Below, one piece after another: positions 1-64,000 of a stretch of 64,000 nucleotides of DNA. A program made the translations under genes and the position numbers. Every line of letters begins with the position of its first letter. Position 1 is the first letter of the stretch. Below the pieces are notes generated by a model, which searched no databases, was not told the DNA's origin, and worked only from the letters and a program-made list of their open reading frames with translations. This DNA comes from a virus: positions 1 through 64,000 of IMG/VR virus record IMGVR_UViG_3300045125_000064. One strand, written 5' to 3'.

Positions 1-122
1 TCCAAGATTCCACCCTCCAAATGATATTCACAATGTTGATCTTGGAAAAAGAAACAATTAGAGGTCAAAAATCTCGCTCAAATGTTAAAAGGTCCCCAAG
101 ATGTTAGAGGCGCATCAAAAAC

Positions 123-308
123 ATGCTTGCAAAAGCTGGTTATATGAGCCCACAGCAAGTTGATGGGAAAATGGGACCAATAACCACAACTGCAATTAAG
201 AAATTTCAATCAGATCATGGTGTAAAACCGAATGGTCAAATGTCTCAAGAAACATGGTATGCATTGGATTCAAGAGCCAATCCTGCAACAACAAAATCAG
301 ACTGCTAA
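123..308 (+). CDS. Peptidoglycan-binding domain (PG_binding_1-like); probably the C-terminal part of a gene starting upstream
   Basis: LAKAGY..VDGKMGPITTTAIKKFQSDHGVKPNGQMSQETWYAL matches the DGxxGxxTxxAIxxFQ..G...T three-helix PG-binding pattern. Confidence 0.8.
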   Translation: MLAKAGYMSPQQVDGKMGPITTTAIKKFQSDHGVKPNGQMSQETWYALDSRANPATTKSDC

Positions 309-705
309 AATGAATCAATCTGTAAGCTCTCCTAAGTTCGTCAGGAAATTCACAATTGCAAAGAGATCCAAACTTGAATCTAAATTCTCCAACAAATAAA
401 ATAGAGCAACCAGTTGACATTAATAGTAAGTTATATGAAAATAAACAATTCTCAAAAGATTATTTAACCCTTCTAAAACAAGAAACAAAAAGAAAATAAC
501 AACAATGTCAAACGAAATTCTTGAAAAATCATTAAAAGCCATGATGCTTGGTGAAATATACAAACCAGGAGTTGATGATTATATTAATTCATTAATTTCA
601 ACATTGGAATCAATCAGACCATCGAACGTTCAGATGCATCAAAGATTGCAATTGCAATTGATCAAGCGAAGAAAGTAAGAAGATATATAAGAAGCATGGA
701 GCAGA

Positions 706-2350
706 ATGAATACTCTATCTCTGTTAACAGAAGGTGGATTGGCAGGACATATATCACATATATATAGAAGATTATTCTTTAACTTTTTCTAGATTTGTTT
801 AAAATCTTGAAAGAAATGGATATCAATTTTAAATCATTAAAAGCAACAGAAAAGATTGATGGTGTTAATCTTTACTTTTTCTGTGAATGAAAATAATGAA
901 ACAGTGTTTGCAAGAAACAAATCACAATTTGAGGCTGGTGGAATCAACATCCATGAGTTTGAAAATTGGCTGGCTGAGAAGTCCACCCCAAAACAGTTCT
1001 CAGAATTGCTTTTAAAGGGGGCAAAATGCCTCTGTGAAGCGAGAAAGGTAGTGGACCCATCCCTTTTCATGTCTGGAAAGCTTTTTGTTGATGTAGAGCT
1101 TTCTGGACCCTCTGCAACCAATGTTGTGCAATATTCAGAGTCTGCAATCTACATTCAAAGAACAGGAGCAAAATTCTTGGAGAACAAGAGGTTCCTCAAC
1201 AATCCATTCAAGCAATTTTTGCAGCTTTTTCAAAGCCAGTGAAAGTCAATGAATTTATTGCGGAAGACCAATCCAATATTGGACCTGGATATTGATACTA
1301 GCAAATATAGACGAAAGCTTTTGACCTTCGATAACCAAGGAGAACTTGAATTCCAATTCAACAATGGAGCAGTTCTTATCTGAGAGACTTCAAACTCTTG
1401 CTGGAAGTGTTCTAAGTGGACAACAATTCAAGATACTTTATATAAGAGAAAGAATAAAGATTTCTTTTCAAGGCTCTCGAACCATTCCAGAGAAATCATA
1501 AATGAATTGACAGATGAATTGACAAGCAAGATTCGTCAGTCTATGGTCCAGATCCTTCTGTTGAAGGCATTGTGTTCGAATACAATGGAAAAGTTTATAA
1601 GCTGACAGGAAGATTTGCAAAAATCAATCAGGAAAACATCAAATTATCAAAGAACAAGCTCCAGATATTTCACCTGGAAAGGTTCACAGCCCTCATGTTA
1701 AAGTTCCAGTTCAGGACCAGTCACGGCACAACTGTGCTATTTCCTGGTGGTTTCAAACCACCACATAGAGGTCACTTCTTGGATGTTATCTTTGGGATTC
1801 TTCACTGAAGAATTCAGAAAAGAAAAACATTTGACATGCAGAGAAAGTATATGTTATAATGTCGGATACCCAACGTGGTGCCTTTGCATGGGGCTGTAAG
1901 TCTGGAACAATCTATCCAAATCTGGAAGATATATCTAAGTATATATGGATTGGCAGATAAAGTCAAGCTGGAAAGTTATGCGACGGTGAGAAGAATCGGG
2001 GGCCACTAAACTATGCTGTCTGATTTCGTTATCAATAAAGAAGGAAGCCCTGACAAAGCTCTAGCTGGTGAGACATATCTTCTTGCAACATCTAAAAAGG
2101 ACACTGGAAGATATGACTTCTTGGAAAAAGTACCTAACTGGCCAAGAAGGCTGGAATATTATATAATCTTCAGACATTGAGCAGAACATTGCAGTTGATG
2201 ATCAAGGCAAACCACTCTCTTCATCTGATTTCCAGAAAGGCCATAAAAAACAAGGATGTGGATTCAATCAAAAATTTCTCCCACAGAGGGTATTAACAAA
2301 CGCAAAATTTATGCTATGATCAAATCCATTCTTGGTGCATTGACCAGGAT
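706..2350 (+). CDS. Fusion of an RNA/DNA-ligase-like nucleotidyltransferase domain and an HxGH cytidylyl/adenylyltransferase domain (frameshifted)
   Basis: Read across frames: LLTEGGLAGHISH; KATEKIDGVN (KxDG motif I, ~840); EGIVFEYNGKVYKLTG (motifs IV/V, ~1563); LFPGGFKPPHRGH (~1737); LSSSDFRKAI (~2215). ORF 1572..1808 bridges both domains in one frame. Confidence 0.6.
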
Positions 2351-2539
2351 GGTCCAAAATGATCAGAGAAAGATGGACAAATAATGGACCACCATGGAAA
2401 AGAAGGACAAGATAGAAAGATCTTTCCAAGAAAGTAATAGACTCATATTATTAATAACATATATTATATAATATTTAATAGATCTTATAGATCTGGTCAA
2501 TTATGTCTGGTATTGATCAATATTCAATTAGAGGAAAGT

Positions 2540-3590
2540 ATGAAAGATGGACAAAGAACAAGAAAAGATATTAAGATCTAGTATAAGAATAAAGATCCAG
2601 AAAGAATTTGAGCTCTGAAAGAGAAAGTAGATCTTAAAGAAACCAAGAAAGAACAGTTCAGAAAATTGGTCAAATCTATGTTGAAGGAGAAGAATGATAC
2701 TCCAGCTCCAAGCATCAACTGGCCTTAATGTCCTTGGTGATCTCTTAAAAAAGATCATTCCAGTTATTGAGACAGATTACAAGCTTTTGACAACTTCAAA
2801 AGAACAAAGAATGTCATATAGAGCACATACCATTAGAGCAATGGTTGACACTCTTCTTCAGATAAAGTTGAATTTGACTCAGTTCAAACAGTAGACAAGA
2901 TTAATAAAGCTGGAACAGGTGAAGCACCATCAGATATTGTTCAACAGGCAAATCCAGAAGATGAATTCCCAACAGAAGGTGGAGCGTTTGGTAATCCAAT
3001 GAATCCTGGAGAGATTGATATGGTCATAAGAGAACAACAAAGGTCTTGAAGTTCCAGGTTCAGAAGATAGAGAAAAACAAGAGCAGCAAGCTCAGAAAAA
3101 ACTTGAGCCAGATCACCCAAAATATATTTCAATTGATAAACCAGAAGTTGAAGGTCCAGAAGATAGAGAAAAAGAGATTTGGAGAATTTTACAATCTCAG
3201 GTCAAGATTTGACTGGAAGAAATATGGCATTGAAATCATGGAAGAAAGTCAAGAAGATTGTTCTTGAAACATATGAGCTTCTTTCTCACCCAACAGACAA
3301 GAGAATGTTCTTTGATTTTCTTGATTACAAACATGAAGCTCTATTTTGACAGATTTGAGGCAGACTTGAATCCTGATGCACAAGAGCCAACAACCAAAGA
3401 ATATGAGACTCACATGAATGCAAGAAGTCAATATAATCCTCAATCCCAGCAACTTTCCGAAGGAAGAGAAAAAGATTATAAGTTCTCAATGCTTCTTAAT
3501 ATTCCAGAGCTTGATAAATATTATTTGAAGAGAAATTTAACAGAACAGATTAAGAGGAAGGTATGGACTTCCATAAAGAAAAGCTAGAAA
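2540..3590 (+). CDS. Hypothetical phage protein (frameshifted; possibly two genes)
   Basis: GAGG SD before ATG 2540; ORF pieces 2694..2894, 3046..3267 and 3258..3587 are contiguous. Confidence 0.45.
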
Positions 3591-3892
3591 ATAAACTTGA
3601 AAAATTTATAGAAGATAAGAACTTGAAAAAGAATTTTGTTATCAAGTTTAATTCTTTATCTTTTGAAGAGATAATTTATCTCAAATTATACTTGATGTTT
3701 CCAAAGATAAGAAAGAAGATGATTAATCTAAATCTTTGGAAATTTCTTCCAATGCTTGTCAGAAGAACATTATATAATATCGTTAATGAACTATATCAGA
3801 CAGATACAGCAAAAGCAAGAATGCTTGGAATTAATAGGTTTCGCTTTAAAAAGTACAAGAAAGGTCAACTTGAGAAGCTGAATAATTTATAA
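3563..3892 (+). CDS. Hypothetical protein, possible C-terminal HTH
   Basis: 109-aa ORF with GAGG SD; C-terminal TAKARMLGINR. Confidence 0.5.
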   Translation: MDFHKEKLENKLEKFIEDKNLKKNFVIKFNSLSFEEIIYLKLYLMFPKIRKKMINLNLWKFLPMLVRRTLYNIVNELYQTDTAKARMLGINRFRFKKYKKGQLEKLNNL

Positions 3893-3893
3893 C

Positions 3894-3922
3894 TTGCACA
3901 CAATGCAAATATGTGGTAGAAT
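3894..3922 (+). promoter_or_regulatory. Sigma70-type promoter (TTGCAC-N17-TAGAAT, extended -10 TG)
   Basis: Intergenic; TTGCAC 3894-3899, 17-nt spacer ending TGG, TAGAAT 3917-3922, directly upstream of clpP. Confidence 0.65.
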
Positions 3923-3972
3923 ATAAAGGGAAGGTGAGCAGAAAGACTGTTTATCAAGCAAACTTTTTCGTA

Positions 3973-4657
3973 ATGAGTATTATGAATGAATTATTTTGGT
4001 GCTAAAAAAGTTCCCTATTCTTTGGGAGAAAAAAGAAAAAAGAAATTCCACAAGATCCACAACAAGAACAACAAATTATTCTTATGTCTGAACCACCAAT
4101 GATGCCACCAATGGCAGAAGGGTTTGAAGTTGAGGACACAACGATTTACTTTTATGGTGAAATTCGAGATGAAAGAATCATGCAATTGTCAAAAACAATT
4201 GACATTCTGGAGTTTCAAATTTTAGCTCACCAGTTAAAGTATCGTCTGAAAGAAGTTCAACCAATTGTCCTTAAGATTAAGTCTCCTGGTGGAGAAATTT
4301 TTGCTGGTCTTGCTGGGTATAATGCAATTAAGAATTGTAGAGTTCCTATCCATATTTATGTTGAAGGGTTTGCAGCTTCTGCTGCTACATTACTTCTGGC
4401 TGCTGGAAAACGCAGAGTTATGAGTAGACACTCATTTCTGATGATCCACCAACTCATCAAGTATGTTATATGGAACGTATGAGGATATGAAGCAAGAGAT
4501 CAAGAATATGGATTTCTTAATGGAACATATGCTTGAAATTTATAAGGAACATACTAGAATTCCAGAAGAGTTGTATCAACAGATTTTGAAGCAAGATGTT
4601 TATCTTGACGCAAAACAATGCCTAGAATATGGTATTATTGATGAAGTCCTTAGTTAA
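3973..4657 (+). CDS. clpP: ATP-dependent Clp protease proteolytic subunit-like (frameshift ~4455; start uncertain)
   Basis: IYFYGEI, IKSPGGEI, EGFAASAATLLL (catalytic Ser), MIHQ (His), DVYLDAKQCLEYGIIDEV. Confidence 0.85.
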
Positions 4658-4661
4658 TTTA

Positions 4662-5336
4662 ATGCAAGACATCCCTTTTGATTTCGACAATCCAGAAGAA
4701 ACAGGAAAATATTCTGCATTTTCTAGATTTATTACTCAATATGACCCAAATAGTCCAAAAGATATTCCCATATTTGTATATGGGACATTGAGAGAAGGTT
4801 TTGGGCTAAATTCAACTCTTAAAGAGTATAAATCTGAATTTGTTGGTTTGTTCAAAACAGAACAAAGATATGTGATGTTTGATACTGGTTCATTTCCAGC
4901 AATTATTCCATATAAAAATGGTGTGAATGTCACTGGTGAGAAATATCTTGTTTCTAAAGAATGCCTTCAAATCCTTGATTTTATTGAAGGTCATCCTGAT
5001 ATGTATATTCGTACATTGATTGATGTTTACAATGAGGAAGATGGTTCAATCGAAACTGCTTTTGTTTATGTATGGAATGACACAATCAAAGCAACAATGA
5101 GGCCCATTGAAAATGGAGATTGGACAGATTATAAAACAAGTCCTTCAAGTAGTAAGAAGGATCCTTACCTAGAATTAGCTAGAAAACACTTGGTAGTTGA
5201 CGACTTCCAAGATTATTTTGGTTCAAAAAATCATGAACAATCTCAGCAAGGTGCTGTTTTTGAATATGATTATTATGATGAAGAAGTCGAGCTATATGAT
5301 CTCGACGATTATGAGGGAAAAAATGAAAGATTTTAG
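4662..5336 (+). CDS. Gamma-glutamylcyclotransferase (AIG2-like) with acidic C-terminal tail
   Basis: IFVYGTLREG, FPAI, VTGEKY, LDFIEGHPDMYIR, AFVYVW, IENGDW. Confidence 0.85.
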   Translation: MQDIPFDFDNPEETGKYSAFSRFITQYDPNSPKDIPIFVYGTLREGFGLNSTLKEYKSEFVGLFKTEQRYVMFDTGSFPAIIPYKNGVNVTGEKYLVSKECLQILDFIEGHPDMYIRTLIDVYNEEDGSIETAFVYVWNDTIKATMRPIENGDWTDYKTSPSSSKKDPYLELARKHLVVDDFQDYFGSKNHEQSQQGAVFEYDYYDEEVELYDLDDYEGKNERF

Positions 5337-5853
5337 TCAGCCTAAGTTTTGTTATTTTCGTGATGGCAATGGCAATGTAATCGCAACAGCATGGAAACTT
5401 CTCTCAAAGAGTGAAGATGGAATTCTGGAAGTCCAATATGGACAATCGGCTTGTCATCCAAATGATCGCTTTGTGAAGAAGGTTGGTAGGGCGAAGGCTC
5501 AAGGTAGACTTGAACAGCGTTTGCTTGCTGGTGTTGAGACGCTAAAGATCAAAGATGATCGCAATTTTGGCGGTCTATATAAGAATGTTGTTGCAGTTCT
5601 TGAAAAAATTGTTTGGCAAGATGCACCAAATTGGTGGAACAAGAATCCACTAACAATCAAACAAGAAGAGACATATGCCAATTATATGAACAGAAATGGT
5701 TATACAATCGTTTCTATTGAGCTATTAAATTCGTTATTAAATTCGTTTGCTCCATTGTTCCAGCCTGGACAATTTGCTTCTCAACCTGGCGAAGAAACTT
5801 GTGGTAATAACTGTGAAAATTGTGACTGTGAATCAGCAACTCTGGGAGAATAA
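5323..5853 (+). CDS. Hypothetical phage protein
   Basis: Intact ORF; GQSACHPNDRFVKKVGRAKAQGR motif; Cys-rich C-terminus. Confidence 0.6.
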   Translation: MKDFSQPKFCYFRDGNGNVIATAWKLLSKSEDGILEVQYGQSACHPNDRFVKKVGRAKAQGRLEQRLLAGVETLKIKDDRNFGGLYKNVVAVLEKIVWQDAPNWWNKNPLTIKQEETYANYMNRNGYTIVSIELLNSLLNSFAPLFQPGQFASQPGEETCGNNCENCDCESATLGE

Positions 5854-6266
5854 ACAAAATGGGAAACTTGACAAGAGCAATCAATGATGCAAGAGTTCGT
5901 GAAAATCTAACTGCTCAAGAATTTTTGAAAAATATCCTGAGTATGTAGAACAACACAAAGATGAGATGTTTGAGGATTGGAACAATAATAATGTTGATAA
6001 TAATCCAGAGTATCATCTATCATACTTTCTAGCTCAAGAGAGAAAAAATGGAAAGCAACGACGTGGTAACAAAGGTCAATAACTGTCCAAAATGTAAGGT
6101 TGAGGGCAAAACTATTGAAGGAAATTCTATGGTTAGATATCATGAGTTTTTAGATAATAGAGGTGCCCCAAAATCTCAACAGATGGTCTGTTAAAAGTGG
6201 TAGAATGTTCACTGAAAAAGCAGTGGATGAAGATGAATAATTTTTAATAAAGGAAAGAATAAAAAT

Positions 6267-6600
6267 ATGATGAAAAAAGTGTATAGTGTGTTTGTAGTGT
6301 GTGTTCTCTTGTTAACAGCCCTTATTGGCTGTAAAAAGGAACCAACATTGGTGTTGGATGATGCAGAACTATCTGTTATCAGTAATGTTGACACCAAATT
6401 CAGTTTCACAACCAGATTCACAAACTGCAACATCTGTCCCTTCAGATGTATCAGAATGTGTTGATGTTTCCCAAACCTCTGTTGATTAATAAACCAACAG
6501 AACACAGTTCGGAAGTAGTTTAAGTAAAACAATTGCCAGTGGTGGCAAGAAATATAGGTTCATATCCTATCTTCCGTCTAATTATAAGGACAATAAAGAG
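6267..6600 (+). CDS. Predicted lipoprotein (frameshifted, end uncertain)
   Basis: MMKKVYSVFVVCVLLLTALIG|CKK: basic N-terminus, hydrophobic core, LIGC lipobox. Confidence 0.6.
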
Positions 6601-6607
6601 TGTTTGA

Positions 6608-7250
6608 ATGGATAATTTACAATCAAATCGCAAAGAAACTTTCAGCGAAAGTCATAGGATTCTTAACTCGCAGGAAGATTTTGATCGTTTTTCTGATCTC
6701 ATTGCTGTTGATGGGCCAATGCCATCGCAATCAAAGAATATTCAAGTGGTTCAAGACACATCGACAGTTCCACCATATAATCAATATCCAGAACTGAGGA
6801 ACGATTTGAAATTTGTTCCAATGCTTTCGCCAGATGAACAGGGCATGGTTAAGGAACAGATCAAAAATCTTCAAAAGTTTGTTATTCCAAAGCTAGAAGA
6901 TCTTCCAGATCCAAGAGATGTAAAAATTTGGGAAGAAAAAATTGTCTAATTATAACAAATATTTTGCTCCATGTGCAGATATTTCGTAAAGACTCTTTAT
7001 GAAAAGAATAAGGCTTATGGTTCTGCTTTTCAAAAGTCTGGGGATATTATGGCCATTCTTTATCCAAATGGAATTAAGCCAGACCAGATGAATGATGCTT
7101 TTAACAGTTGTAAGAATCCTTGATAAACTATTTCGTATAGCCAACTCCAAAGATGCCTTTAATGAGGATCCTTGGTTTGATATTGCTGGGTATGCAATAT
7201 TGAAATATGTTGAAGGGTTAGAATTAAAAAAGAAGGAAAAAGAAACTTAA
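6608..7250 (+). CDS. Protein with C-terminal DUF1599/nucleotide-modification-associated-like helical domain (frameshifted)
   Basis: Across frames after 6990: EKNKAYGSAFQKSG...VRILDKLFRIANSKDAFNEDPWFDIAGYAIL (KNxxYG / DKxxR / D..GY pattern). Confidence 0.6.
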
Positions 7251-8598
7251 TGAAAAAACTTTTGTGTTAGATACCAATGTGTTATTGATAGATGCAGATT
7301 CAATCTTCCATTTTGAAGATAATGATATATTGATTCCTCTGAAAGTTCTGGAAGAAATTGACAGAAAGAAAAGACAGATGGATTCTGTTGGTGCTAATGC
7401 AAGAAAATTTGCCAGAACTTTGGATGAGTTCAGAGAAGTTGGTTCTCTCCAAACTGGTGTTTCTTGTTAGGTGAAGGTAAAGGAAAGATCCTTATCTTCG
7501 ATTCAGATAAATCCTTGCTTCCTGAAGGATTGACAACTTCAGATTCAGATAATCTGATCCTCTCAACATTCCTTAAATTCCAGAAAGAAAATCCATCAGA
7601 AAGAGTTGTTCTTGTTTCTCATGATATTAACTTGAGAGTAAGATGTGATGCTCTTGGTCTGGAATGTCAACCATTTTTTGAGGATAAGGTGGTTGATGAT
7701 GTTTTCTTCAATCTATTCTGGCTTCCAGAAGATTCTGGTTGATCATGAATTGGTTGAAGATGTTTATAATGGCAGAGAAGTTATGTGGGAAGAAGAATGG
7801 GGACAATGTTTTCCTCATCAATTTCTTATGTTAACTTCAAATATGGATAACAAGAAAACTGCAATTGTAAGGTTCATTTCAGAGAACAAACCTCTATTGA
7901 AGATGAGAGATTTCATTAAAGAAGGTGGTTTGCACAATGGTAGAATTAAACCAAAGAATAAAGAACAAAGTTATGCATTAAATCTTTTAATGGATCCAAA
8001 TGTTCACTGTGTTTCTTTGGTTGGCGCAGCAGGTTCAGGCAAAACTCTTTTGGCATTGGCAGCGGCTTTAGAACAATCTGAAATGAAGTCATTCAAAACA
8101 GATGCAAACGCTCCAAAACCACTTTATGATAAAGTGATTACATCCAGACCAGTTATGCCAATGGGTAAAGATATTGGTTTCCTTCCAGGCTCTTTGGAAG
8201 ATAAATGGCTCCTTGGCTTGCACCAATTTCTGATAACTTGGAATTCCTTCTAAAAGAAAGAAAAGAAATCCAATTTTATCAAGAAGCTGGACTTTTGGAA
8301 ATTGAGGCACTGACTTATATCCGAGGAAGAAGCATATCAAATGCTTTCATTATAATTGATGAAGCGCAGAACCTAACACCTCATGAGAGTCAAGACAATT
8401 CTAACAAGAATTGGTAATAATACTAAAATTGTTATAACTGGTGATGTTGAACAAATTGACTCACCATATCTTGATGCAACAACAAATGGTTTGACCTATT
8501 TAGTTGAGAAGTTCAAGGATTCTGAATTGGCTGGTCATGTTTCACTTCAAAAAGGCGAACGTTCAAAATTGGCAACTTTTGCTTCTCGTATATTGTGA
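7250..8598 (+). CDS. phoH: PIN-domain + PhoH ATPase (PhoH2/YlaK-like), frameshifted
   Basis: VLDTNVLL (PIN), [14 protein letters not shown] (Walker A), [37 protein letters not shown]. Confidence 0.93.
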
Positions 8599-8604
8599 TT
8601 TGCT

Positions 8605-9623
8605 ATGTTCTTGATTTCTGAAGAAAATTTTGATAAATCTGGAATATATAAAATATGTAATACCAAAAATGGTCGGTTGTATATTGGTTCTACAAAAAAT
8701 TTCTAAATAGATGGAAGCAACATCTAGGTTTATTAAAAAGAAATAAACACAGCAATAGGTTTTTACAATCTGATTTCAATAAAAGTGATGAAGAAGATTT
8801 TATTTTTGAAATAGTTGAAATATCTAACGAATCTTCGAGAGAAGAAATTCTTTTATTAGAAGAAAAGTATCTTGATAAGTACTTTGATAATGGCAAACAA
8901 TGTTATAATCTTACTCGCAATGCAATTAGTCGAGAAGGTTTCGGTGATAAAGACCCAAATGTATCTACAAAAAAGAGATCTTTGGCTGGAAAAAATTTTG
9001 GAACAACTTCACAGAAGAGCAAAAGGAAAAACATAGGATAGCTGTAAAAACTTCCTTAAATACTCCTGAAAGCAAACAAAAATTAAGAGATAGATGGAAA
9101 AATTCTAGTATAGAATATAAGCAAAAAGTTTCTAAAAACTTTTGGTAAAAATTGTGGTTGGAATAAGGGCATTAAAATGCCAAACATGACTGGAGAAAGG
9201 CATCCTTTTTATGGTAAAAAACATTCCGAAGAAAGTAAGCTCAAAATAAGTGAAACAAAGAAAAAGAACAAAATTCCTCCTTGGAACAAAGGTCTATTGG
9301 GAGTAAAAAGAAGTCCGCTTAAAGAAGAAACAAAACAAAAAATTAGTAAAGCTCATCTTGGAAAAGTTTTGTCGCAAGAAACTAAAGAAAAAATAAGTTT
9401 AAATAGAAAAGGAAAAAACTCTGGCAAAAATAGTAAAAGTAGCAAAATATACGAAAATATACAGCTAGTTTCGCCTGATGGAGAAATATTTCTAAGAATA
9501 GAGTGCTTAACAGATTTTGCTAAAGAACACGGTGTTCCAATGAAAGGCTTATGGAAAGTGATACACAAAAAGCTAAATCCTATAAAGGATGGAAGTTACT
9601 TACATAAACTATTTAGTCTTTGA
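8605..9623 (+). mobile_element. Free-standing GIY-YIG homing endonuclease with NUMOD3 repeats
   Basis: SGIYKICNTKNGRLYIGST at the N-terminus; HPFYGKKHSEESKLKISE, KEETKQKISKAHLGK and SQETKEKIS repeats; upstream phoH is complete. Confidence 0.88.
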
Positions 9624-9637
9624 GGTGATATGAGTTA

Positions 9638-10519
9638 ATGTCCGACAAACAACAATCTCTTCTTCTGGAAAGAATAAAGAGAAGTTCAAAATTGAATATC
9701 AAAGAATCCACAGGGATGCGTGAATCAGATTATTTGATCTGGGGCACCATCCCTGTTTTTGTTTCTGAACCTCATTTTGTTTCTATTGAGCATCATTTTC
9801 CAATTATCAAGCAAGTGATTGAAGAGAATATTCCAAAACAGTTATTTGATGTGGCACAAATAAGACAAATTGTTATTCGTTCTATATCTGGAGTTGTTGA
9901 TGATAGACATTATGACGCATTGATTGAAAATGATATAATATATCTCAAGCCAACAACATCTTCACCAAAATTGTTTGCAGCAAATATTATTCATGAGATT
10001 GGTCATTCGATTCTTAACAAAAACAGGTCAGAACTTATCACAGACCAGTTGAAGCAAGAATATCTTGAGAAGAGACAGAAGTTTATCAATCTCGTAAGAA
10101 TAAACTGGTCAAAGATCTCAACAGAACCATTCCCAGCAGAACAATTAAGAAGAATTAAAGGTTCTTTTATAAGACAACCTTTTTGGGATCATTTCTTTTC
10201 TAAGATGATTGGAAAGGAAAAAGCTGTTCTTTTATCTCAACGATTTCTACCTGATCCATATTGTTTGACTTCTATTGATGAATATTTTTGTGTTGCATTT
10301 CAATATTTTTGGATTGAAAAGTCAACAATTTTGCAAGATATGTGCCCTGCTGCACAGAAAGTAATTGGTTCATTTTCAATGAAAATATATAAATTAAGAA
10401 GCTATATAACAGGTGGAGTCGAAGATCAAGAAATGGATAGGGATTCTATAGAATATTTTAGACAAAAGAAACAAGAGGAAGAAGATTATCCTCATTGGCG
10501 AGGCAATAGTGATACTTAA
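9638..10519 (+). CDS. Putative zinc metallopeptidase (HExxH; MtfA/lethal-factor-like gluzincin)
   Basis: IIHEIGH plus downstream TSIDEYFCVAFQYF...L...CP. Confidence 0.55.
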   Translation: MSDKQQSLLLERIKRSSKLNIKESTGMRESDYLIWGTIPVFVSEPHFVSIEHHFPIIKQVIEENIPKQLFDVAQIRQIVIRSISGVVDDRHYDALIENDIIYLKPTTSSPKLFAANIIHEIGHSILNKNRSELITDQLKQEYLEKRQKFINLVRINWSKISTEPFPAEQLRRIKGSFIRQPFWDHFFSKMIGKEKAVLLSQRFLPDPYCLTSIDEYFCVAFQYFWIEKSTILQDMCPAAQKVIGSFSMKIYKLRSYITGGVEDQEMDRDSIEYFRQKKQEEEDYPHWRGNSDT

Positions 10520-10790
10520 ACAATATTTGACATATCTTCTGTCAGAAGGAAGATTTGAAGAAATCAAACAGTACATAACTGAAGATTTTTATGATACTTT
10601 TGGCATAACGAAAAAAAGCGACAAAGAAGAAAAAAAGCCTGAACAAAAAGTGCAGAAAGATGTAAAATCTCTTAGCTGGGAAGAAATAAAGACTCTTGGA
10701 AAAGAGCTAGGATTAAACCCCAATCAAAAGAAAGAAAAACTTATTGTGCAGATTGAAGAGGCGTTAAATGCAAGAAAAGAAAAAGATTAA
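10509..10790 (+). CDS. Small protein with Rho-N/HeH-like nucleic-acid-binding motif
   Basis: LSWEEIKTLGKELGLNPNQKKEKLIVQIEE. Confidence 0.5.
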   Translation: MILKQYLTYLLSEGRFEEIKQYITEDFYDTFGITKKSDKEEKKPEQKVQKDVKSLSWEEIKTLGKELGLNPNQKKEKLIVQIEEALNARKEKD

Positions 10791-12033
10791 GATACTAACC
10801 CTGTCGGATGATCCAAGGTTTTTATCTGGTGTTGCAATACAAACAAGATATTTTATTGAGGGACTTCTTAAAACAGGAAGATTCTCTTTTATTTGTCTTG
10901 GTGGGCTTATAAAACATCAAGACAAAAGACCAGTTATGATTGATGAATGGGGTGAGGACTGGAGAATCATTCCAGTTGATGGATTTGGAGATGCAAACCT
11001 TGTCCGTTCTGTTATAATGGCAGAGAAGCCAGATATGTTGTGGGTTATGACAGATCCAAGATATTGGGACTGGCTATGGAATGTCGAGAATGAAATTCGA
11101 CAGTTCTGCCCAATTGTGTATTATCATGTCTGGGACAATTATCCAGCACCAAAATATAACAAGAAGTGGTATGATTCAAATGATGTTATCGTTTCCATCT
11201 CTAAATTAACAGAAGATGTTGTTCAACAACTTGCAGACTCAAAAGTTGATCAATTTTATATTCCTCACACAGTTGATTCATCAAAGTTTTTCTTGCATCC
11301 AAACAGATTAACTTTGAGAAAAGAAATAATTGACAGAGCAAAACTTGAACAAGATTGTTTCTTGCTGTTCTACAACAGCAGAAATATCAGAAGAAAACAA
11401 ATTCAAACATTGTTTTGCTGGGTTGGAGAATATAATAAGAATCACCCAGAACAAAAGGTGAGACTATTGGCGAAAACAGATCCAAGAGATCCACATGGAT
11501 GTGACTTGGTTAAAATTGTTGAGGATTTTGAACTCAACGATCAGGTCAGAATAATTGGAGACAGACTCCCTCCAGATAAACTGAATGAACTTTACAATGT
11601 CGCAGATGCCACAGTATTGATTTCAGATGCAGAAGGCTTTGGTGTTGCTGTTCTTGAATCACTGTTTGCAGGAACTCCAGTTATAACAACAAAGACTGGT
11701 GGAATGGTTGACCAATATGAAGATGGTGTTCATGGCTATGCAATTGATGTTGATCATACAATTGTTGGTGCTCAAGAAACTCCATACATCTATGAGGACA
11801 GAACAACCTTTGAAAGATTTGAGAAGGCAATCAATGATTGTTTCTTAAGCAGACAAAACAATGTTTGGGGAACAAAAGAGCATAGAGAAATGTGTGCAAA
11901 TCATGCATTGACCAACTTTAACATGGAAAAATATGTGGAAGAATGGGTCAAAGTCATTGATTTCACATATGAAAAATATGGTTCTTGGGAAACAAGAAAA
12001 CACTATAAACAGTATCAACTCTTTGAGGTATAA
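10768..12033 (+). CDS. Glycosyltransferase family 4 (GT-B)
   Basis: Intact 421 aa; SRNIRRK; LNELYNVAD..ISDAEGFGVAVLESLFAGTPVITTKTGG (EX7E). Confidence 0.92.
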   Translation: MQEKKKIKILTLSDDPRFLSGVAIQTRYFIEGLLKTGRFSFICLGGLIKHQDKRPVMIDEWGEDWRIIPVDGFGDANLVRSVIMAEKPDMLWVMTDPRYWDWLWNVENEIRQFCPIVYYHVWDNYPAPKYNKKWYDSNDVIVSISKLTEDVVQQLADSKVDQFYIPHTVDSSKFFLHPNRLTLRKEIIDRAKLEQDCFLLFYNSRNIRRKQIQTLFCWVGEYNKNHPEQKVRLLAKTDPRDPHGCDLVKIVEDFELNDQVRIIGDRLPPDKLNELYNVADATVLISDAEGFGVAVLESLFAGTPVITTKTGGMVDQYEDGVHGYAIDVDHTIVGAQETPYIYEDRTTFERFEKAINDCFLSRQNNVWGTKEHREMCANHALTNFNMEKYVEEWVKVIDFTYEKYGSWETRKHYKQYQLFEV

Positions 12034-12034
12034 T

Positions 12035-12331
12035 ATGCAAAAGTTAAAAAATCCAAACATGACTGTTGATATTGAAGGCACATATTATGAACTTTATGAT
12101 GGATATGGTGTGAAGAATTATCATAAAACAATTGATGAAGCAGAATTTGCTGATGCAGTTATTGAAGGACTGAATTCAAATAATCTTATTCATGATGATA
12201 ATAATATCTTTAGAAAAGAGAAGGTTGAAGATAAACAATTCATGAACGACTTCACAATTATGTGGGATGATCAGAGATATAAAGAGATGGTCGATATGTT
12301 GAAGTCATTAAGACCAGGTTTGTGGAGATAA
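12035..12331 (+). CDS. Hypothetical protein
   Basis: GAGG SD and a short intact ORF between the two GT4 genes. Confidence 0.55.
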   Translation: MQKLKNPNMTVDIEGTYYELYDGYGVKNYHKTIDEAEFADAVIEGLNSNNLIHDDNNIFRKEKVEDKQFMNDFTIMWDDQRYKEMVDMLKSLRPGLWR

Positions 12332-12333
12332 GA

Positions 12334-14792
12334 ATGAAAAAGAAAATTGTGATTTTTGGACCAGTTCTAAGTGTTTCTGGTTATGGCTATCAGGCCAGAT
12401 TTGCTCTGGAAAGTTTAAGAAGAAAAGAAGATATATTCGACATATATGTTATAAACACACTCTGGGGAGCAAATGGATGGATTCCAGAACAAACTGAGGA
12501 AAGACAATATATTGACTCTCTTATTCTCAAGACAAACAAATATCTTTCCCAACCAAATCAAGGATTTGATATTTCTCTTCAGATAACCATTCCAACAGAG
12601 TTCAAAAAAATGTGTCCATTAAACATTGGATACACAGCAGCAATGGAAACAGATAAGGTTGCTCCAGAGTGGATTGTTAATTGCAATGAAATGGACAAGA
12701 TTATTGTTCCATCAGAACATTCAAAGAAAACCTTGACAGATTGCTCATATGTTGGAATCAATAATCAAACAGGACAACAAGTTGATGTGAGACTCAATGT
12801 TCCTGTTGAAGTTGTTTCCTTCCCATTCAAAAATGTTGATGGATGTGAAGAAGTTAAAGAACTTGAGGACATAAAAACTCCATTCAATTTCTTGACAGTT
12901 TCACAATGGGGACCAAGAAAGAACATTGAGAACACAATTGTTTGGTTCCTTCAAGAGTTCCAGAATAATCCAGATGTTGGCCTTGTTCTCAAAGTTCATG
13001 GAGCAAATCCAGCAATTCCAGACAGATATAACGTTCTTGAGAATATTCAAAGAATCAAGAAACATGCTTGTCCAAATTCAAAGGCAAAGATTTATCTTCT
13101 TCATGGATATATGACAGAGGGACAACTTAAAACTGTTTATTCGTCTGAAAAAATCAAAGCAATTGTTCAGATATCCCACGGGGAAGGGTTTTGCGGATTA
13201 GATTATACTCCAATTATTACGAAAAAAGGAACAAAAAGATTAGATTCAATGTTGGTAGGTGATGAAGTTCTAACTCACAAAGGTAGATTCAAAAAAGTAT
13301 CTAAACTTTTAAGAAGAAATTATACAGGAGAGATGTATAAAATAACTCCATATAATACTCAAAATGTTGAACCAATTATTTTAACTCCAAATCACAATGT
13401 CTATGTTTACAACAAAAAAGATGACAATTTTGTTTGGAAAAAGACAGAGGATCTAACTAAAAAAGATATTTTATGTATTCCAAGACCATCTTTTCTGATA
13501 ATCTAAAAGAAATCAATATATTTGATTATTTAACTAGATGAAATGTGGTTGTTGAGAATGATGTAATAAAATTTATACATTCAAACGGTACTGGAAAGGA
13601 AATCAAGAATACTCTTAAACTAGATAAGGAATTCGCAAAATTATTTGGATATTATCTGTCGGAAGGTTGTGCTAGTTCATCCGATATTATATTTTCTATC
13701 CACGAAAAAGAGATATCCACTCTTGGAGAAGAAATTATTGATTGTATGAATAAATGTTTTGGATTAAACCAATATAAGTTCCAAAAACAAAATAACAAAA
13801 AATGTATTAATTTAGTCTTTCAATCAACAATAGTGTCTGATTTTTACAGAACTTTAGTGGCAAGGGAGCAAAAAATAAATATCTTAACAAAATCTTGTTT
13901 AAGACAGACAATGAATTTAAAGAGAATTTAATAACATCATTATTGAATGGAGATGGGTACATAGGGGATAAAGCAACAAATCCTTCAATAGAAATTTCTT
14001 TATCAAATAAAAAATTGCTAAGAGATGTTAAATTGTGGTTGTTAGAACTTGGCGTTATTTCAAATTTTGATAATTTTGTGAGAACTGGAAAAATTAAAGT
14101 GAGAGAAGAAAAAGAGATAGAATACACAATGGATGTTGAAAGATTAAGAATAACTCAAAAAGATTCTTTTGATATTATAATAAATCTTCTAAACAAGAAT
14201 CATCAATTTAATAAATTTAATAATTCTAACAAAAAATCTTTTTCATCAAATGTAAAAACTGAATTAAACAACAATATGTATTTGATGAAAATAAAAAACA
14301 TAGAAAAACAAGACTTTTGCGGAGAAGTATTTAATATATCTGTTGAAGATGATGAATCATATTGTACAGAAAACTTTATGGTGCACAATTGCCTCCCACT
14401 TTTTAGAAGCCGTTGAGAACAACCTTCCAGTTATCACCATTGAATATGGTGGTCAACTTGATTTCTTGAAATATTCAGACAAGAAGGGAAAACAAAGAAA
14501 AGGTTTCATCAAGGTTGATCATGATATCAAAAATGTGCATCCAGAAGCTGTCTGGCAAGGTGTTATCAACCCAGATATGACCTGGGCATATGCCAAGGAA
14601 TCCTCCTTCAAAATGGCTCTGAGGGCTGTTTATAAGGATCCTGGAATGGCATTGTCGATGGCCAAAAAGGTCAGAGAAGATTTCTTGGCATCATCTGGTG
14701 ATCTTTATGAGAAATTTGCAAATTTAATATACAAGAGAGATTCTAAATTTGCAGAATGGCTAGAGTCTATTAAAGCAGAAGAATGTCTATGA
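12334..14792 (+). CDS. Glycosyltransferase family 4 interrupted by an intein (frameshifted)
   Basis: GPVLSVSGYG, WGPRKNIE, SHGEGF|intein|CLPLFEAVENNLPVITIEYGGQLDF. Confidence 0.9.
13192..14389 (+). mobile_element. Intein with LAGLIDADG homing endonuclease (~400 aa)
   Basis: Starts C-GLDYTPIIT; block B LTPNHNV; LAGLIDADG motifs FGYYLSEG and SLLNGDG; ends VFNISVEDDESYCTENFMVHN followed by Cys+1. Confidence 0.93.
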
Positions 14793-15632
14793 TAATATTT
14801 ATTGCAGATCATCCATATCAAGAAAAAATGGTGGAGCAGAATACTGCGATTCTATTATTTTAGATTATTTAAAAAATAAAAATATAGAATGTTGTTTTGT
14901 TTCTTGTAATGAATTTAATAATAATTTAATCAATGCAGAAAAATATATTATTAGTAATTTTTACTTCTTATCACAAGAAGCTAAAAACTTTTTATCAAGT
15001 AAAGATTATATAATAATTGAACATGATTATAAATTTATTCAATCAAGAAATCCAATTTTATATTATAATTTTGTTGTAGATTCAAAAAAGTTAATAAACA
15101 TTGAATTTTATTACAAAGCAAAAATAGTATTTGCACAATCTTCTTTACACGAAAAAATATTAAAAGATAATTTGCCACTTGCTAATATTATTTCATTTAA
15201 AGGTTCATTCTTTTCTGATGATATTCTAAATTTTTTAGATACTTTAAAAAATAATAGTAAAAATAATAAATTTTGTATCGTTTATTCAAATAATCCTATA
15301 AAGGGCGTAAATGAATCAATTAGTTATTGTGTCGAACACAAAATTCAATATGATATATTAGAAGAAAAAATTATTATTCTTTTTTGGAAAAATTATCTCA
15401 TTATTATGGATTGGTATTTTTTCCACAATCTCCTGAGACATTTTCTAAATTATTGGCAGAAGCAAAATTCTTAATTTAAAAATTATAACAAATAAATTGT
15501 CTGGATTCATTTATGACTTTAAGAGTGTAACAATCTTTCCTATTCTTTGAAAGATTGTAGAGAAAAATAATTTGACTCTTTTATTGGAAGGGCTTTACAA
15601 AGAAAAACATAATTAAAATGGTAAACGATAAA
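14789..15632 (+). CDS. Glycosyltransferase-like protein (frameshifted)
   Basis: MIIFIADH..GGAEYCD N-terminus; IEHDYKF; FFPQSPETFSKLLAEAK-like C-terminal motif; lies within the GT cluster. Confidence 0.55.
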
Positions 15633-16461
15633 ATGAAAATAAGTTATATAATACCACACAATAACAGAGAAGAACTATTAGAATATAATTTAGTATCATT
15701 AACTAAACAAATATATAAAAATTTTGAAATTATAATAATTGATAATTCTATAAACAATAATAAAATAAAAGATTTATACAACAAGTATTCAAAAATACTT
15801 GATATTAAACTAATTTTTGTTGATCCCAAGAAACATCCTTATTATCACAATAGAGAACTTGAGTTTGTAAATCCTGCACTTCAACAAAATGTAGGTGTAA
15901 AAATAGTTCTGGTGATATAATTGTATTAACATCACCAGAAATAATTAATGCGAGAGAAAATACTTTATATATAAATGATTTATTTACAAAAGGTGTAGAT
16001 ATAGAAAAATTTATTTATGGATGGGTTGATGAATGTCCATATAATAATATAATTGAATCTTTTTAAAAGAGGATAATCTAAACTCCACTAATATAATAAA
16101 ATTATTTCCCACCCCATCAGAAGGCGCAAGATGCAGAGAAGAAACTTTTAGACCAGCAAATTATTTTTTGGGATGTATAAAAAGAGATTTTTTCATAAAG
16201 ATAGGTGGAATAGAAGAAAAATTTATGGCAGGAATGTGTTATGAAGACGATGAATTCTCAGAAAGAGTTATAAGAAATAATTGTGAAATTTTCTTATCAA
16301 GAAGAATAGCTGGAATACATCTAACACATCCGAGAGAATATCAAACAAAAATATATGAATTAATGAACAACAATTTTTTTATTTACAAAACAGAACATAA
16401 CTTAGTTGCAAATAATAATTTAGAGTGGGGAGATCAAAAAATATGTTGGACAATAAATTAA
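15633..16461 (+). CDS. Glycosyltransferase family 2 (frameshifted)
   Basis: MKISYIIPHNNR..L.SL.KQIYKNFEIIIID; QQNVGVK; IGGIEEKF..GMCYEDDEFSER; IHLTH. Confidence 0.85.
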
Positions 16462-17410
16462 AAATATTGGTTACTGGATGTCTGGGAGTTATTGGTTCCA
16501 AAGTATCAGAGATATTTCGACAAAAAGGACACATCGTATTTGGATGTGACTTGATGCACACAAATGAGAACTATGCTCATGGACTTGGAAAATTAGAAAA
16601 TGAAAATTATTTTAGAGCCGATATATCTGAATATCGACAAATAGAATATGTGATTGACTATTTTAAGCCTGATTTTGTAATACAATTGCGCAGCAGAGTT
16701 TGGTAGATGGAATGGTGAATATTTTTATGAAAAAGTTTGGAAAAGTAATGCTATTGGTTTGAAAAATATATTAAAACTTCAAAACAAATATAAGTTCAAA
16801 TTAGTGCACTGTTCTTCTTCTGAAGTATATTGGTGATTACCAAAGATATAATGTACGAAGATGTGATTAGTACAAATCCAATAAATCAATTAAACGATTA
16901 TGCGCTATCTAAGAGAGTAAATGAACGTACAAATTGCCAATGAAAGAATATTAAATGGCAATCAGGTTGTTATAGTAAGATTCTTTAATACATATGGACC
17001 AGGAGAGTGGTATCACCCATTCAGAAGTGTTAATTGTACATTTGTATATAATCTACTCCACGACAAAAGTCATTGTGTATCCAGAACATACAAGAACAAG
17101 CACATATATTTATGATGCAGTCAACACTTTCAGTAATATTGCTGAAAATTTTAAAGATGGAGAAATATATAATATTTCAAGTTCTTATAGACACACTATT
17201 CAAGAATTAATTGATTTATGTTTGAAATATACTAGCAAATCAGATAAATTAGTAGAATATCGAGATACTTACGAAATATTAACAACAAAGCATAAAATAG
17301 TAGATAATAGTAAATCTAGACTTGATTTAGAACATATAGATACTACATCGCTAGATCAAGGAGTTAAAAATACTGTAGAATGGATGAAACAATATTATAA
17401 AATAAATTAA
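16443..17410 (+). CDS. NAD-dependent NDP-sugar epimerase/dehydratase (extended SDR), frameshifted
   Basis: ILVTGCLGVIG (GxxGxxG), SSSEVY, NDYALSK (YxxxK), VRFFNTYGPGE, YNISS, SLDQGVKNTVEW. Confidence 0.88.
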
Positions 17411-17419
17411 GGAAGAAAA

Positions 17420-17921
17420 ATGAATTATGATAGATATGCTACACATTTAGATATTTTTTAAATGCAATATATGATTATAAAAATATTACCAGTGTAATAG
17501 AGTTTGGTATGGGTACATATAGCACTGAATTATTTTTAAAAAGAACATCTGGAAATGTTGAGTCTATAGAAATGGATACAGAAGAATGGTACAAAAAAAT
17601 AGTAGAAAATTTCAAGAGTTATGATAACTGGAATCCTATTTTACTTGTTGGAAAAGATGAATATTTAAAACATTCTTTTTAAAAAAATATGATTTAGCTT
17701 TTAGTGATGGGCACCCAATGTCTAGAGCTGAATGTGTGAATTTTATTAGTAATTATTGCGATATCATTGTAGCACATGATACAGAAGTTGAATCAAATAA
17801 TTATAAAATAGTTAAACTTCCAAATTATTATACATTTGAGGATACAAGAAGAGACCCTTATACAAAAGTGTGGTCAAAAGATCTAATGTTAATTAAATAT
17901 TTAGAGGAAAAGATAAAATAA
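17420..17921 (+). CDS. Class I SAM-methyltransferase-like protein (frameshifted)
   Basis: VIEFGMGTYST, SIEMD..W, DLAFSDG..SRAEC, IIVAHDTE. Confidence 0.6.
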
Positions 17922-17922
17922 T

Positions 17923-18280
17923 ATGACACAGCAACAAGAAACAATACCAGCACAAAGTCTAAAAGACTTCATAAACGAATACTCCCAAGGATATTACTCT
18001 GTCTTCAATAGAGAAGAGATTAATATGTCTATATACAAACCAGAGAATCTGAGAGTTCAATTCGAGGAATACAAAAAACATCCAAAATTTGTTAACACCG
18101 ATTACGTTCCAGTGCTATACTTGTCTGGTATGAAGGTTCTGGAAAATGTTCCAGAACAAGAGACAATGATGGAACAACTGACACTGAAAAGTCCTTCAAT
18201 TTAAAGGTAAAATTCTTCAACAAAAACACAGAACAAGAAATGTTGAATATAAAAGCGGTTTTTTCAATTTAAGGAGATAG
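17923..18280 (+). CDS. Hypothetical protein
   Basis: ORF 17923..18204 extends by frameshift; GAGG SD. Confidence 0.45.
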
Positions 18281-18288
18281 TTATTAAT

Positions 18289-18593
18289 ATGGAAGAGTTA
18301 AACAATATGGAAGAAGAACAAGTTAAACAAACAATGCAGTTGCATCCACAATTCATTGGTTCACTTAATGATGGCAATGCAATATGCAATGTTGTCTCAG
18401 ATGTTTGATAAACCAGAAGATCAGATCGATCTTTCTGAAGTGTTGCAAGGGTGGCATTGTTTTGTTGATGAACCAACAGGATTACTGGATGGTTGCAAAT
18501 CCTCCAACAGTCTCTTGGGAAGAGGCAAATGCGGACAGATTGAATGAACTCTTCCCAGATGAAGAGGAAGCAGAAGATGGTGCAAAGCAATAA
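18289..18593 (+). CDS. Hypothetical protein (frameshifted)
   Basis: GGAG SD; overlapping ORF fragments 18356..18547 and 18384..18593. Confidence 0.45.
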
Positions 18594-18771
18594 TCTTAAA
18601 GAAGACATTGACATATCAGAAATATCAAATGAGGAAGCATTTCAAATTCTTCATGGAATGGTATAAAAAATATGGTCAATCAAAACTGTTCCAAAGAATG
18701 CTTCAAGAAGCTGTTTCTTGTGAGTCAAGTTATTCAATAAGAAAGAAAACAATATTTCTAAGAAGATTAAG

Positions 18772-19026
18772 ATGCCATTTATGATTATAAATGTTATCAA
18801 TGTAATCAAGTGTGGACAGAAAATCATCCTGTGAGTTCCAAGATTGAGAAATGCAAATTTTGCGACTCACAGGATGTTAGAAAGTTTTTATGAATTCAAA
18901 AGCAGCAACAATTCAAGAGAACGATCCGAAGCTTGAGCAAAGAGTTTATAAATGGATGGAGTCTCAAAGGAAGAACTTAAGAGAATGAAAGATGAGCTTA
19001 AGCAAAGACTCATATGAGGGTTATAA
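18772..19026 (+). CDS. FmdB-family zinc-ribbon protein
   Basis: Across one indel: MPFYDYKCYQCNQVWTENH....IEKCKFCDSQDVRK. Confidence 0.7.
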
Positions 19027-19417
19027 TAAATGATTTCTACTGTTATTATTGTGCTTGCTTGTGTGTTTTCTTTTTTGTTCTTGCTGGTTCTCTTTTCTTT
19101 AATTGGATTCTTGTCAAAAAAACTTTGAACTAACAAAGAGAATTGAGGATGACTCAGAATCAATCTTGAGAGGCTTGACAATCATTGATAAACTAAAATC
19201 AAACTTGTCAATTTATCTTGATCATATTGGAGAAGTGTTTGAGAGAGAACTTATATCATGCAGATGAAACAATAAAGAATCTTCTGAGACACACAAACAA
19301 CGTTGTGGTTGATGTGGAAGCATTTATCAACACTTTGAATTGGAATTTGAAATTGACGATCAAGAAGCACAAGATCCAGATGTAGAAGAGGATCAAAGAA
19401 AAAGAGGCTAAAATAAA

Positions 19418-20110
19418 GTGGCTAAAGAATATTATTTTACACAGTTCCATGAAGATTCAGTTTTAAAGTATATAAATCCAGAGACAAACAAGAGAGAAAA
19501 AGATAAGATCTTTGAGCAAACTCTTCTTCCAGTCTTTGTTGAAATGATTGATAAAATTGTATATACATTTAAGTTTGCAACACTTCCAAATATTGACCAA
19601 CTAAAGCAAGAATGGCTTGGTTTATCTTACAACCATTCTATGTAACTTCAAAAGAGAGAATGGTGCAGCGTTTGCATACTTCTCAGTTGTTATCAAAAAC
19701 TACTTCATTGCCGCAACCAAGAAACAAGCAAAAAGATTGAAGCATGAAATATCTTATGAAGAAATCATGGAAGGAGAAAACTCTTCAGATCTTGATTCAA
19801 CAATTGATGAAACCAATGAATTATATGAAGAAACAAGAGATAGAGATGAATTCTGGAATTTCTTATTATATAAAGTTGATAGCTGGGATGATCTTAAGCT
19901 AAGAAAGCAAAAAAAGTTCTTGTAGACAATTCGTTATCTTCTTCAAAATTATGAAAAATATGATCCTTCACAACAAGAGAGCGATATATTTATATGCACA
20001 TAAGAAATGCTCTAACAGAGTTACTCACAAACAAGTTGTATCTCTGCTCTGAATATACTTCGAAGAAAATATAAGGAAATGATTGGAAGAATGGACCGAT
20101 GAGAAGAATA
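19418..20110 (+). CDS. Late-transcription sigma factor, T4 gp55-like (frameshifted)
   Basis: YYFTQ..., MIDKIVYTFKF, DQLKQE.LVYL...L.NF...GAAFAYFSVVIKNYFI (gp55-type AFAYF motif); directly precedes the structural module. Confidence 0.65.
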
Positions 20111-21899
20111 TCATCGCTAGATGCTGAAGAAGATGATCGTTGAACAAGATGACTTAAAGATTCTTGCATGTCAGAGAATACTGAAGAAAGATAGAAGAAC
20201 TTGCAAAAGAACTAATAGATGAATTAAGAAAGAAATTAAAAGTACATAGAACATCTCACGCAGATTCTGGCGGTACTTTGGCCATATATGTGTGAGACTC
20301 TTCAAAGAAGCAATGAACAGTTGGATTAAGCTTTGCTTCAATGAACAAAAGAAGGTCGTAAGAAGACAAAAACCTCTCCAGATGGATACGGCAGTATTTT
20401 ACCGGAAGAGACTGAAAAAATGAAAAGTCGAAACTTCCAAACAAATGTCATGACCAAAACCTAAACCGATTACAAATTAATGATAGAAGACCACCTAGAT
20501 ATTTCCACCATTCGGACAATATCATTCACTGGATTTTCTTGTTATATAATGATCAAAAATCAACTTCTTGCCGATTAAGTTCGAGGAGCCAACTCGAATT
20601 TTTATGCAATTGTTAGAGAGATTATAACAATTGATAACTCCAGAAAAACAATAGACAACTTCTTATATAGTTCTGTCGATGAAGCAAATAGAATTGGAAT
20701 AAAGAACAACAAGAGAACAGCAACTCTGTTGTGTGAAATTCCTGGTCTTTCATAAACTTCAACTATAACAATATAACCAATAAGAACAACAGCAAACCTC
20801 AAATATGGACTTGAGAGAGTATTATTTGAGGGAGAAAACGCACATATCCAGCAATAAATGAAATAATTGTTCTAACATTTAAGAACAACAAACTCACTCA
20901 GAACCAAAATTTCTTCAAAAGAACAAATCTTCAAGCGCAGAAACCAGAAGAAATAAAAGAATCAATCAAAAATACTTTGATTATCTGGATAGAGTGTAAG
21001 CACTTGCATCATTTGAAAAACAGAACAAATCAATAGCGAACAACAATGTTGTTAAAAGTTGTCCCATATAACAGGAAGCTCGAGACCGCTCAAGATAAAA
21101 GAAGGAACTCCAGAAAAAGCAACCTTTCCAGCCAAGCAAGAGGCAAAGTTTAATGATAACTCTGATTGTGCCAAAATTGAAAAAGAGTTATTCTCTTTGT
21201 ATCCAAGAAATATCATCTTTGACAACACTGCTCCATCTTATTCAATATCAAAATTTGCTAAATATTATCAAGGAGTTAGCTTCTGAAGAAGCTTATAAAA
21301 GATGTTGCAAATATTAACCAAGAACTTTTTGGCTTTCTATCGTGAGCTTACTTGTTTCAATTCATTTCATCATAATGCGCGACCGAATCGAGAAAATCGT
21401 GTTTTATGATATGTAAGAAGATATGTTGCTGATGTTGCAGATGATGACTCTGAATAGCGGACCCCAAAATGTGATTTGCCTTTCAGTACGAGTTCTATAC
21501 TTGTCTACTTAGAAGTGGATGACAAATGGTTGTACATTTGTGCTCCCTACCCGAGATATTCTAGCTACTATGTGCTTAAAACCGATGGAACACAGCAAAA
21601 TATGCGGATGAAGGGGTTGCATGAGATTCGCGCGATGATGGAACCAATTAAAATCATACAACTACTTCATTCATGATAATTAATGATTGAGCACTACAGG
21701 GAAAAGGTTCACAAAAGACTTGCCGAGATGGACAACTTGAGCCACTTATCAAACAGGGACAAAATGGTTGATAAAACGATCAAATCTTTATGTGTGCAAA
21801 TAAGTACAGAGCCAATGATACGCTGCCTGCTCTGCGTTGGAGAGATACTTACATGACCAGATTTTGACCTTAAGTCATCTTGCCGCCGAAGAACGGAAG

Positions 21900-22749
21900 A
21901 CGAGAACAGTTTTTAAGCTCTAAAGATGTCGCAAAGATTCCGCAGTTGGACCAAACCAAGGAATAACTTCTAAGGTTGTTTGGAAAGAGGCTTCAGAACA
22001 TTATATGAAGGACCAGACTCAACAGCAATTGTTCTGGATAGAGATCCATATTATGGACAAGAACTTGGTGGAAATTTGTCAGGAAGAATCTTCCTTTCAT
22101 CAAATGTGTTTGGAGCAATAAAAACTCCAGATTCTCAAATAAAGAATCCAAGCAGAGTATTTGACTCATCGTTTGTGGAAATATCAGCAAGACAAAATCC
22201 ATCCAGTGATTATTCTCTTGTTCCACCAGGCAAAGAATATAAGGCAATCTCTTGCATAACAGCTAAGGCAGACACAGTTCAAATTATTGCAAGAGAGGCA
22301 GGAATTAATTTATATGCTGGTGGGGTTTCGCAATATAACTCAAAAAATGAAAGAATTGACACTTCACTTGGAGTTAACTTAATCTATGGAAATAACATCA
22401 AAGACAAGCATTATACATTAGAGCCAATTCCAAAAAGGCTATTTGTTATTGGAATTCTTGAAAGAATTTGTTGAGAAAGTATCTGAGTTATCTTCAACAG
22501 TTGCCAAGATGCATAATGAAATGTTGCAAATGAAAGCAAGTATTGCGACTCATTCACACACAGTCGCACAAGCTGTCGCGTTACCAAGTATTGATTTTGC
22601 GACTTATACAATGTTATCAACAGCAAAGGATTTGCAAACTCTGACAAATAATCTTGCTCAAAACTAACAATTTACCAGCATTAAAACAAAACTATTTATC
22701 AGCATCAGCAGATCAATACATTCTCAGTAGATGGCATAAGGTAAATTAA
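21900..22749 (+). CDS. Baseplate central spike-like protein (start in a noisy region)
   Basis: Beta-strand-rich N-part, EPIPKG..L, ATHSHT (HxH tip motif), C-terminal YILSRWHKVN; located upstream of gp25/gp6. Confidence 0.5.
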
Positions 22750-22752
22750 TAA

Positions 22753-25700
22753 ATGACAACAAGAGCAAGCAAATATAGACCAAATGAATATCTGTATGAA
22801 GAGTTGAGTCTCATAACATCAGACTATTTTGAATTTAACAAGAGATTTCCAAACAACAAATCCTTTTGGAAGCTTGACAATGCTCTCGATGTTAATCACT
22901 GAGTATACAAGACTTTGATGATACAACTGAAGATTACGATCTGTATCAACTTCAGATTTTTTGTAACTCTGTCAGAAAGCTGCTTAATGTTTCTGAGAAA
23001 CAAGAGCCATTATTATATCAATTTTGGTATAATAAAACTGGAAATGTCTATAAACTAAAAGAAGATAGACTTCCAATTGTTTTCAAGAGATTAAAAGAAA
23101 ATAAGTATAATCTTCCATATGGAGATAACTTATTGATTAAGCTGTTAAAATTACAATCTCCATCTGAAACAAAAGGTCTACCAGATCTTGTCATTAAGAA
23201 AGAATATAAAGATGGTAATCTTCAACTGAAGAATCCGTATACAATAACCCAATTGGAATTTACTGCTGTCATAGAACATTCTTTCTATATTTGGCATAAA
23301 CAAACCTATTCAAATTATCATTCACAATATCTCCCAACCAATTTTAACTGGCCCAACGAGAACAAGGATGGATCAATAGTATCTGTGCGATGTTAAGGGT
23401 GGACCAACAAGAAAGTTTATCCAGTCATATGTGTTGAATACAATGAATCAGACACAACATTGACAGAAGATGCAATAAAATTAAAAGCAAAACAACATCC
23501 TATTGATTATATACAAAAAGATTTTGATATTGGAGATATGAGTTTAACTGTTAAAGTATCGAATGATATTATAAGACCAAATTTAACTGTTAAAAAATAT
23601 TGTGTTTCTTTTTCGTTCTTTGAAGTTTATAATTCATCCAAAAATACAATAATTTATAAAGAAAATTATGATCTATTAAGAATTGCTGTCAATTATATTC
23701 ACAAATATTCATTGACCTTAAAAAAATCAAATAACACAGACACATTGGAAACCTATATTGGAAAATGCAAGAGAATGCAAACTTTCTGAGAGCGTTATCT
23801 GAATCTGGTAAAGATATTCAACACTTTTTTATGGAACCTAAAGAATTATACGATGAGGAAAGAAATATGAAGCTTTCTCCAAATCTTGAGATTCTTCAGA
23901 AGGAATACCAACTAAGACTGAATGATCTCTCAGACTCTTCCGATTCATTCGAGAACATTGCTCGTGGACGCATATAAAGAACAGAGACAAAAATCCGTGT
24001 TCCTCGAAACATATAATCCAGAAAATATATCTGAGAACATTATCTTCTATTTTGATAACACTTTCAATCTTGTTGCAATTGGCTCTAATAAAGAAAAAGA
24101 TATAGATTTTTCTAACAGTGCAATAACAGAAAAGCCAGAGAAAGATGTGCAAGATCATGGTATTATATTCAGATTGGACAATAAGACGGTGGAACCCATC
24201 GAGCAAAACCAATCGTTGACACAAAAAATGATTTGACAAAGCAAGATCTCATCTTCTCTCAAGCAGCAGAATATGGTTCCAGTTAAAGGAGATATTCTAA
24301 TTGCTGAGGAAAATTTCATCATTGACTTCTGGGATCAATTTGGAAAGATTTCAACTGCTGTTGCTGCTGCTGTTTCTGGAAAGATGGAAACAGATAAACT
24401 TGTTGATAAACAAAGGATATTTTTCAAATAGAAAGACATTAAAGCAACAATATTTGTCTGTTAAACAATTAAGTTTTGATCAGTTGTTCACAAAAGTGTA
24501 TCAAAGATGACACATTTGATCCTCTGATAAGAAATAAGACCATCAATTGCTTACTGTATAAGAATGAAGAATTCAAACAGAGACAAGAACAACTCTTGAA
24601 TAAAACCAAACCATTTACTTGGTCTGATTTTATCAATATTTTCCATTATCCAAAACTTAGAATGGTTAAGAAACCACCAACTTCTTCGACTCCAAAACCA
24701 GGAACAAATAAACCAGACATTCCATCTGTTGTGCCACAAGAACCAATTCCACCAGATGATGGAACACCACAACAAGGAAGAAAACCTTGCTTTGAGTTGC
24801 CAGACATTAACATAAAATCTGCTTTAACACCACTTGGACCATCGGATCTCGGAATAATGCAGACAATGAAAGAAGCAGCATCTCTGACTTTGCCAAGATC
24901 TCCATATTCTTGTGTTGAGGATATTAAAGATATCAAATCTTCAGAAGATTTATATGATTTCTTCTTCCACAAGTTTCCTTGGTATGAATTCTTGTCTAGA
25001 TCTATGATAAGTTTAAGAAATGCAATTGCAAATTCATCAATGTCATCTTCTTTTGATGGAATCATGCAAGAAAGCTTACAGTGTATTATTGATGCAGATA
25101 TTACAAGACTTTATTGCACATTTTTAAATATTAGAGATTTGTACGATAATTGCAATGAATATGTTAAAGCTAGTGTTAATTATACAATTTTAACAATTCC
25201 AAAGTTCCAATATATTAATATCTTTGATATCTTCATTGATATAAGAAGACAATTTTATTTATATATTGAAAACTTTATAATTGAATTCGTTGAAAATATT
25301 ATTAGCGTTGCTTTGAAAGACCTTCTCAATACTTGCAAAATGGATTCTTATTTCTGTAGCGCAGGTTTTAAAGATAATGGCAAAATTGTTGAAACGAGCA
25401 AAGAAATATCTAACAAATATTATTTGTATAACAAGAAAGATAATAATGGATATATTTCATTTGACAATATTGGGGATACAAAGTTTTCTGTATCATCTAT
25501 CTCGATCATTGATTTGTTAAATAATGTTAATAAAAAATTAATAATTAAAACAATTTCGTTCTAAATTTAACCTTAAAGAAGGAACATGTTGTTAAATTAT
25601 TTGAGGTTCTAGCATACACAATAGATATTCATTGAGCTATATTCGCTGCTATCTGGTAAATCACCAACTTCTTTGTATATTATTATCAAAAATATTGCAA

Positions 25701-28199
25701 AGAATATTGATGTTGAATTTGGTGAATATTTTTCAATAGATTTTAGAGTGCAGAATTTCTTTAATGAGGTTGCGAAATATTGCAACATGCAAGCTCTTGT
25801 TAATATCATAAATCAATATGACATTATGTTTGAATCTGAACCATGTTCACCAGCACATTCTGTCACAAATGATAATAATGTTCAAGATATAATTGATTCA
25901 TTAAAAGAATCTGGCAAAACAGATCAAGAAGCTCAAGATTATATTCTGGAAAAAATCAATCAAATATCAAGAAATATTCAATCAATTTGTGGATTGTTTG
26001 CAACAAAAGCATTCGATTTGACAGCAGGACTTCCACAATTGATCTCTCAACCATCTGCAAAAATTATCACAAATTATGTAAATGGAATTATGGACATATA
26101 TTATCGCATAAAACAAGATGATACAACTTATTATATTAAAACATATTTTGTTGAGAAATCAGAAGAACTTGTTCCAAAGAAATCTGACTGGAAAATATCA
26201 TTTGATATCATCAATGAATATGATACTGAGGAACAAGCACAACTTAAGAAAATATATGGCAAGGAATATGATGTTGCAATCTATAGTAGTGATAAACAGA
26301 TATTCTTTACAAAAGACGAGGCAGTGATATATCCAGAACAACTTTATCTGTCAAATAAATTTGATATAAGCACAACAGACTGGAAGCAGGTGGCAAGCAA
26401 TATAAACCAAAGTAATATTGTCCAGATTTCACTGACACCACAAGTTATTGAAGAAACATTTTCATCTTTGAGAGAATCTGCATTCAAGACATTTGCAGAG
26501 AAGCAAAACATGCCAAAGTCTTTGAGAGCAGACTTTGTTGGAGCAATATAAAGGCTGTTCAACAAGCGGCTCTTCCAAAGATGAGGCAAACATATAAATC
26601 ATATTCAGCAGAACTCCAGAAGTCTCTTTCGGATAATGCAAACGGACAAGATACAAACAACATTGACGCCATGCTTGCTCAACAACAAGAGATGAAAAAT
26701 CTATTTATTGACATTTGGTAAAAGGAATAAAATGCTAGGATTTCAAACAATACATCATTTTCTAAATGGATTCTCTTCAAAAGAGTTATTAAAAAGATTT
26801 GTGTTTATTAATCTTTTGGAAAATTTTAATTCTCTCAAAAATATCAATAATATAACAGTTGATGATGTTTATGTGAATTATCTATTTCAAAAACTTAAGA
26901 CTGTCCTAACAAAAGAACAGAGAATCCAACTTGTATTTTCTAGTATTTTGTATTATGATCAAAAATATGATTTTTCATCTCAATCTTATTTGGACAATTA
27001 TCATAAAGGGTTGAGAAATATAAAAGACATAATCTATGAGTGCATTCAAGAAGTTATTAATCTTCCATTCTATAAAGATTATATATCTCAAACAAAACCA
27101 GACATTTATATTCCCTATGATTCTGTTCCAAGAGATTCAAAATTCTTCTTATACAATGATGTTACAAAACTAAAACAACCTTCGTCATTTTCTTATACTG
27201 TTGATGACTTATTCTTTATTGATTATTCAATAACGGCAAAGACAAAAGAACAGTATAAAACTGTGAATGCGTCTATTGTTGAAATACAGAAAATGCCAGA
27301 ATGGTTTAAAGATATTATTAAGAGTGTTGCACAATATTGTGAATATAATGAACAATTCCTTGGTCCATTATCTTTTGTGTCTCCAATGGACTTAAGAAAT
27401 GCTTATAATCTTGGAGCTTCAACAGCTTTTTTAAATTTGAATGCTTTGATTTCTCTGGTTAAATATTATATTGAATTGCATGATGGAAGATTCAATATTG
27501 AACAAGCAAAAGAACTTGGACTTCTATATGAAAAAGAAAAGACTGAGAAGTTTTACTTTTCCATGAACATAACAAATCCTGGAGAGTTGATTGCAGAATC
27601 TGTTGCGATTAGAAGAATAATTGAGGCAACTCTGTTTGCAATCAAGAATGTCAATCTCTCATCCAGACTCAACATGAAACTTCTTCCATCTGATGACAAC
27701 TTCTCAGGATTGACACAACTTGTTTCTGGAACAAAGGAATTTCAATTGTTGCAGATAATGTATAAGCCACAAGCAATTTTCTCTGGAATTGTTGATCAAG
27801 AGACAATAAAGAAACAATTATCACAGATAAATCAAGAAATATATAATTTTAAAGAATTTCAATATACATCATATGAAAATGGTGTTGCAAATACAATTGT
27901 ATTCTTGACACTTTATGAGAATCTAAATTCAATGAAAAAATATAGCTTTGATAATTTTGATAACAAAATTCAACAAGCCGTTTTGAACATTATGACAAAT
28001 CAAGTTCCAATAATCATTAATGATCTTCTTGCTTTCAAGTTTATCAAGCCAGCATCAACAATCCTTGAGAACATCAATTCAGATGAAGCACTAAAAGATA
28101 ATGCAGCTTATCAAGCATCTCTTGCACAGTTTAATAACTTTGGGGAACAGCATATTTAGTATGCTGGGAGGTTACAGCAATTATAAGGAGATGCTATAA
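22753..28199 (+). CDS. Very large hypothetical virion-associated protein (~1800 aa if a single gene; frameshifted)
   Basis: Chain of contiguous + ORFs from 23133 to 28159 without clear internal starts; lies between the spike and gp25. Confidence 0.45.
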
Positions 28200-28594
28200 T
28201 GACAGACAAAGTTCTAAATGGTATGTCAGTGTATCTTCCAATTGTTTATGATCCTGTTGATGGACCATTCAAACTTAACAAAGATTTGAAGTCAACAATC
28301 CAAACAAACTTCAAGAACCTGTTATTTACACTTCCAGGAGAGAAAATAATGGATCCAGAGTTTGGAATTGGAATTCAAAGCATGCTATTTGATTTATATT
28401 CTTTAGATAGAATATCTGAATTAAAATCCACCGTCAATAAACAGATAAACAAATATATGCCATTTTTGTCAATTGTTGAATTCAATGTGGATGACTCAAA
28501 AATGAATGAGAACGCAATATTCTTGGAGATAAAATATTATATTCATCCATTGGACACTGTTGATGTTTTGAAAGAATTGTTGGTAAAGGAATAA
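28199..28594 (+). CDS. Baseplate wedge subunit gp25/GPW-like
   Basis: NFKNLLFTLPGEKIMDPEFGIGIQSMLF...QINKYMPFL. Confidence 0.9.
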   Translation: MTDKVLNGMSVYLPIVYDPVDGPFKLNKDLKSTIQTNFKNLLFTLPGEKIMDPEFGIGIQSMLFDLYSLDRISELKSTVNKQINKYMPFLSIVEFNVDDSKMNENAIFLEIKYYIHPLDTVDVLKELLVKE

Positions 28595-28599
28595 AATAA

Positions 28600-30018
28600 A
28601 TGTTAAAGAGATATCAAGCGTCAAAAGACACAACAATAACAAATGCTTTTAAGGCAAATCTTCAGACAAGAGGAACTGCTTCAAACATGGGAGAATCAGA
28701 TATTCTTGAAGTGTTCTCCATTTATGGTCAAGCTTCATCTGGTTCTCAAGAAGAATCAAGAGTTCTTATTCAGTTTCCAATTTTGACAGATCTAAAACAA
28801 GATATTCAGAATAACATTGTTCCAGCAACAGCATCATATTTTCTGAAGTTATTCAATGCAGAACATGCAGAAACATTGCCAACAAAATTCACCTTGAACA
28901 CCCATCCAGTCATAACAGAATGGGAAGAAGGATATGGCTTGGATATGAGCGAATATTCAGATCTTGGTGCTGCCAATTGGCAATCTGGTTCAACAAATGT
29001 CGCTTGGACAGCAAATGGTGGAGATTATTCAACTGGTTCATATTTTTCTTTCTATTTTGATAAAGGCTACGAAGATATGGAACTTGACATAACATCGTTG
29101 GTTTCATCATCTCTTGCTCAAAATTCAGATAATGGATTCCTTATCAAATTGACAGATTCAGAGTTATCTCAGCAATATAGCTATTACACAAAGGAAATTC
29201 TTTGCAAGAGGTTCAGAATTCTTCTTTGATAGACCTGTTCTGGAAGTAAGATGGGATGATTCAAAGAGAGACAATAGAGGTAACTTCCACAAGTCATCAT
29301 CCTTGGCAACAAGCGAAGAAAACTTGAACACACACTTTATTTCTATAATTCAAAGAATGGCGTCTTGGAGAGATATTCCAAGTGTTGGAACAGGAAGCAT
29401 CTATGTGAAATTATTTGATTCTGTTGGCTCTGGTTCGTTGGAAATTCCTCTTCCTTATGGTGGTGGAGTCTCTACAAATGGAGATACAATAGCAACCGGC
29501 TCTTGGGTATCAACTGGTGTTTACAAGGCTTCTATGGCTCTATTCCGCCTCAAATAGCACCATATATGATGTGTGGCAAGATTCAAATGGTAATCAACTG
29601 CACACAGGGTCAGCAATCACAGTTCATGAATATGAAACTTCAGATTATCAAGATTATCTATTGTCAATGCCAGGGCTGAAAAAGAGTTATCATAATTCAG
29701 AACAACAATTCAGTTTATACATAAGACCAAGAAACTGGACACCAACTGTTTATACTGTTTCTCAGACAACTCCAGAAATGACTTATCTAGATAATATATA
29801 CTTTAGAGTAATAAGAGAAATAGACGGTAGGGTGGTGGTGCCATATGGTACAGGGTCAAACGAAACAAGAGTTTCCTATAAATCTGGAGAATATTATTTC
29901 AAATTTGATTGTTCAATGCTGGAGCCAGATTATTTATATAGCTTTTCAGTTTATGCTGTCAGACGGACAGATGAAAAAGCAGTTTCCTGATAAATTCAAA
30001 TTTAAGGTACAACAATAA
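28600..30018 (+). CDS. Virion structural protein, DNRLRE-like N-terminal beta-sandwich (frameshifted)
   Basis: ASKDTTI, SRVLIQF, LKLFNA, WEEG.G, NGFLIK, RPVLEVRWDD; between gp25 and gp6. Confidence 0.6.
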
Positions 30019-31813
30019 TGTCAACAAAGAAAAAAATACCTATTAATTACACAGCAAAAGATTTCTCATCAATTAAAGATGAGCTTATCAATTTTATTAA
30101 GGTAAATTATGAAGGAACTTATAAAGACTTTAATGAAGCTTCATTTGGTTCAATGCTTTTTTGACCTTGTTGCATATATTGGTGATCAAGCAGCATTTTA
30201 TATTGATTATTCCTTAAATGAAAATAATATTGACACAGCAGTTGAACTGAAGAATGTTTTAAAACTTGCAAAGCAAAAGAGGCTACAAATTCACAAATTC
30301 GCAAACGTCAACTTGTAAGTGTGCCTTTTACGTTGTGGTGCCAGTCTCTACCGCTGGCAACGGCCCTAATTCTGAGCTAATTCCGATCCTCAAAAAGGGC
30401 ACCACATTAATGTCATCTGGTGGAGTTTCATTTTTGCTAAATGAAGATGTTGACTTTAATATTCCATCAACAAAAGTTTCTGTTTATGACATTGATGAAA
30501 ATGGTGCCGCAAGCAGTTTTGCATTCAAAGCATATGGAACTGTTATATCTGGTGAAGTTGCAGTTCAAACAATAGAAGTCGGAGATTATACAAAGTTCTT
30601 AAAATTGACTTTAGATGATCAATATATCCAAGAAATTATGAAGATTGAAGATTCTGAAGGAAATGAATATTTTGAGGTGGATTATCTTTCACAAGACACA
30701 ATTTATGAACCAATTAAAAACAAAGACACTGCAACAGATGCAAACTATATTTTAAAAGCAAAAAGAGTTGCAAGAAGATTCATTGTTGAACAGGATGATG
30801 AAGGATATACAACAGTTCAATTTGGCTATGGTTCACAGCCACTTTCAATTGAAGAAGAGTTCCCTGATCCAATCAATGCAGCAATTGACCTTGGAGGAAA
30901 GAACTATTTCAGTGAACATTCGTTTGATCCAACAAAATTGATTAAGACAGAAAAGTTTGGTGTCGTTCCAGTGAATACAAGTTTGACAATAACATATAGA
31001 AGGAACAACTCTCAGAATGTTAATGCTTCAGTTGGTTCAATCAATTCGGTAACAGGACCAATTGTTGATTTCCCAACAACTTCAAATTATTCAATGTCAC
31101 AGAAATTGTCATTAATTTCCCAATTTGAAGTTGACAATGAGGAAAATGCAGTTGGAGATACCATTGATGTGTCAACAGATGAAATAAGACAAAGAGCAAA
31201 AGATATTTTCTTCTCACAGAATAGAGCAGTGTCAGAGCAAGATTATAAAACACTTTGCTATGCAATGCCACAAGGATTTGGTTCAATAAAGAGAGTGAAT
31301 ATTATTCAAGACAAGAATTCGCTTAAAAGAAATTTGAATCTCTATATTGTGTCTGAGGATAAAGATGGTTATCTATGTCATACGCCAGATGTTGTTAAAA
31401 CCAATTTAAAAACCTGGCTTGCAAATTATAAAATGATTAATGATACAGTTGATATCCTTGATGCAAAAGTCATTAATATTTCTGTATATTTTAAAGTCCA
31501 AGGAAAAAATGGAAAGACAGAAAGTGATATTAAATCAGTGTGCTTGCAAGAATTGAAGAAACTGCTATATGATGCAAAATTGGACATTGGTGAGCCATTA
31601 CGCATTTCAGACATTTATAAGACATTGAACAGAATCCCTGAAGTGATTGATACAAAAGATGTTATAATCAAGGTTAACACATTGTCAGGTTATTCATCAT
31701 CCAATTTTTCAGTTGAGAAGTATTTATCTAAAGACGGAAAGACTCTGTATCTTCCAGAGGACAGCATCTTTGAGATAAAATACATTAAAGATATCGCTGG
31801 GGAATTGGTATAA
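30018..31813 (+). CDS. Baseplate wedge subunit, T4 gp6/baseplate J-like
   Basis: INYTAKDFSSIKDEL, YKDFNEAS.G, AYIGDQ.AFYID, VQFGYG, QNRAVSEQDY. Confidence 0.88.
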
Positions 31814-31818
31814 AATAA

Positions 31819-34800
31819 ATGATCAAGAACATATTTGAAAATTCAAAGCAAGTTAAATCTCTTGGAGATTTTGTTAACAAATCATCTTCATTACAGGATT
31901 TTCAAGAATATGAATCATACCAATATGTTAACGAACTATATGTTAATAATCAAGAAAGTTTTTCTGATATTGATTTTCTGACTATTCAAACTTTGTCAAA
32001 TATGGATCTGCCAAGAAATACTTTGAAAATCTTGTTTCAAAGATTACACAGTTATATCCCTATGATGGTTCTGAAGCAGAGAAATTAAGATTCTATAATT
32101 CTTTGACTCCATATGAACAATATGAATTTGAAAACAATTATCCAAGAGCAACTGGTTCAATAAGATTTGGCGTAGCTTCAGATGGTTCGCATACTTGGAC
32201 AAATGCAACAGCAAGTATACACAATGGTTTTGGCTCTTCATCGTTGCCACAATACATCCAATTTGTTGGTGATTCAATAACAAACGTCTACGACACAACC
32301 AAGAATCTTGATAATAATCTGAAAGTTGATTTCTCCCAGGGATTCACAATTGAATTCTGGATGAACAAGGCAATGTGGGCAGATCCAGTTCTTGAAACAG
32401 AAAAAGAGGTTATTTATCATTTATATGATATTGAAAAATATAGAAGATTCTTGATTTATGTTGACACAAGCTTAGACAATAAAGGATTCAAGGTTGAATA
32501 TGAATCTGGAGATGGAACAGACCTCACTTGGATAACAGAAATTGACCAGTTAATAAGAGTTTCTTCGACAGATTTAGCAGATAATAATTGGCATCATTAT
32601 GCATTGACAATCTCAACAGGTTCAACTGGATTTGTTGTGGAAGCATACAAAGACGGTTCATTTGTGTCAGTAGAGACATATGCGAATATGGCACCAGAAA
32701 CAGTAATATCTGGGAGCTTGGTTGGAACAATAGGTTCCCTTGGTGCAAAATATTCAACAGGAACAGCTATTGGACATGGCAAAATTATTGCTGATTTTGA
32801 TGACTTCAGAGTTTGGAAAGAAAGAAGAACTGCCAAGGATATAAAGGAAAATTATTTTTGTTCTGTTGGTGGCGGAAATAATACAGACTTTGACAAGAAT
32901 AACAATCTCAGTCTTTACTACAAATTCAACGAAGGAATCACTGGTGATATTTCAAAAGATGAAGTTATTCTTGACTATAGCGGAAGATTAACAAACGCAA
33001 TATATGAGGGCTATCATGAACATTGCAGACAATATGATTCTGCAATGACAAACGAAAAAGCAGATCCAATTATTTATATTGAAAATCAATATGTTGTTGA
33101 TTATCAAGATTTAAGATTAACTGATGCTGAAAATTATGATAATTCAAACAACTCTTGTATCTTAAACAATGTACCATCATGGTTAATAGAAAAAGATGAG
33201 GATAGCCAAGCTTTGGCTAATTTCTTACATATAATAGGCAGCTATTTTGATGTGCTATTTAACCAAATCGAAGGTATAACTAAAAATAATCATGTGATTT
33301 ATTCTGAGAACAAAAAGAATAAGTACATAAAAAGATACATTAGCATCATATGGCTTTGAGTTTGATGACATACTAAATTACATTGAACAATATAAACTTA
33401 ACAAAAATATTGATTCTGAAAATGAAATTATTTACGAAAAACAAGTACAAGATATCAAAAATATTATTTATAAAAATATCTATAATAATTTAGCATATAT
33501 TGCAAAGTCAAAAGGTACTGAAAAGAGTTTTAGAAACTTAATAAGATGTTTTGGTATTGATGAAAATGTTGTGGAAATAAATTATTATTCTGACGGCACA
33601 AAATATGGCCTAGAAAATGAAAGAGTAAGCAAACTTATTCCAAAATCTTATATTGATTTTTCATTATATTCTGCGGACAACAACTCTCAAGCAACACTAT
33701 ATCAAAAAGAAGATTCTTTGGATGCAACATCATTTGGATTTATAACCGCATCAGCAGCAAACACTCCAATTTCATTTGAATGTAATATTTCTTTGCCAAA
33801 AGATGTAGATAGACAGCTTCCACTTCAAACAGAATATTCAATTTTTGGCTGTCATTCGCTAGAAAACGAAATTGACGCAACTTGGAAGACTTCTGGTGAT
33901 TATGCTTTTAATGTTTATGTCATAAAAGACCACAATAATGTAAAATTTGCGGTTTCATCTTCGATGTTGTCATCAGTTTTAACATCATCATATTTTTCAG
34001 ATGGTTATATGAATGACGATTGGACTCTGAATGTGCAAATCTATCCACAAAAAGACGAAATATATGGTGGTTCTTCCGACTACTATTTGAAATTCTGTGG
34101 TGTTAGAGTTATTTCTCAAGATTTATACGATAGTTTTGAAGTTTCTTCAAGTATTTCATCTGCAACTGGTTCACAATTTTTGCTAAACAACAAAAATGTA
34201 TTTGCTGGAGCACACAAAACCGACATGACTGGTGGTTTACTCATGTCATCAAATATAAAACTATATTCAGTACGCTCATTCTTAGAAAAGAATACTCTCG
34301 AAGAGATAAAAAATAGAGCAAATGACATAGAAAATCTAGGAAAAAATACAAAGAATTCAAGTTTTTACAAAAATTATCATATTCCACAATATAATTCTGT
34401 TATTTTGGACTGGACATTTGATGATTTACCATATGTTGATGATGGTGCTGGAAGATATGTGCAAGATTGCTCATTTGGTTCTGAAAAATATGGCATATTA
34501 AACAATATTTTGAATAAAAATCTTACTGGTGTTATTGATGGTCTTGATCGAAAACAGTGGAAGAAGAGAGACTATAAAGAAATTTTCCAAATTTCACATC
34601 CAAATAAATGTAATGGTGAATATGGTATAAATATTAATATTTTTGATGATTTAGAATTTTCAAAAGATTCAATTCCAAAAACAAATGTGTTTATTACTGT
34701 TGAATCAAGTTTGTATGAAAAAATTTCACAGAGAATGTTGAATTTAATTAATTCAAGAAAAGAATTTTCGAATTTTATTGCTCCATTTACTGCATTTTCA

Positions 34801-37800
34801 AAAAATAACCAACAATTAAACAAATTTAATGAACTTTTTTTGAAAAGGCGAATGAAGTTGCTGATTTTGATAGATTTTTAGATTTATATAGAGTTGTAGA
34901 ATCTGCAATAAATTCTGTTATTTCAAATATTTTCCCTGCGTCAGCAAATTATAATGATAATTTGAGCTTTATACTTGAAAGTCATGCATTTGAGAGAAAT
35001 AAGATTGAAAGAACAATTTCAACAGCATCAGTCTCAACAATTGGGTCAAGCAAACAACCTGATTCTGGATTTACACCATTTCAATCTATGCCAAATCTAT
35101 CGAATGTTGTCATTGCAGTGAATTCGTTGGGACAAAAACTAAAATAAAAGTTTCAGCAATGAAGAGTTTCATTGATTCAGGATATGATCCGACAAATCTC
35201 GGTCTATCAGCAGATTCATTCTTGATAATTGGCACATTCACTGGTGAATTTGGTTATTATTACAATTCTATAGGGTCAGAAACATATTCTTTGTATATTC
35301 CTCCAAATTCTTCAACTAGTTTTGATGGAATATCTGTTAACAAAAGAAAATATACAAATTTTTATTATGAATCTGCAAACAATATAGCCAATGAATCATT
35401 TAGAGAACGAATAATGCAACAATTATACAATTATTCTTCAAAAAGACCAGTTGATTCTGAGGCTTCAAAAACATTATGGTCAAAACTTGCAAAAGAAAGA
35501 AATGATAGCTCTTCAAGAATGCAAATCCATGATAATGCTAGAAATGAATACCTAGTTGGAAGACAAATATACTGTGAGAGTATAGATGATACAGTTCCTT
35601 GCTTCTCTTCGAATATTTTTGATGTTAACAACTCTTCTGGACAAGAATATACTGTGCTAAAAATAAAGAATGATAGATATTTATATGAAGAAGTTGATGG
35701 TATCAATCCAAGAAATATTTTAAGGTTGCAGAAACAATAAAATGAATGATTTAAACAATAATCCAATTTATATTCTCAAAGTTGACGATACTCAAGAACA
35801 CAATGCTGTCAATACAGTTGACAATATTATTTATTTTACTGTATATGGGCAACACAACAGAGACTTTGGCAGTGAATATAACAAATTAAGATCTGGTCTT
35901 AGATTCATATATGATCAAAGTTATAAGCACAGAAACTGCGAAATAAATACTGGTACAGATAGTGAAACCGATCGACCAGAAATCTTCAAAATATCTCTTA
36001 ATCAATTAGATTCATCAATCTCCATAATAAATCCAAGATTGGATGTTATATCTCACAATCCAACACAGGTCAGATATAATGAAGATAGAGCTATCTCAAA
36101 TATAGTTTATAGACCAGAAACAGATTATAATTTTAGTGCTGAAACATATTCACCAGTTGCAGATTATGAATTTACTTCAAGTTTAGATATTAATTATAGA
36201 AATAGACATGCTAGACAAAACTATAATAGAAATCAAGCATCAAGTTCTGGCTATTTGGATTTTGACAATAAAGAAATGGGAGAGTTTGTAAGATATCCAA
36301 TAGGAGAATCTGTCTCATCTTCTTGGTGGGTCAATCAAGCTGTAGGAACTATTTCAGTTTCAGACACCAGAACTTCTATGAATCTTGCGCAAGATACTTT
36401 TGATACAACAACATCAAAATATAGATTATCCCAACAAACTGTTAAATGGTTAACTGGCAAACATTATTTCTATAACATAAATCATTATCGTAAAAGAAGA
36501 CAATAGTGTGTCTTCAAAAGAAGATGGAACAAAAACTTTAAAAACTAAAGAATGCCCAGTTGTTAATAAATTCTATGATTTAGAACAAACATTTGCTGCT
36601 GATGGTCATGTATATTCAATAAAATATCCATATGCAAGAAAAAATATTACATTTGGAAATACATTTTTATCTTTAAATGAATATGAAAAAATAACATCTG
36701 CAAACTATAAACGATTTATAAATAGAAAATATAACAACAGCATAATAAGACTGTTAAAGAACAACAAAATAAGAAATATTGTGTCTTATAAAGAAAATGT
36801 TTGGCCAAGACAAGAAAGGCAAGGACATACGGAAAGTGTGTTAAGAACAAATTATGATTTTCCTTGGTCATATTCTTTGACTGAAAGAGTTACATCTGGT
36901 GGACATATAACACAATATAATAAACTATATGGAAAGTTTTCCATAACAACAACTTATTCTACAATGTCTTCTGGCCATTAGATACATATTATCGTTCTGG
37001 GCAGAATCATAATGGAGAAATGATGCAAGGTGATAGTCAAGCCAGCTATACAGATTTTGCAGTTGACCCTTACACCATTTCTAGATTTTTACATGCTTCA
37101 TACGGAAGAATTATAGCAGTTCATCCAACTTCATCAGACTCAATCATTCCAATAAATGATGTATTTGATTATTATCCAGATGAAGAGAGATATTTGGGGC
37201 CAATATATGTTGAGAATAATAACAAAGCACTATATTTAAACAAATTTTATGATAATTATTCATTAATACCCGAATATACACACAATTCTGTGATTGATTC
37301 TCTAATCAACCAAACAGCATCAAATCTAAGCGATGATCTAAACAAACTTAATATTTCAGGAACAATCTCTTATGATTCTTTGACAACAGAGAATGATAAA
37401 ATTGATTTCTATGAAAACTATGTTAATTCAGATACTTTGTCTTGTGTAGATGATATCCAAGAAAGTGGAAAGCTTAAAAACATAAAGATTAATTTTGATT
37501 GTGTTACCAACTTCACACCATATGAAGGCTTCTATCCTGTTCAAAGAATTATGCAATTAAATCGTTTATTCTACAACAATTATAATTCTTTAATTCAAAC
37601 AACTGGAAGCGACCTGAATATCTTTCCAATTGTTAAGCCATTATTTGGCGTTTTAATGAACTCAATTCGTTCATGTGTAGCTGTTGATTATCCATATTTA
37701 ACTTCTCATAATCTTCCAACAACATCTGTGCCAAACATTTATGGTGGACCAAATATATCTCAGCTTAACAAGAGCACATGGACAGCTTCATTTGAATGCA

Positions 37801-39400
37801 CATACAAAGATAGACTTCCATTAAGAGCTATTTGGGAACCATATAAATGGTTTGGTGGTAAAATATATCTTGATTATGATATAGAACTTGGAGACTATAA
37901 TACAACTTGTTCTGTTGTTGGTTCTTCCCCTTTATATGATAAGGCAGCAGAGAATTTTGTTGCTGAAAGTGCGAACTTCTTTCTGGAAGACACAAAGATG
38001 ACTTATCTAGCATCTAAACCAGAGGAACAGTGGAGATTTGATTTATCTGATCTGGATGCAGGATTAACTTCAAGAACAACAAAGAAATTTTCAATGGAAG
38101 TTGCTGTTCAAAAAAGAAACTTCTGCAACCATGATTCAGTATCATTTTATGGTCATGCTCCATATATCTATCATATACCTTTCTATAGCACAACAAACTG
38201 GGAAGATGTTTCATCAGGCAGCAAAGAACAAGACTTATCAATATCTCCAAGATTATATTTCACAGCAAGTCATACTGATAATACTGCATATGCAAGAGTA
38301 GAATTTGATATAGATAAATTAAGTTGGATAGATCCTATAAGATATTCTCAGATCTTATCAACTGGAAAAATTAGTTTACAAGATATTCAATCATTTTCAA
38401 CGGTTGAATATGTAAATGAAAGTATAAATAACTTTTTCACAAGTTCAATAACATCAAATATGACTTTGGATGCAGGAATAAATCTGTTTGATAAGAATGC
38501 AAGAAATGAATGGGTTATTAATAGTAAACATGAATGGCCATCTTTAGATTTTAGGCATGTTGAAGCAAATTCCTGTATCACAACAGATCCAGCAAGCGAA
38601 AACACCATCTGGAACAATAATGAGAGGATTGTGGCACCAGCTATCTTTCTCTGGTTCTAAATCTGACTTATCTGGTTTATTCTTGGGATTGAGGGATGAT
38701 AGAACAAGAAATCCAGCAGAAACTGGTTCTTTGATTGATGCATGTGGTTTTGCAAGAACTGAAAAGAGAATGTGTCAAATTGCTTCAAATAAAGAAATTT
38801 CAGAGGCTGTGTTGGTTATCCCATATGTATTTGATGATTGTAATAAAGAAACATTTTTTAATTTAAACATCGAAGATTTTGAAAGAGAATTTATTGAATA
38901 TGAGCAAACTGGAATAGTCGATAATTCAATTAAAAGATGCAATCGATAAGGCAAGAAGATATAACCTTCCTCCTGCATATGATTATTTTTATGAAAGAAG
39001 AAAAACTGGAAAGAAAATCTCTGAAAGAGAATTTACTTCAAATAAACCATTTGCAATGTATATTTTTGAAGTAAAAGACACTTTTGATGAGAGAGATATG
39101 ATGTATATCTGGCAAAATATTGCACCAAAGAATACAATGTACCTGAAAAATCATTCTTTTGAAATTTCTCATCCCATTAATAATAGAGAGATGCTAAATT
39201 GTGAACTTCCAAAAGATGTGAGATTTAAGGTTATTAAAGTAAAGAAAAAAGCATACACTTCTTACCAACAAGTAGAAGATCTAAAATTTGGAACAAATCT
39301 ACATAAAGAAGAAAGAAGCTACAACTGGCCACATGATTTTTATAGTTTGGTTGAATTAGGTAAAGTCGATGTTTGTCTAACATATGGAGAAAATGTTTAA
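31819..39400 (+). CDS. Giant (~2500 aa) baseplate protein, gp7/P2-gpI-like with LamG/concanavalin-A domains (frameshifted)
   Basis: FTIEFW, NNWHHYALT, FDDFRVWK..R, LSLYYKFNEG (LamG); IYNNLAYIAKSKGTEKSFRNLIRCFG (~33480, KGT motif); C-terminal YNWPHDFYSLVEL. Confidence 0.65.
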
Positions 39401-40179
39401 TGATATTTGATGCTAAACAAGAAGTGATGGACATATCGTTAACAGATGTTGGCAAAAAGTCTCTCACTAGTTTCAATTTTATCCCATATTATTATATGTT
39501 CTCAGATGATGGGGTAATATACAATTCACAACATGGCGAGGAACAATCGAACATAACTGACAGAATTAAAACAACATTTTGTGAGAAGACAAACCCAAAA
39601 TATATTTATTCAATCCTTGGAAATGGTGATGGCTCTCAATTTGCACCATATTGGAACATTAAATTTTCTGGAACATCTCAGCAAAATGTGTTATATTATT
39701 ATGAAGGGTCAACAATAGTTTCATCTTCAACTGTGAGCACTGTTCCTCTTGAAGATATGTTTAAAATGAAAACTGTTGATTTTTTGGCAAAACTCTTCCA
39801 AATTTTTATTTAAAAATAAAAGACTCCAAAGATATAAATAAATTTGAATCAATTCCACAGATTTATTGCAAAGATTAAAACAAAATTATATTTTGACAAT
39901 GTAGAAAAACAAATTTATCATGCTTTTAAAGACAAAAAAATTTTTATGCAACTTGAAGAACTCAACACTTTATACACAGATGACGGAGATGAGTTCGAAT
40001 TGGAAGTTTTGAATATATTTTGGACAAGAATACAACTGATGATATTACAGTTAAAAAACTAAGTTCTGAAGAAATTACAAGTAAATTTAATATAGTCCTT
40101 GACAAAGAAGATAAACTTTATAATGATAAATTCAACATTTATGAGTGATAAGATTTTGGAGGTTAAAGAACAGTGCTAA
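39400..40179 (+). CDS. Structural protein with LTxxG tail-collar-type N-terminus (frameshifted)
   Basis: MIFDAKQEVMDISLTDVGKKSL...YYMFSDDGVIY. Confidence 0.5.
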
Positions 40180-41255
40180 ATAATTATACTTTAAGCCAAA
40201 ACAAAAAGCAATATTATATTTCTTTAGATTTTGTATCTAAACCTTATATTATATATCATACTGATAATATTGAAATTAACATATTTTTTAATCTATTTTT
40301 GTATAACAAACAAATAGATTCCTATAATTTTGAGGTTTGATGATGACAATTATTTCATATGTAATAATCTTTCTGGCTATAAGTTCTGGATTGATATTGA
40401 AAGACAAAAAATAACAGCTCATAATATTGAGAAAATTAATACACAATTATTAAAAATATCTTTCTTGTGTCCATATCCAAAAAAAATAAAACAAACTTCA
40501 ATGACATTCACTTATTCTATGCCAAATATTTTGGCTATTTTTATTAATGATGTTGTTTTACCAAATTACAAAAAAAATGTTTCAAAATATTATTCTATAT
40601 TTTTTGATGGACTACAACATATTAGTGAAGAAGAAGAGATAAGACAAATTGAAGATAATGTAAAAAAACTGCTTAAAAATATTAACACAACAAATGCTGT
40701 TGGTAATAGAACAAGTACAATTGTTTTAAAACAAAAGCCTAAAGTATTAATTTCTTATCAAAAGATGTACTAGAACACATATTTTCTAATGCAATTGATA
40801 GTGGTTTAAAAATAATTGATAATTCTAATCTGTTGACACAATTCTATTCAAAACAACTGGTACTCAATAAGCAAACAGAGTTCATAAATCTATCATCCGT
40901 ATCAACAATATTGCCAGATTTAAATTTTGAAAGTCGTTCAGCATGTATATCAGAACAGTCTAATTCTAATAATACAACAATTCCAAATATTATAAAGATA
41001 TTAAGTCTTTTCCATGGGAACTATTTAACATATGAACAAGCAACTGATTTACTGCAAGTGCATAATTCGCTAGAAGAAACAAATACGTATCTCTTAAAAG
41101 ATGTTGGAATAAATTATAAACATATGTCCAACAAGGATGGTATTATTCTTCCAAATCTAGTTACTACAAATGAGCCTGGAGATGGCAGAATTGAAAAGAC
41201 TCTTGCTCATAACATTTTGGAAGTTCCAGCTATAGGAAGTTATTACTTAGAATGA
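40173..41255 (+). CDS. Hypothetical protein (frameshifted)
   Basis: GGAGG SD + GTG; ORF pieces 40330..40773 and 40833..41255. Confidence 0.45.
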
Positions 41256-43734
41256 ACACAACAAATCTAAATTACAACTATTCTTGTAATAATAGCTATC
41301 ATTATGATATTTTTAGTATTTTGAAAGGTAACTTTCTGTATCAGCTAGGTAGAAAAATCTACGACATCAAAGACAAGAAACCTTTTACAGAATATGATAT
41401 TAATGAATTTCACAAACTACAAGACATTGAGCAAGAAGTAAAGTGGTGCAGCAACATAAGAATAAAGTATCCAGATTTTTCAGAATATAGTGATGAAGCC
41501 TTACTTGTTCTTGCGACAGCAATGGCAGTTGCTTATCCTTCAACAAAGACACTTGATATGAATTATGAGTTCAAACTCATAGAATCTCAGCAAGAAAAGT
41601 ATGGCAAATCTCAGCTTAAAGAATCAATAAATAAAGAATTCTATACCATAGAAATTCATGTTGCTTATCATAACATTTATGATATATCAAGAATCAAAAA
41701 CATTTTTAGATTCTTGTATGGCAACAAAACATTTGAAATTACTGCAAAAAACAAAAACTACAATACAATTACCATCGAATCTAAACAATATGTTTCGAAG
41801 AATCCAATTAATTATTTGGCTTTTTTTGAAACATATACTAAAGAAATAATTATAGAAATGTTGTAGAAAATAGAAATCATACTGATAGCGTGGTAAAGAA
41901 TAAAGTTATTCCTCATTATAATTATTGGACAAAATATGAAACAAAAGAATTTGGCGGAATAAGCCCACTAGAAAGAAAGGAAACCACTCTTTCAAACCTT
42001 TATTTTGATAACCAATTTTATGAGCAATCAAATAGAAAGCCATTAGATGATAAAATGGTAGAAGACAATCCAGCAAGCACATCATTCTATGTTGAACCAG
42101 ATTCTCTGGAGCAGAAAAAGCTTGAACAGGATTCTTTGAATGTGAAGTATGCTTCATATTTAAAATATGAGTTATACAAACCAGATAATACCAAATCATA
42201 CATTCTTTCAAATAAAGATAAGGCAAATGTAGTGTTTCTATACAACAGTAAGAGACAAAACCTATCTGAATTTGAGCTATATAATGAAAATCTAAGAACA
42301 AACAAGAAAATACAATATTACGATTTTTCTATTGATTCTGCTGAAGCTGAGTGAAGATTCTTTTATGATTATGCCATCTGCGAATGGAAAATTTATGAAA
42401 GTATTTGATAATCAATATGCTGAATCAAAACTCAACAAGTTTACGCAGTGTGTTGGCAAAAATCAACCAGTTGTTTCTTACTTGGATGATTATTTAGCAA
42501 TTTTAGATAATATTCTTTCAATCAATCCATCTTTTTCTAATTCTTTGATGATTAATCAATCAGAACATCTTGGATACTGTGTTTTATAAGAACAATGTAT
42601 CAAAGCTAACAAGACAACAGGAGTATTTGATTCCAAGAATCGACTCAGATGTTCAGTATTATGATACACAAACCTTCTGGGGTTCAAATTATAGTATAAA
42701 AATTGATAGATTATATGGTTCAGTGGGAAGAAGAATCAAATATGTATTCAATCCAAAATCTATGGAAGTTTCCAGATTATAACAAACCTCTAAAAAATAA
42801 TCCCTTAACATCATTTTCTATCAAACATTCGCTAGATATTGAGCTTAGAAATCTTTTGACTTTCTACCAAGAAGTAAATTATCAAGACAATGTGCTTGTA
42901 TATGACAACGAGCCATCTATTGTTGATGCACAAATTTCTCATTATAAAGATACCAATAATATTAAAATTTTCTTTGGTTCAACAATTGAAAAATATGAGC
43001 TGGAAAGAACAAAATATATGGAGCAGATGAAATATCTGTCAACAATAGGTGGAATAACAGAAGCAAGTGTATATTTACAAATTGCTCTTGCAGAATTAGT
43101 TCAAAAGTATAATTCTTATGAAGACAATTCCAAAAAGTTATTATTTTTATATGAAAATGATATTGATAAATACGAATGTATAATATTAGATGACAAAAAA
43201 CAGTTTTATAAACATTATTCAAGTAAATATCCTAATAAGAGCTTGAAAATTTGCTTGGAAAGTGACAAAAAATTCTATTTTATTCTTTACTGTGTGGATA
43301 AACATAAAAAGTTTTCACCTTTAACTGTATATTCTGTGGAATTGGTAAGCAATTTATCAAATTATCCAATTATAGAATATATTGATATTGATGAATTTTT
43401 GCATGGTAATAAAAAAGAGATCCAAGAGCTTGTATTCAAAAAATCTCTGTTAATTGAACCATCAAATAGCAACTATTTTTCATATTATAAGTTGTATGAT
43501 GACGTAAAAGCACAAGTTGATAAAAATGAACAATTTTGGGACATTCCAACAGATTCTGGAGAAGCACAAACAAGAATACCAAAATATAAATTTAGAATAA
43601 AATCAAAGAAAACTGGAAGAACCTTAGATTTAAATGTCAACTTTGAACGAGAAAAAATAAACATTAAGGATGGCATAGATAAAGAACAAAATATGCTTGG
43701 TGACTCTTGGAAATGGGAAAAAATCACAGTATAA
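41252..43734 (+). CDS. Hypothetical structural-module protein (one frameshifted gene or several)
   Basis: Contiguous ORFs ending in KYKFRIKSKKTGRTLDLNVNF. Confidence 0.45.
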
Positions 43735-43764
43735 CATATTTATGTAAGACACAGGAGAATATAG

Positions 43765-44749
43765 ATGAAGCTGGACAATGAAGGATTTTTAGTAATAGAC
43801 GCAATTTTGACCAATCTTGGCAGAAAAAGACTGGCAGAGAGCAACGGAGTTTTAACCAATAAGAAAATATGCGGCTTTTGGTGATTCAGAAATTATCCAT
43901 AATTTATATGATATAAACAATGTTTTCAACATCAGAAGCAAAAATACTGCTAACCCCAATCTCAGAAGCTTCTCCAGATGATTCTATTGGGCCTTGAAAA
44001 TATAAGCTTATTGAGCAATCTAGATAAAACTCTTTCGTATTTACCAACTCTACAAGTCAATACTGATTCAAATACTCTTTATGGTCTACCAAATATTAAT
44101 ATTGCAACAGATACTTTAAAAAGGTTCAATATACAGGTGGTAATCTTCTCTAATCAGTAGTGCCTCCAGAAGGATATAAATTCTTCAGTTCATGTTAGCT
44201 ATGGTGGAAATTTACAGCCTGGAGAAATAGATGGTTCAACTTCACAAAAAGCTTCAGAAAGATTGATGTCATATTGACCAGGGAATAAACAGTACAGCTA
44301 AAGGCGAGAAGGGAACAAGCTTAGATCCAAATCTTTTGGAAACTCAATTCTATATTAAATTAGATGCAAAATTTGGCAGATTAGTTTCAAGAAATGGAGT
44401 TTATGTCGATTCAGGTGTTAGTTCAAACCTGGAAAATATTGACTCAGATTATATTGCAACATACTCATTTAGCATGGAAAATGATCCAGAATTTTTTAGT
44501 GCTGCTCCACCAAAAGGAAACACATCAATAAATGGACCAGTTGGTCGTCAATTTGTGTTTTCCATTGCAGCAAGTGATTTCTTAATGAATAATTACAGCT
44601 ATGCAGGTCAAGTATATGGTGAATTGAAAGCAATAACAGATGCGACATATAATATCTATGGAATAGATTCATATGTGGAAATAATAGGTAATACATTTGG
44701 AAGAAGTGTAAGAATACCAATAACTTATTTTGTTTTTCTTCCAAAATAA
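43765..44749 (+). CDS. Baseplate/tail-collar-type structural protein (frameshifted)
   Basis: AGGAG SD; LDNEGFLVIDAILTNLGRKRLA..AFGDSEI resembles the phage tail-collar fibre (DUF3751) N-terminus. Confidence 0.55.
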
Positions 44750-44766
44750 CAGGAGTTTAAAATATA

Positions 44767-45844
44767 ATGGCAGGTACATATTCATTCTTTTCAGCAAACG
44801 ATATCTCAACTGGTGTTAACACTCAGTTATATGAAGGTGTTGTATTAACCTCTTCTGTTATGAGAAGTTCATCATATGCAGACTTAAATGTAAAAACTTA
44901 TACACATGGCATGTTTAATACTGTCTATGATTATCCATATTTATCATCATCAGCAAATGCTTTGTTCTCAATCACAGCAGCAACCAGAAGCAATTCTCCA
45001 GCGATCACAGATGGAGCAAATAAAGTCATTGTTTATGACCATTATTCATATACAGCATTTGGTGTTGATCAAACAGGAAGTATAATTCCAGCAAATTGCA
45101 CAGCATCAACAGCAACAGCGTCATTCTCAGCAAATCCTTTGGCTGACGATGTGATGAGCAAATTGATTGCTATTGATTTTAGCAGAATTGTTGCAAAAGA
45201 TGAGATTAAAAAGGGGACATTTAGATTATCATATGTCAGAGAAATAAATTATGCTTGGACTTCTTCCCCTTTAACAGCTTTTTTATGATTCTACTGTGAG
45301 TGGAAACTGATAATTTCTGGTCAAATTCTCCATTGGGCGAATATGGTCTGTTATACGACTCGCAACAATCTTTACAATGTGGTCTAATTTTTTATAAACA
45401 AGGTCTTGTTTTAATTGATCCATACAGAACAGCTTTAAGATCTCCATTGATAGAATTTTATTCATCAAGTGCAGGAACTGTATATGATCTTGTTCAATCG
45501 TTTGAAAGTCAATCAATTGAGCAAGTTGCCAACAACTTCAAAATAGAATTGATCAAATTTCATTCTCAAGCTCTGTTAATTTGTATTCAACAGTCTACAA
45601 TTGTTCAGCAGGAAGTGCAAAATTCTTGCATAGCTCAAACCCAACATTTGTTTCTTCATCAGGACAGATCAAAACAGCAAAGGTTAATGCATTTGGTGAT
45701 GCTCAGACAAGTCCAGTTACTTTCGTGACTGAAATCGGTCTATACAGTGCAAACGATGAACTCTTGGCAATTGCAAAGTTAAGTGAGCCACAAAAAATAA
45801 GCGAAATGAGCCAGCCATCTTTCAAGATTAAGCTAGATTATTAA
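44767..45844 (+). CDS. Baseplate/tail-collar-type structural protein (frameshifted)
   Basis: KDEIKKGTF, GLIFYKQG, SSNPTF, FVTEIGLYSANDELLAIAKLSEP..KIKLDY. Confidence 0.65.
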
Positions 45845-45849
45845 TAAGA

Positions 45850-46896
45850 ATGGAAAAATTTGAACAAAATGACATAATAAGAAATACTATCATTTCATAT
45901 CCTTCCTACACAATTGATATGTATAATGATAGTATTTATCTTAATTCTGTCAGTTCAGAAGGAAACCAACAACAAGACAAAATATATCTAACAAGTCAAG
46001 TATCTTCTTCATACTTTAAAAGATATTTTTGCAGAACAGATGGGAATTCTGACACATATCCAGTGTATAGCAACTATGAAGTCGAGCCATTTCTAAATTC
46101 ACTTTATAGTTCTATGAATTATTATTCTGTTAAATCAAGATATTATAATCAAACATATTATTTTGACACAGGAAGCAATAAACTTCTTGCAAATTCGTAT
46201 TTTAATTTGATGAAAATAACTCCACTATTGTTTGGAACAAAGATAAGACCTGGTACAATCAATCTTGAATATTATTTCACTGGTTCTTTAATTTCGTCTG
46301 CAACAGATCACAAAAAAAATGGAGAAATAATTTCAAATTATGGGACAACAAGTGGAAGCGTTATAGGTATTGCTTTTTATTCTGAAGGATATATTCTCCT
46401 TACATCAAGTGTCGCATTAAATTCCGAATCAGAGTATTTTAAGATGCCAACTTCGTCCCTTGGAACACCAATGACTGATAATCCAAAATGGTGTTACTTT
46501 GGATGTTATCAAAATACAAACATTATAGATAATTATGCAATTGATAGTTCTTCTTATAAAATATCGTTTGAAGGTGTTAATGAAACACAAGTTATGACAA
46601 TGTTTGCTCATATGCCAAGAAATAAATATGCTTGGAGTAATAACCTTACATTTATGTCAAGTTCTCAAGTGTTTAAAACAACAATAGATTCAGTTAAAGA
46701 AAGTGATAAAGAATATATTTATGCAACTAATGGAAATATCACAAATTACTCCTCTTCTTATGATCCACAAACATTTTTGTCAAAAGTTCTAATCTACAAT
46801 CAAAACAAAGAACTTCTTGCTGTATGTTCATTATCAAAAAACACACTTAAGAGGCAGAAAGACAATTTTTCTGTTAAAATGACTCTTGACATATAG
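45850..46896 (+). CDS. Paralog of the preceding structural protein
   Basis: Intact 348 aa; GTKIRPGTI, GIAFYSEG, TFLSKVLIYNQNKELLAVCSLSK..KMTLDI. Confidence 0.65.
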   Translation: MEKFEQNDIIRNTIISYPSYTIDMYNDSIYLNSVSSEGNQQQDKIYLTSQVSSSYFKRYFCRTDGNSDTYPVYSNYEVEPFLNSLYSSMNYYSVKSRYYNQTYYFDTGSNKLLANSYFNLMKITPLLFGTKIRPGTINLEYYFTGSLISSATDHKKNGEIISNYGTTSGSVIGIAFYSEGYILLTSSVALNSESEYFKMPTSSLGTPMTDNPKWCYFGCYQNTNIIDNYAIDSSSYKISFEGVNETQVMTMFAHMPRNKYAWSNNLTFMSSSQVFKTTIDSVKESDKEYIYATNGNITNYSSSYDPQTFLSKVLIYNQNKELLAVCSLSKNTLKRQKDNFSVKMTLDI

Positions 46897-46931
46897 TATA
46901 ATGTCCCAAAGTTCACAAATATGAGGTATAA

Positions 46932-47480
46932 ATGTTAATAATCGGTTTAGATGTATCTTCAACTGTTACTGGTGTTGCAGTTGTTAAAGATGGAAAATTA
47001 ATAAAAAATGAAGGGATTGATTTGAAAAAACTTAAGAATTTTTTCACAAAAGCAGAGCATGTTGAAAGATATCTTGAAGAACTTGCTGAAGAATATCAAC
47101 CAGATGCAATATATATTGAAGAGCCTCTAAAAGCCTTTGCATCAGGTCTATCATCAGCATCAACTATTGCTTCACTGACAAGATTTAATGGCCTTGTAAG
47201 CTGGCTTGTATATAAGATCTGGGGTAAAATGCTAGAGTATGTTTCTTGTCAACATGCAAGAAAATTGTATGGTGTTGTGATCAACAAAGTAAACAAAGAG
47301 AACGGCAAGGATGCTGCCTTCAGAACAGTTATTGACAAAGAGCCTGATTTTCGTGTAAACTACAACAGACTAGGAAATGTTGCTGCGTCAACAAAGGATA
47401 TGTCTGATGCAGTTGTCATTGCGAGAGCAGGTGAAAAATTATGGAGTCAAGGGATAGTTCAAAAGATAGAAGAAGACTAG
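46932..47480 (+). CDS. RuvC-like Holliday junction resolvase
   Basis: IIGLDVSSTVTGVAV, IYIEEP, DMSDAVVIA (RNase H-fold acidic residues). Confidence 0.85.
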   Translation: MLIIGLDVSSTVTGVAVVKDGKLIKNEGIDLKKLKNFFTKAEHVERYLEELAEEYQPDAIYIEEPLKAFASGLSSASTIASLTRFNGLVSWLVYKIWGKMLEYVSCQHARKLYGVVINKVNKENGKDAAFRTVIDKEPDFRVNYNRLGNVAASTKDMSDAVVIARAGEKLWSQGIVQKIEED

Positions 47481-48393
47481 AGATATTAGAAGAGATCTTT
47501 GGAAGTTATACAAAATCAGGAAGAGAACACCTGTTCTCATGTAAATTTTGTAATCATCACAAGAAAAAACTGTCAATCAATATAGAAAAGAATTGCTATA
47601 AATGTTGGGTTTGTAACAAGTCTGGAAAAAGCATAACCAGACTTGTTATTGCCTTTGGAAACACATTTCAGAAACAAAAGTGGCAACTTATTGAACCAGA
47701 TTCATATTTTATGAATCAACAGCATGAGATCTTTGTTGATCCGACAATAACCCTACCAGAAGAATTTATTTCTGCAACATCTGGAAATCTAAAACAATAT
47801 ATAATAAATTCATAAGATATTTGCATTCTAGAGGTCTTGATGATAAAGATATATGGAAATGGAAGCCTGGATTTGTTATTGGTGGAGAATTGAATAACAG
47901 AGTAGTTTTCCCATCTGTCAATGATAAAGGAAAATGTGGTTATTATGTTGCAAGAACTATTGTGGATGATTTTATTCCGTATATGAATCCAGATGTTGAG
48001 AAATCTCATATTATTTTCAATGAGCTTAATCTTAATTTTGAAAAATCAATGGTTCTTGTCGAAGGTGTATTTGATGCAATTATTGCAGGAGACAATTCAG
48101 TTCCAATCCTTGGCTCAACACTTCCAGAAGATTCAAAGCTGTTCAGAAAGATATCAGAATATGGCACTCCAGTTTATCTTGCATTAGATCCAGATGCAGA
48201 AGAAAAACAATTGAAGATTGTGGAAGATCTATTACAATATGATATTGATTGCTTCTTAATTGACGTTGAACCGTTCAAAGATGTGGGAAGTATGACAAAA
48301 CAAGAGTTCCAGGAAAGAAAAGAACAAGCAACACAGATGACCCTAGATTCAATGCTAGAATACAAGATGATACAACAATTTAAACGAGGATAA
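47441..48393 (+). CDS. DNA primase (zinc-binding + TOPRIM; frameshift ~47810)
   Basis: CKFCNHHKKKL..YKCWVC; SRGL; RVVFP; VLVEGVFDA; LALDPDA; KDVG. Confidence 0.88.
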
Positions 48394-48397
48394 AAAG

Positions 48398-49470
48398 ATG
48401 ATTAGAATTGCCCACTTGGCTGATACACATATCAAAACTCTAAAAGACCACGACTTATATACCGAGAGATGTTTAAAGATTTAAAATTAAAGTTGGAAAA
48501 AGAAAAGCCAGATTTTATTATTCACTGTGGAGACATTGTTCATTCAAAGACAGTTATGTCTCCAGGATTGGTTCAATTGATATCAGAATTTCTGACAATG
48601 TTATCCGACATTGCTCCAACTTATCTTATTCTTGGAAATCATGATATAAACCTAAGAAATCCAGACAGAGAAGATGCAATTTCGCCAATTGTTTCTTTGC
48701 ATGAACGTATAACAGAATATCCAAGAATTAAATTACTAAAAGGATATCAAAAGTATATCTGGATTATGACTTTACTTTACATGCATTTTGCAGAACAGAT
48801 GAAGAGAACTGGAAGGGAAAACAAATAGACCTTGAAGAAGGGGTCAATATTGGCTTATACCACGGCTCTATTTCAGGATGCGTCACAGACTCAGGTTATA
48901 CTTTAAAAGACTCAGAAGAGCAAATAGACACGTTTAAAGCGATGGATTATTTGTTGCTGGGAGACATTCATAAAAGACAGCAGATGTAGGAAGGATGGAA
49001 CGGCATGGTATCCAGGCTCAACAATCCAACAAAACTTTGGAGAGGAAGAAAATAAAGGATTCCTTATGTGGAAATTCAGCATCCACTTCATTCTAGTCAG
49101 AATTTGTTGAGTAAAATCCTCAGCCATATAAAACTGTACATTATTGGATGAATATGGTCTTTGTCAAACTTATTTTGACCCAGATGCTGAAACAAAACCA
49201 AAGGTTCGTTTGCTTGTTCCAGAAGATTTAGCAAGGTAGACAAACAGGCCATATTAGAAAGCTGGAAAGATGAATGCTCAAGTGTTGAAATCAGAAACAC
49301 ATCGAAGAAGACTTGTTGGCAGAAGAAAAGCAGAGAGCAAAACAACAGTATTTGATGTTAACCAATATGTAGATAAATTTTTGAACAAATATGAGCAATC
49401 ATTTCAAGATGATGCAAAACTTATTATTGATGACTTAAAGAGAAAGAGCAAAGATTTCTTCATTAATGTC
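48398..49470 (+). CDS. sbcD: SbcD/Mre11/gp47-like metallophosphoesterase nuclease (frameshifted)
   Basis: IAHLADTHI, CGDIVH, LGNHD, LYHG, LGDIHK, YPGSTIQQNFGE. Confidence 0.88.
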
Positions 49471-51498
49471 TGTTTCAAGATGGAATGTGCTATCTTGTAA
49501 ATGGAATAACATGTTCAACTTTGGGAAGATAATGATATAGATTTACAAGATATAATTCACAAACTCTTGGTATATTTGGCAAAAATTACAGTGGCAAAAG
49601 CTCCATTGTTGAGACAATCTTATATTCAATTTATGGTATAACATCAAAGAATATAAAGAAGAACATAAATTATATAAATGATAAGAAAAACAATGCATTC
49701 ACAGAAGTAAAGATTCAAGCAGATGGAAAGATTTACACCATCCAAAGAACAATAGAGATAACAAATAAGAAAAAGGAAGAAGCAAAGTCAACTGTGGACT
49801 TCTTTATTGAAGATGGAATGATAACGCTGAATGGTGTTGACAAAAATGAGACAGAAAAAGCAATCATTGAAAAGTTTGGTTCTCCAGATTATTTTATGAT
49901 GAGTTCAATAATCACACAGTTCAATTCAATGCAGTTTGTTGAATCAGCCTCCACAAAAGAGAAAGAAATATTATCAAATTTTCTTGATTTGAAATCTTTG
50001 GACTTGTTGTTTGATGAGGCGAAAGAACTCTTTAAAAGAAAAAGAAAAGGTACTCGTTAAGCATTATGAATCATTAGATTTGCACAAGAAGCTGGAATTG
50101 ATTGAAGAACAACAAAAATTTGATTTTGATTCTGCGATATCTACTTTAAAACAGAAAATCATTGATAATAGCACTTGGCCAAAGAGAATATAAGACTTAT
50201 AAAGATTCTCAATCCTCAAGAGAAGAATACAAAACATATTTGACAAAGCATGGTGTTAAGGATATTGATATGTTTCTTCTTACATTAGAAGAATCAAAGA
50301 AAACGTACCAGCAATCATTGGATGAAACACTGCAAAAATGTGAAAAATTGAGAGATATTTTACAAAATATGAAAATTTATTAAAAGAAGTTAATGCGGAA
50401 GAAATCAAAAGAAAAATACAAAGCTTATAAGAAATTAGTAAATGAAAAAAGTGCTTTGCATGTTTCTTTGGATAGATTGAATTCAAAGAATTCTATTCTT
50501 TATAAGTCTTTTTCTGTGATAGATAAAATTCCATGTGAAAAGATTTATATAAAATATGTCCTCTGACAAAAACGCTATTGATGCGAAATGAATATGAAAA
50601 TAACTGTGATGGTATTAAAGAATATAATGAAGAGATATCTAAAATTGATGCAGAAATATCGAACAAATATGATAATATTGAAGAAGATATGAAGATGATT
50701 AAAGAGATGGAAGACAAATACAATGTTAAAAAGAATGAGCAAATTTCCTGTTTAAAAATATATCAAACTTGAAAGAACAAATATCTTTGATAGAAAACAG
50801 ATATAGTCACCTAAATTCAAATAAACATCTCGCCCCATCAGAAGAAGATAAACAAAATGATAAATTATATTCCTACGATAAATATATGAATAGTGTTGAG
50901 GAAAACAAAACACTAAGCAAAGAAATTTCAACTCACGAAGCCAAGAGAATATCTCTTCAAATTGAGAAGAAGAATGTAGAGGAAAATATATTAGAAAAGG
51001 ACAAAACATCGTATCAATTTACATTGTATGATGCTGTGTCAAAATTATTCCATAGTAATGGCATTGTTTTTGAAATAATCAAGGATTTCATACCCTTCTT
51101 AAATGAAAAGATTCAAACATTACTTCTAGGTGTTGTTGACTTCACTGTTTATCTTGAGGAACAAAATGATAAGCTTGAAATCTTCTTAAAACATCAAGAA
51201 CAGAATACAAGATTGATTGAACTTTGTTCCGGGTCGGAAAAGATGTTTGCTTCAATGGCAATAAGAGTTGCTTTAACAAAGCTGGGGAAATATACCGCTT
51301 TCAAGTCTATTTATCTTGGATGAACCTGCAACTTCATTGGACCAAGAACATATTATTCAGTTTGGAAGCATTCTAGAAATGATAAAGAGTGAATTTGACA
51401 ATATCGTCTTAATCACACACTTAGATATTCTGAAAGATTACGCAGACAAACAGATAAATGTTGGAAACAAGAATGGATTTGCTATTTTGGAGGACTAA
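49466..51498 (+). CDS. sbcC: SbcC/Rad50/gp46-like ABC ATPase (frameshifted; possibly fused to the SbcD part)
   Basis: WNNMFNFG, GIFGKNYSGKSS (Walker A), coiled coil, LCSGSEK (signature), YLDEP (Walker B), ITH. Confidence 0.88.
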
Positions 51499-51767
51499 AT
51501 GATGAAAGAACTGATATTAAAATTTGCTTCAAGAAAACTTCTTGTTTTCATTGTTTCAACCGTGTTACTATGTGTGCATATCATCACTCAAGATATTTGG
51601 GCAATAATGGCAGCAGTGTATACTGGCTCAAAATATTGCTGAAGGTGTTAGTCAATAAATTTATGAGCAAATCGCCAGCTTCACAAGTTGCTGCTGAAGT
51701 AATTAAAGAAGTTGTTGAGGAAACAAACAAAGAAGAAAAAGAGGAAAAAGATGCAACTAACAGCTAA
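51499..51767 (+). CDS. Putative holin (two TM segments)
   Basis: MMKELILKFASRKLLVFIVSTVLL...IWAIMAAVY; immediately upstream of the endolysin. Confidence 0.55.
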
Positions 51768-52164
51768 TTTTAAGAAAGAAGAATTTGAAGGAAGATCTGG
51801 GGCTATACCAGAAGAATTAATGAAGAATGTGCAAGAACTTGCAAACAATCTTCAGGTTCTAAGAGACACAATTGGAAAGCCAATCAAAGTTATTTCTGGA
51901 TATAGAAGCCCAGAATATAATAAAAAGATTGGTGGTGCAAAAAAGAGCCAACATATGACAGCATCAGCATCAGATTTACAAGTAGATGGTATGACTCCAT
52001 CAGAATTAAAATCTGTTATTGAACAACTCATCAAAGATGGTAAAATGAAGAAAGGTGGAGTTGGTCTATATCCTGAGTTTACTCATTACGACATAAGAGG
52101 ATATAATGCAAGATGGTCAGGCGGGAGAATCCAAGATGATAAAACTGATTCAGCAGAAGCTTAA
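51751..52164 (+). CDS. Peptidase M15A Zn-peptidase, probable endolysin
   Basis: QLTANFKKEEF, ISGYRSPEYNKKIGGAKKSQHMTASASD, GGVGLYPEFTHYDIRG. Confidence 0.9.
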   Translation: MQLTANFKKEEFEGRSGAIPEELMKNVQELANNLQVLRDTIGKPIKVISGYRSPEYNKKIGGAKKSQHMTASASDLQVDGMTPSELKSVIEQLIKDGKMKKGGVGLYPEFTHYDIRGYNARWSGGRIQDDKTDSAEA

Positions 52165-52524
52165 AGAATTTTGGGAAATATTTAAAAAATATTGGGAGAT
52201 TTTTGCATCTTCAGCGTTAATTTTTGTTGTTTCAATTTTTCTTTTAAGAAAAGGGGAAAAACAGAAAGATGGAACCGATCCAGTAGAAGATAATATTGTT
52301 ATTGTAAAAAAAATTGAAGATAAGAAAGATAATGAAATTGAAAAGATAGAAATAAAAAAAGATGAAGATATAAAAATTATTAATGATAATAAAGATAAAC
52401 AAATAGATTATATCGAAAAATCTTCAAAAGAAAGAATTGAAGAAACTACTGCTGAATTTAAAGAAGATCCACAAAAAAAGATGAAGAGTTTGCCAATCTT
52501 TTCAATCTAAAGGTACAACAATGA
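52136..52524 (+). CDS. Membrane-anchored coiled-coil protein (inner-membrane spanin-like)
   Basis: N-terminal TM (IFASSALIFVVSIFLL) then K/E-rich coil; follows the endolysin. Confidence 0.4.
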
Positions 52525-52960
52525 AAAAAATTATATCAACATTAATGTGTCTATTCTTATTTCTCTTGCCACTTAATTCCTACTCAGAAGGGAAAATGAC
52601 AAGATTACAAAGAGGACAATGTGCAGCCTACCCAGGTGTGCTCATTGATGATGAAGGAATGGCATCAATCAAAGTAAAATATGAGGATGCGCAAAAAATA
52701 TGCACAACAAATCTGGAAGCTGCAAAACAGCAAAAAGATGTTGAGTGTTCTGCTGAGTTGAATAAAAAAGATATTAAATGTTCGGCAGATAAAGATGTTG
52801 AGCAACAAAAGACAAAAAGAAAAGCAAAAAAGTTGAAGAACTTCAGCAAGAATTGAAAAAATTTGAAAATCAAGGTTTTTACGACTCATTATATGCTGGT
52901 GGGGGCTTTATTGTTGGAGCAAGTATTGTTATTCTTGTGGTAAAAGCACTTAGATGGTAA
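52521..52960 (+). CDS. Secreted coiled-coil protein with C-terminal TM (spanin-like partner?), frameshifted
   Basis: Signal-like MKKIISTLMCLFLFLLPLNSYS; C-terminal YAGGGFIVGASIVILVVKALRW. Confidence 0.4.
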
Positions 52961-52964
52961 TAAA

Positions 52965-53273
52965 ATGAATGACCAATTTGAAAAAGTTAGAGAATTAGAA
53001 AAAGCAATAGAAGAGAAGTATGGAGATCAGAGCGTTGAGCATCTTTCGAGAGATTTAACTCAGGAAGAAATCAAATCTCTCTATTCTAAAAATCATGAGG
53101 ATTCATATGATCGAGAATCGGATGATATAGTGATATCTAAAACCAGAAAGGCACTATTTAAAGACAAGCTAAAGTGTTCAAAATGTAATAAAATGTCTTT
53201 TTCAGAACGAGATGATATTTACTTATTGAAGAGCAAAAATGCTATAATTGTTATGTTAAAGAGGAAAAAATAA
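52965..53273 (+). CDS. Hypothetical zinc-finger protein
   Basis: LEKAIEEKYG; CSKC..., and CYNCY in the shifted frame. Confidence 0.5.
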   Translation: MNDQFEKVRELEKAIEEKYGDQSVEHLSRDLTQEEIKSLYSKNHEDSYDRESDDIVISKTRKALFKDKLKCSKCNKMSFSERDDIYLLKSKNAIIVMLKRKK

Positions 53274-53801
53274 ATGGCTGATAATAAAGATGTTGTAAAA
53301 ATGGTTTCTGCAATTTATCAAGCTGCGGAGAGAGGAACTCATGGAGCAAAAGATAAAGACGGAAAAGAATATAAGACAGGATTAAAAAGAGAGGTTGATG
53401 TTAAATCAAGTAATTTTGATGGTTTCAAAGTCAAGATACAAGATAATCTTTTAACAATCAATTATCAGCTTGAAATGCACAATTTTGATTCCTCACAAAA
53501 AATTGAACAAGTAGAAAGAGATATAAAATCAACATTAACAAGCATCAAAAAGTTCATTCAATCTCAATATAAGGATATAACTGGAAAGACATTAAGATTG
53601 GCACAAGAAGAAGAACCAAAAATTGTTATGGCACCAATTTCAATGGTTAGAACTTCATTCCTTGGAAAGTGGGTATTTAAGATTTCTGGAATAGAAAGCA
53701 CACAAACAGAAAGAGAAGAAAACGAAACCGCTAAAAAGGTCATCAAGACACTGGATAAAAAAGCAGAGAAGCCAAAAAATGTCTCCAGAAAAGATGACTA
53801 A
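53274..53801 (+). CDS. Hypothetical protein
   Basis: Intact 175-aa ORF with GAGG SD. Confidence 0.6.
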   Translation: MADNKDVVKMVSAIYQAAERGTHGAKDKDGKEYKTGLKREVDVKSSNFDGFKVKIQDNLLTINYQLEMHNFDSSQKIEQVERDIKSTLTSIKKFIQSQYKDITGKTLRLAQEEEPKIVMAPISMVRTSFLGKWVFKISGIESTQTEREENETAKKVIKTLDKKAEKPKNVSRKDD

Positions 53802-53803
53802 CA

Positions 53804-55407
53804 ATGGTAACAGCACAAACAAATAAAGCATTTATAATCAATGAATTAAAAAATGTGGCAGAGATCCCATATACTTTTTGTTAAAATATGGCAAGATCTG
53901 CTCATCCAGAAAAAGGAACTATTCCTTTTAAACTATACGATTTCCAGAAAGATTGTATCGAAGACTTTATGACTCATCGTTATAATATTGTTTTGAAAGG
54001 TGAACAGCTTGAGCCTTCTCAACAACAACGGCAGGATATATTGCTTGGCTTATTCTGTTTAATAGAGATAAGACAGTTCTTGCTGTGGCAACAAAAGAAA
54101 CGGTTGCAACAATCATTGTGGAGAAAAGTAAAAGAAGATTATTAAATCATCCAGACTGGATGAAGATTGCACAACCACTTCTGCAAACAATACAGAGCTA
54201 CTAGAACTTTATAATGGTTCTTGGAGTTAAAGCTTCATCAACATCTGGTAGATACTGGTGTTTCTGAGGCTCTTCTTTATTAGTTATTGACGAAGTCAGC
54301 ACTTATTAAAAATATGGATGAAATTTGGACTGGTCTTTATCCAACTCTTGCTGTTGCTGGTGCTTGTATTGCAATTTCAACTCCTAGAGGTGCTCAAGGT
54401 TGGTTTCATAAATTTTAATACAGATGCAGAATTTGGCAAAAATAATTTCATCCAATAAAATTAATGTGGTATGTTCATCCAAGATAGAGATGAAAACTTC
54501 ATTGAAACAGAAAAGAAAAATATGTCTCCAAGGCAAATTGCACAAGAGTATATGTGCAGCTTCTTGGCTTCAGGTGATACGTTTATTGACCCTGACGATA
54601 TTCAGAGATTACAAAAAAGACTTGATGACCATAAAATTGCCCCATTACAGAAAACTGGAGATGGAAAGAATTTATGGATTTGGAAAGAACCAGAGGAAGG
54701 AAAAAATATTGCATTGGCGCTGACGTTTCAAGAGGTGATGGTGCTGATTATTCAACTGCACAAGTTATTGATGTTGATTCATATGAACAGGTTGCAGAAT
54801 TTGAAGGTCAAGTCGAAGAAAATATTTTTGCATCCATTTTGTATGAACTTGGAAAAATATTATAATAGCGCATTGATTAGTATAGAGAATTCAATGCAAG
54901 GTCCAGGTGTAATAAATAGATTAACAGATGATTTAGAATATACTAATATATACTGCACTAGGAAGTCAAATCATGATTATGTGCCTCATTATTTAACTTC
55001 AATGGGAGGCACTGAAATCGCTAAAGGTTTTTCTATGACAACTAAATCAAGACCATTGGTTTTATCTTTTATGGAAGAAGTTATTAGAAATGAACAAATT
55101 GTTATTAATTCTCCAAGATTAATTGATCAATTTAACACATTTGTTTGGGATGGAGATAAACCACAGGCAGCAAGAGACAAAAATGATGATCTCAGTTATG
55201 GCACTGGCAATTGCAATTTGGACAAGAGATAAAGCAATCTTCTCATCAATAAGAAATGGTAAGATGAACAAAATAATGATTCTTGCTTGTGTTAAAGATA
55301 GTAAAGATTTGGACACAAGAGTAACTGGAATGGTTGGATATAAACCAGAACCATCAAGACCAAAACCAGATAAAAGAAGTTATTATCTGTCCTGTTTTAG
55401 AGGTTAA
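53804..55407 (+). CDS. terL: Terminase large subunit (T4 gp17-like), frameshifted
   Basis: DPIYF, PFKLYDFQ, LLVIDE (Walker B), ISTPRG, AQEYMCSF, YCIGADVSRGDGADYS, NDDLVMALAI. Confidence 0.93.
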
Positions 55408-55412
55408 AATAA

Positions 55413-57462
55413 ATGGCGAATACAAGAGCAGGGTTAAGAACCTATAGAAATAATAAACAAAATACCAAAAATCAAGAATCACCTTTATATCAAAAGCTGA
55501 CAAAAATCTTTTCTGGTCCAATTGTTAACTATCGTTCCAGAATGGTAACAAAATAGAAAGAGAGAGATTGATAAATTTGGTAAGAAATTCAATTCAATGT
55601 CTGGCCAAAAGTATACAAGAAATCTTTATACTCCATTCGATTATATAAGAACATCTGTAATGTCTGCACAAAATAGACAGGAAAGATATGTTGATTTTGA
55701 TCAAATGGAATTTGATCCATTCTTGGCTTCTGCTCTTGATTTATATGCAGACAGTATTACAACACATACTGAAGTTTCTCCAGTTCTCCATATAGAATGC
55801 ACAAACGACGAGATTAAGAATATTCTTCAAACTCTATTTTATGATGTTTTAGCAATGGAATCAAACGCTTTCTATTGGGCAAGAAACGTTTGTAAATATG
55901 GAGATTTTTTCTTTATCTTGAAGTGGATGACACAGTTGGAGTTCAATCAGTTATTGCTTTACCTTCAATTGAAATTGAAAGACTTGAAGGAGAAGATGAG
56001 ACAAATCCAAATTATATCCAATTCAGATGGAATAATGGTGGCTTAACATTTGAAAATTGGCAAATTGCTCATTTTAGACTTCTTGGAAATGAAAAATATA
56101 ATCCTTATGGAACATCTGTTCTGGATCCAGCAAGAAGATTGTGGAGACAATTAACAATGATGGTTGATTCTATGATGGCTTATAGAATCACAAGATCAGC
56201 AGAGAAATTGGTATTCAAAGTTCCAGTTGGTGGTATAAACGAGGAAGATATTCCTGGAGTAATGGAAGCATTCATTTCCTCAACCAAAAGACACCAAATC
56301 GTTGACCCAGATACAGGAAGAATTGATCAAAGATTTAATCCTGTTTCGATTGAAGAAAATCTTTATTTCCCAACCGTTGGCGGTGAAGGCCCAACAGTGG
56401 AAACATTGACAAGCAGGTCAAAATCTAACAGCTATTGAAGATATTAAGATGTTAAAGCAAGCAATGTTTGCAGCTATTAAAGTTCCAGAAGCATATCTTG
56501 GTGGTGGAGAAAATCCAGAAGATCAAACAACTTTGACACAGAAAGAAGTTCATTTTACAAACACAATTCAGAGAATTCAAAGAGCAATAATTGAAACACT
56601 AGAGCACATTGCCAAGGTTCACCTTCTAGTAATGGGCTTTAGAGGTGATGATCTTCTATCCTTTAAACTAAAGTTCAATAATCCTTCAAAGATTGCAAGA
56701 ATGCAAGAATTGACTGCGTTCAAAGAACAACTGGATGTTGCAAGTGCTGCAAAGGGAATTAATATGTTCAGCAATCGTTACATCTACACTCAAATCTTTG
56801 CAATTCCAGATGAAGAGGCAAAGAGAATTGAAAGAGAAAGATTCTATGATATTCAAATTGAAGCTGCAATTCAAGCTTCTGCTCAAGAAATGGGTGGAGA
56901 AGGTCAAGAAGGCGCAATGGGCGGAATGGGAGCAGGTGGTTTGGGTGGCGATGAAATGATGCCATCTGGTGGTGATTTGATAGGCGATATGTCTCAGCTT
57001 TCATCAGAACCAGGGCCATCAGGAGAAGGTGGAGGAAGTGTTGAAACTGGAGAAGAGCCAACAGTTGACAAAGAAGCTCCATTGTTAGCAAGTCCAGGCA
57101 ATTTCCAGCCACAAGCTGTTTCACAAACTGTTGAAAGAGATTCTGATGGAAATATTGTTAAAATTCATCTTGGGAATAGTCACACTCTAACTCCAAAATC
57201 AAAAGGTAAAGTTTATAAGCCAGAAATTGTTGATTCAAGAAAGAATACTGGGCCATTAAATCGTTCAATGAAATACCAAATGGGTGCTGGTGTAAGTTCT
57301 AATTCAAATAGAAACATAAATCCTGGAACAAATGCGTTAAAGAGATTGTCTAAGCTCCAGGAAAACAAAGATGCTAAGAGTGATACTATTTATACTGACC
57401 TAACAAATTATTTTAATAATATGGAAACACAGTTGGAGAAAATAGATGAAGCTAAAGCATAA
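55413..57462 (+). CDS. Portal protein (T4 gp20-like) with low-complexity C-terminal extension, frameshifted
   Basis: DFDQME.DP.LASALDLYAD, RNVCKYGDFF, WQIAHFRL, PYGTSVLDPARR, YRITRSAE, FAAIKVP, IQRIQR. Confidence 0.92.
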
Positions 57463-58271
57463 CAAAAAAAGAAATACTCTTTTCCTATTTGAAACATTGA
57501 TGTATGAGTTTACTCAAGCTTCCTTAAACAAAGATAATGAGTATGCTAAAGATATCAAGAAAACAATTTTATCTTTCTTCAACAAAAACACTCCTTTATA
57601 CGAAGAATTGCAATTATATAAATCTATTGTAAATACAACCAACATTAAGGACAGAAGAGTGGCAGAAAAGATACTCTTTGAGTCCAAACTGGAATATATA
57701 AAACTAAATAAGCAACAAGTGTTTTCGTCTCAAACTGCTCTCATCAATAGAATAAACAAAAATTTAAGACCATCTATATTTAATAATCCAGTCAAAAATT
57801 ATACAAGCATGGCATCAGCATATCAGATATTTAACAACACTTCTGACGTTAAAACAAGAGTTTTGCTGGAAGAAGAAATGCTGGAAAATATGTGTCGCTG
57901 CGAAGTGCTTAATGAAGAAAAGACAGCCAATTGATCCTTTAACTTTTAAAATTGCAGTCAACAACTATAACAAAAAATATGAGACATTACTAGAAAACCA
58001 AAAAACTCTTCTAAAGAAATTTGTATTATCTGGTAATCAAGATAATTTTGCAGACTTAGTTGTATATTTGTCAGAAGAAATATATAGAATTGAGAAAAAT
58101 ATTTCAGAATCAATTAATTCTGTTGAAGAAATAAACAAAAATAAAATTATAAAAGAAAATGCTTTAATGATTCTTAATCTAATAAAAGAATTTAGATATA
58201 AAGAAATTGATGAAGAATTAATTAAAACAATCCTAAAGCTCCAAAAAATTGAGCATGAGATATTGACATAA
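57446..58271 (+). CDS. Hypothetical head-associated protein (frameshift ~57925)
   Basis: MKLKHNKKRNTLFLFETL; directly follows the portal gene. Confidence 0.6.
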
Positions 58272-58272
58272 T

Positions 58273-58880
58273 ATGATAACAATTAATATTGGTGATAAAG
58301 AATTAAATGTGTCAGGTTTGGAACCAGATCCAATGGAAGATCAGGATCCAAATGCTCCAATTATTATAAAAGTTGGGAAGCAAGCAACAAGAATTAGACT
58401 TAATATAAGAAAAACTCTCGATAATAATTTTATTATCTATGATCATGATTTAATTGAAATTATTATTGTGCCAGATAAAAATAAAGTTATAACAGTTCCA
58501 AAAGTAAATACAACAACTGACACATATCCAGCTCAAAATAGATATTTTGAGATGCTTGAAAAGAAAGGAATTACAATTAGAGGAACAATTCGCTCTGGTC
58601 CAGTTTACAATTCACTTGAAGCATATTATCCTGTGAACGAAGAAATAAATGTTCTTCAAGTTGTTATTTTGGCAACAAAACGATTCATTGATATTGAAAA
58701 AGAGATGCATGACACTGCAAAAGATTATGATGATAACATAGAAGATATGTTCTTAGAGCCAGATGAAGATGACTCCACTGAGCTTGGGGAAATTCCACAT
58801 GATAGACCTGGTAATTTCCCCATATAATCCCTATAATCCTTCTTATACCTCAATGGTAAGAGAATGGTTGGAGAAGAAAA
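58273..58880 (+). CDS. Hypothetical protein
   Basis: 184-aa ORF; acidic EPDEDDSTELGEIPH. Confidence 0.55.
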
Positions 58881-59165
58881 ATGCCAAGTAATATTTCAGA
58901 ACTATTAACTTTTATCTTTGGGTGTTATGGGCTGACAATGATTCTATGTTATGGAAAAATCTTAGATTTTGCTAGAATTAAAATACCTTTTTTTAATAAA
59001 ATGACACAATGCAGTCTTTGTACTGGCTTCTGGTCAGGAATGTTAATTTCTTTGTTTTTCTTTAACGCTTATTATATAATGTTGTTTGGATTTGTTGGTT
59101 CTGGCACTAGTTATATTTTAGATAAACTCATTAGTGATGATGGGATCCAAATTAAGAGAGGCTAA
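58881..59165 (+). CDS. Small membrane protein with CxxC (DUF1360-like)
   Basis: Hydrophobic; QCSLCTGFWSG. Confidence 0.55.
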   Translation: MPSNISELLTFIFGCYGLTMILCYGKILDFARIKIPFFNKMTQCSLCTGFWSGMLISLFFFNAYYIMLFGFVGSGTSYILDKLISDDGIQIKRG

Positions 59166-59291
59166 TATGATAGTAGGAATAAGAAAAACAGGTTTCCAAT
59201 TTTGGACACAAAAATGGTCTAAAAGACCCCCAACTAATTGCAAAAAAGGTTGCTGACTTCATACTTATATTATATAAAGAGAGGATAACAA

Positions 59292-59528
59292 ATGTCTAAA
59301 ATTATAATTGAAGTCAAAGAACTTAACAGAATTATATCTGAAGAAGTGGAAAAATTTGTTGAAGAAGTTGAATCAAAGCACCCAGATGTTTTGAAAGAAA
59401 AACTAAAAACTATGCCAAAAGAGCAGTTGATCAACTTACTACAAGAATGCTCATCTGATTCTGAATTTATACTTGATAATGTGAGTAAATATATGCTTCA
59501 CAGACTTTATAAGAAGAGCAGAAAATAA
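59292..59528 (+). CDS. Hypothetical protein
   Basis: GAGG SD; intact 78 aa. Confidence 0.55.
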   Translation: MSKIIIEVKELNRIISEEVEKFVEEVESKHPDVLKEKLKTMPKEQLINLLQECSSDSEFILDNVSKYMLHRLYKKSRK

Positions 59529-59530
59529 TA

Positions 59531-60155
59531 ATGACACAGCAAATCCTTCTAACAGAATTTTATCTTGCAGATTATGAGCTTCCAGAGTTTAAGTCTTTAT
59601 TGACTGAACAGGAAATTTATGATAATGAAAATGGTGGAGTTTTAACTCTTTCAGGAAGATTTCAACATGCAGATTTGAAGAATGGAAATGGAAGAATCTA
59701 TCCAGAAGAGATTCTGAGTAAGAGAAGTAAATAATTATCAACAGCTCATTAGAGATAAGAGAGCAACTGGAGAACTCAATCATCCAGAAACAGCTACCGT
59801 TGATCTTGAAAGAGTATCACACAATATTACATATCTTGAAATGAGAGGCAAAGAAGTTGTTGGTAAACTTCAAGTATTAAATGATATGCCAATGGGTAAT
59901 ATTGTTAAAGCTCTTTTACAAAAATAAGATTAAATTTGGAGTTTCATCAAGAGCATTGGGTTCTGTCAAAGAATCAAAAGGTAATATTGTTGTACAAGAT
60001 GATTTACAATTAATTTGTTTTGATATTGTCTCTGATCCTTCCAACTCCTGGGGCGTTTTTGCATGAAGCAAAAGAAAAAGTTTATGAGAGAACAAATGAC
60101 AAAAGAAAAAGAATTGAAGAAGCAATGAAAACATTGATTTTTGATATGGGGAAAT
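59531..60155 (+). CDS. Prohead core protein protease (T4 gp21-like), frameshifted
   Basis: FQHADLKNGNGRIYP, ATGELNHPE, VSHNI, PMGNIVK, GVSSRALGSV, DDLQLICFDIVSDPS. Confidence 0.92.
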
Positions 60156-60727
60156 ATGGAAGCAAGTAAATTAAGAGAAATATTAAAACCAATAATTCAA
60201 CAATTGGTTCAAGAAGAAGTTGAAAAGGCAATAAAATTATATGAACAGAAGAGTGCTGGAAAGAAAATGTTGGCTCTTCAAATGAAGAATTGCTAAAAGA
60301 GATTCAATCTCTAATAAGACCACTAGAAAAGAAACTAGATGGATTAACTGGCTCTTCTAACAAAACTTTAATGGCAGAGCAAAAACAGCAACAGCAAAAA
60401 GTTCCTCCAAAAGTCCAAGAACAGACTACACAGATAAGAAATAAATTTAGAGAACAAATGGAGTTGGAACGAGAAAAGAAAAATAAACAATTTGAAAATC
60501 TGATGCATTCAACTCTTCAAGTTCCCAATATCCCAGGTGTGAAAACTCCAAACAAAATTATGATGAATGAAGTTATGGATGATCTTGACGAAGATGGACC
60601 AAAGATGTTTGTCCAAGAGGGGCAAGAAGAACAATACGAGAGTTATGATCCAACACTATATGATGATGATGCAGAGGATATCGCAGAGATCTATGGTGAA
60701 ATGTGGAAGAAAAATAAATTAATATAA
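60156..60727 (+). CDS. Hypothetical prohead-associated protein (frameshifted)
   Basis: MEASKLREILKPIIQQLVQEEV; coiled-coil/acidic. Confidence 0.55.
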
Positions 60728-60736
60728 GAGGTTAAA

Positions 60737-60949
60737 GTGTCAAAAAGAAGAAAATCAAGAAATAATTATAATGTTCAGGTAACTTTGGAAGAATGCAGAG
60801 GAAGTGCAGAAAGAATGATTAAAAAATTCTGTAATAAAGTCAAAAAAGAAAAAATTCTTGAAGATTTTAGAGAAAGAATGACATATGAAAAACCTTCTGT
60901 CAAGCGAAGAAGAGAAAAAATACGAAGAAAAAAGTTGCTAAACAACTAA
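60737..60949 (+). CDS. rpsU: Phage-encoded 30S ribosomal protein bS21
   Basis: 70 aa; VQVT....SAERMIKKFCNKVKKEKILEDFRERMTYEKPSVKRRREK matches the S21 pattern (xxRxF.RK......E.R....YEKPS..R). Confidence 0.85.
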   Translation: MSKRRKSRNNYNVQVTLEECRGSAERMIKKFCNKVKKEKILEDFRERMTYEKPSVKRRREKIRRKKLLNN

Positions 60950-60985
60950 ATAATGAGAGACAGTAAAGCTAAGGAGATATAGGAA

Positions 60986-61453
60986 ATGTCAAATTTTGAT
61001 GGAGATAGAAGTGCTGGTTATTTTGCACCAGGTTTAGGTTCAGTTGGAGCATATCAGATATCTGGTATTCCTTATATCACTTCAAGCTTGTCAGTTCCAT
61101 CCGGTTCGTCTACACCATTGAAAATTCAGTTCCCTGGAGTATCAAATTATATTTATGTGAAAAACACAATGTCAACAGCATCTGCTGCTGCCCCAATAAG
61201 ATTTGGTTTTTCACAAAATGGTGTATCTGGCTCAAGCGCAACTCACTATATGGCATTATCAAATGGTGAATCATTTCAGGCAAATTGGAGAGTTGAAGAT
61301 ATATATTTAATTGCAATAAGCCCATCGGCCACAGGGTCTGCAATGGTTGCTGCTGGTATAACACCAATTCCAAGAGGAATTCCGCCAGTTGTTGAAGGTT
61401 GGACAAGTGGTTCAAGATGGAATAACTGGAGTGGTTCAAGCGGAATTGGATAA
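60986..61453 (+). CDS. Ser/Gly-rich virion structural protein
   Basis: AGGAG SD; PGLGSVGAYQISGIPYITSS; intact 155 aa. Confidence 0.6.
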   Translation: MSNFDGDRSAGYFAPGLGSVGAYQISGIPYITSSLSVPSGSSTPLKIQFPGVSNYIYVKNTMSTASAAAPIRFGFSQNGVSGSSATHYMALSNGESFQANWRVEDIYLIAISPSATGSAMVAAGITPIPRGIPPVVEGWTSGSRWNNWSGSSGIG

Positions 61454-61478
61454 TCAATAATATGGCTGGAGGTGGTAT

Positions 61479-64000
61479 ATGGCTTCTCAAAATTTCCAGC
61501 AATTTATTCTTAGCTTTTTAAGTGGTTCAATAAGTGGTTCGATTGGACCACATGCCTCTTCTCACTCTTTAACTGGTTCTGATCCAGTTTATCTTTACAA
61601 ATCACAAATATTAGATGCATCTTCATCAATAAATTATAATGCATCATCTTATAACATTGTCAACACTATTGCATTAAGAAACCCTCTAGATAATGGTTCT
61701 TTTGCTGCTGGTGGTATTCAATTTGATACAGCAAGCATATCTTCTGGATCTGTTGGAAAAAGTAATATGGAACGACCAAGATGGAACTTTGGAGTTTCAA
61801 CTAAAAGGCGGAAATGTTACTCTTCAAATTGGTCAAGAACAACTTATTAGAGTTGTAAATAAAACAGGTGTTGATATAGCTAACGGTACATGTGTTTACC
61901 TTGATGGAGCACAAGGACAAAGACCAAAAGTTTCTCTTGCGAAAGCTAATGCAGAGTTAACATCTGGAAGAACTCTTGGCGTTGTAACAGAAACAATAGT
62001 GAACAACCAAGAAGGATTTGTAACAACTCAAGGTCTTGTGAGAGATATAGATTTATCAGATTATGATGAAGGTGATACATTATATCTTTCTCCAATAACT
62101 GCTGGAGCTTTCACGAAGATTGAACCATCTGCTCCAAATCATAATGTTTTCATTGGCATTGTTGTTGTTGCAAATCCAAATGGAGTTATGTGGTGTCATC
62201 CACAAAATGGTTATGAACTTGATGAACTCCATGATGTTAAAGTAACAAACAAGCAGAATCTTGATATTTTGCAATATGATTCGGGAAGTTTATATTGGAA
62301 GAATGTCGCTGCATCTTCATTGAGCGTTGCAACAGCTTCTTATTCTTTAACTTCTTTATCATCAAGTTATGCAACAACATCAAGTTATGCATTTTTATCC
62401 AATACAGCCTCTTATGCATTATCTGCTGGAACTGCAACAGATAACACAAGATTGGCATTAACTGGCGGGACATTAAGTGGCAATGTTGGTATGACTGGAG
62501 CATCTTCATATTTAGGAATAGGAATAACCACACCTTCTGCGCCTTTAGATATACGCAACTTTGTAACATATCGCAATACTAATGTATCCCAGCTTCAAGT
62601 TTGTACTGCTCCAGGACTTGTGCAAGAGAATGGGGCATTAGGTTCAGCAGATGCAACTATTTTGACTACATATTTGGGAAAGTTTAGTATTTACAAGCGC
62701 AATGCTACAGGAGATTTTGCAGCATCAGATTTAGTGTGGGATGTGGATTCGTCTGGAAACGTGGTTGTTGAAAAAGGGGACGAAACTGTTGGTCTTATTA
62801 AACTTGCTAGGATTGGTAAGGTTGGTATTGGAACAACAAGTCCTCAAACTCCGTTAGATGTACGAGGCGTTACAACATATCGTAATACTGGAGTAACTCA
62901 ACTTCAAGTTGGTATTGCGCCAGCATTGATGCAAGAAAATGGTGCTCTCGGCGCAAACGACTTTTTTGTTATTAGTACATATAATGGAAAAGCTCTTTTT
63001 TATAAAGGAAATAGATCAGGAAGCTTGGCAACTTCAGATCTTAAAATGACTATTGACAGTTCTGGCAAGTTACAACTTGGAGGATCCGCAGGATTAGATT
63101 ATGCCATTGCAACAACAGCCATTTTACATCTTCCATCTGGTTCCACAGCAGCTTCAACTGCACCATTAAAGTTTACTTCTGGTTCATTGATGACAGCAGC
63201 AGAAGCTGGTGCAGTTGAATATGATGGAGATAAAGCATATTTAACCATTGCAACAGCAACAGCAAGAAAAGAAATAGCTTTATGCGATTCAACTTTAACT
63301 TCTGGCTCTCTTGTTATTGGTACAACCAATGGAAGATTAACATCATTAGTTGGTGGTCTGCCATTATCATTAGGTGGCACAGGAACAACAGGTTCATTTA
63401 CTGCTGGTTCTGTTATATTTCATGATGGAGTAAAATATACTCAGGATAACAGCTATTTTTATTATGATAGATCAAACAAAAGACTTGGGGTTAATCTTTC
63501 TGGTTCAGCACCATCAGCAACAATCCATTCATCTGGTTCAACAATATTAAAGGATGGACATTTGATATTTTCAAAAGCTTCTGGATATGGTATTAAAGTT
63601 GACGCAGAAACTCCAGCGTCAGCATCTTTTGGATGGAAAGATCTTCTTGGAGATATACAAGTCAGATCTGGGCAGCTTGATCCACCAACATGGACAGTAT
63701 TCAGAACAAATGTTAATGCCTTTCAGCTTGTCAATGCGCAAACTCAAGTTTTTAATATTTTCCATATACCACACGATTATGTGCCAGGAACAGATATGTT
63801 TGTCCATGTTCATTGGGCACAAAATGTCGTTGATACTGGCGGACCTGCTGGCACACCTGGAACTGCTGAATGGAACTTTGATATATCTTATGCTAAAGGA
63901 TATGGAACTGCTGGCGGATCATCTGATCCATTTCCTGCAACAAAAACAATAACAATCACACAGCAAGCGTCAACAACACAATATGGACATATGATTGCAG
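61479..64000 (+). CDS. Fibre/decoration protein (tail or capsid fibre), truncated at the window end; frameshift ~61760-61810
   Basis: Frame open from ~61815 to the end: GFVTTQGLVRDID..Y.EGDTLYLS, LDELHDV..LQYD...WKN, TASYA-type repeats, GIGTTSP repeats, FHIPHDY. Confidence 0.75.
62512..63072 (+). repeat. Tandem duplication of an ~84-aa fibre module
   Basis: 62512-62763 LGIGITTPSAPLDIRNFVTYRNTNVSQLQV..QENGALG..SDL...DSSG versus 62821-63072 VGIGTTSPQTPLDVRGVTTYRNTGVTQLQV..QENGALG..SDL...DSSG. Confidence 0.85.

Follow-up and report, generated by a model that had tools for sequence, protein, structure and literature searches.

A short serine motif in exposed virion proteins of Far-T4 phages co-varies with a conserved tandem GT4 pair and may be a virion glycosylation tag

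In Gram-positive bacteria, the GtfA/GtfB system of serine-rich-repeat (SRR) adhesins and the SdgA/SdgB system O-glycosylate serine residues in the cytoplasm, on repeats of the S-A-S or S-x-S type. GtfA/GtfB is a two-protein GT4 system encoded by side-by-side genes, in which GtfB is non-catalytic. The general O-glycosylation of Bacteroidota acts in the periplasm on the sequon D-[S/T]-[A/I/L/V/M/T]. Among viruses, the chlorovirus PBCV-1 has a capsid glycosylated by virus-encoded glycosyltransferases (GTs) (PMC9614988), a host-independent machinery that uses non-canonical sequons on the capsid protein. Virion O-glycosylation by phage-encoded GTs is described for mycobacteriophages Che8, Corndog and Myrna (Freeman et al. 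2023, cited in PMC12619734); as summarized there, the glycans were shown chemically and sit at the C-termini of capsid and tail-tube subunits.

We analysed a window of 64,000 nucleotides (IMG/VR record IMGVR_UViG_3300045125_000064, positions 1–64000) from an uncultured T4-like aquatic phage, which we placed in the 'Far-T4' clade and whose nearest relatives have major capsid proteins that are 47–63% identical. All window features given below lie on the plus strand. The contig contains homopolymer frameshifts, so that several apparent proteins are pieces of longer genes.

At the head of the GT locus is an M78-like peptidase gene (9638–10519), the first member of an operon of overlapping genes that extends to the GT4s; it is also found 5′ of the GT4 pair in the related genomes G001–G003. 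The motif ACTATTTA (9608–9615) lies 22 nt 5′ of this gene. This putative late-promoter motif precedes the GT operon in the window and in G003; in immuto, G001 and G002 it was not found in the 8 kb before the GT block. GT4_1 (10768–12033) is a GT-B glycosyltransferase of 421 aa (PF00534, E = 3.6e-17; PF20706 above its cut-off) with an intact EX7E motif (E289–E297). The named proteins most closely related to it are BshA and MshA, and its PDB matches include PBCV-1 B736L (E = 2.7e-7). It has more than 5900 metagenomic homologues and, among the matches listed, the best-scoring are 45–51% identical, which comes close to the conservation of the major capsid protein. GT4_2 (12322–14792) contains a LAGLIDADG intein (Intein_splicing, Hint and LAGLIDADG_3 matches; extein junction EGF|C...FLEAVENNLPVI) and is split over several frames because of assembly frameshifts; its N-extein shares 44% identity with the second GT4 of the tandem in G001–G003, and it too keeps EX7E. 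From its capsid-like conservation, its role as intein host and the EX7E motif kept in both members, the GT4 pair looks essential. Frameshift fragments of a GT2-family glycosyltransferase follow (15618–16461; PF00535, Glyco_transf_7C and NCBIfam GT2 matches), and then a fragmented NAD-dependent NDP-sugar epimerase/4,6-dehydratase (16419–17410; PF01370/PF16363 in the N-terminal part, dTDP-glucose 4,6-dehydratase in the C-terminal part). The GT2 and NDP-sugar enzymes beside the pair differ between phages. Domain searches thus recovered the two GT4s, the GT2 and the epimerase named in the first-pass annotation; its methyltransferase had no match in the frames tested, and its late sigma factor only a weak one (E = 0.003).

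This locus resembles GtfA/GtfB and SdgA/SdgB in its two adjacent GT4 genes and in the TASY/SASY repeats of the phage fibre, which recall SRR dipeptide repeats. However, no DUF1975 or other protein-substrate domain was detected in the GT4 proteins, both copies keep EX7E, matches to NCBIfam TIGR02918 and NF047880 were weak, and in sequence the phage proteins resemble GtfA/GtfB no more closely than they do GT4s in general. Furthermore, GtfA/GtfB modify exported low-complexity adhesins, whereas the putative phage substrates are folded virion proteins. The Bacteroidota system likewise uses a three-residue sequon on many unrelated proteins, but it is periplasmic, whereas the phage proteins remain cytoplasmic and the hosts of the clade come from three phyla (at least one is a Flavobacterium); the virion module shows no enrichment of its sequon (44 versus 35.2 expected). 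PBCV-1 differs in being a eukaryotic virus with N-linked glycans on a single major capsid protein. The mycobacteriophages, as they are summarized in that source, share phage-encoded GTs and a sugar coat (proposed here) on outward-facing structural proteins. Unlike theirs, the putative Far-T4 sites form a short internal motif spread over at least 12 proteins of a T4-like myovirus clade and accompany a tandem GT4 pair.

The motif was first noticed by eye as [S/T]-[G/A/S]-S, and all five hand counts proved exact on recount: 7 in 155 aa (60986–61453), 6 in the first 95 aa of the fibre (61479–), 7 in 173 aa (44767–45288), 9 in 348 aa (45850–46896) and 6 in 209 aa (28600–29229). The low counts cited for other proteins also held (GT4, 0; RuvC, 1; gp6-like, 1). 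Individually, the motif-rich proteins exceed whole-protein shuffles 3–5-fold, and the six cited proteins together have 48 sites versus 16–18 under local shuffles (10- or 20-residue windows), a total matched by 0 of 2000 shuffles. Because these six had been chosen post hoc, we added unbiased tests. When all 8000 tripeptides were ranked by over-representation across 71 open reading frames (28–77 kb), SGS (26 versus 6.6), TGS (21 versus 4.7) and TAS (17 versus 4.2) came first, second and fourth. The baseplate and fibre modules of the window hold 75 motifs versus 24.2 expected (3.1-fold, P = 1e-16), whereas the terminase/portal/protease block (1 versus 2.5) and the remainder (11 versus 7.8) are at chance. 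Residue order matters: in the virion module TGS accounts for 20 of 53 permutations of T, G and S (null 1/6, P = 2e-4) and TAS for 16 of 44 (P = 1e-3), and the other genes of the window show no order preference. Both TCN and AGY codons encode the motif serines, and 63 occurrences of the codon pattern lie in frame versus 2 and 5 in the other two frames; the signal sits at the protein level. Of the originally proposed middle residues, G and A stood up well and [ST]-S-S was weaker. Flanks are hydrophobic, with proline and charged residues depleted, and hydrophobic-[ST]-[GA]-S-hydrophobic is a better spelling.

The baseplate module opens with a gp25-like wedge subunit devoid of motifs (28199–28594; phrog_261/43). 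Next to it lies a motif-rich baseplate protein (28600–30018; 6 + 3 + 3 sites), a single gene cut by frameshifts whose pieces match one unbroken stretch of G002 at about 93.6–95.0 kb. The gp6-like wedge subunit (30266–31813; phrog_219) has 1 site versus 1.3 expected. A frameshift-split LamG/ConA-like baseplate protein (32103–34881; PF13385), whose previously suggested LamG domain was found in 32103–33359, has 5 + 5 sites, and its G002 orthologue is a 1234-aa open reading frame with 9 sites versus 1.6 expected. Further motif-rich proteins are encoded at 37020–38660 (7 versus 1.9), at 44767–45288 (7 versus 1.7), which closes the module and has a homologue in the G002 baseplate block, and at 45850–46896 (9 versus 2.2), a family with 7–13 sites per member, 3–4 of them invariant. 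The 155-aa jellyroll virion protein (60986–61453; 148 homologues) has an invariant disordered C-terminal tail, NNWSGSSGVG. Its predicted model (pLDDT 73, core 85–92) adopts an Ena/ExsF/Pam1 capsid chain H-like fold and places all seven sites in loops or termini, in line with the expectation of surface loops; within this family, conservation of the Ser/Thr residues in motifs does not exceed that of the remaining Ser/Thr residues. The tail fibre (61479–64000, continuing past the window to 64212; 6 + 13 sites) has its N-terminal 95 aa shifted into a different frame by an indel at the A5 run close to 61755, and its repeats (VSGSLxV, GSFSGSFxGDGSGLTGI and TASY/SASY heptads) are the source of many sites.

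The excess extends across the clade. Adjacent GT4_1 and GT4_2 and the motif excess occur together in 7/7 phages (G000–G003, Flavobacterium phage immuto, Microcystis phage Mel-JY01 and Rhodothermus phage RM378, the last three cultured); the proteins affected in this group are those of sheath, capsid, neck, baseplate and fibres. Tandem GT4s are present in 4/4 IMG/VR relatives of at least 93% completeness. In this phage and its relatives, the proteins that face outward on the tail, baseplate, fibres and head carry about three times the expected number of motifs. Across 80 related loci we counted 1649 motifs versus 708 expected, the excess was repeated in six further genomes, and eight control genomes gave none. 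In the seven pair-bearing genomes, TGS makes up 270 of 972 permutations (28%, null 17%) and SGS 328 of 645 (51%, null 33%), and the same control is at null in five phages lacking any GT4. Sheath (38 versus 12.1), major capsid protein (18 versus 6.9) and neck gp13 (17 versus 3.4) orthologues are enriched in pair-bearing phages, although in RM378 the sheath and the capsid protein show no excess (one site each); portal (3 versus 2.9), prohead protease (1 versus 1.2), terminase (0 versus 1.5), NrdA plus RNase H (0 versus 1.7) and replication proteins show no excess. The same orthologues in T4-like phages outside the clade (T4, Acj9, S-RIM2, Marzo and CPX) are at chance or below. Of the sheath sites, 37/38 map to T4 gp18 residues of about 60–340 or to insertions there, which we take to be outer domains I/II of the sheath, and in the capsid protein 18/18 fall on T4 gp23 residues 132–238 or insertions. 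Few columns are common to orthologues, so site positions turn over while density stays. The motif excess is confined to exposed virion proteins and kept across the clade.

Two in-clade exceptions, atypical phages of 484–595 kb, bear on the link to the GT4s. LR756508, nested within the clade, has a GT4_1-like gene only and no GT4_2, and its motif is near null (1.39-fold); of its two sheath paralogues of 824 aa, one has no site and the other a single one, and the capsid protein also has 1. LR756511 lacks homologues of either GT4, with the motif at 1.31-fold, and carries two other GT4s close to head genes, so neither phage can be labelled cleanly as GT-less. These two and the five outside-clade phages, all without the pair, do not show the motif pattern of the pair-bearing phages. 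The GT4 pair is conserved and co-varies with the motif excess, a correlation that rests on about two evolutionary contrasts because pair-bearing phages all belong to one clade (gp23 and gp20 trees). Because only relatives with the pair show the excess, the motif may mark sugar-coating sites on the particle. We tentatively favour this reading, as an acceptor tag for virion O-glycosylation by the tandem GT4s, at somewhat less than even confidence; the ordered, clade-wide excess in exposed proteins alongside the pair speaks for it. Against it count the confinement of pair-bearing phages to one clade, the invariant sites, the ordinary conservation of motif Ser/Thr in the 155-aa family, the small-molecule substrates of BshA and MshA, the lack of excess in sheath and capsid protein of RM378, and the late-promoter motif not found in immuto, G001 and G002; the part of the signal that stems from fibre repeats is possibly structural.

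A strong rival, plausible although on balance doubtful, is that the motif is an unmodified, lineage-specific structural or assembly element, such as a loop-to-strand cap or turn in β-rich domains and fibre repeats. The GT4 pair would then have another target, for example a glycolipid, a glycan of the host envelope or a small molecule (BshA and MshA, the nearest characterized GT4s, modify small molecules), with shared ancestry within the single pair-bearing clade linking it to the motif. The hydrophobic flanks poor in charge and proline, as at β-strand edges, fit this, as do the regular fibre repeats and the 3–4 sites per family that are invariant over 24–55% identity. Against it, β-rich virion proteins of the five outside-clade phages show no order preference, the equally large LR756508 sheath proteins from the same clade are nearly devoid of sites, sheath and capsid sites shift position at constant density, and proteins of unrelated folds share the excess (jellyroll, LamG, sheath, HK97-type capsid and fibres); the first-pass annotation had already noted a dispersal over unrelated folds. 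Nor do any sites fall in two-residue hairpin turns of the jellyroll protein, the one good model.

Less probable is that another clade-specific factor reads the motif in trans, for example an assembly chaperone or a different kind of post-translational modification, and that the GT4s have nothing to do with it. An excess in exposed proteins of unrelated kinds, sites that change position, and the loss seen in LR756508 and LR756511 are signatures of a trans factor that do not single out the GT4s, and the M78-like peptidase gene is conserved directly upstream of the pair in G000–G003; yet no clade-specific enzymes other than the pair were found to track the motif. That the locus instead glycosylates phage DNA, like the T4 α- and β-glucosyltransferases, with the motif unrelated, is unlikely and retains very little probability. 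DNA modification is common among phage GTs (PMC12619734), but the DNA of immuto, whose locus is syntenic, contains only dA, dC, dT and fdPreQ1 by LC-UV-MS/MS (bioRxiv 10.1101/2023.04.13.536721), a ThyA-family hydroxymethylase is missing from G000–G003, G027, Mel-JY01 and RM378 (the T4 control was detected), no TGT/DpdA was found in G000, and the putative late-promoter motif at the head of the operon also argues against it. Finally, the motif was picked after the sequence was read, and the proteins that carry it have a high content of S, T, G and A. An artefact of chance or composition is nevertheless refuted by the tripeptide ranking, local shuffles, permutation control, replication and control genomes.

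Under the acceptor-tag reading, the GT4 pair (10768–12033 and 12322–14792) would recognize hydrophobic-[Ser/Thr]-[Gly/Ala]-Ser-hydrophobic and O-glycosylate Ser/Thr residues of virion proteins in the cytoplasm, with the adjoining GT2 and NDP-sugar enzymes supplying or extending the sugar. That the pair acts on proteins, with the motif as its signal, we infer from their co-occurrence; the residue carrying the sugar and the timing of modification are likewise presumed. Tagged surfaces would include the baseplate, the fibres, the outer domains of the sheath, the variable region of the capsid, the neck and the jellyroll protein. Our literature search found no paper reporting a glycan on virions of these phages. 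If the motif is an acceptor tag, the phage would sugar-coat its own particle.

The first-pass annotation had proposed that the phage glycosylates its virion proteins at a short sequon, [ST][GAS]S, on the strength of tripeptides counted by hand in putative surface proteins. These counts were reproduced exactly, and every cited protein carried the motif at 3–5 times the level of whole-protein shuffles. The six cited proteins together held 48 sites, where stricter, local shuffling within 10 or 20 residues gave an expectation of 16–18 and none of 2,000 shuffles (0/2000) came up to that number. Because the motif had been picked post hoc, we carried out an unbiased scan of all tripeptides. Across the 71 open reading frames (ORFs) between 28 and 77 kb, SGS ranked first, TGS second, TAS fourth and SSS fifth (P about 1e-8 to 2e-6 for SGS, TGS and TAS), and the same scan of the non-structural ORF set yielded nothing comparable. 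Consistent with the predicted split between structural and non-structural genes, the excess was confined by module: the baseplate and fibre genes of the window contained 75 sites versus 24.2 expected (3.1-fold, P=1e-16), the terminase/portal/protease block 1 versus 2.5, and the rest of the window 11 versus 7.8.

We then used a permutation control, in which the same three residues in another order have equal expectation under any composition model. In the virion module, TGS made up 20 of 53 permutations and TAS 16 of 44, against a null share of 1/6, and the window's other genes were at the null. The serine codons at the motif are a mixture of TCN and AGY, and the codon pattern was counted 63 times in the reading frame versus 2 and 5 times in the other two frames, indicating that selection acts at the protein level and ruling out a DNA-level origin of the motif. 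Among 560 sites from five genomes, the preceding position favours W, V, F and I and the following position F, Y, A and L, and the flanks are poor in E, K, R and P. Taken together, these data confirm the motif excess and make the case firmer than could have been known from the first reading.

The window covers the opening 64 kb of an IMG/VR record that is 172,865 bp long and estimated to be 76% complete. Its GC content is about 31–35% and nearly all genes lie on the + strand. They include a T4-type core (gp25-like and gp6-like baseplate wedge proteins, RuvC, primase, SbcCD, endolysin, terminase and portal), and the major capsid protein and sheath genes are located just past the window end. No deposited phage matched the window by megablast, and most baseplate-module proteins were without a match in PHROGs. 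Many essential genes are frameshifted: SbcCD is shredded into overlapping frames (48400–51323), as are terminase and portal (54471–57462, with the portal split at 56.4 kb), the GT2 and epimerase genes (15618–17410) and the fibre (61479–61850), in which the break falls on an A5 homopolymer run near 61755. Given that the orthologues in a related genome (G002) are intact and that frames switch at homopolymers, these breaks are indel assembly errors in the record, which also rules out an alternative genetic code. ORF-based gene counts are consequently too high, and several 'proteins' named in the first-pass annotation are pieces of longer genes. A bS21-like ribosomal protein gene (60737–60949, a weak PHROG match) follows the prohead-protease region and precedes the jellyroll and fibre genes. 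Past the window, at 109566–110060 of the full record and outside the structural modules, a 164-aa protein with 8 [ST][GAS]S sites versus 2.6 expected may be an unrecognized virion protein.

The glycosyltransferase (GT) locus proposed in the annotation stood in most of its parts. GT4_1 (10768–12033) matches PF00534 at 62.9 bits (cut-off 26.4), as expected of a CAZy GT4 or Glycos_transf_1 enzyme, also matches PF20706, and carries its EX7E motif as E289-GFGVAVL-E297 in the C-terminal Rossmann domain. GT4_2 (12322–14792) is split by a Hint/LAGLIDADG intein and had no direct PF00534 match, but its extein junction, EGF|...FLEAV, restores an EX7E motif, and its orthologues in four related IMG/VR genomes (G001–G003 and G027) exceed the PF00534 cut-off. 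Downstream of the pair lie fragments of a GT2 and then an NAD-dependent epimerase/dehydratase; the methyltransferase was absent from the frames tested, and the sigma factor, also named in the annotation, was a weak match. The best named relatives of GT4_1 are BshA and MshA, and protein-glycosylating GT4s match it weakly, so the acceptor is not named by sequence. GT4_1 has more than 5,900 metagenomic homologues (the best-scoring among the matches listed are 45–51% identical), which, together with an intein in one copy of the pair, points to an important function.

The two genes are adjacent in the full record, in G001–G003 and in the cultured phages immuto, Mel-JY01 and RM378, and the syntenic locus of immuto reads GT4, GT4, hypothetical, GT2, aminotransferase, methyltransferase and mannosyltransferase. 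An M78/IrrE-like metallopeptidase gene (9638–10519) comes first in the operon that continues into the pair and is also kept just upstream of it in G001–G003. A putative late-promoter motif, ACTATTTA, lies 22 nt upstream of this operon in the window. Its five occurrences in the window do not exceed the chance expectation, and it heads the GT operon of the window's phage and of G003 but is missing from that position in immuto, G001 and G002, which makes it a weak indication of late timing. In a motif-rich block of structural appearance in Mel-JY01 (PP395634.1, about 3–8.5 kb), a 1,234-aa ORF with a GT4 domain adjoins a 508-aa protein that has 14 motif sites; this ORF may be a GT encoded in the virion module.

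The annotation's expectation that motif and GT4 pair would occur together was borne out at genome scale. The core motif, [ST][GA]S, was found 1,649 times versus 708 expected in 80 related IMG/VR loci (2.33-fold), compared with 1.36-fold for permuted-class controls in the same loci. In all four relatives compared, bins of baseplate, fibre, tail and head genes were enriched 2–4.5-fold, with most replication and metabolism bins near or below 1; RM378 and Mel-JY01 reached 2.3-fold overall and up to 5-fold in single bins. The adjacent pair and the excess were thus present together in RM378, Mel-JY01, immuto (whose capsid protein is 49% identical to that of the window's phage over the aligned half), the window's own phage and G001–G003. 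Control phages, none of which has a PF00534 gene, gave observed-to-expected ratios of 0.66 (T4), 0.74 (Acj9), 1.2–1.3 (Marzo), 1.32 (CPX) and 1.58 (S-RIM2), and the 29 annotated structural proteins of T4 gave 0.52 (13 versus 25 expected). In the seven pair-bearing genomes, the TGS share of T/G/S permutations was 28% and the SGS share of S/G/S permutations 51%, versus 14% and 33%, equal to the null, in the controls. S-CBS4, from an independent lineage, showed no excess either, but its GT4 is only 23% identical and too distant for this result to bear on the link. T4 is itself depleted in Thr-Gly-Ser (2 of 63 T/G/S permutations versus about 10 expected).

Comparison of orthologues located the excess within the particle. 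Pair-bearing phages had 38 sites versus 12.1 expected in the sheath, 18 versus 6.9 in the capsid protein and 17 versus 3.4 in the neck protein gp13, where controls had 8 versus 6.8, 2 versus 3.6 and 1 versus 0.9. Portal (3 versus 2.9), protease (1 versus 1.2), terminase (0 versus 1.5) and NrdA plus RNase H (0 versus 1.7) were at chance in the pair-bearing phages. All but one of the sheath sites (37/38) align with T4 gp18 residues about 60–340, which we take to be the outward domains I and II, or with insertions there, and all 18 capsid sites align with T4 gp23 residues 132–238 or insertions. Sheath and capsid orthologues share few motif alignment columns.

The protein encoded at 60986–61453 (155 aa) has 148 metagenomic homologues, no Pfam or PHROG family and no tblastn match among deposited phages. 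It is modelled as a jellyroll (core pLDDT 85–92) resembling Ena spore-appendage subunits, ExsF and one chain of the cyanophage Pam1 capsid. In this predicted model, all seven sites fall in loops, at a loop–strand boundary or in disordered termini, as the annotation anticipated for exposed acceptors, and none in a two-residue hairpin turn. Its most conserved segment, the predicted-disordered C-terminal tail NNWSGS[SA]G[VI]G (NNWSGSSGVG in the window), has the appearance of a peptide used for docking or modification. Site conservation is mixed: three of the seven sites are kept in 16–21 of 21 homologues and four are particular to the window's lineage, and in the family of the 45850–46896 protein (whose AlphaFold model, from seven sequences, was too poor to use, with pLDDT 38) 3–4 of nine sites are invariant, with 7–13 sites in every member. 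Many fibre sites come from regular repeats and may be structural.

All pair-bearing phages form one clade, here called Far-T4, in both gp23 and gp20 trees (100/100 support), so the contrast with other T4-like phages amounts to one event. This bears on the main alternative, that the motif is purely structural and lineage-specific and the GTs serve another role, which we rate as only slightly less likely than glycosylation. A search of IMG/VR for a close relative without the pair found tandem GT4s in all four members at least 93% complete. Two deposited huge phages bear on the question. LR756508 (484 kb) encodes a capsid protein of the Far-T4 type (E=3e-189), groups with immuto, Mel-JY01 and RM378 (91/89 support) and carries a GT4_1-like gene without GT4_2; it is without the excess (194 versus 139 overall, TGS share 0.19), with 0 and 1 sites in two 824-aa sheath paralogues and 1 in the capsid protein. 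LR756511 (595 kb), whose capsid protein is 33–47% identical to those of Far-T4 members and has no sites, encodes two other GT4s and no homologue of GT4_1 or GT4_2, and is likewise without the excess (1.31-fold over the 395 kb examined). In line with the first-pass annotation, the excess is therefore gone, within the clade, where the pair is missing, but in one or two events and in atypical phages. At 202463–208426 and 145781–149428, LR756508.1 has its two sheath paralogues in tandem and a portal gene whose matches fall into three pieces apart from one another, a pattern suggestive of introns or inteins.

DNA is an unlikely target of the GTs, because immuto DNA contains dA, dC, dT and fdPreQ1 only, with no glycosylated nucleoside (bioRxiv 10.1101/2023.04.13.536721), and a ThyA-family hydroxymethylase (PF00303), detected in T4 as a positive control, is absent from the window's record, G001–G003, G027, Mel-JY01 and RM378. 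The system thereby differs from the T4 a-gt/b-gt type, which has both a ThyA-family acceptor-base synthase and glycosylated nucleosides. It shares phage-encoded glycosyltransferases (here GT4s and a GT2) with virion O-glycosylation of the mycobacteriophage type, but sites there are at capsid and tail-tube C-termini, whereas here the putative sites are internal and spread across many different proteins, with a conserved C-terminal site only in the 155-aa jellyroll protein. GtfA/GtfB-type protein O-GlcNAc transferases are also encoded by two adjacent GT4-fold genes, but have a substrate-binding DUF1975 insertion and match TIGR02918; here there is no DUF1975 and TIGR02918 scores 18.8 bits (cut-off 574.6). 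The Bacteroidota sequon D-[ST]-[AILVMT] is not enriched in the virion module (44 versus 35.2 expected). Literature searches found no report of glycan on these virions and no publication describing the motif.

In the model that we favour, the conserved GT4 pair would write an O-glycan coat on most outward-facing virion proteins, with the short sequon hydrophobic-[S/T]-[G/A]-S-hydrophobic as its acceptor site. Glycosylation at the sequon agrees with every test run; the motif excess and its clade-wide co-occurrence with the pair stand and the link to the GTs is correlative, so we rate the idea a little short of an even chance. We tentatively suggest that an abundant, ancient aquatic T4-like clade, with hosts among Bacteroidota, Rhodothermota and Cyanobacteria, sugar-coats its virions through the GT4 pair in this way. 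The idea is directly testable on the three clade members that have been cultured, Flavobacterium phage immuto, Rhodothermus phage RM378 and Microcystis phage Mel-JY01. Should the tag prove to have a purely structural role, it nonetheless marks exposed virion domains in a clade-specific way and calls for an explanation. If glycosylation holds, the system would be the first described in tailed phages to glycosylate proteins at a sequon and across the whole particle, and would provide a sequence rule for predicting exposed, modified phage proteins. A very abundant aquatic phage group would then wrap its whole particle in self-made sugars, with consequences for adsorption and particle stability, for grazing and decay in water and for the way host defences recognize the particle.
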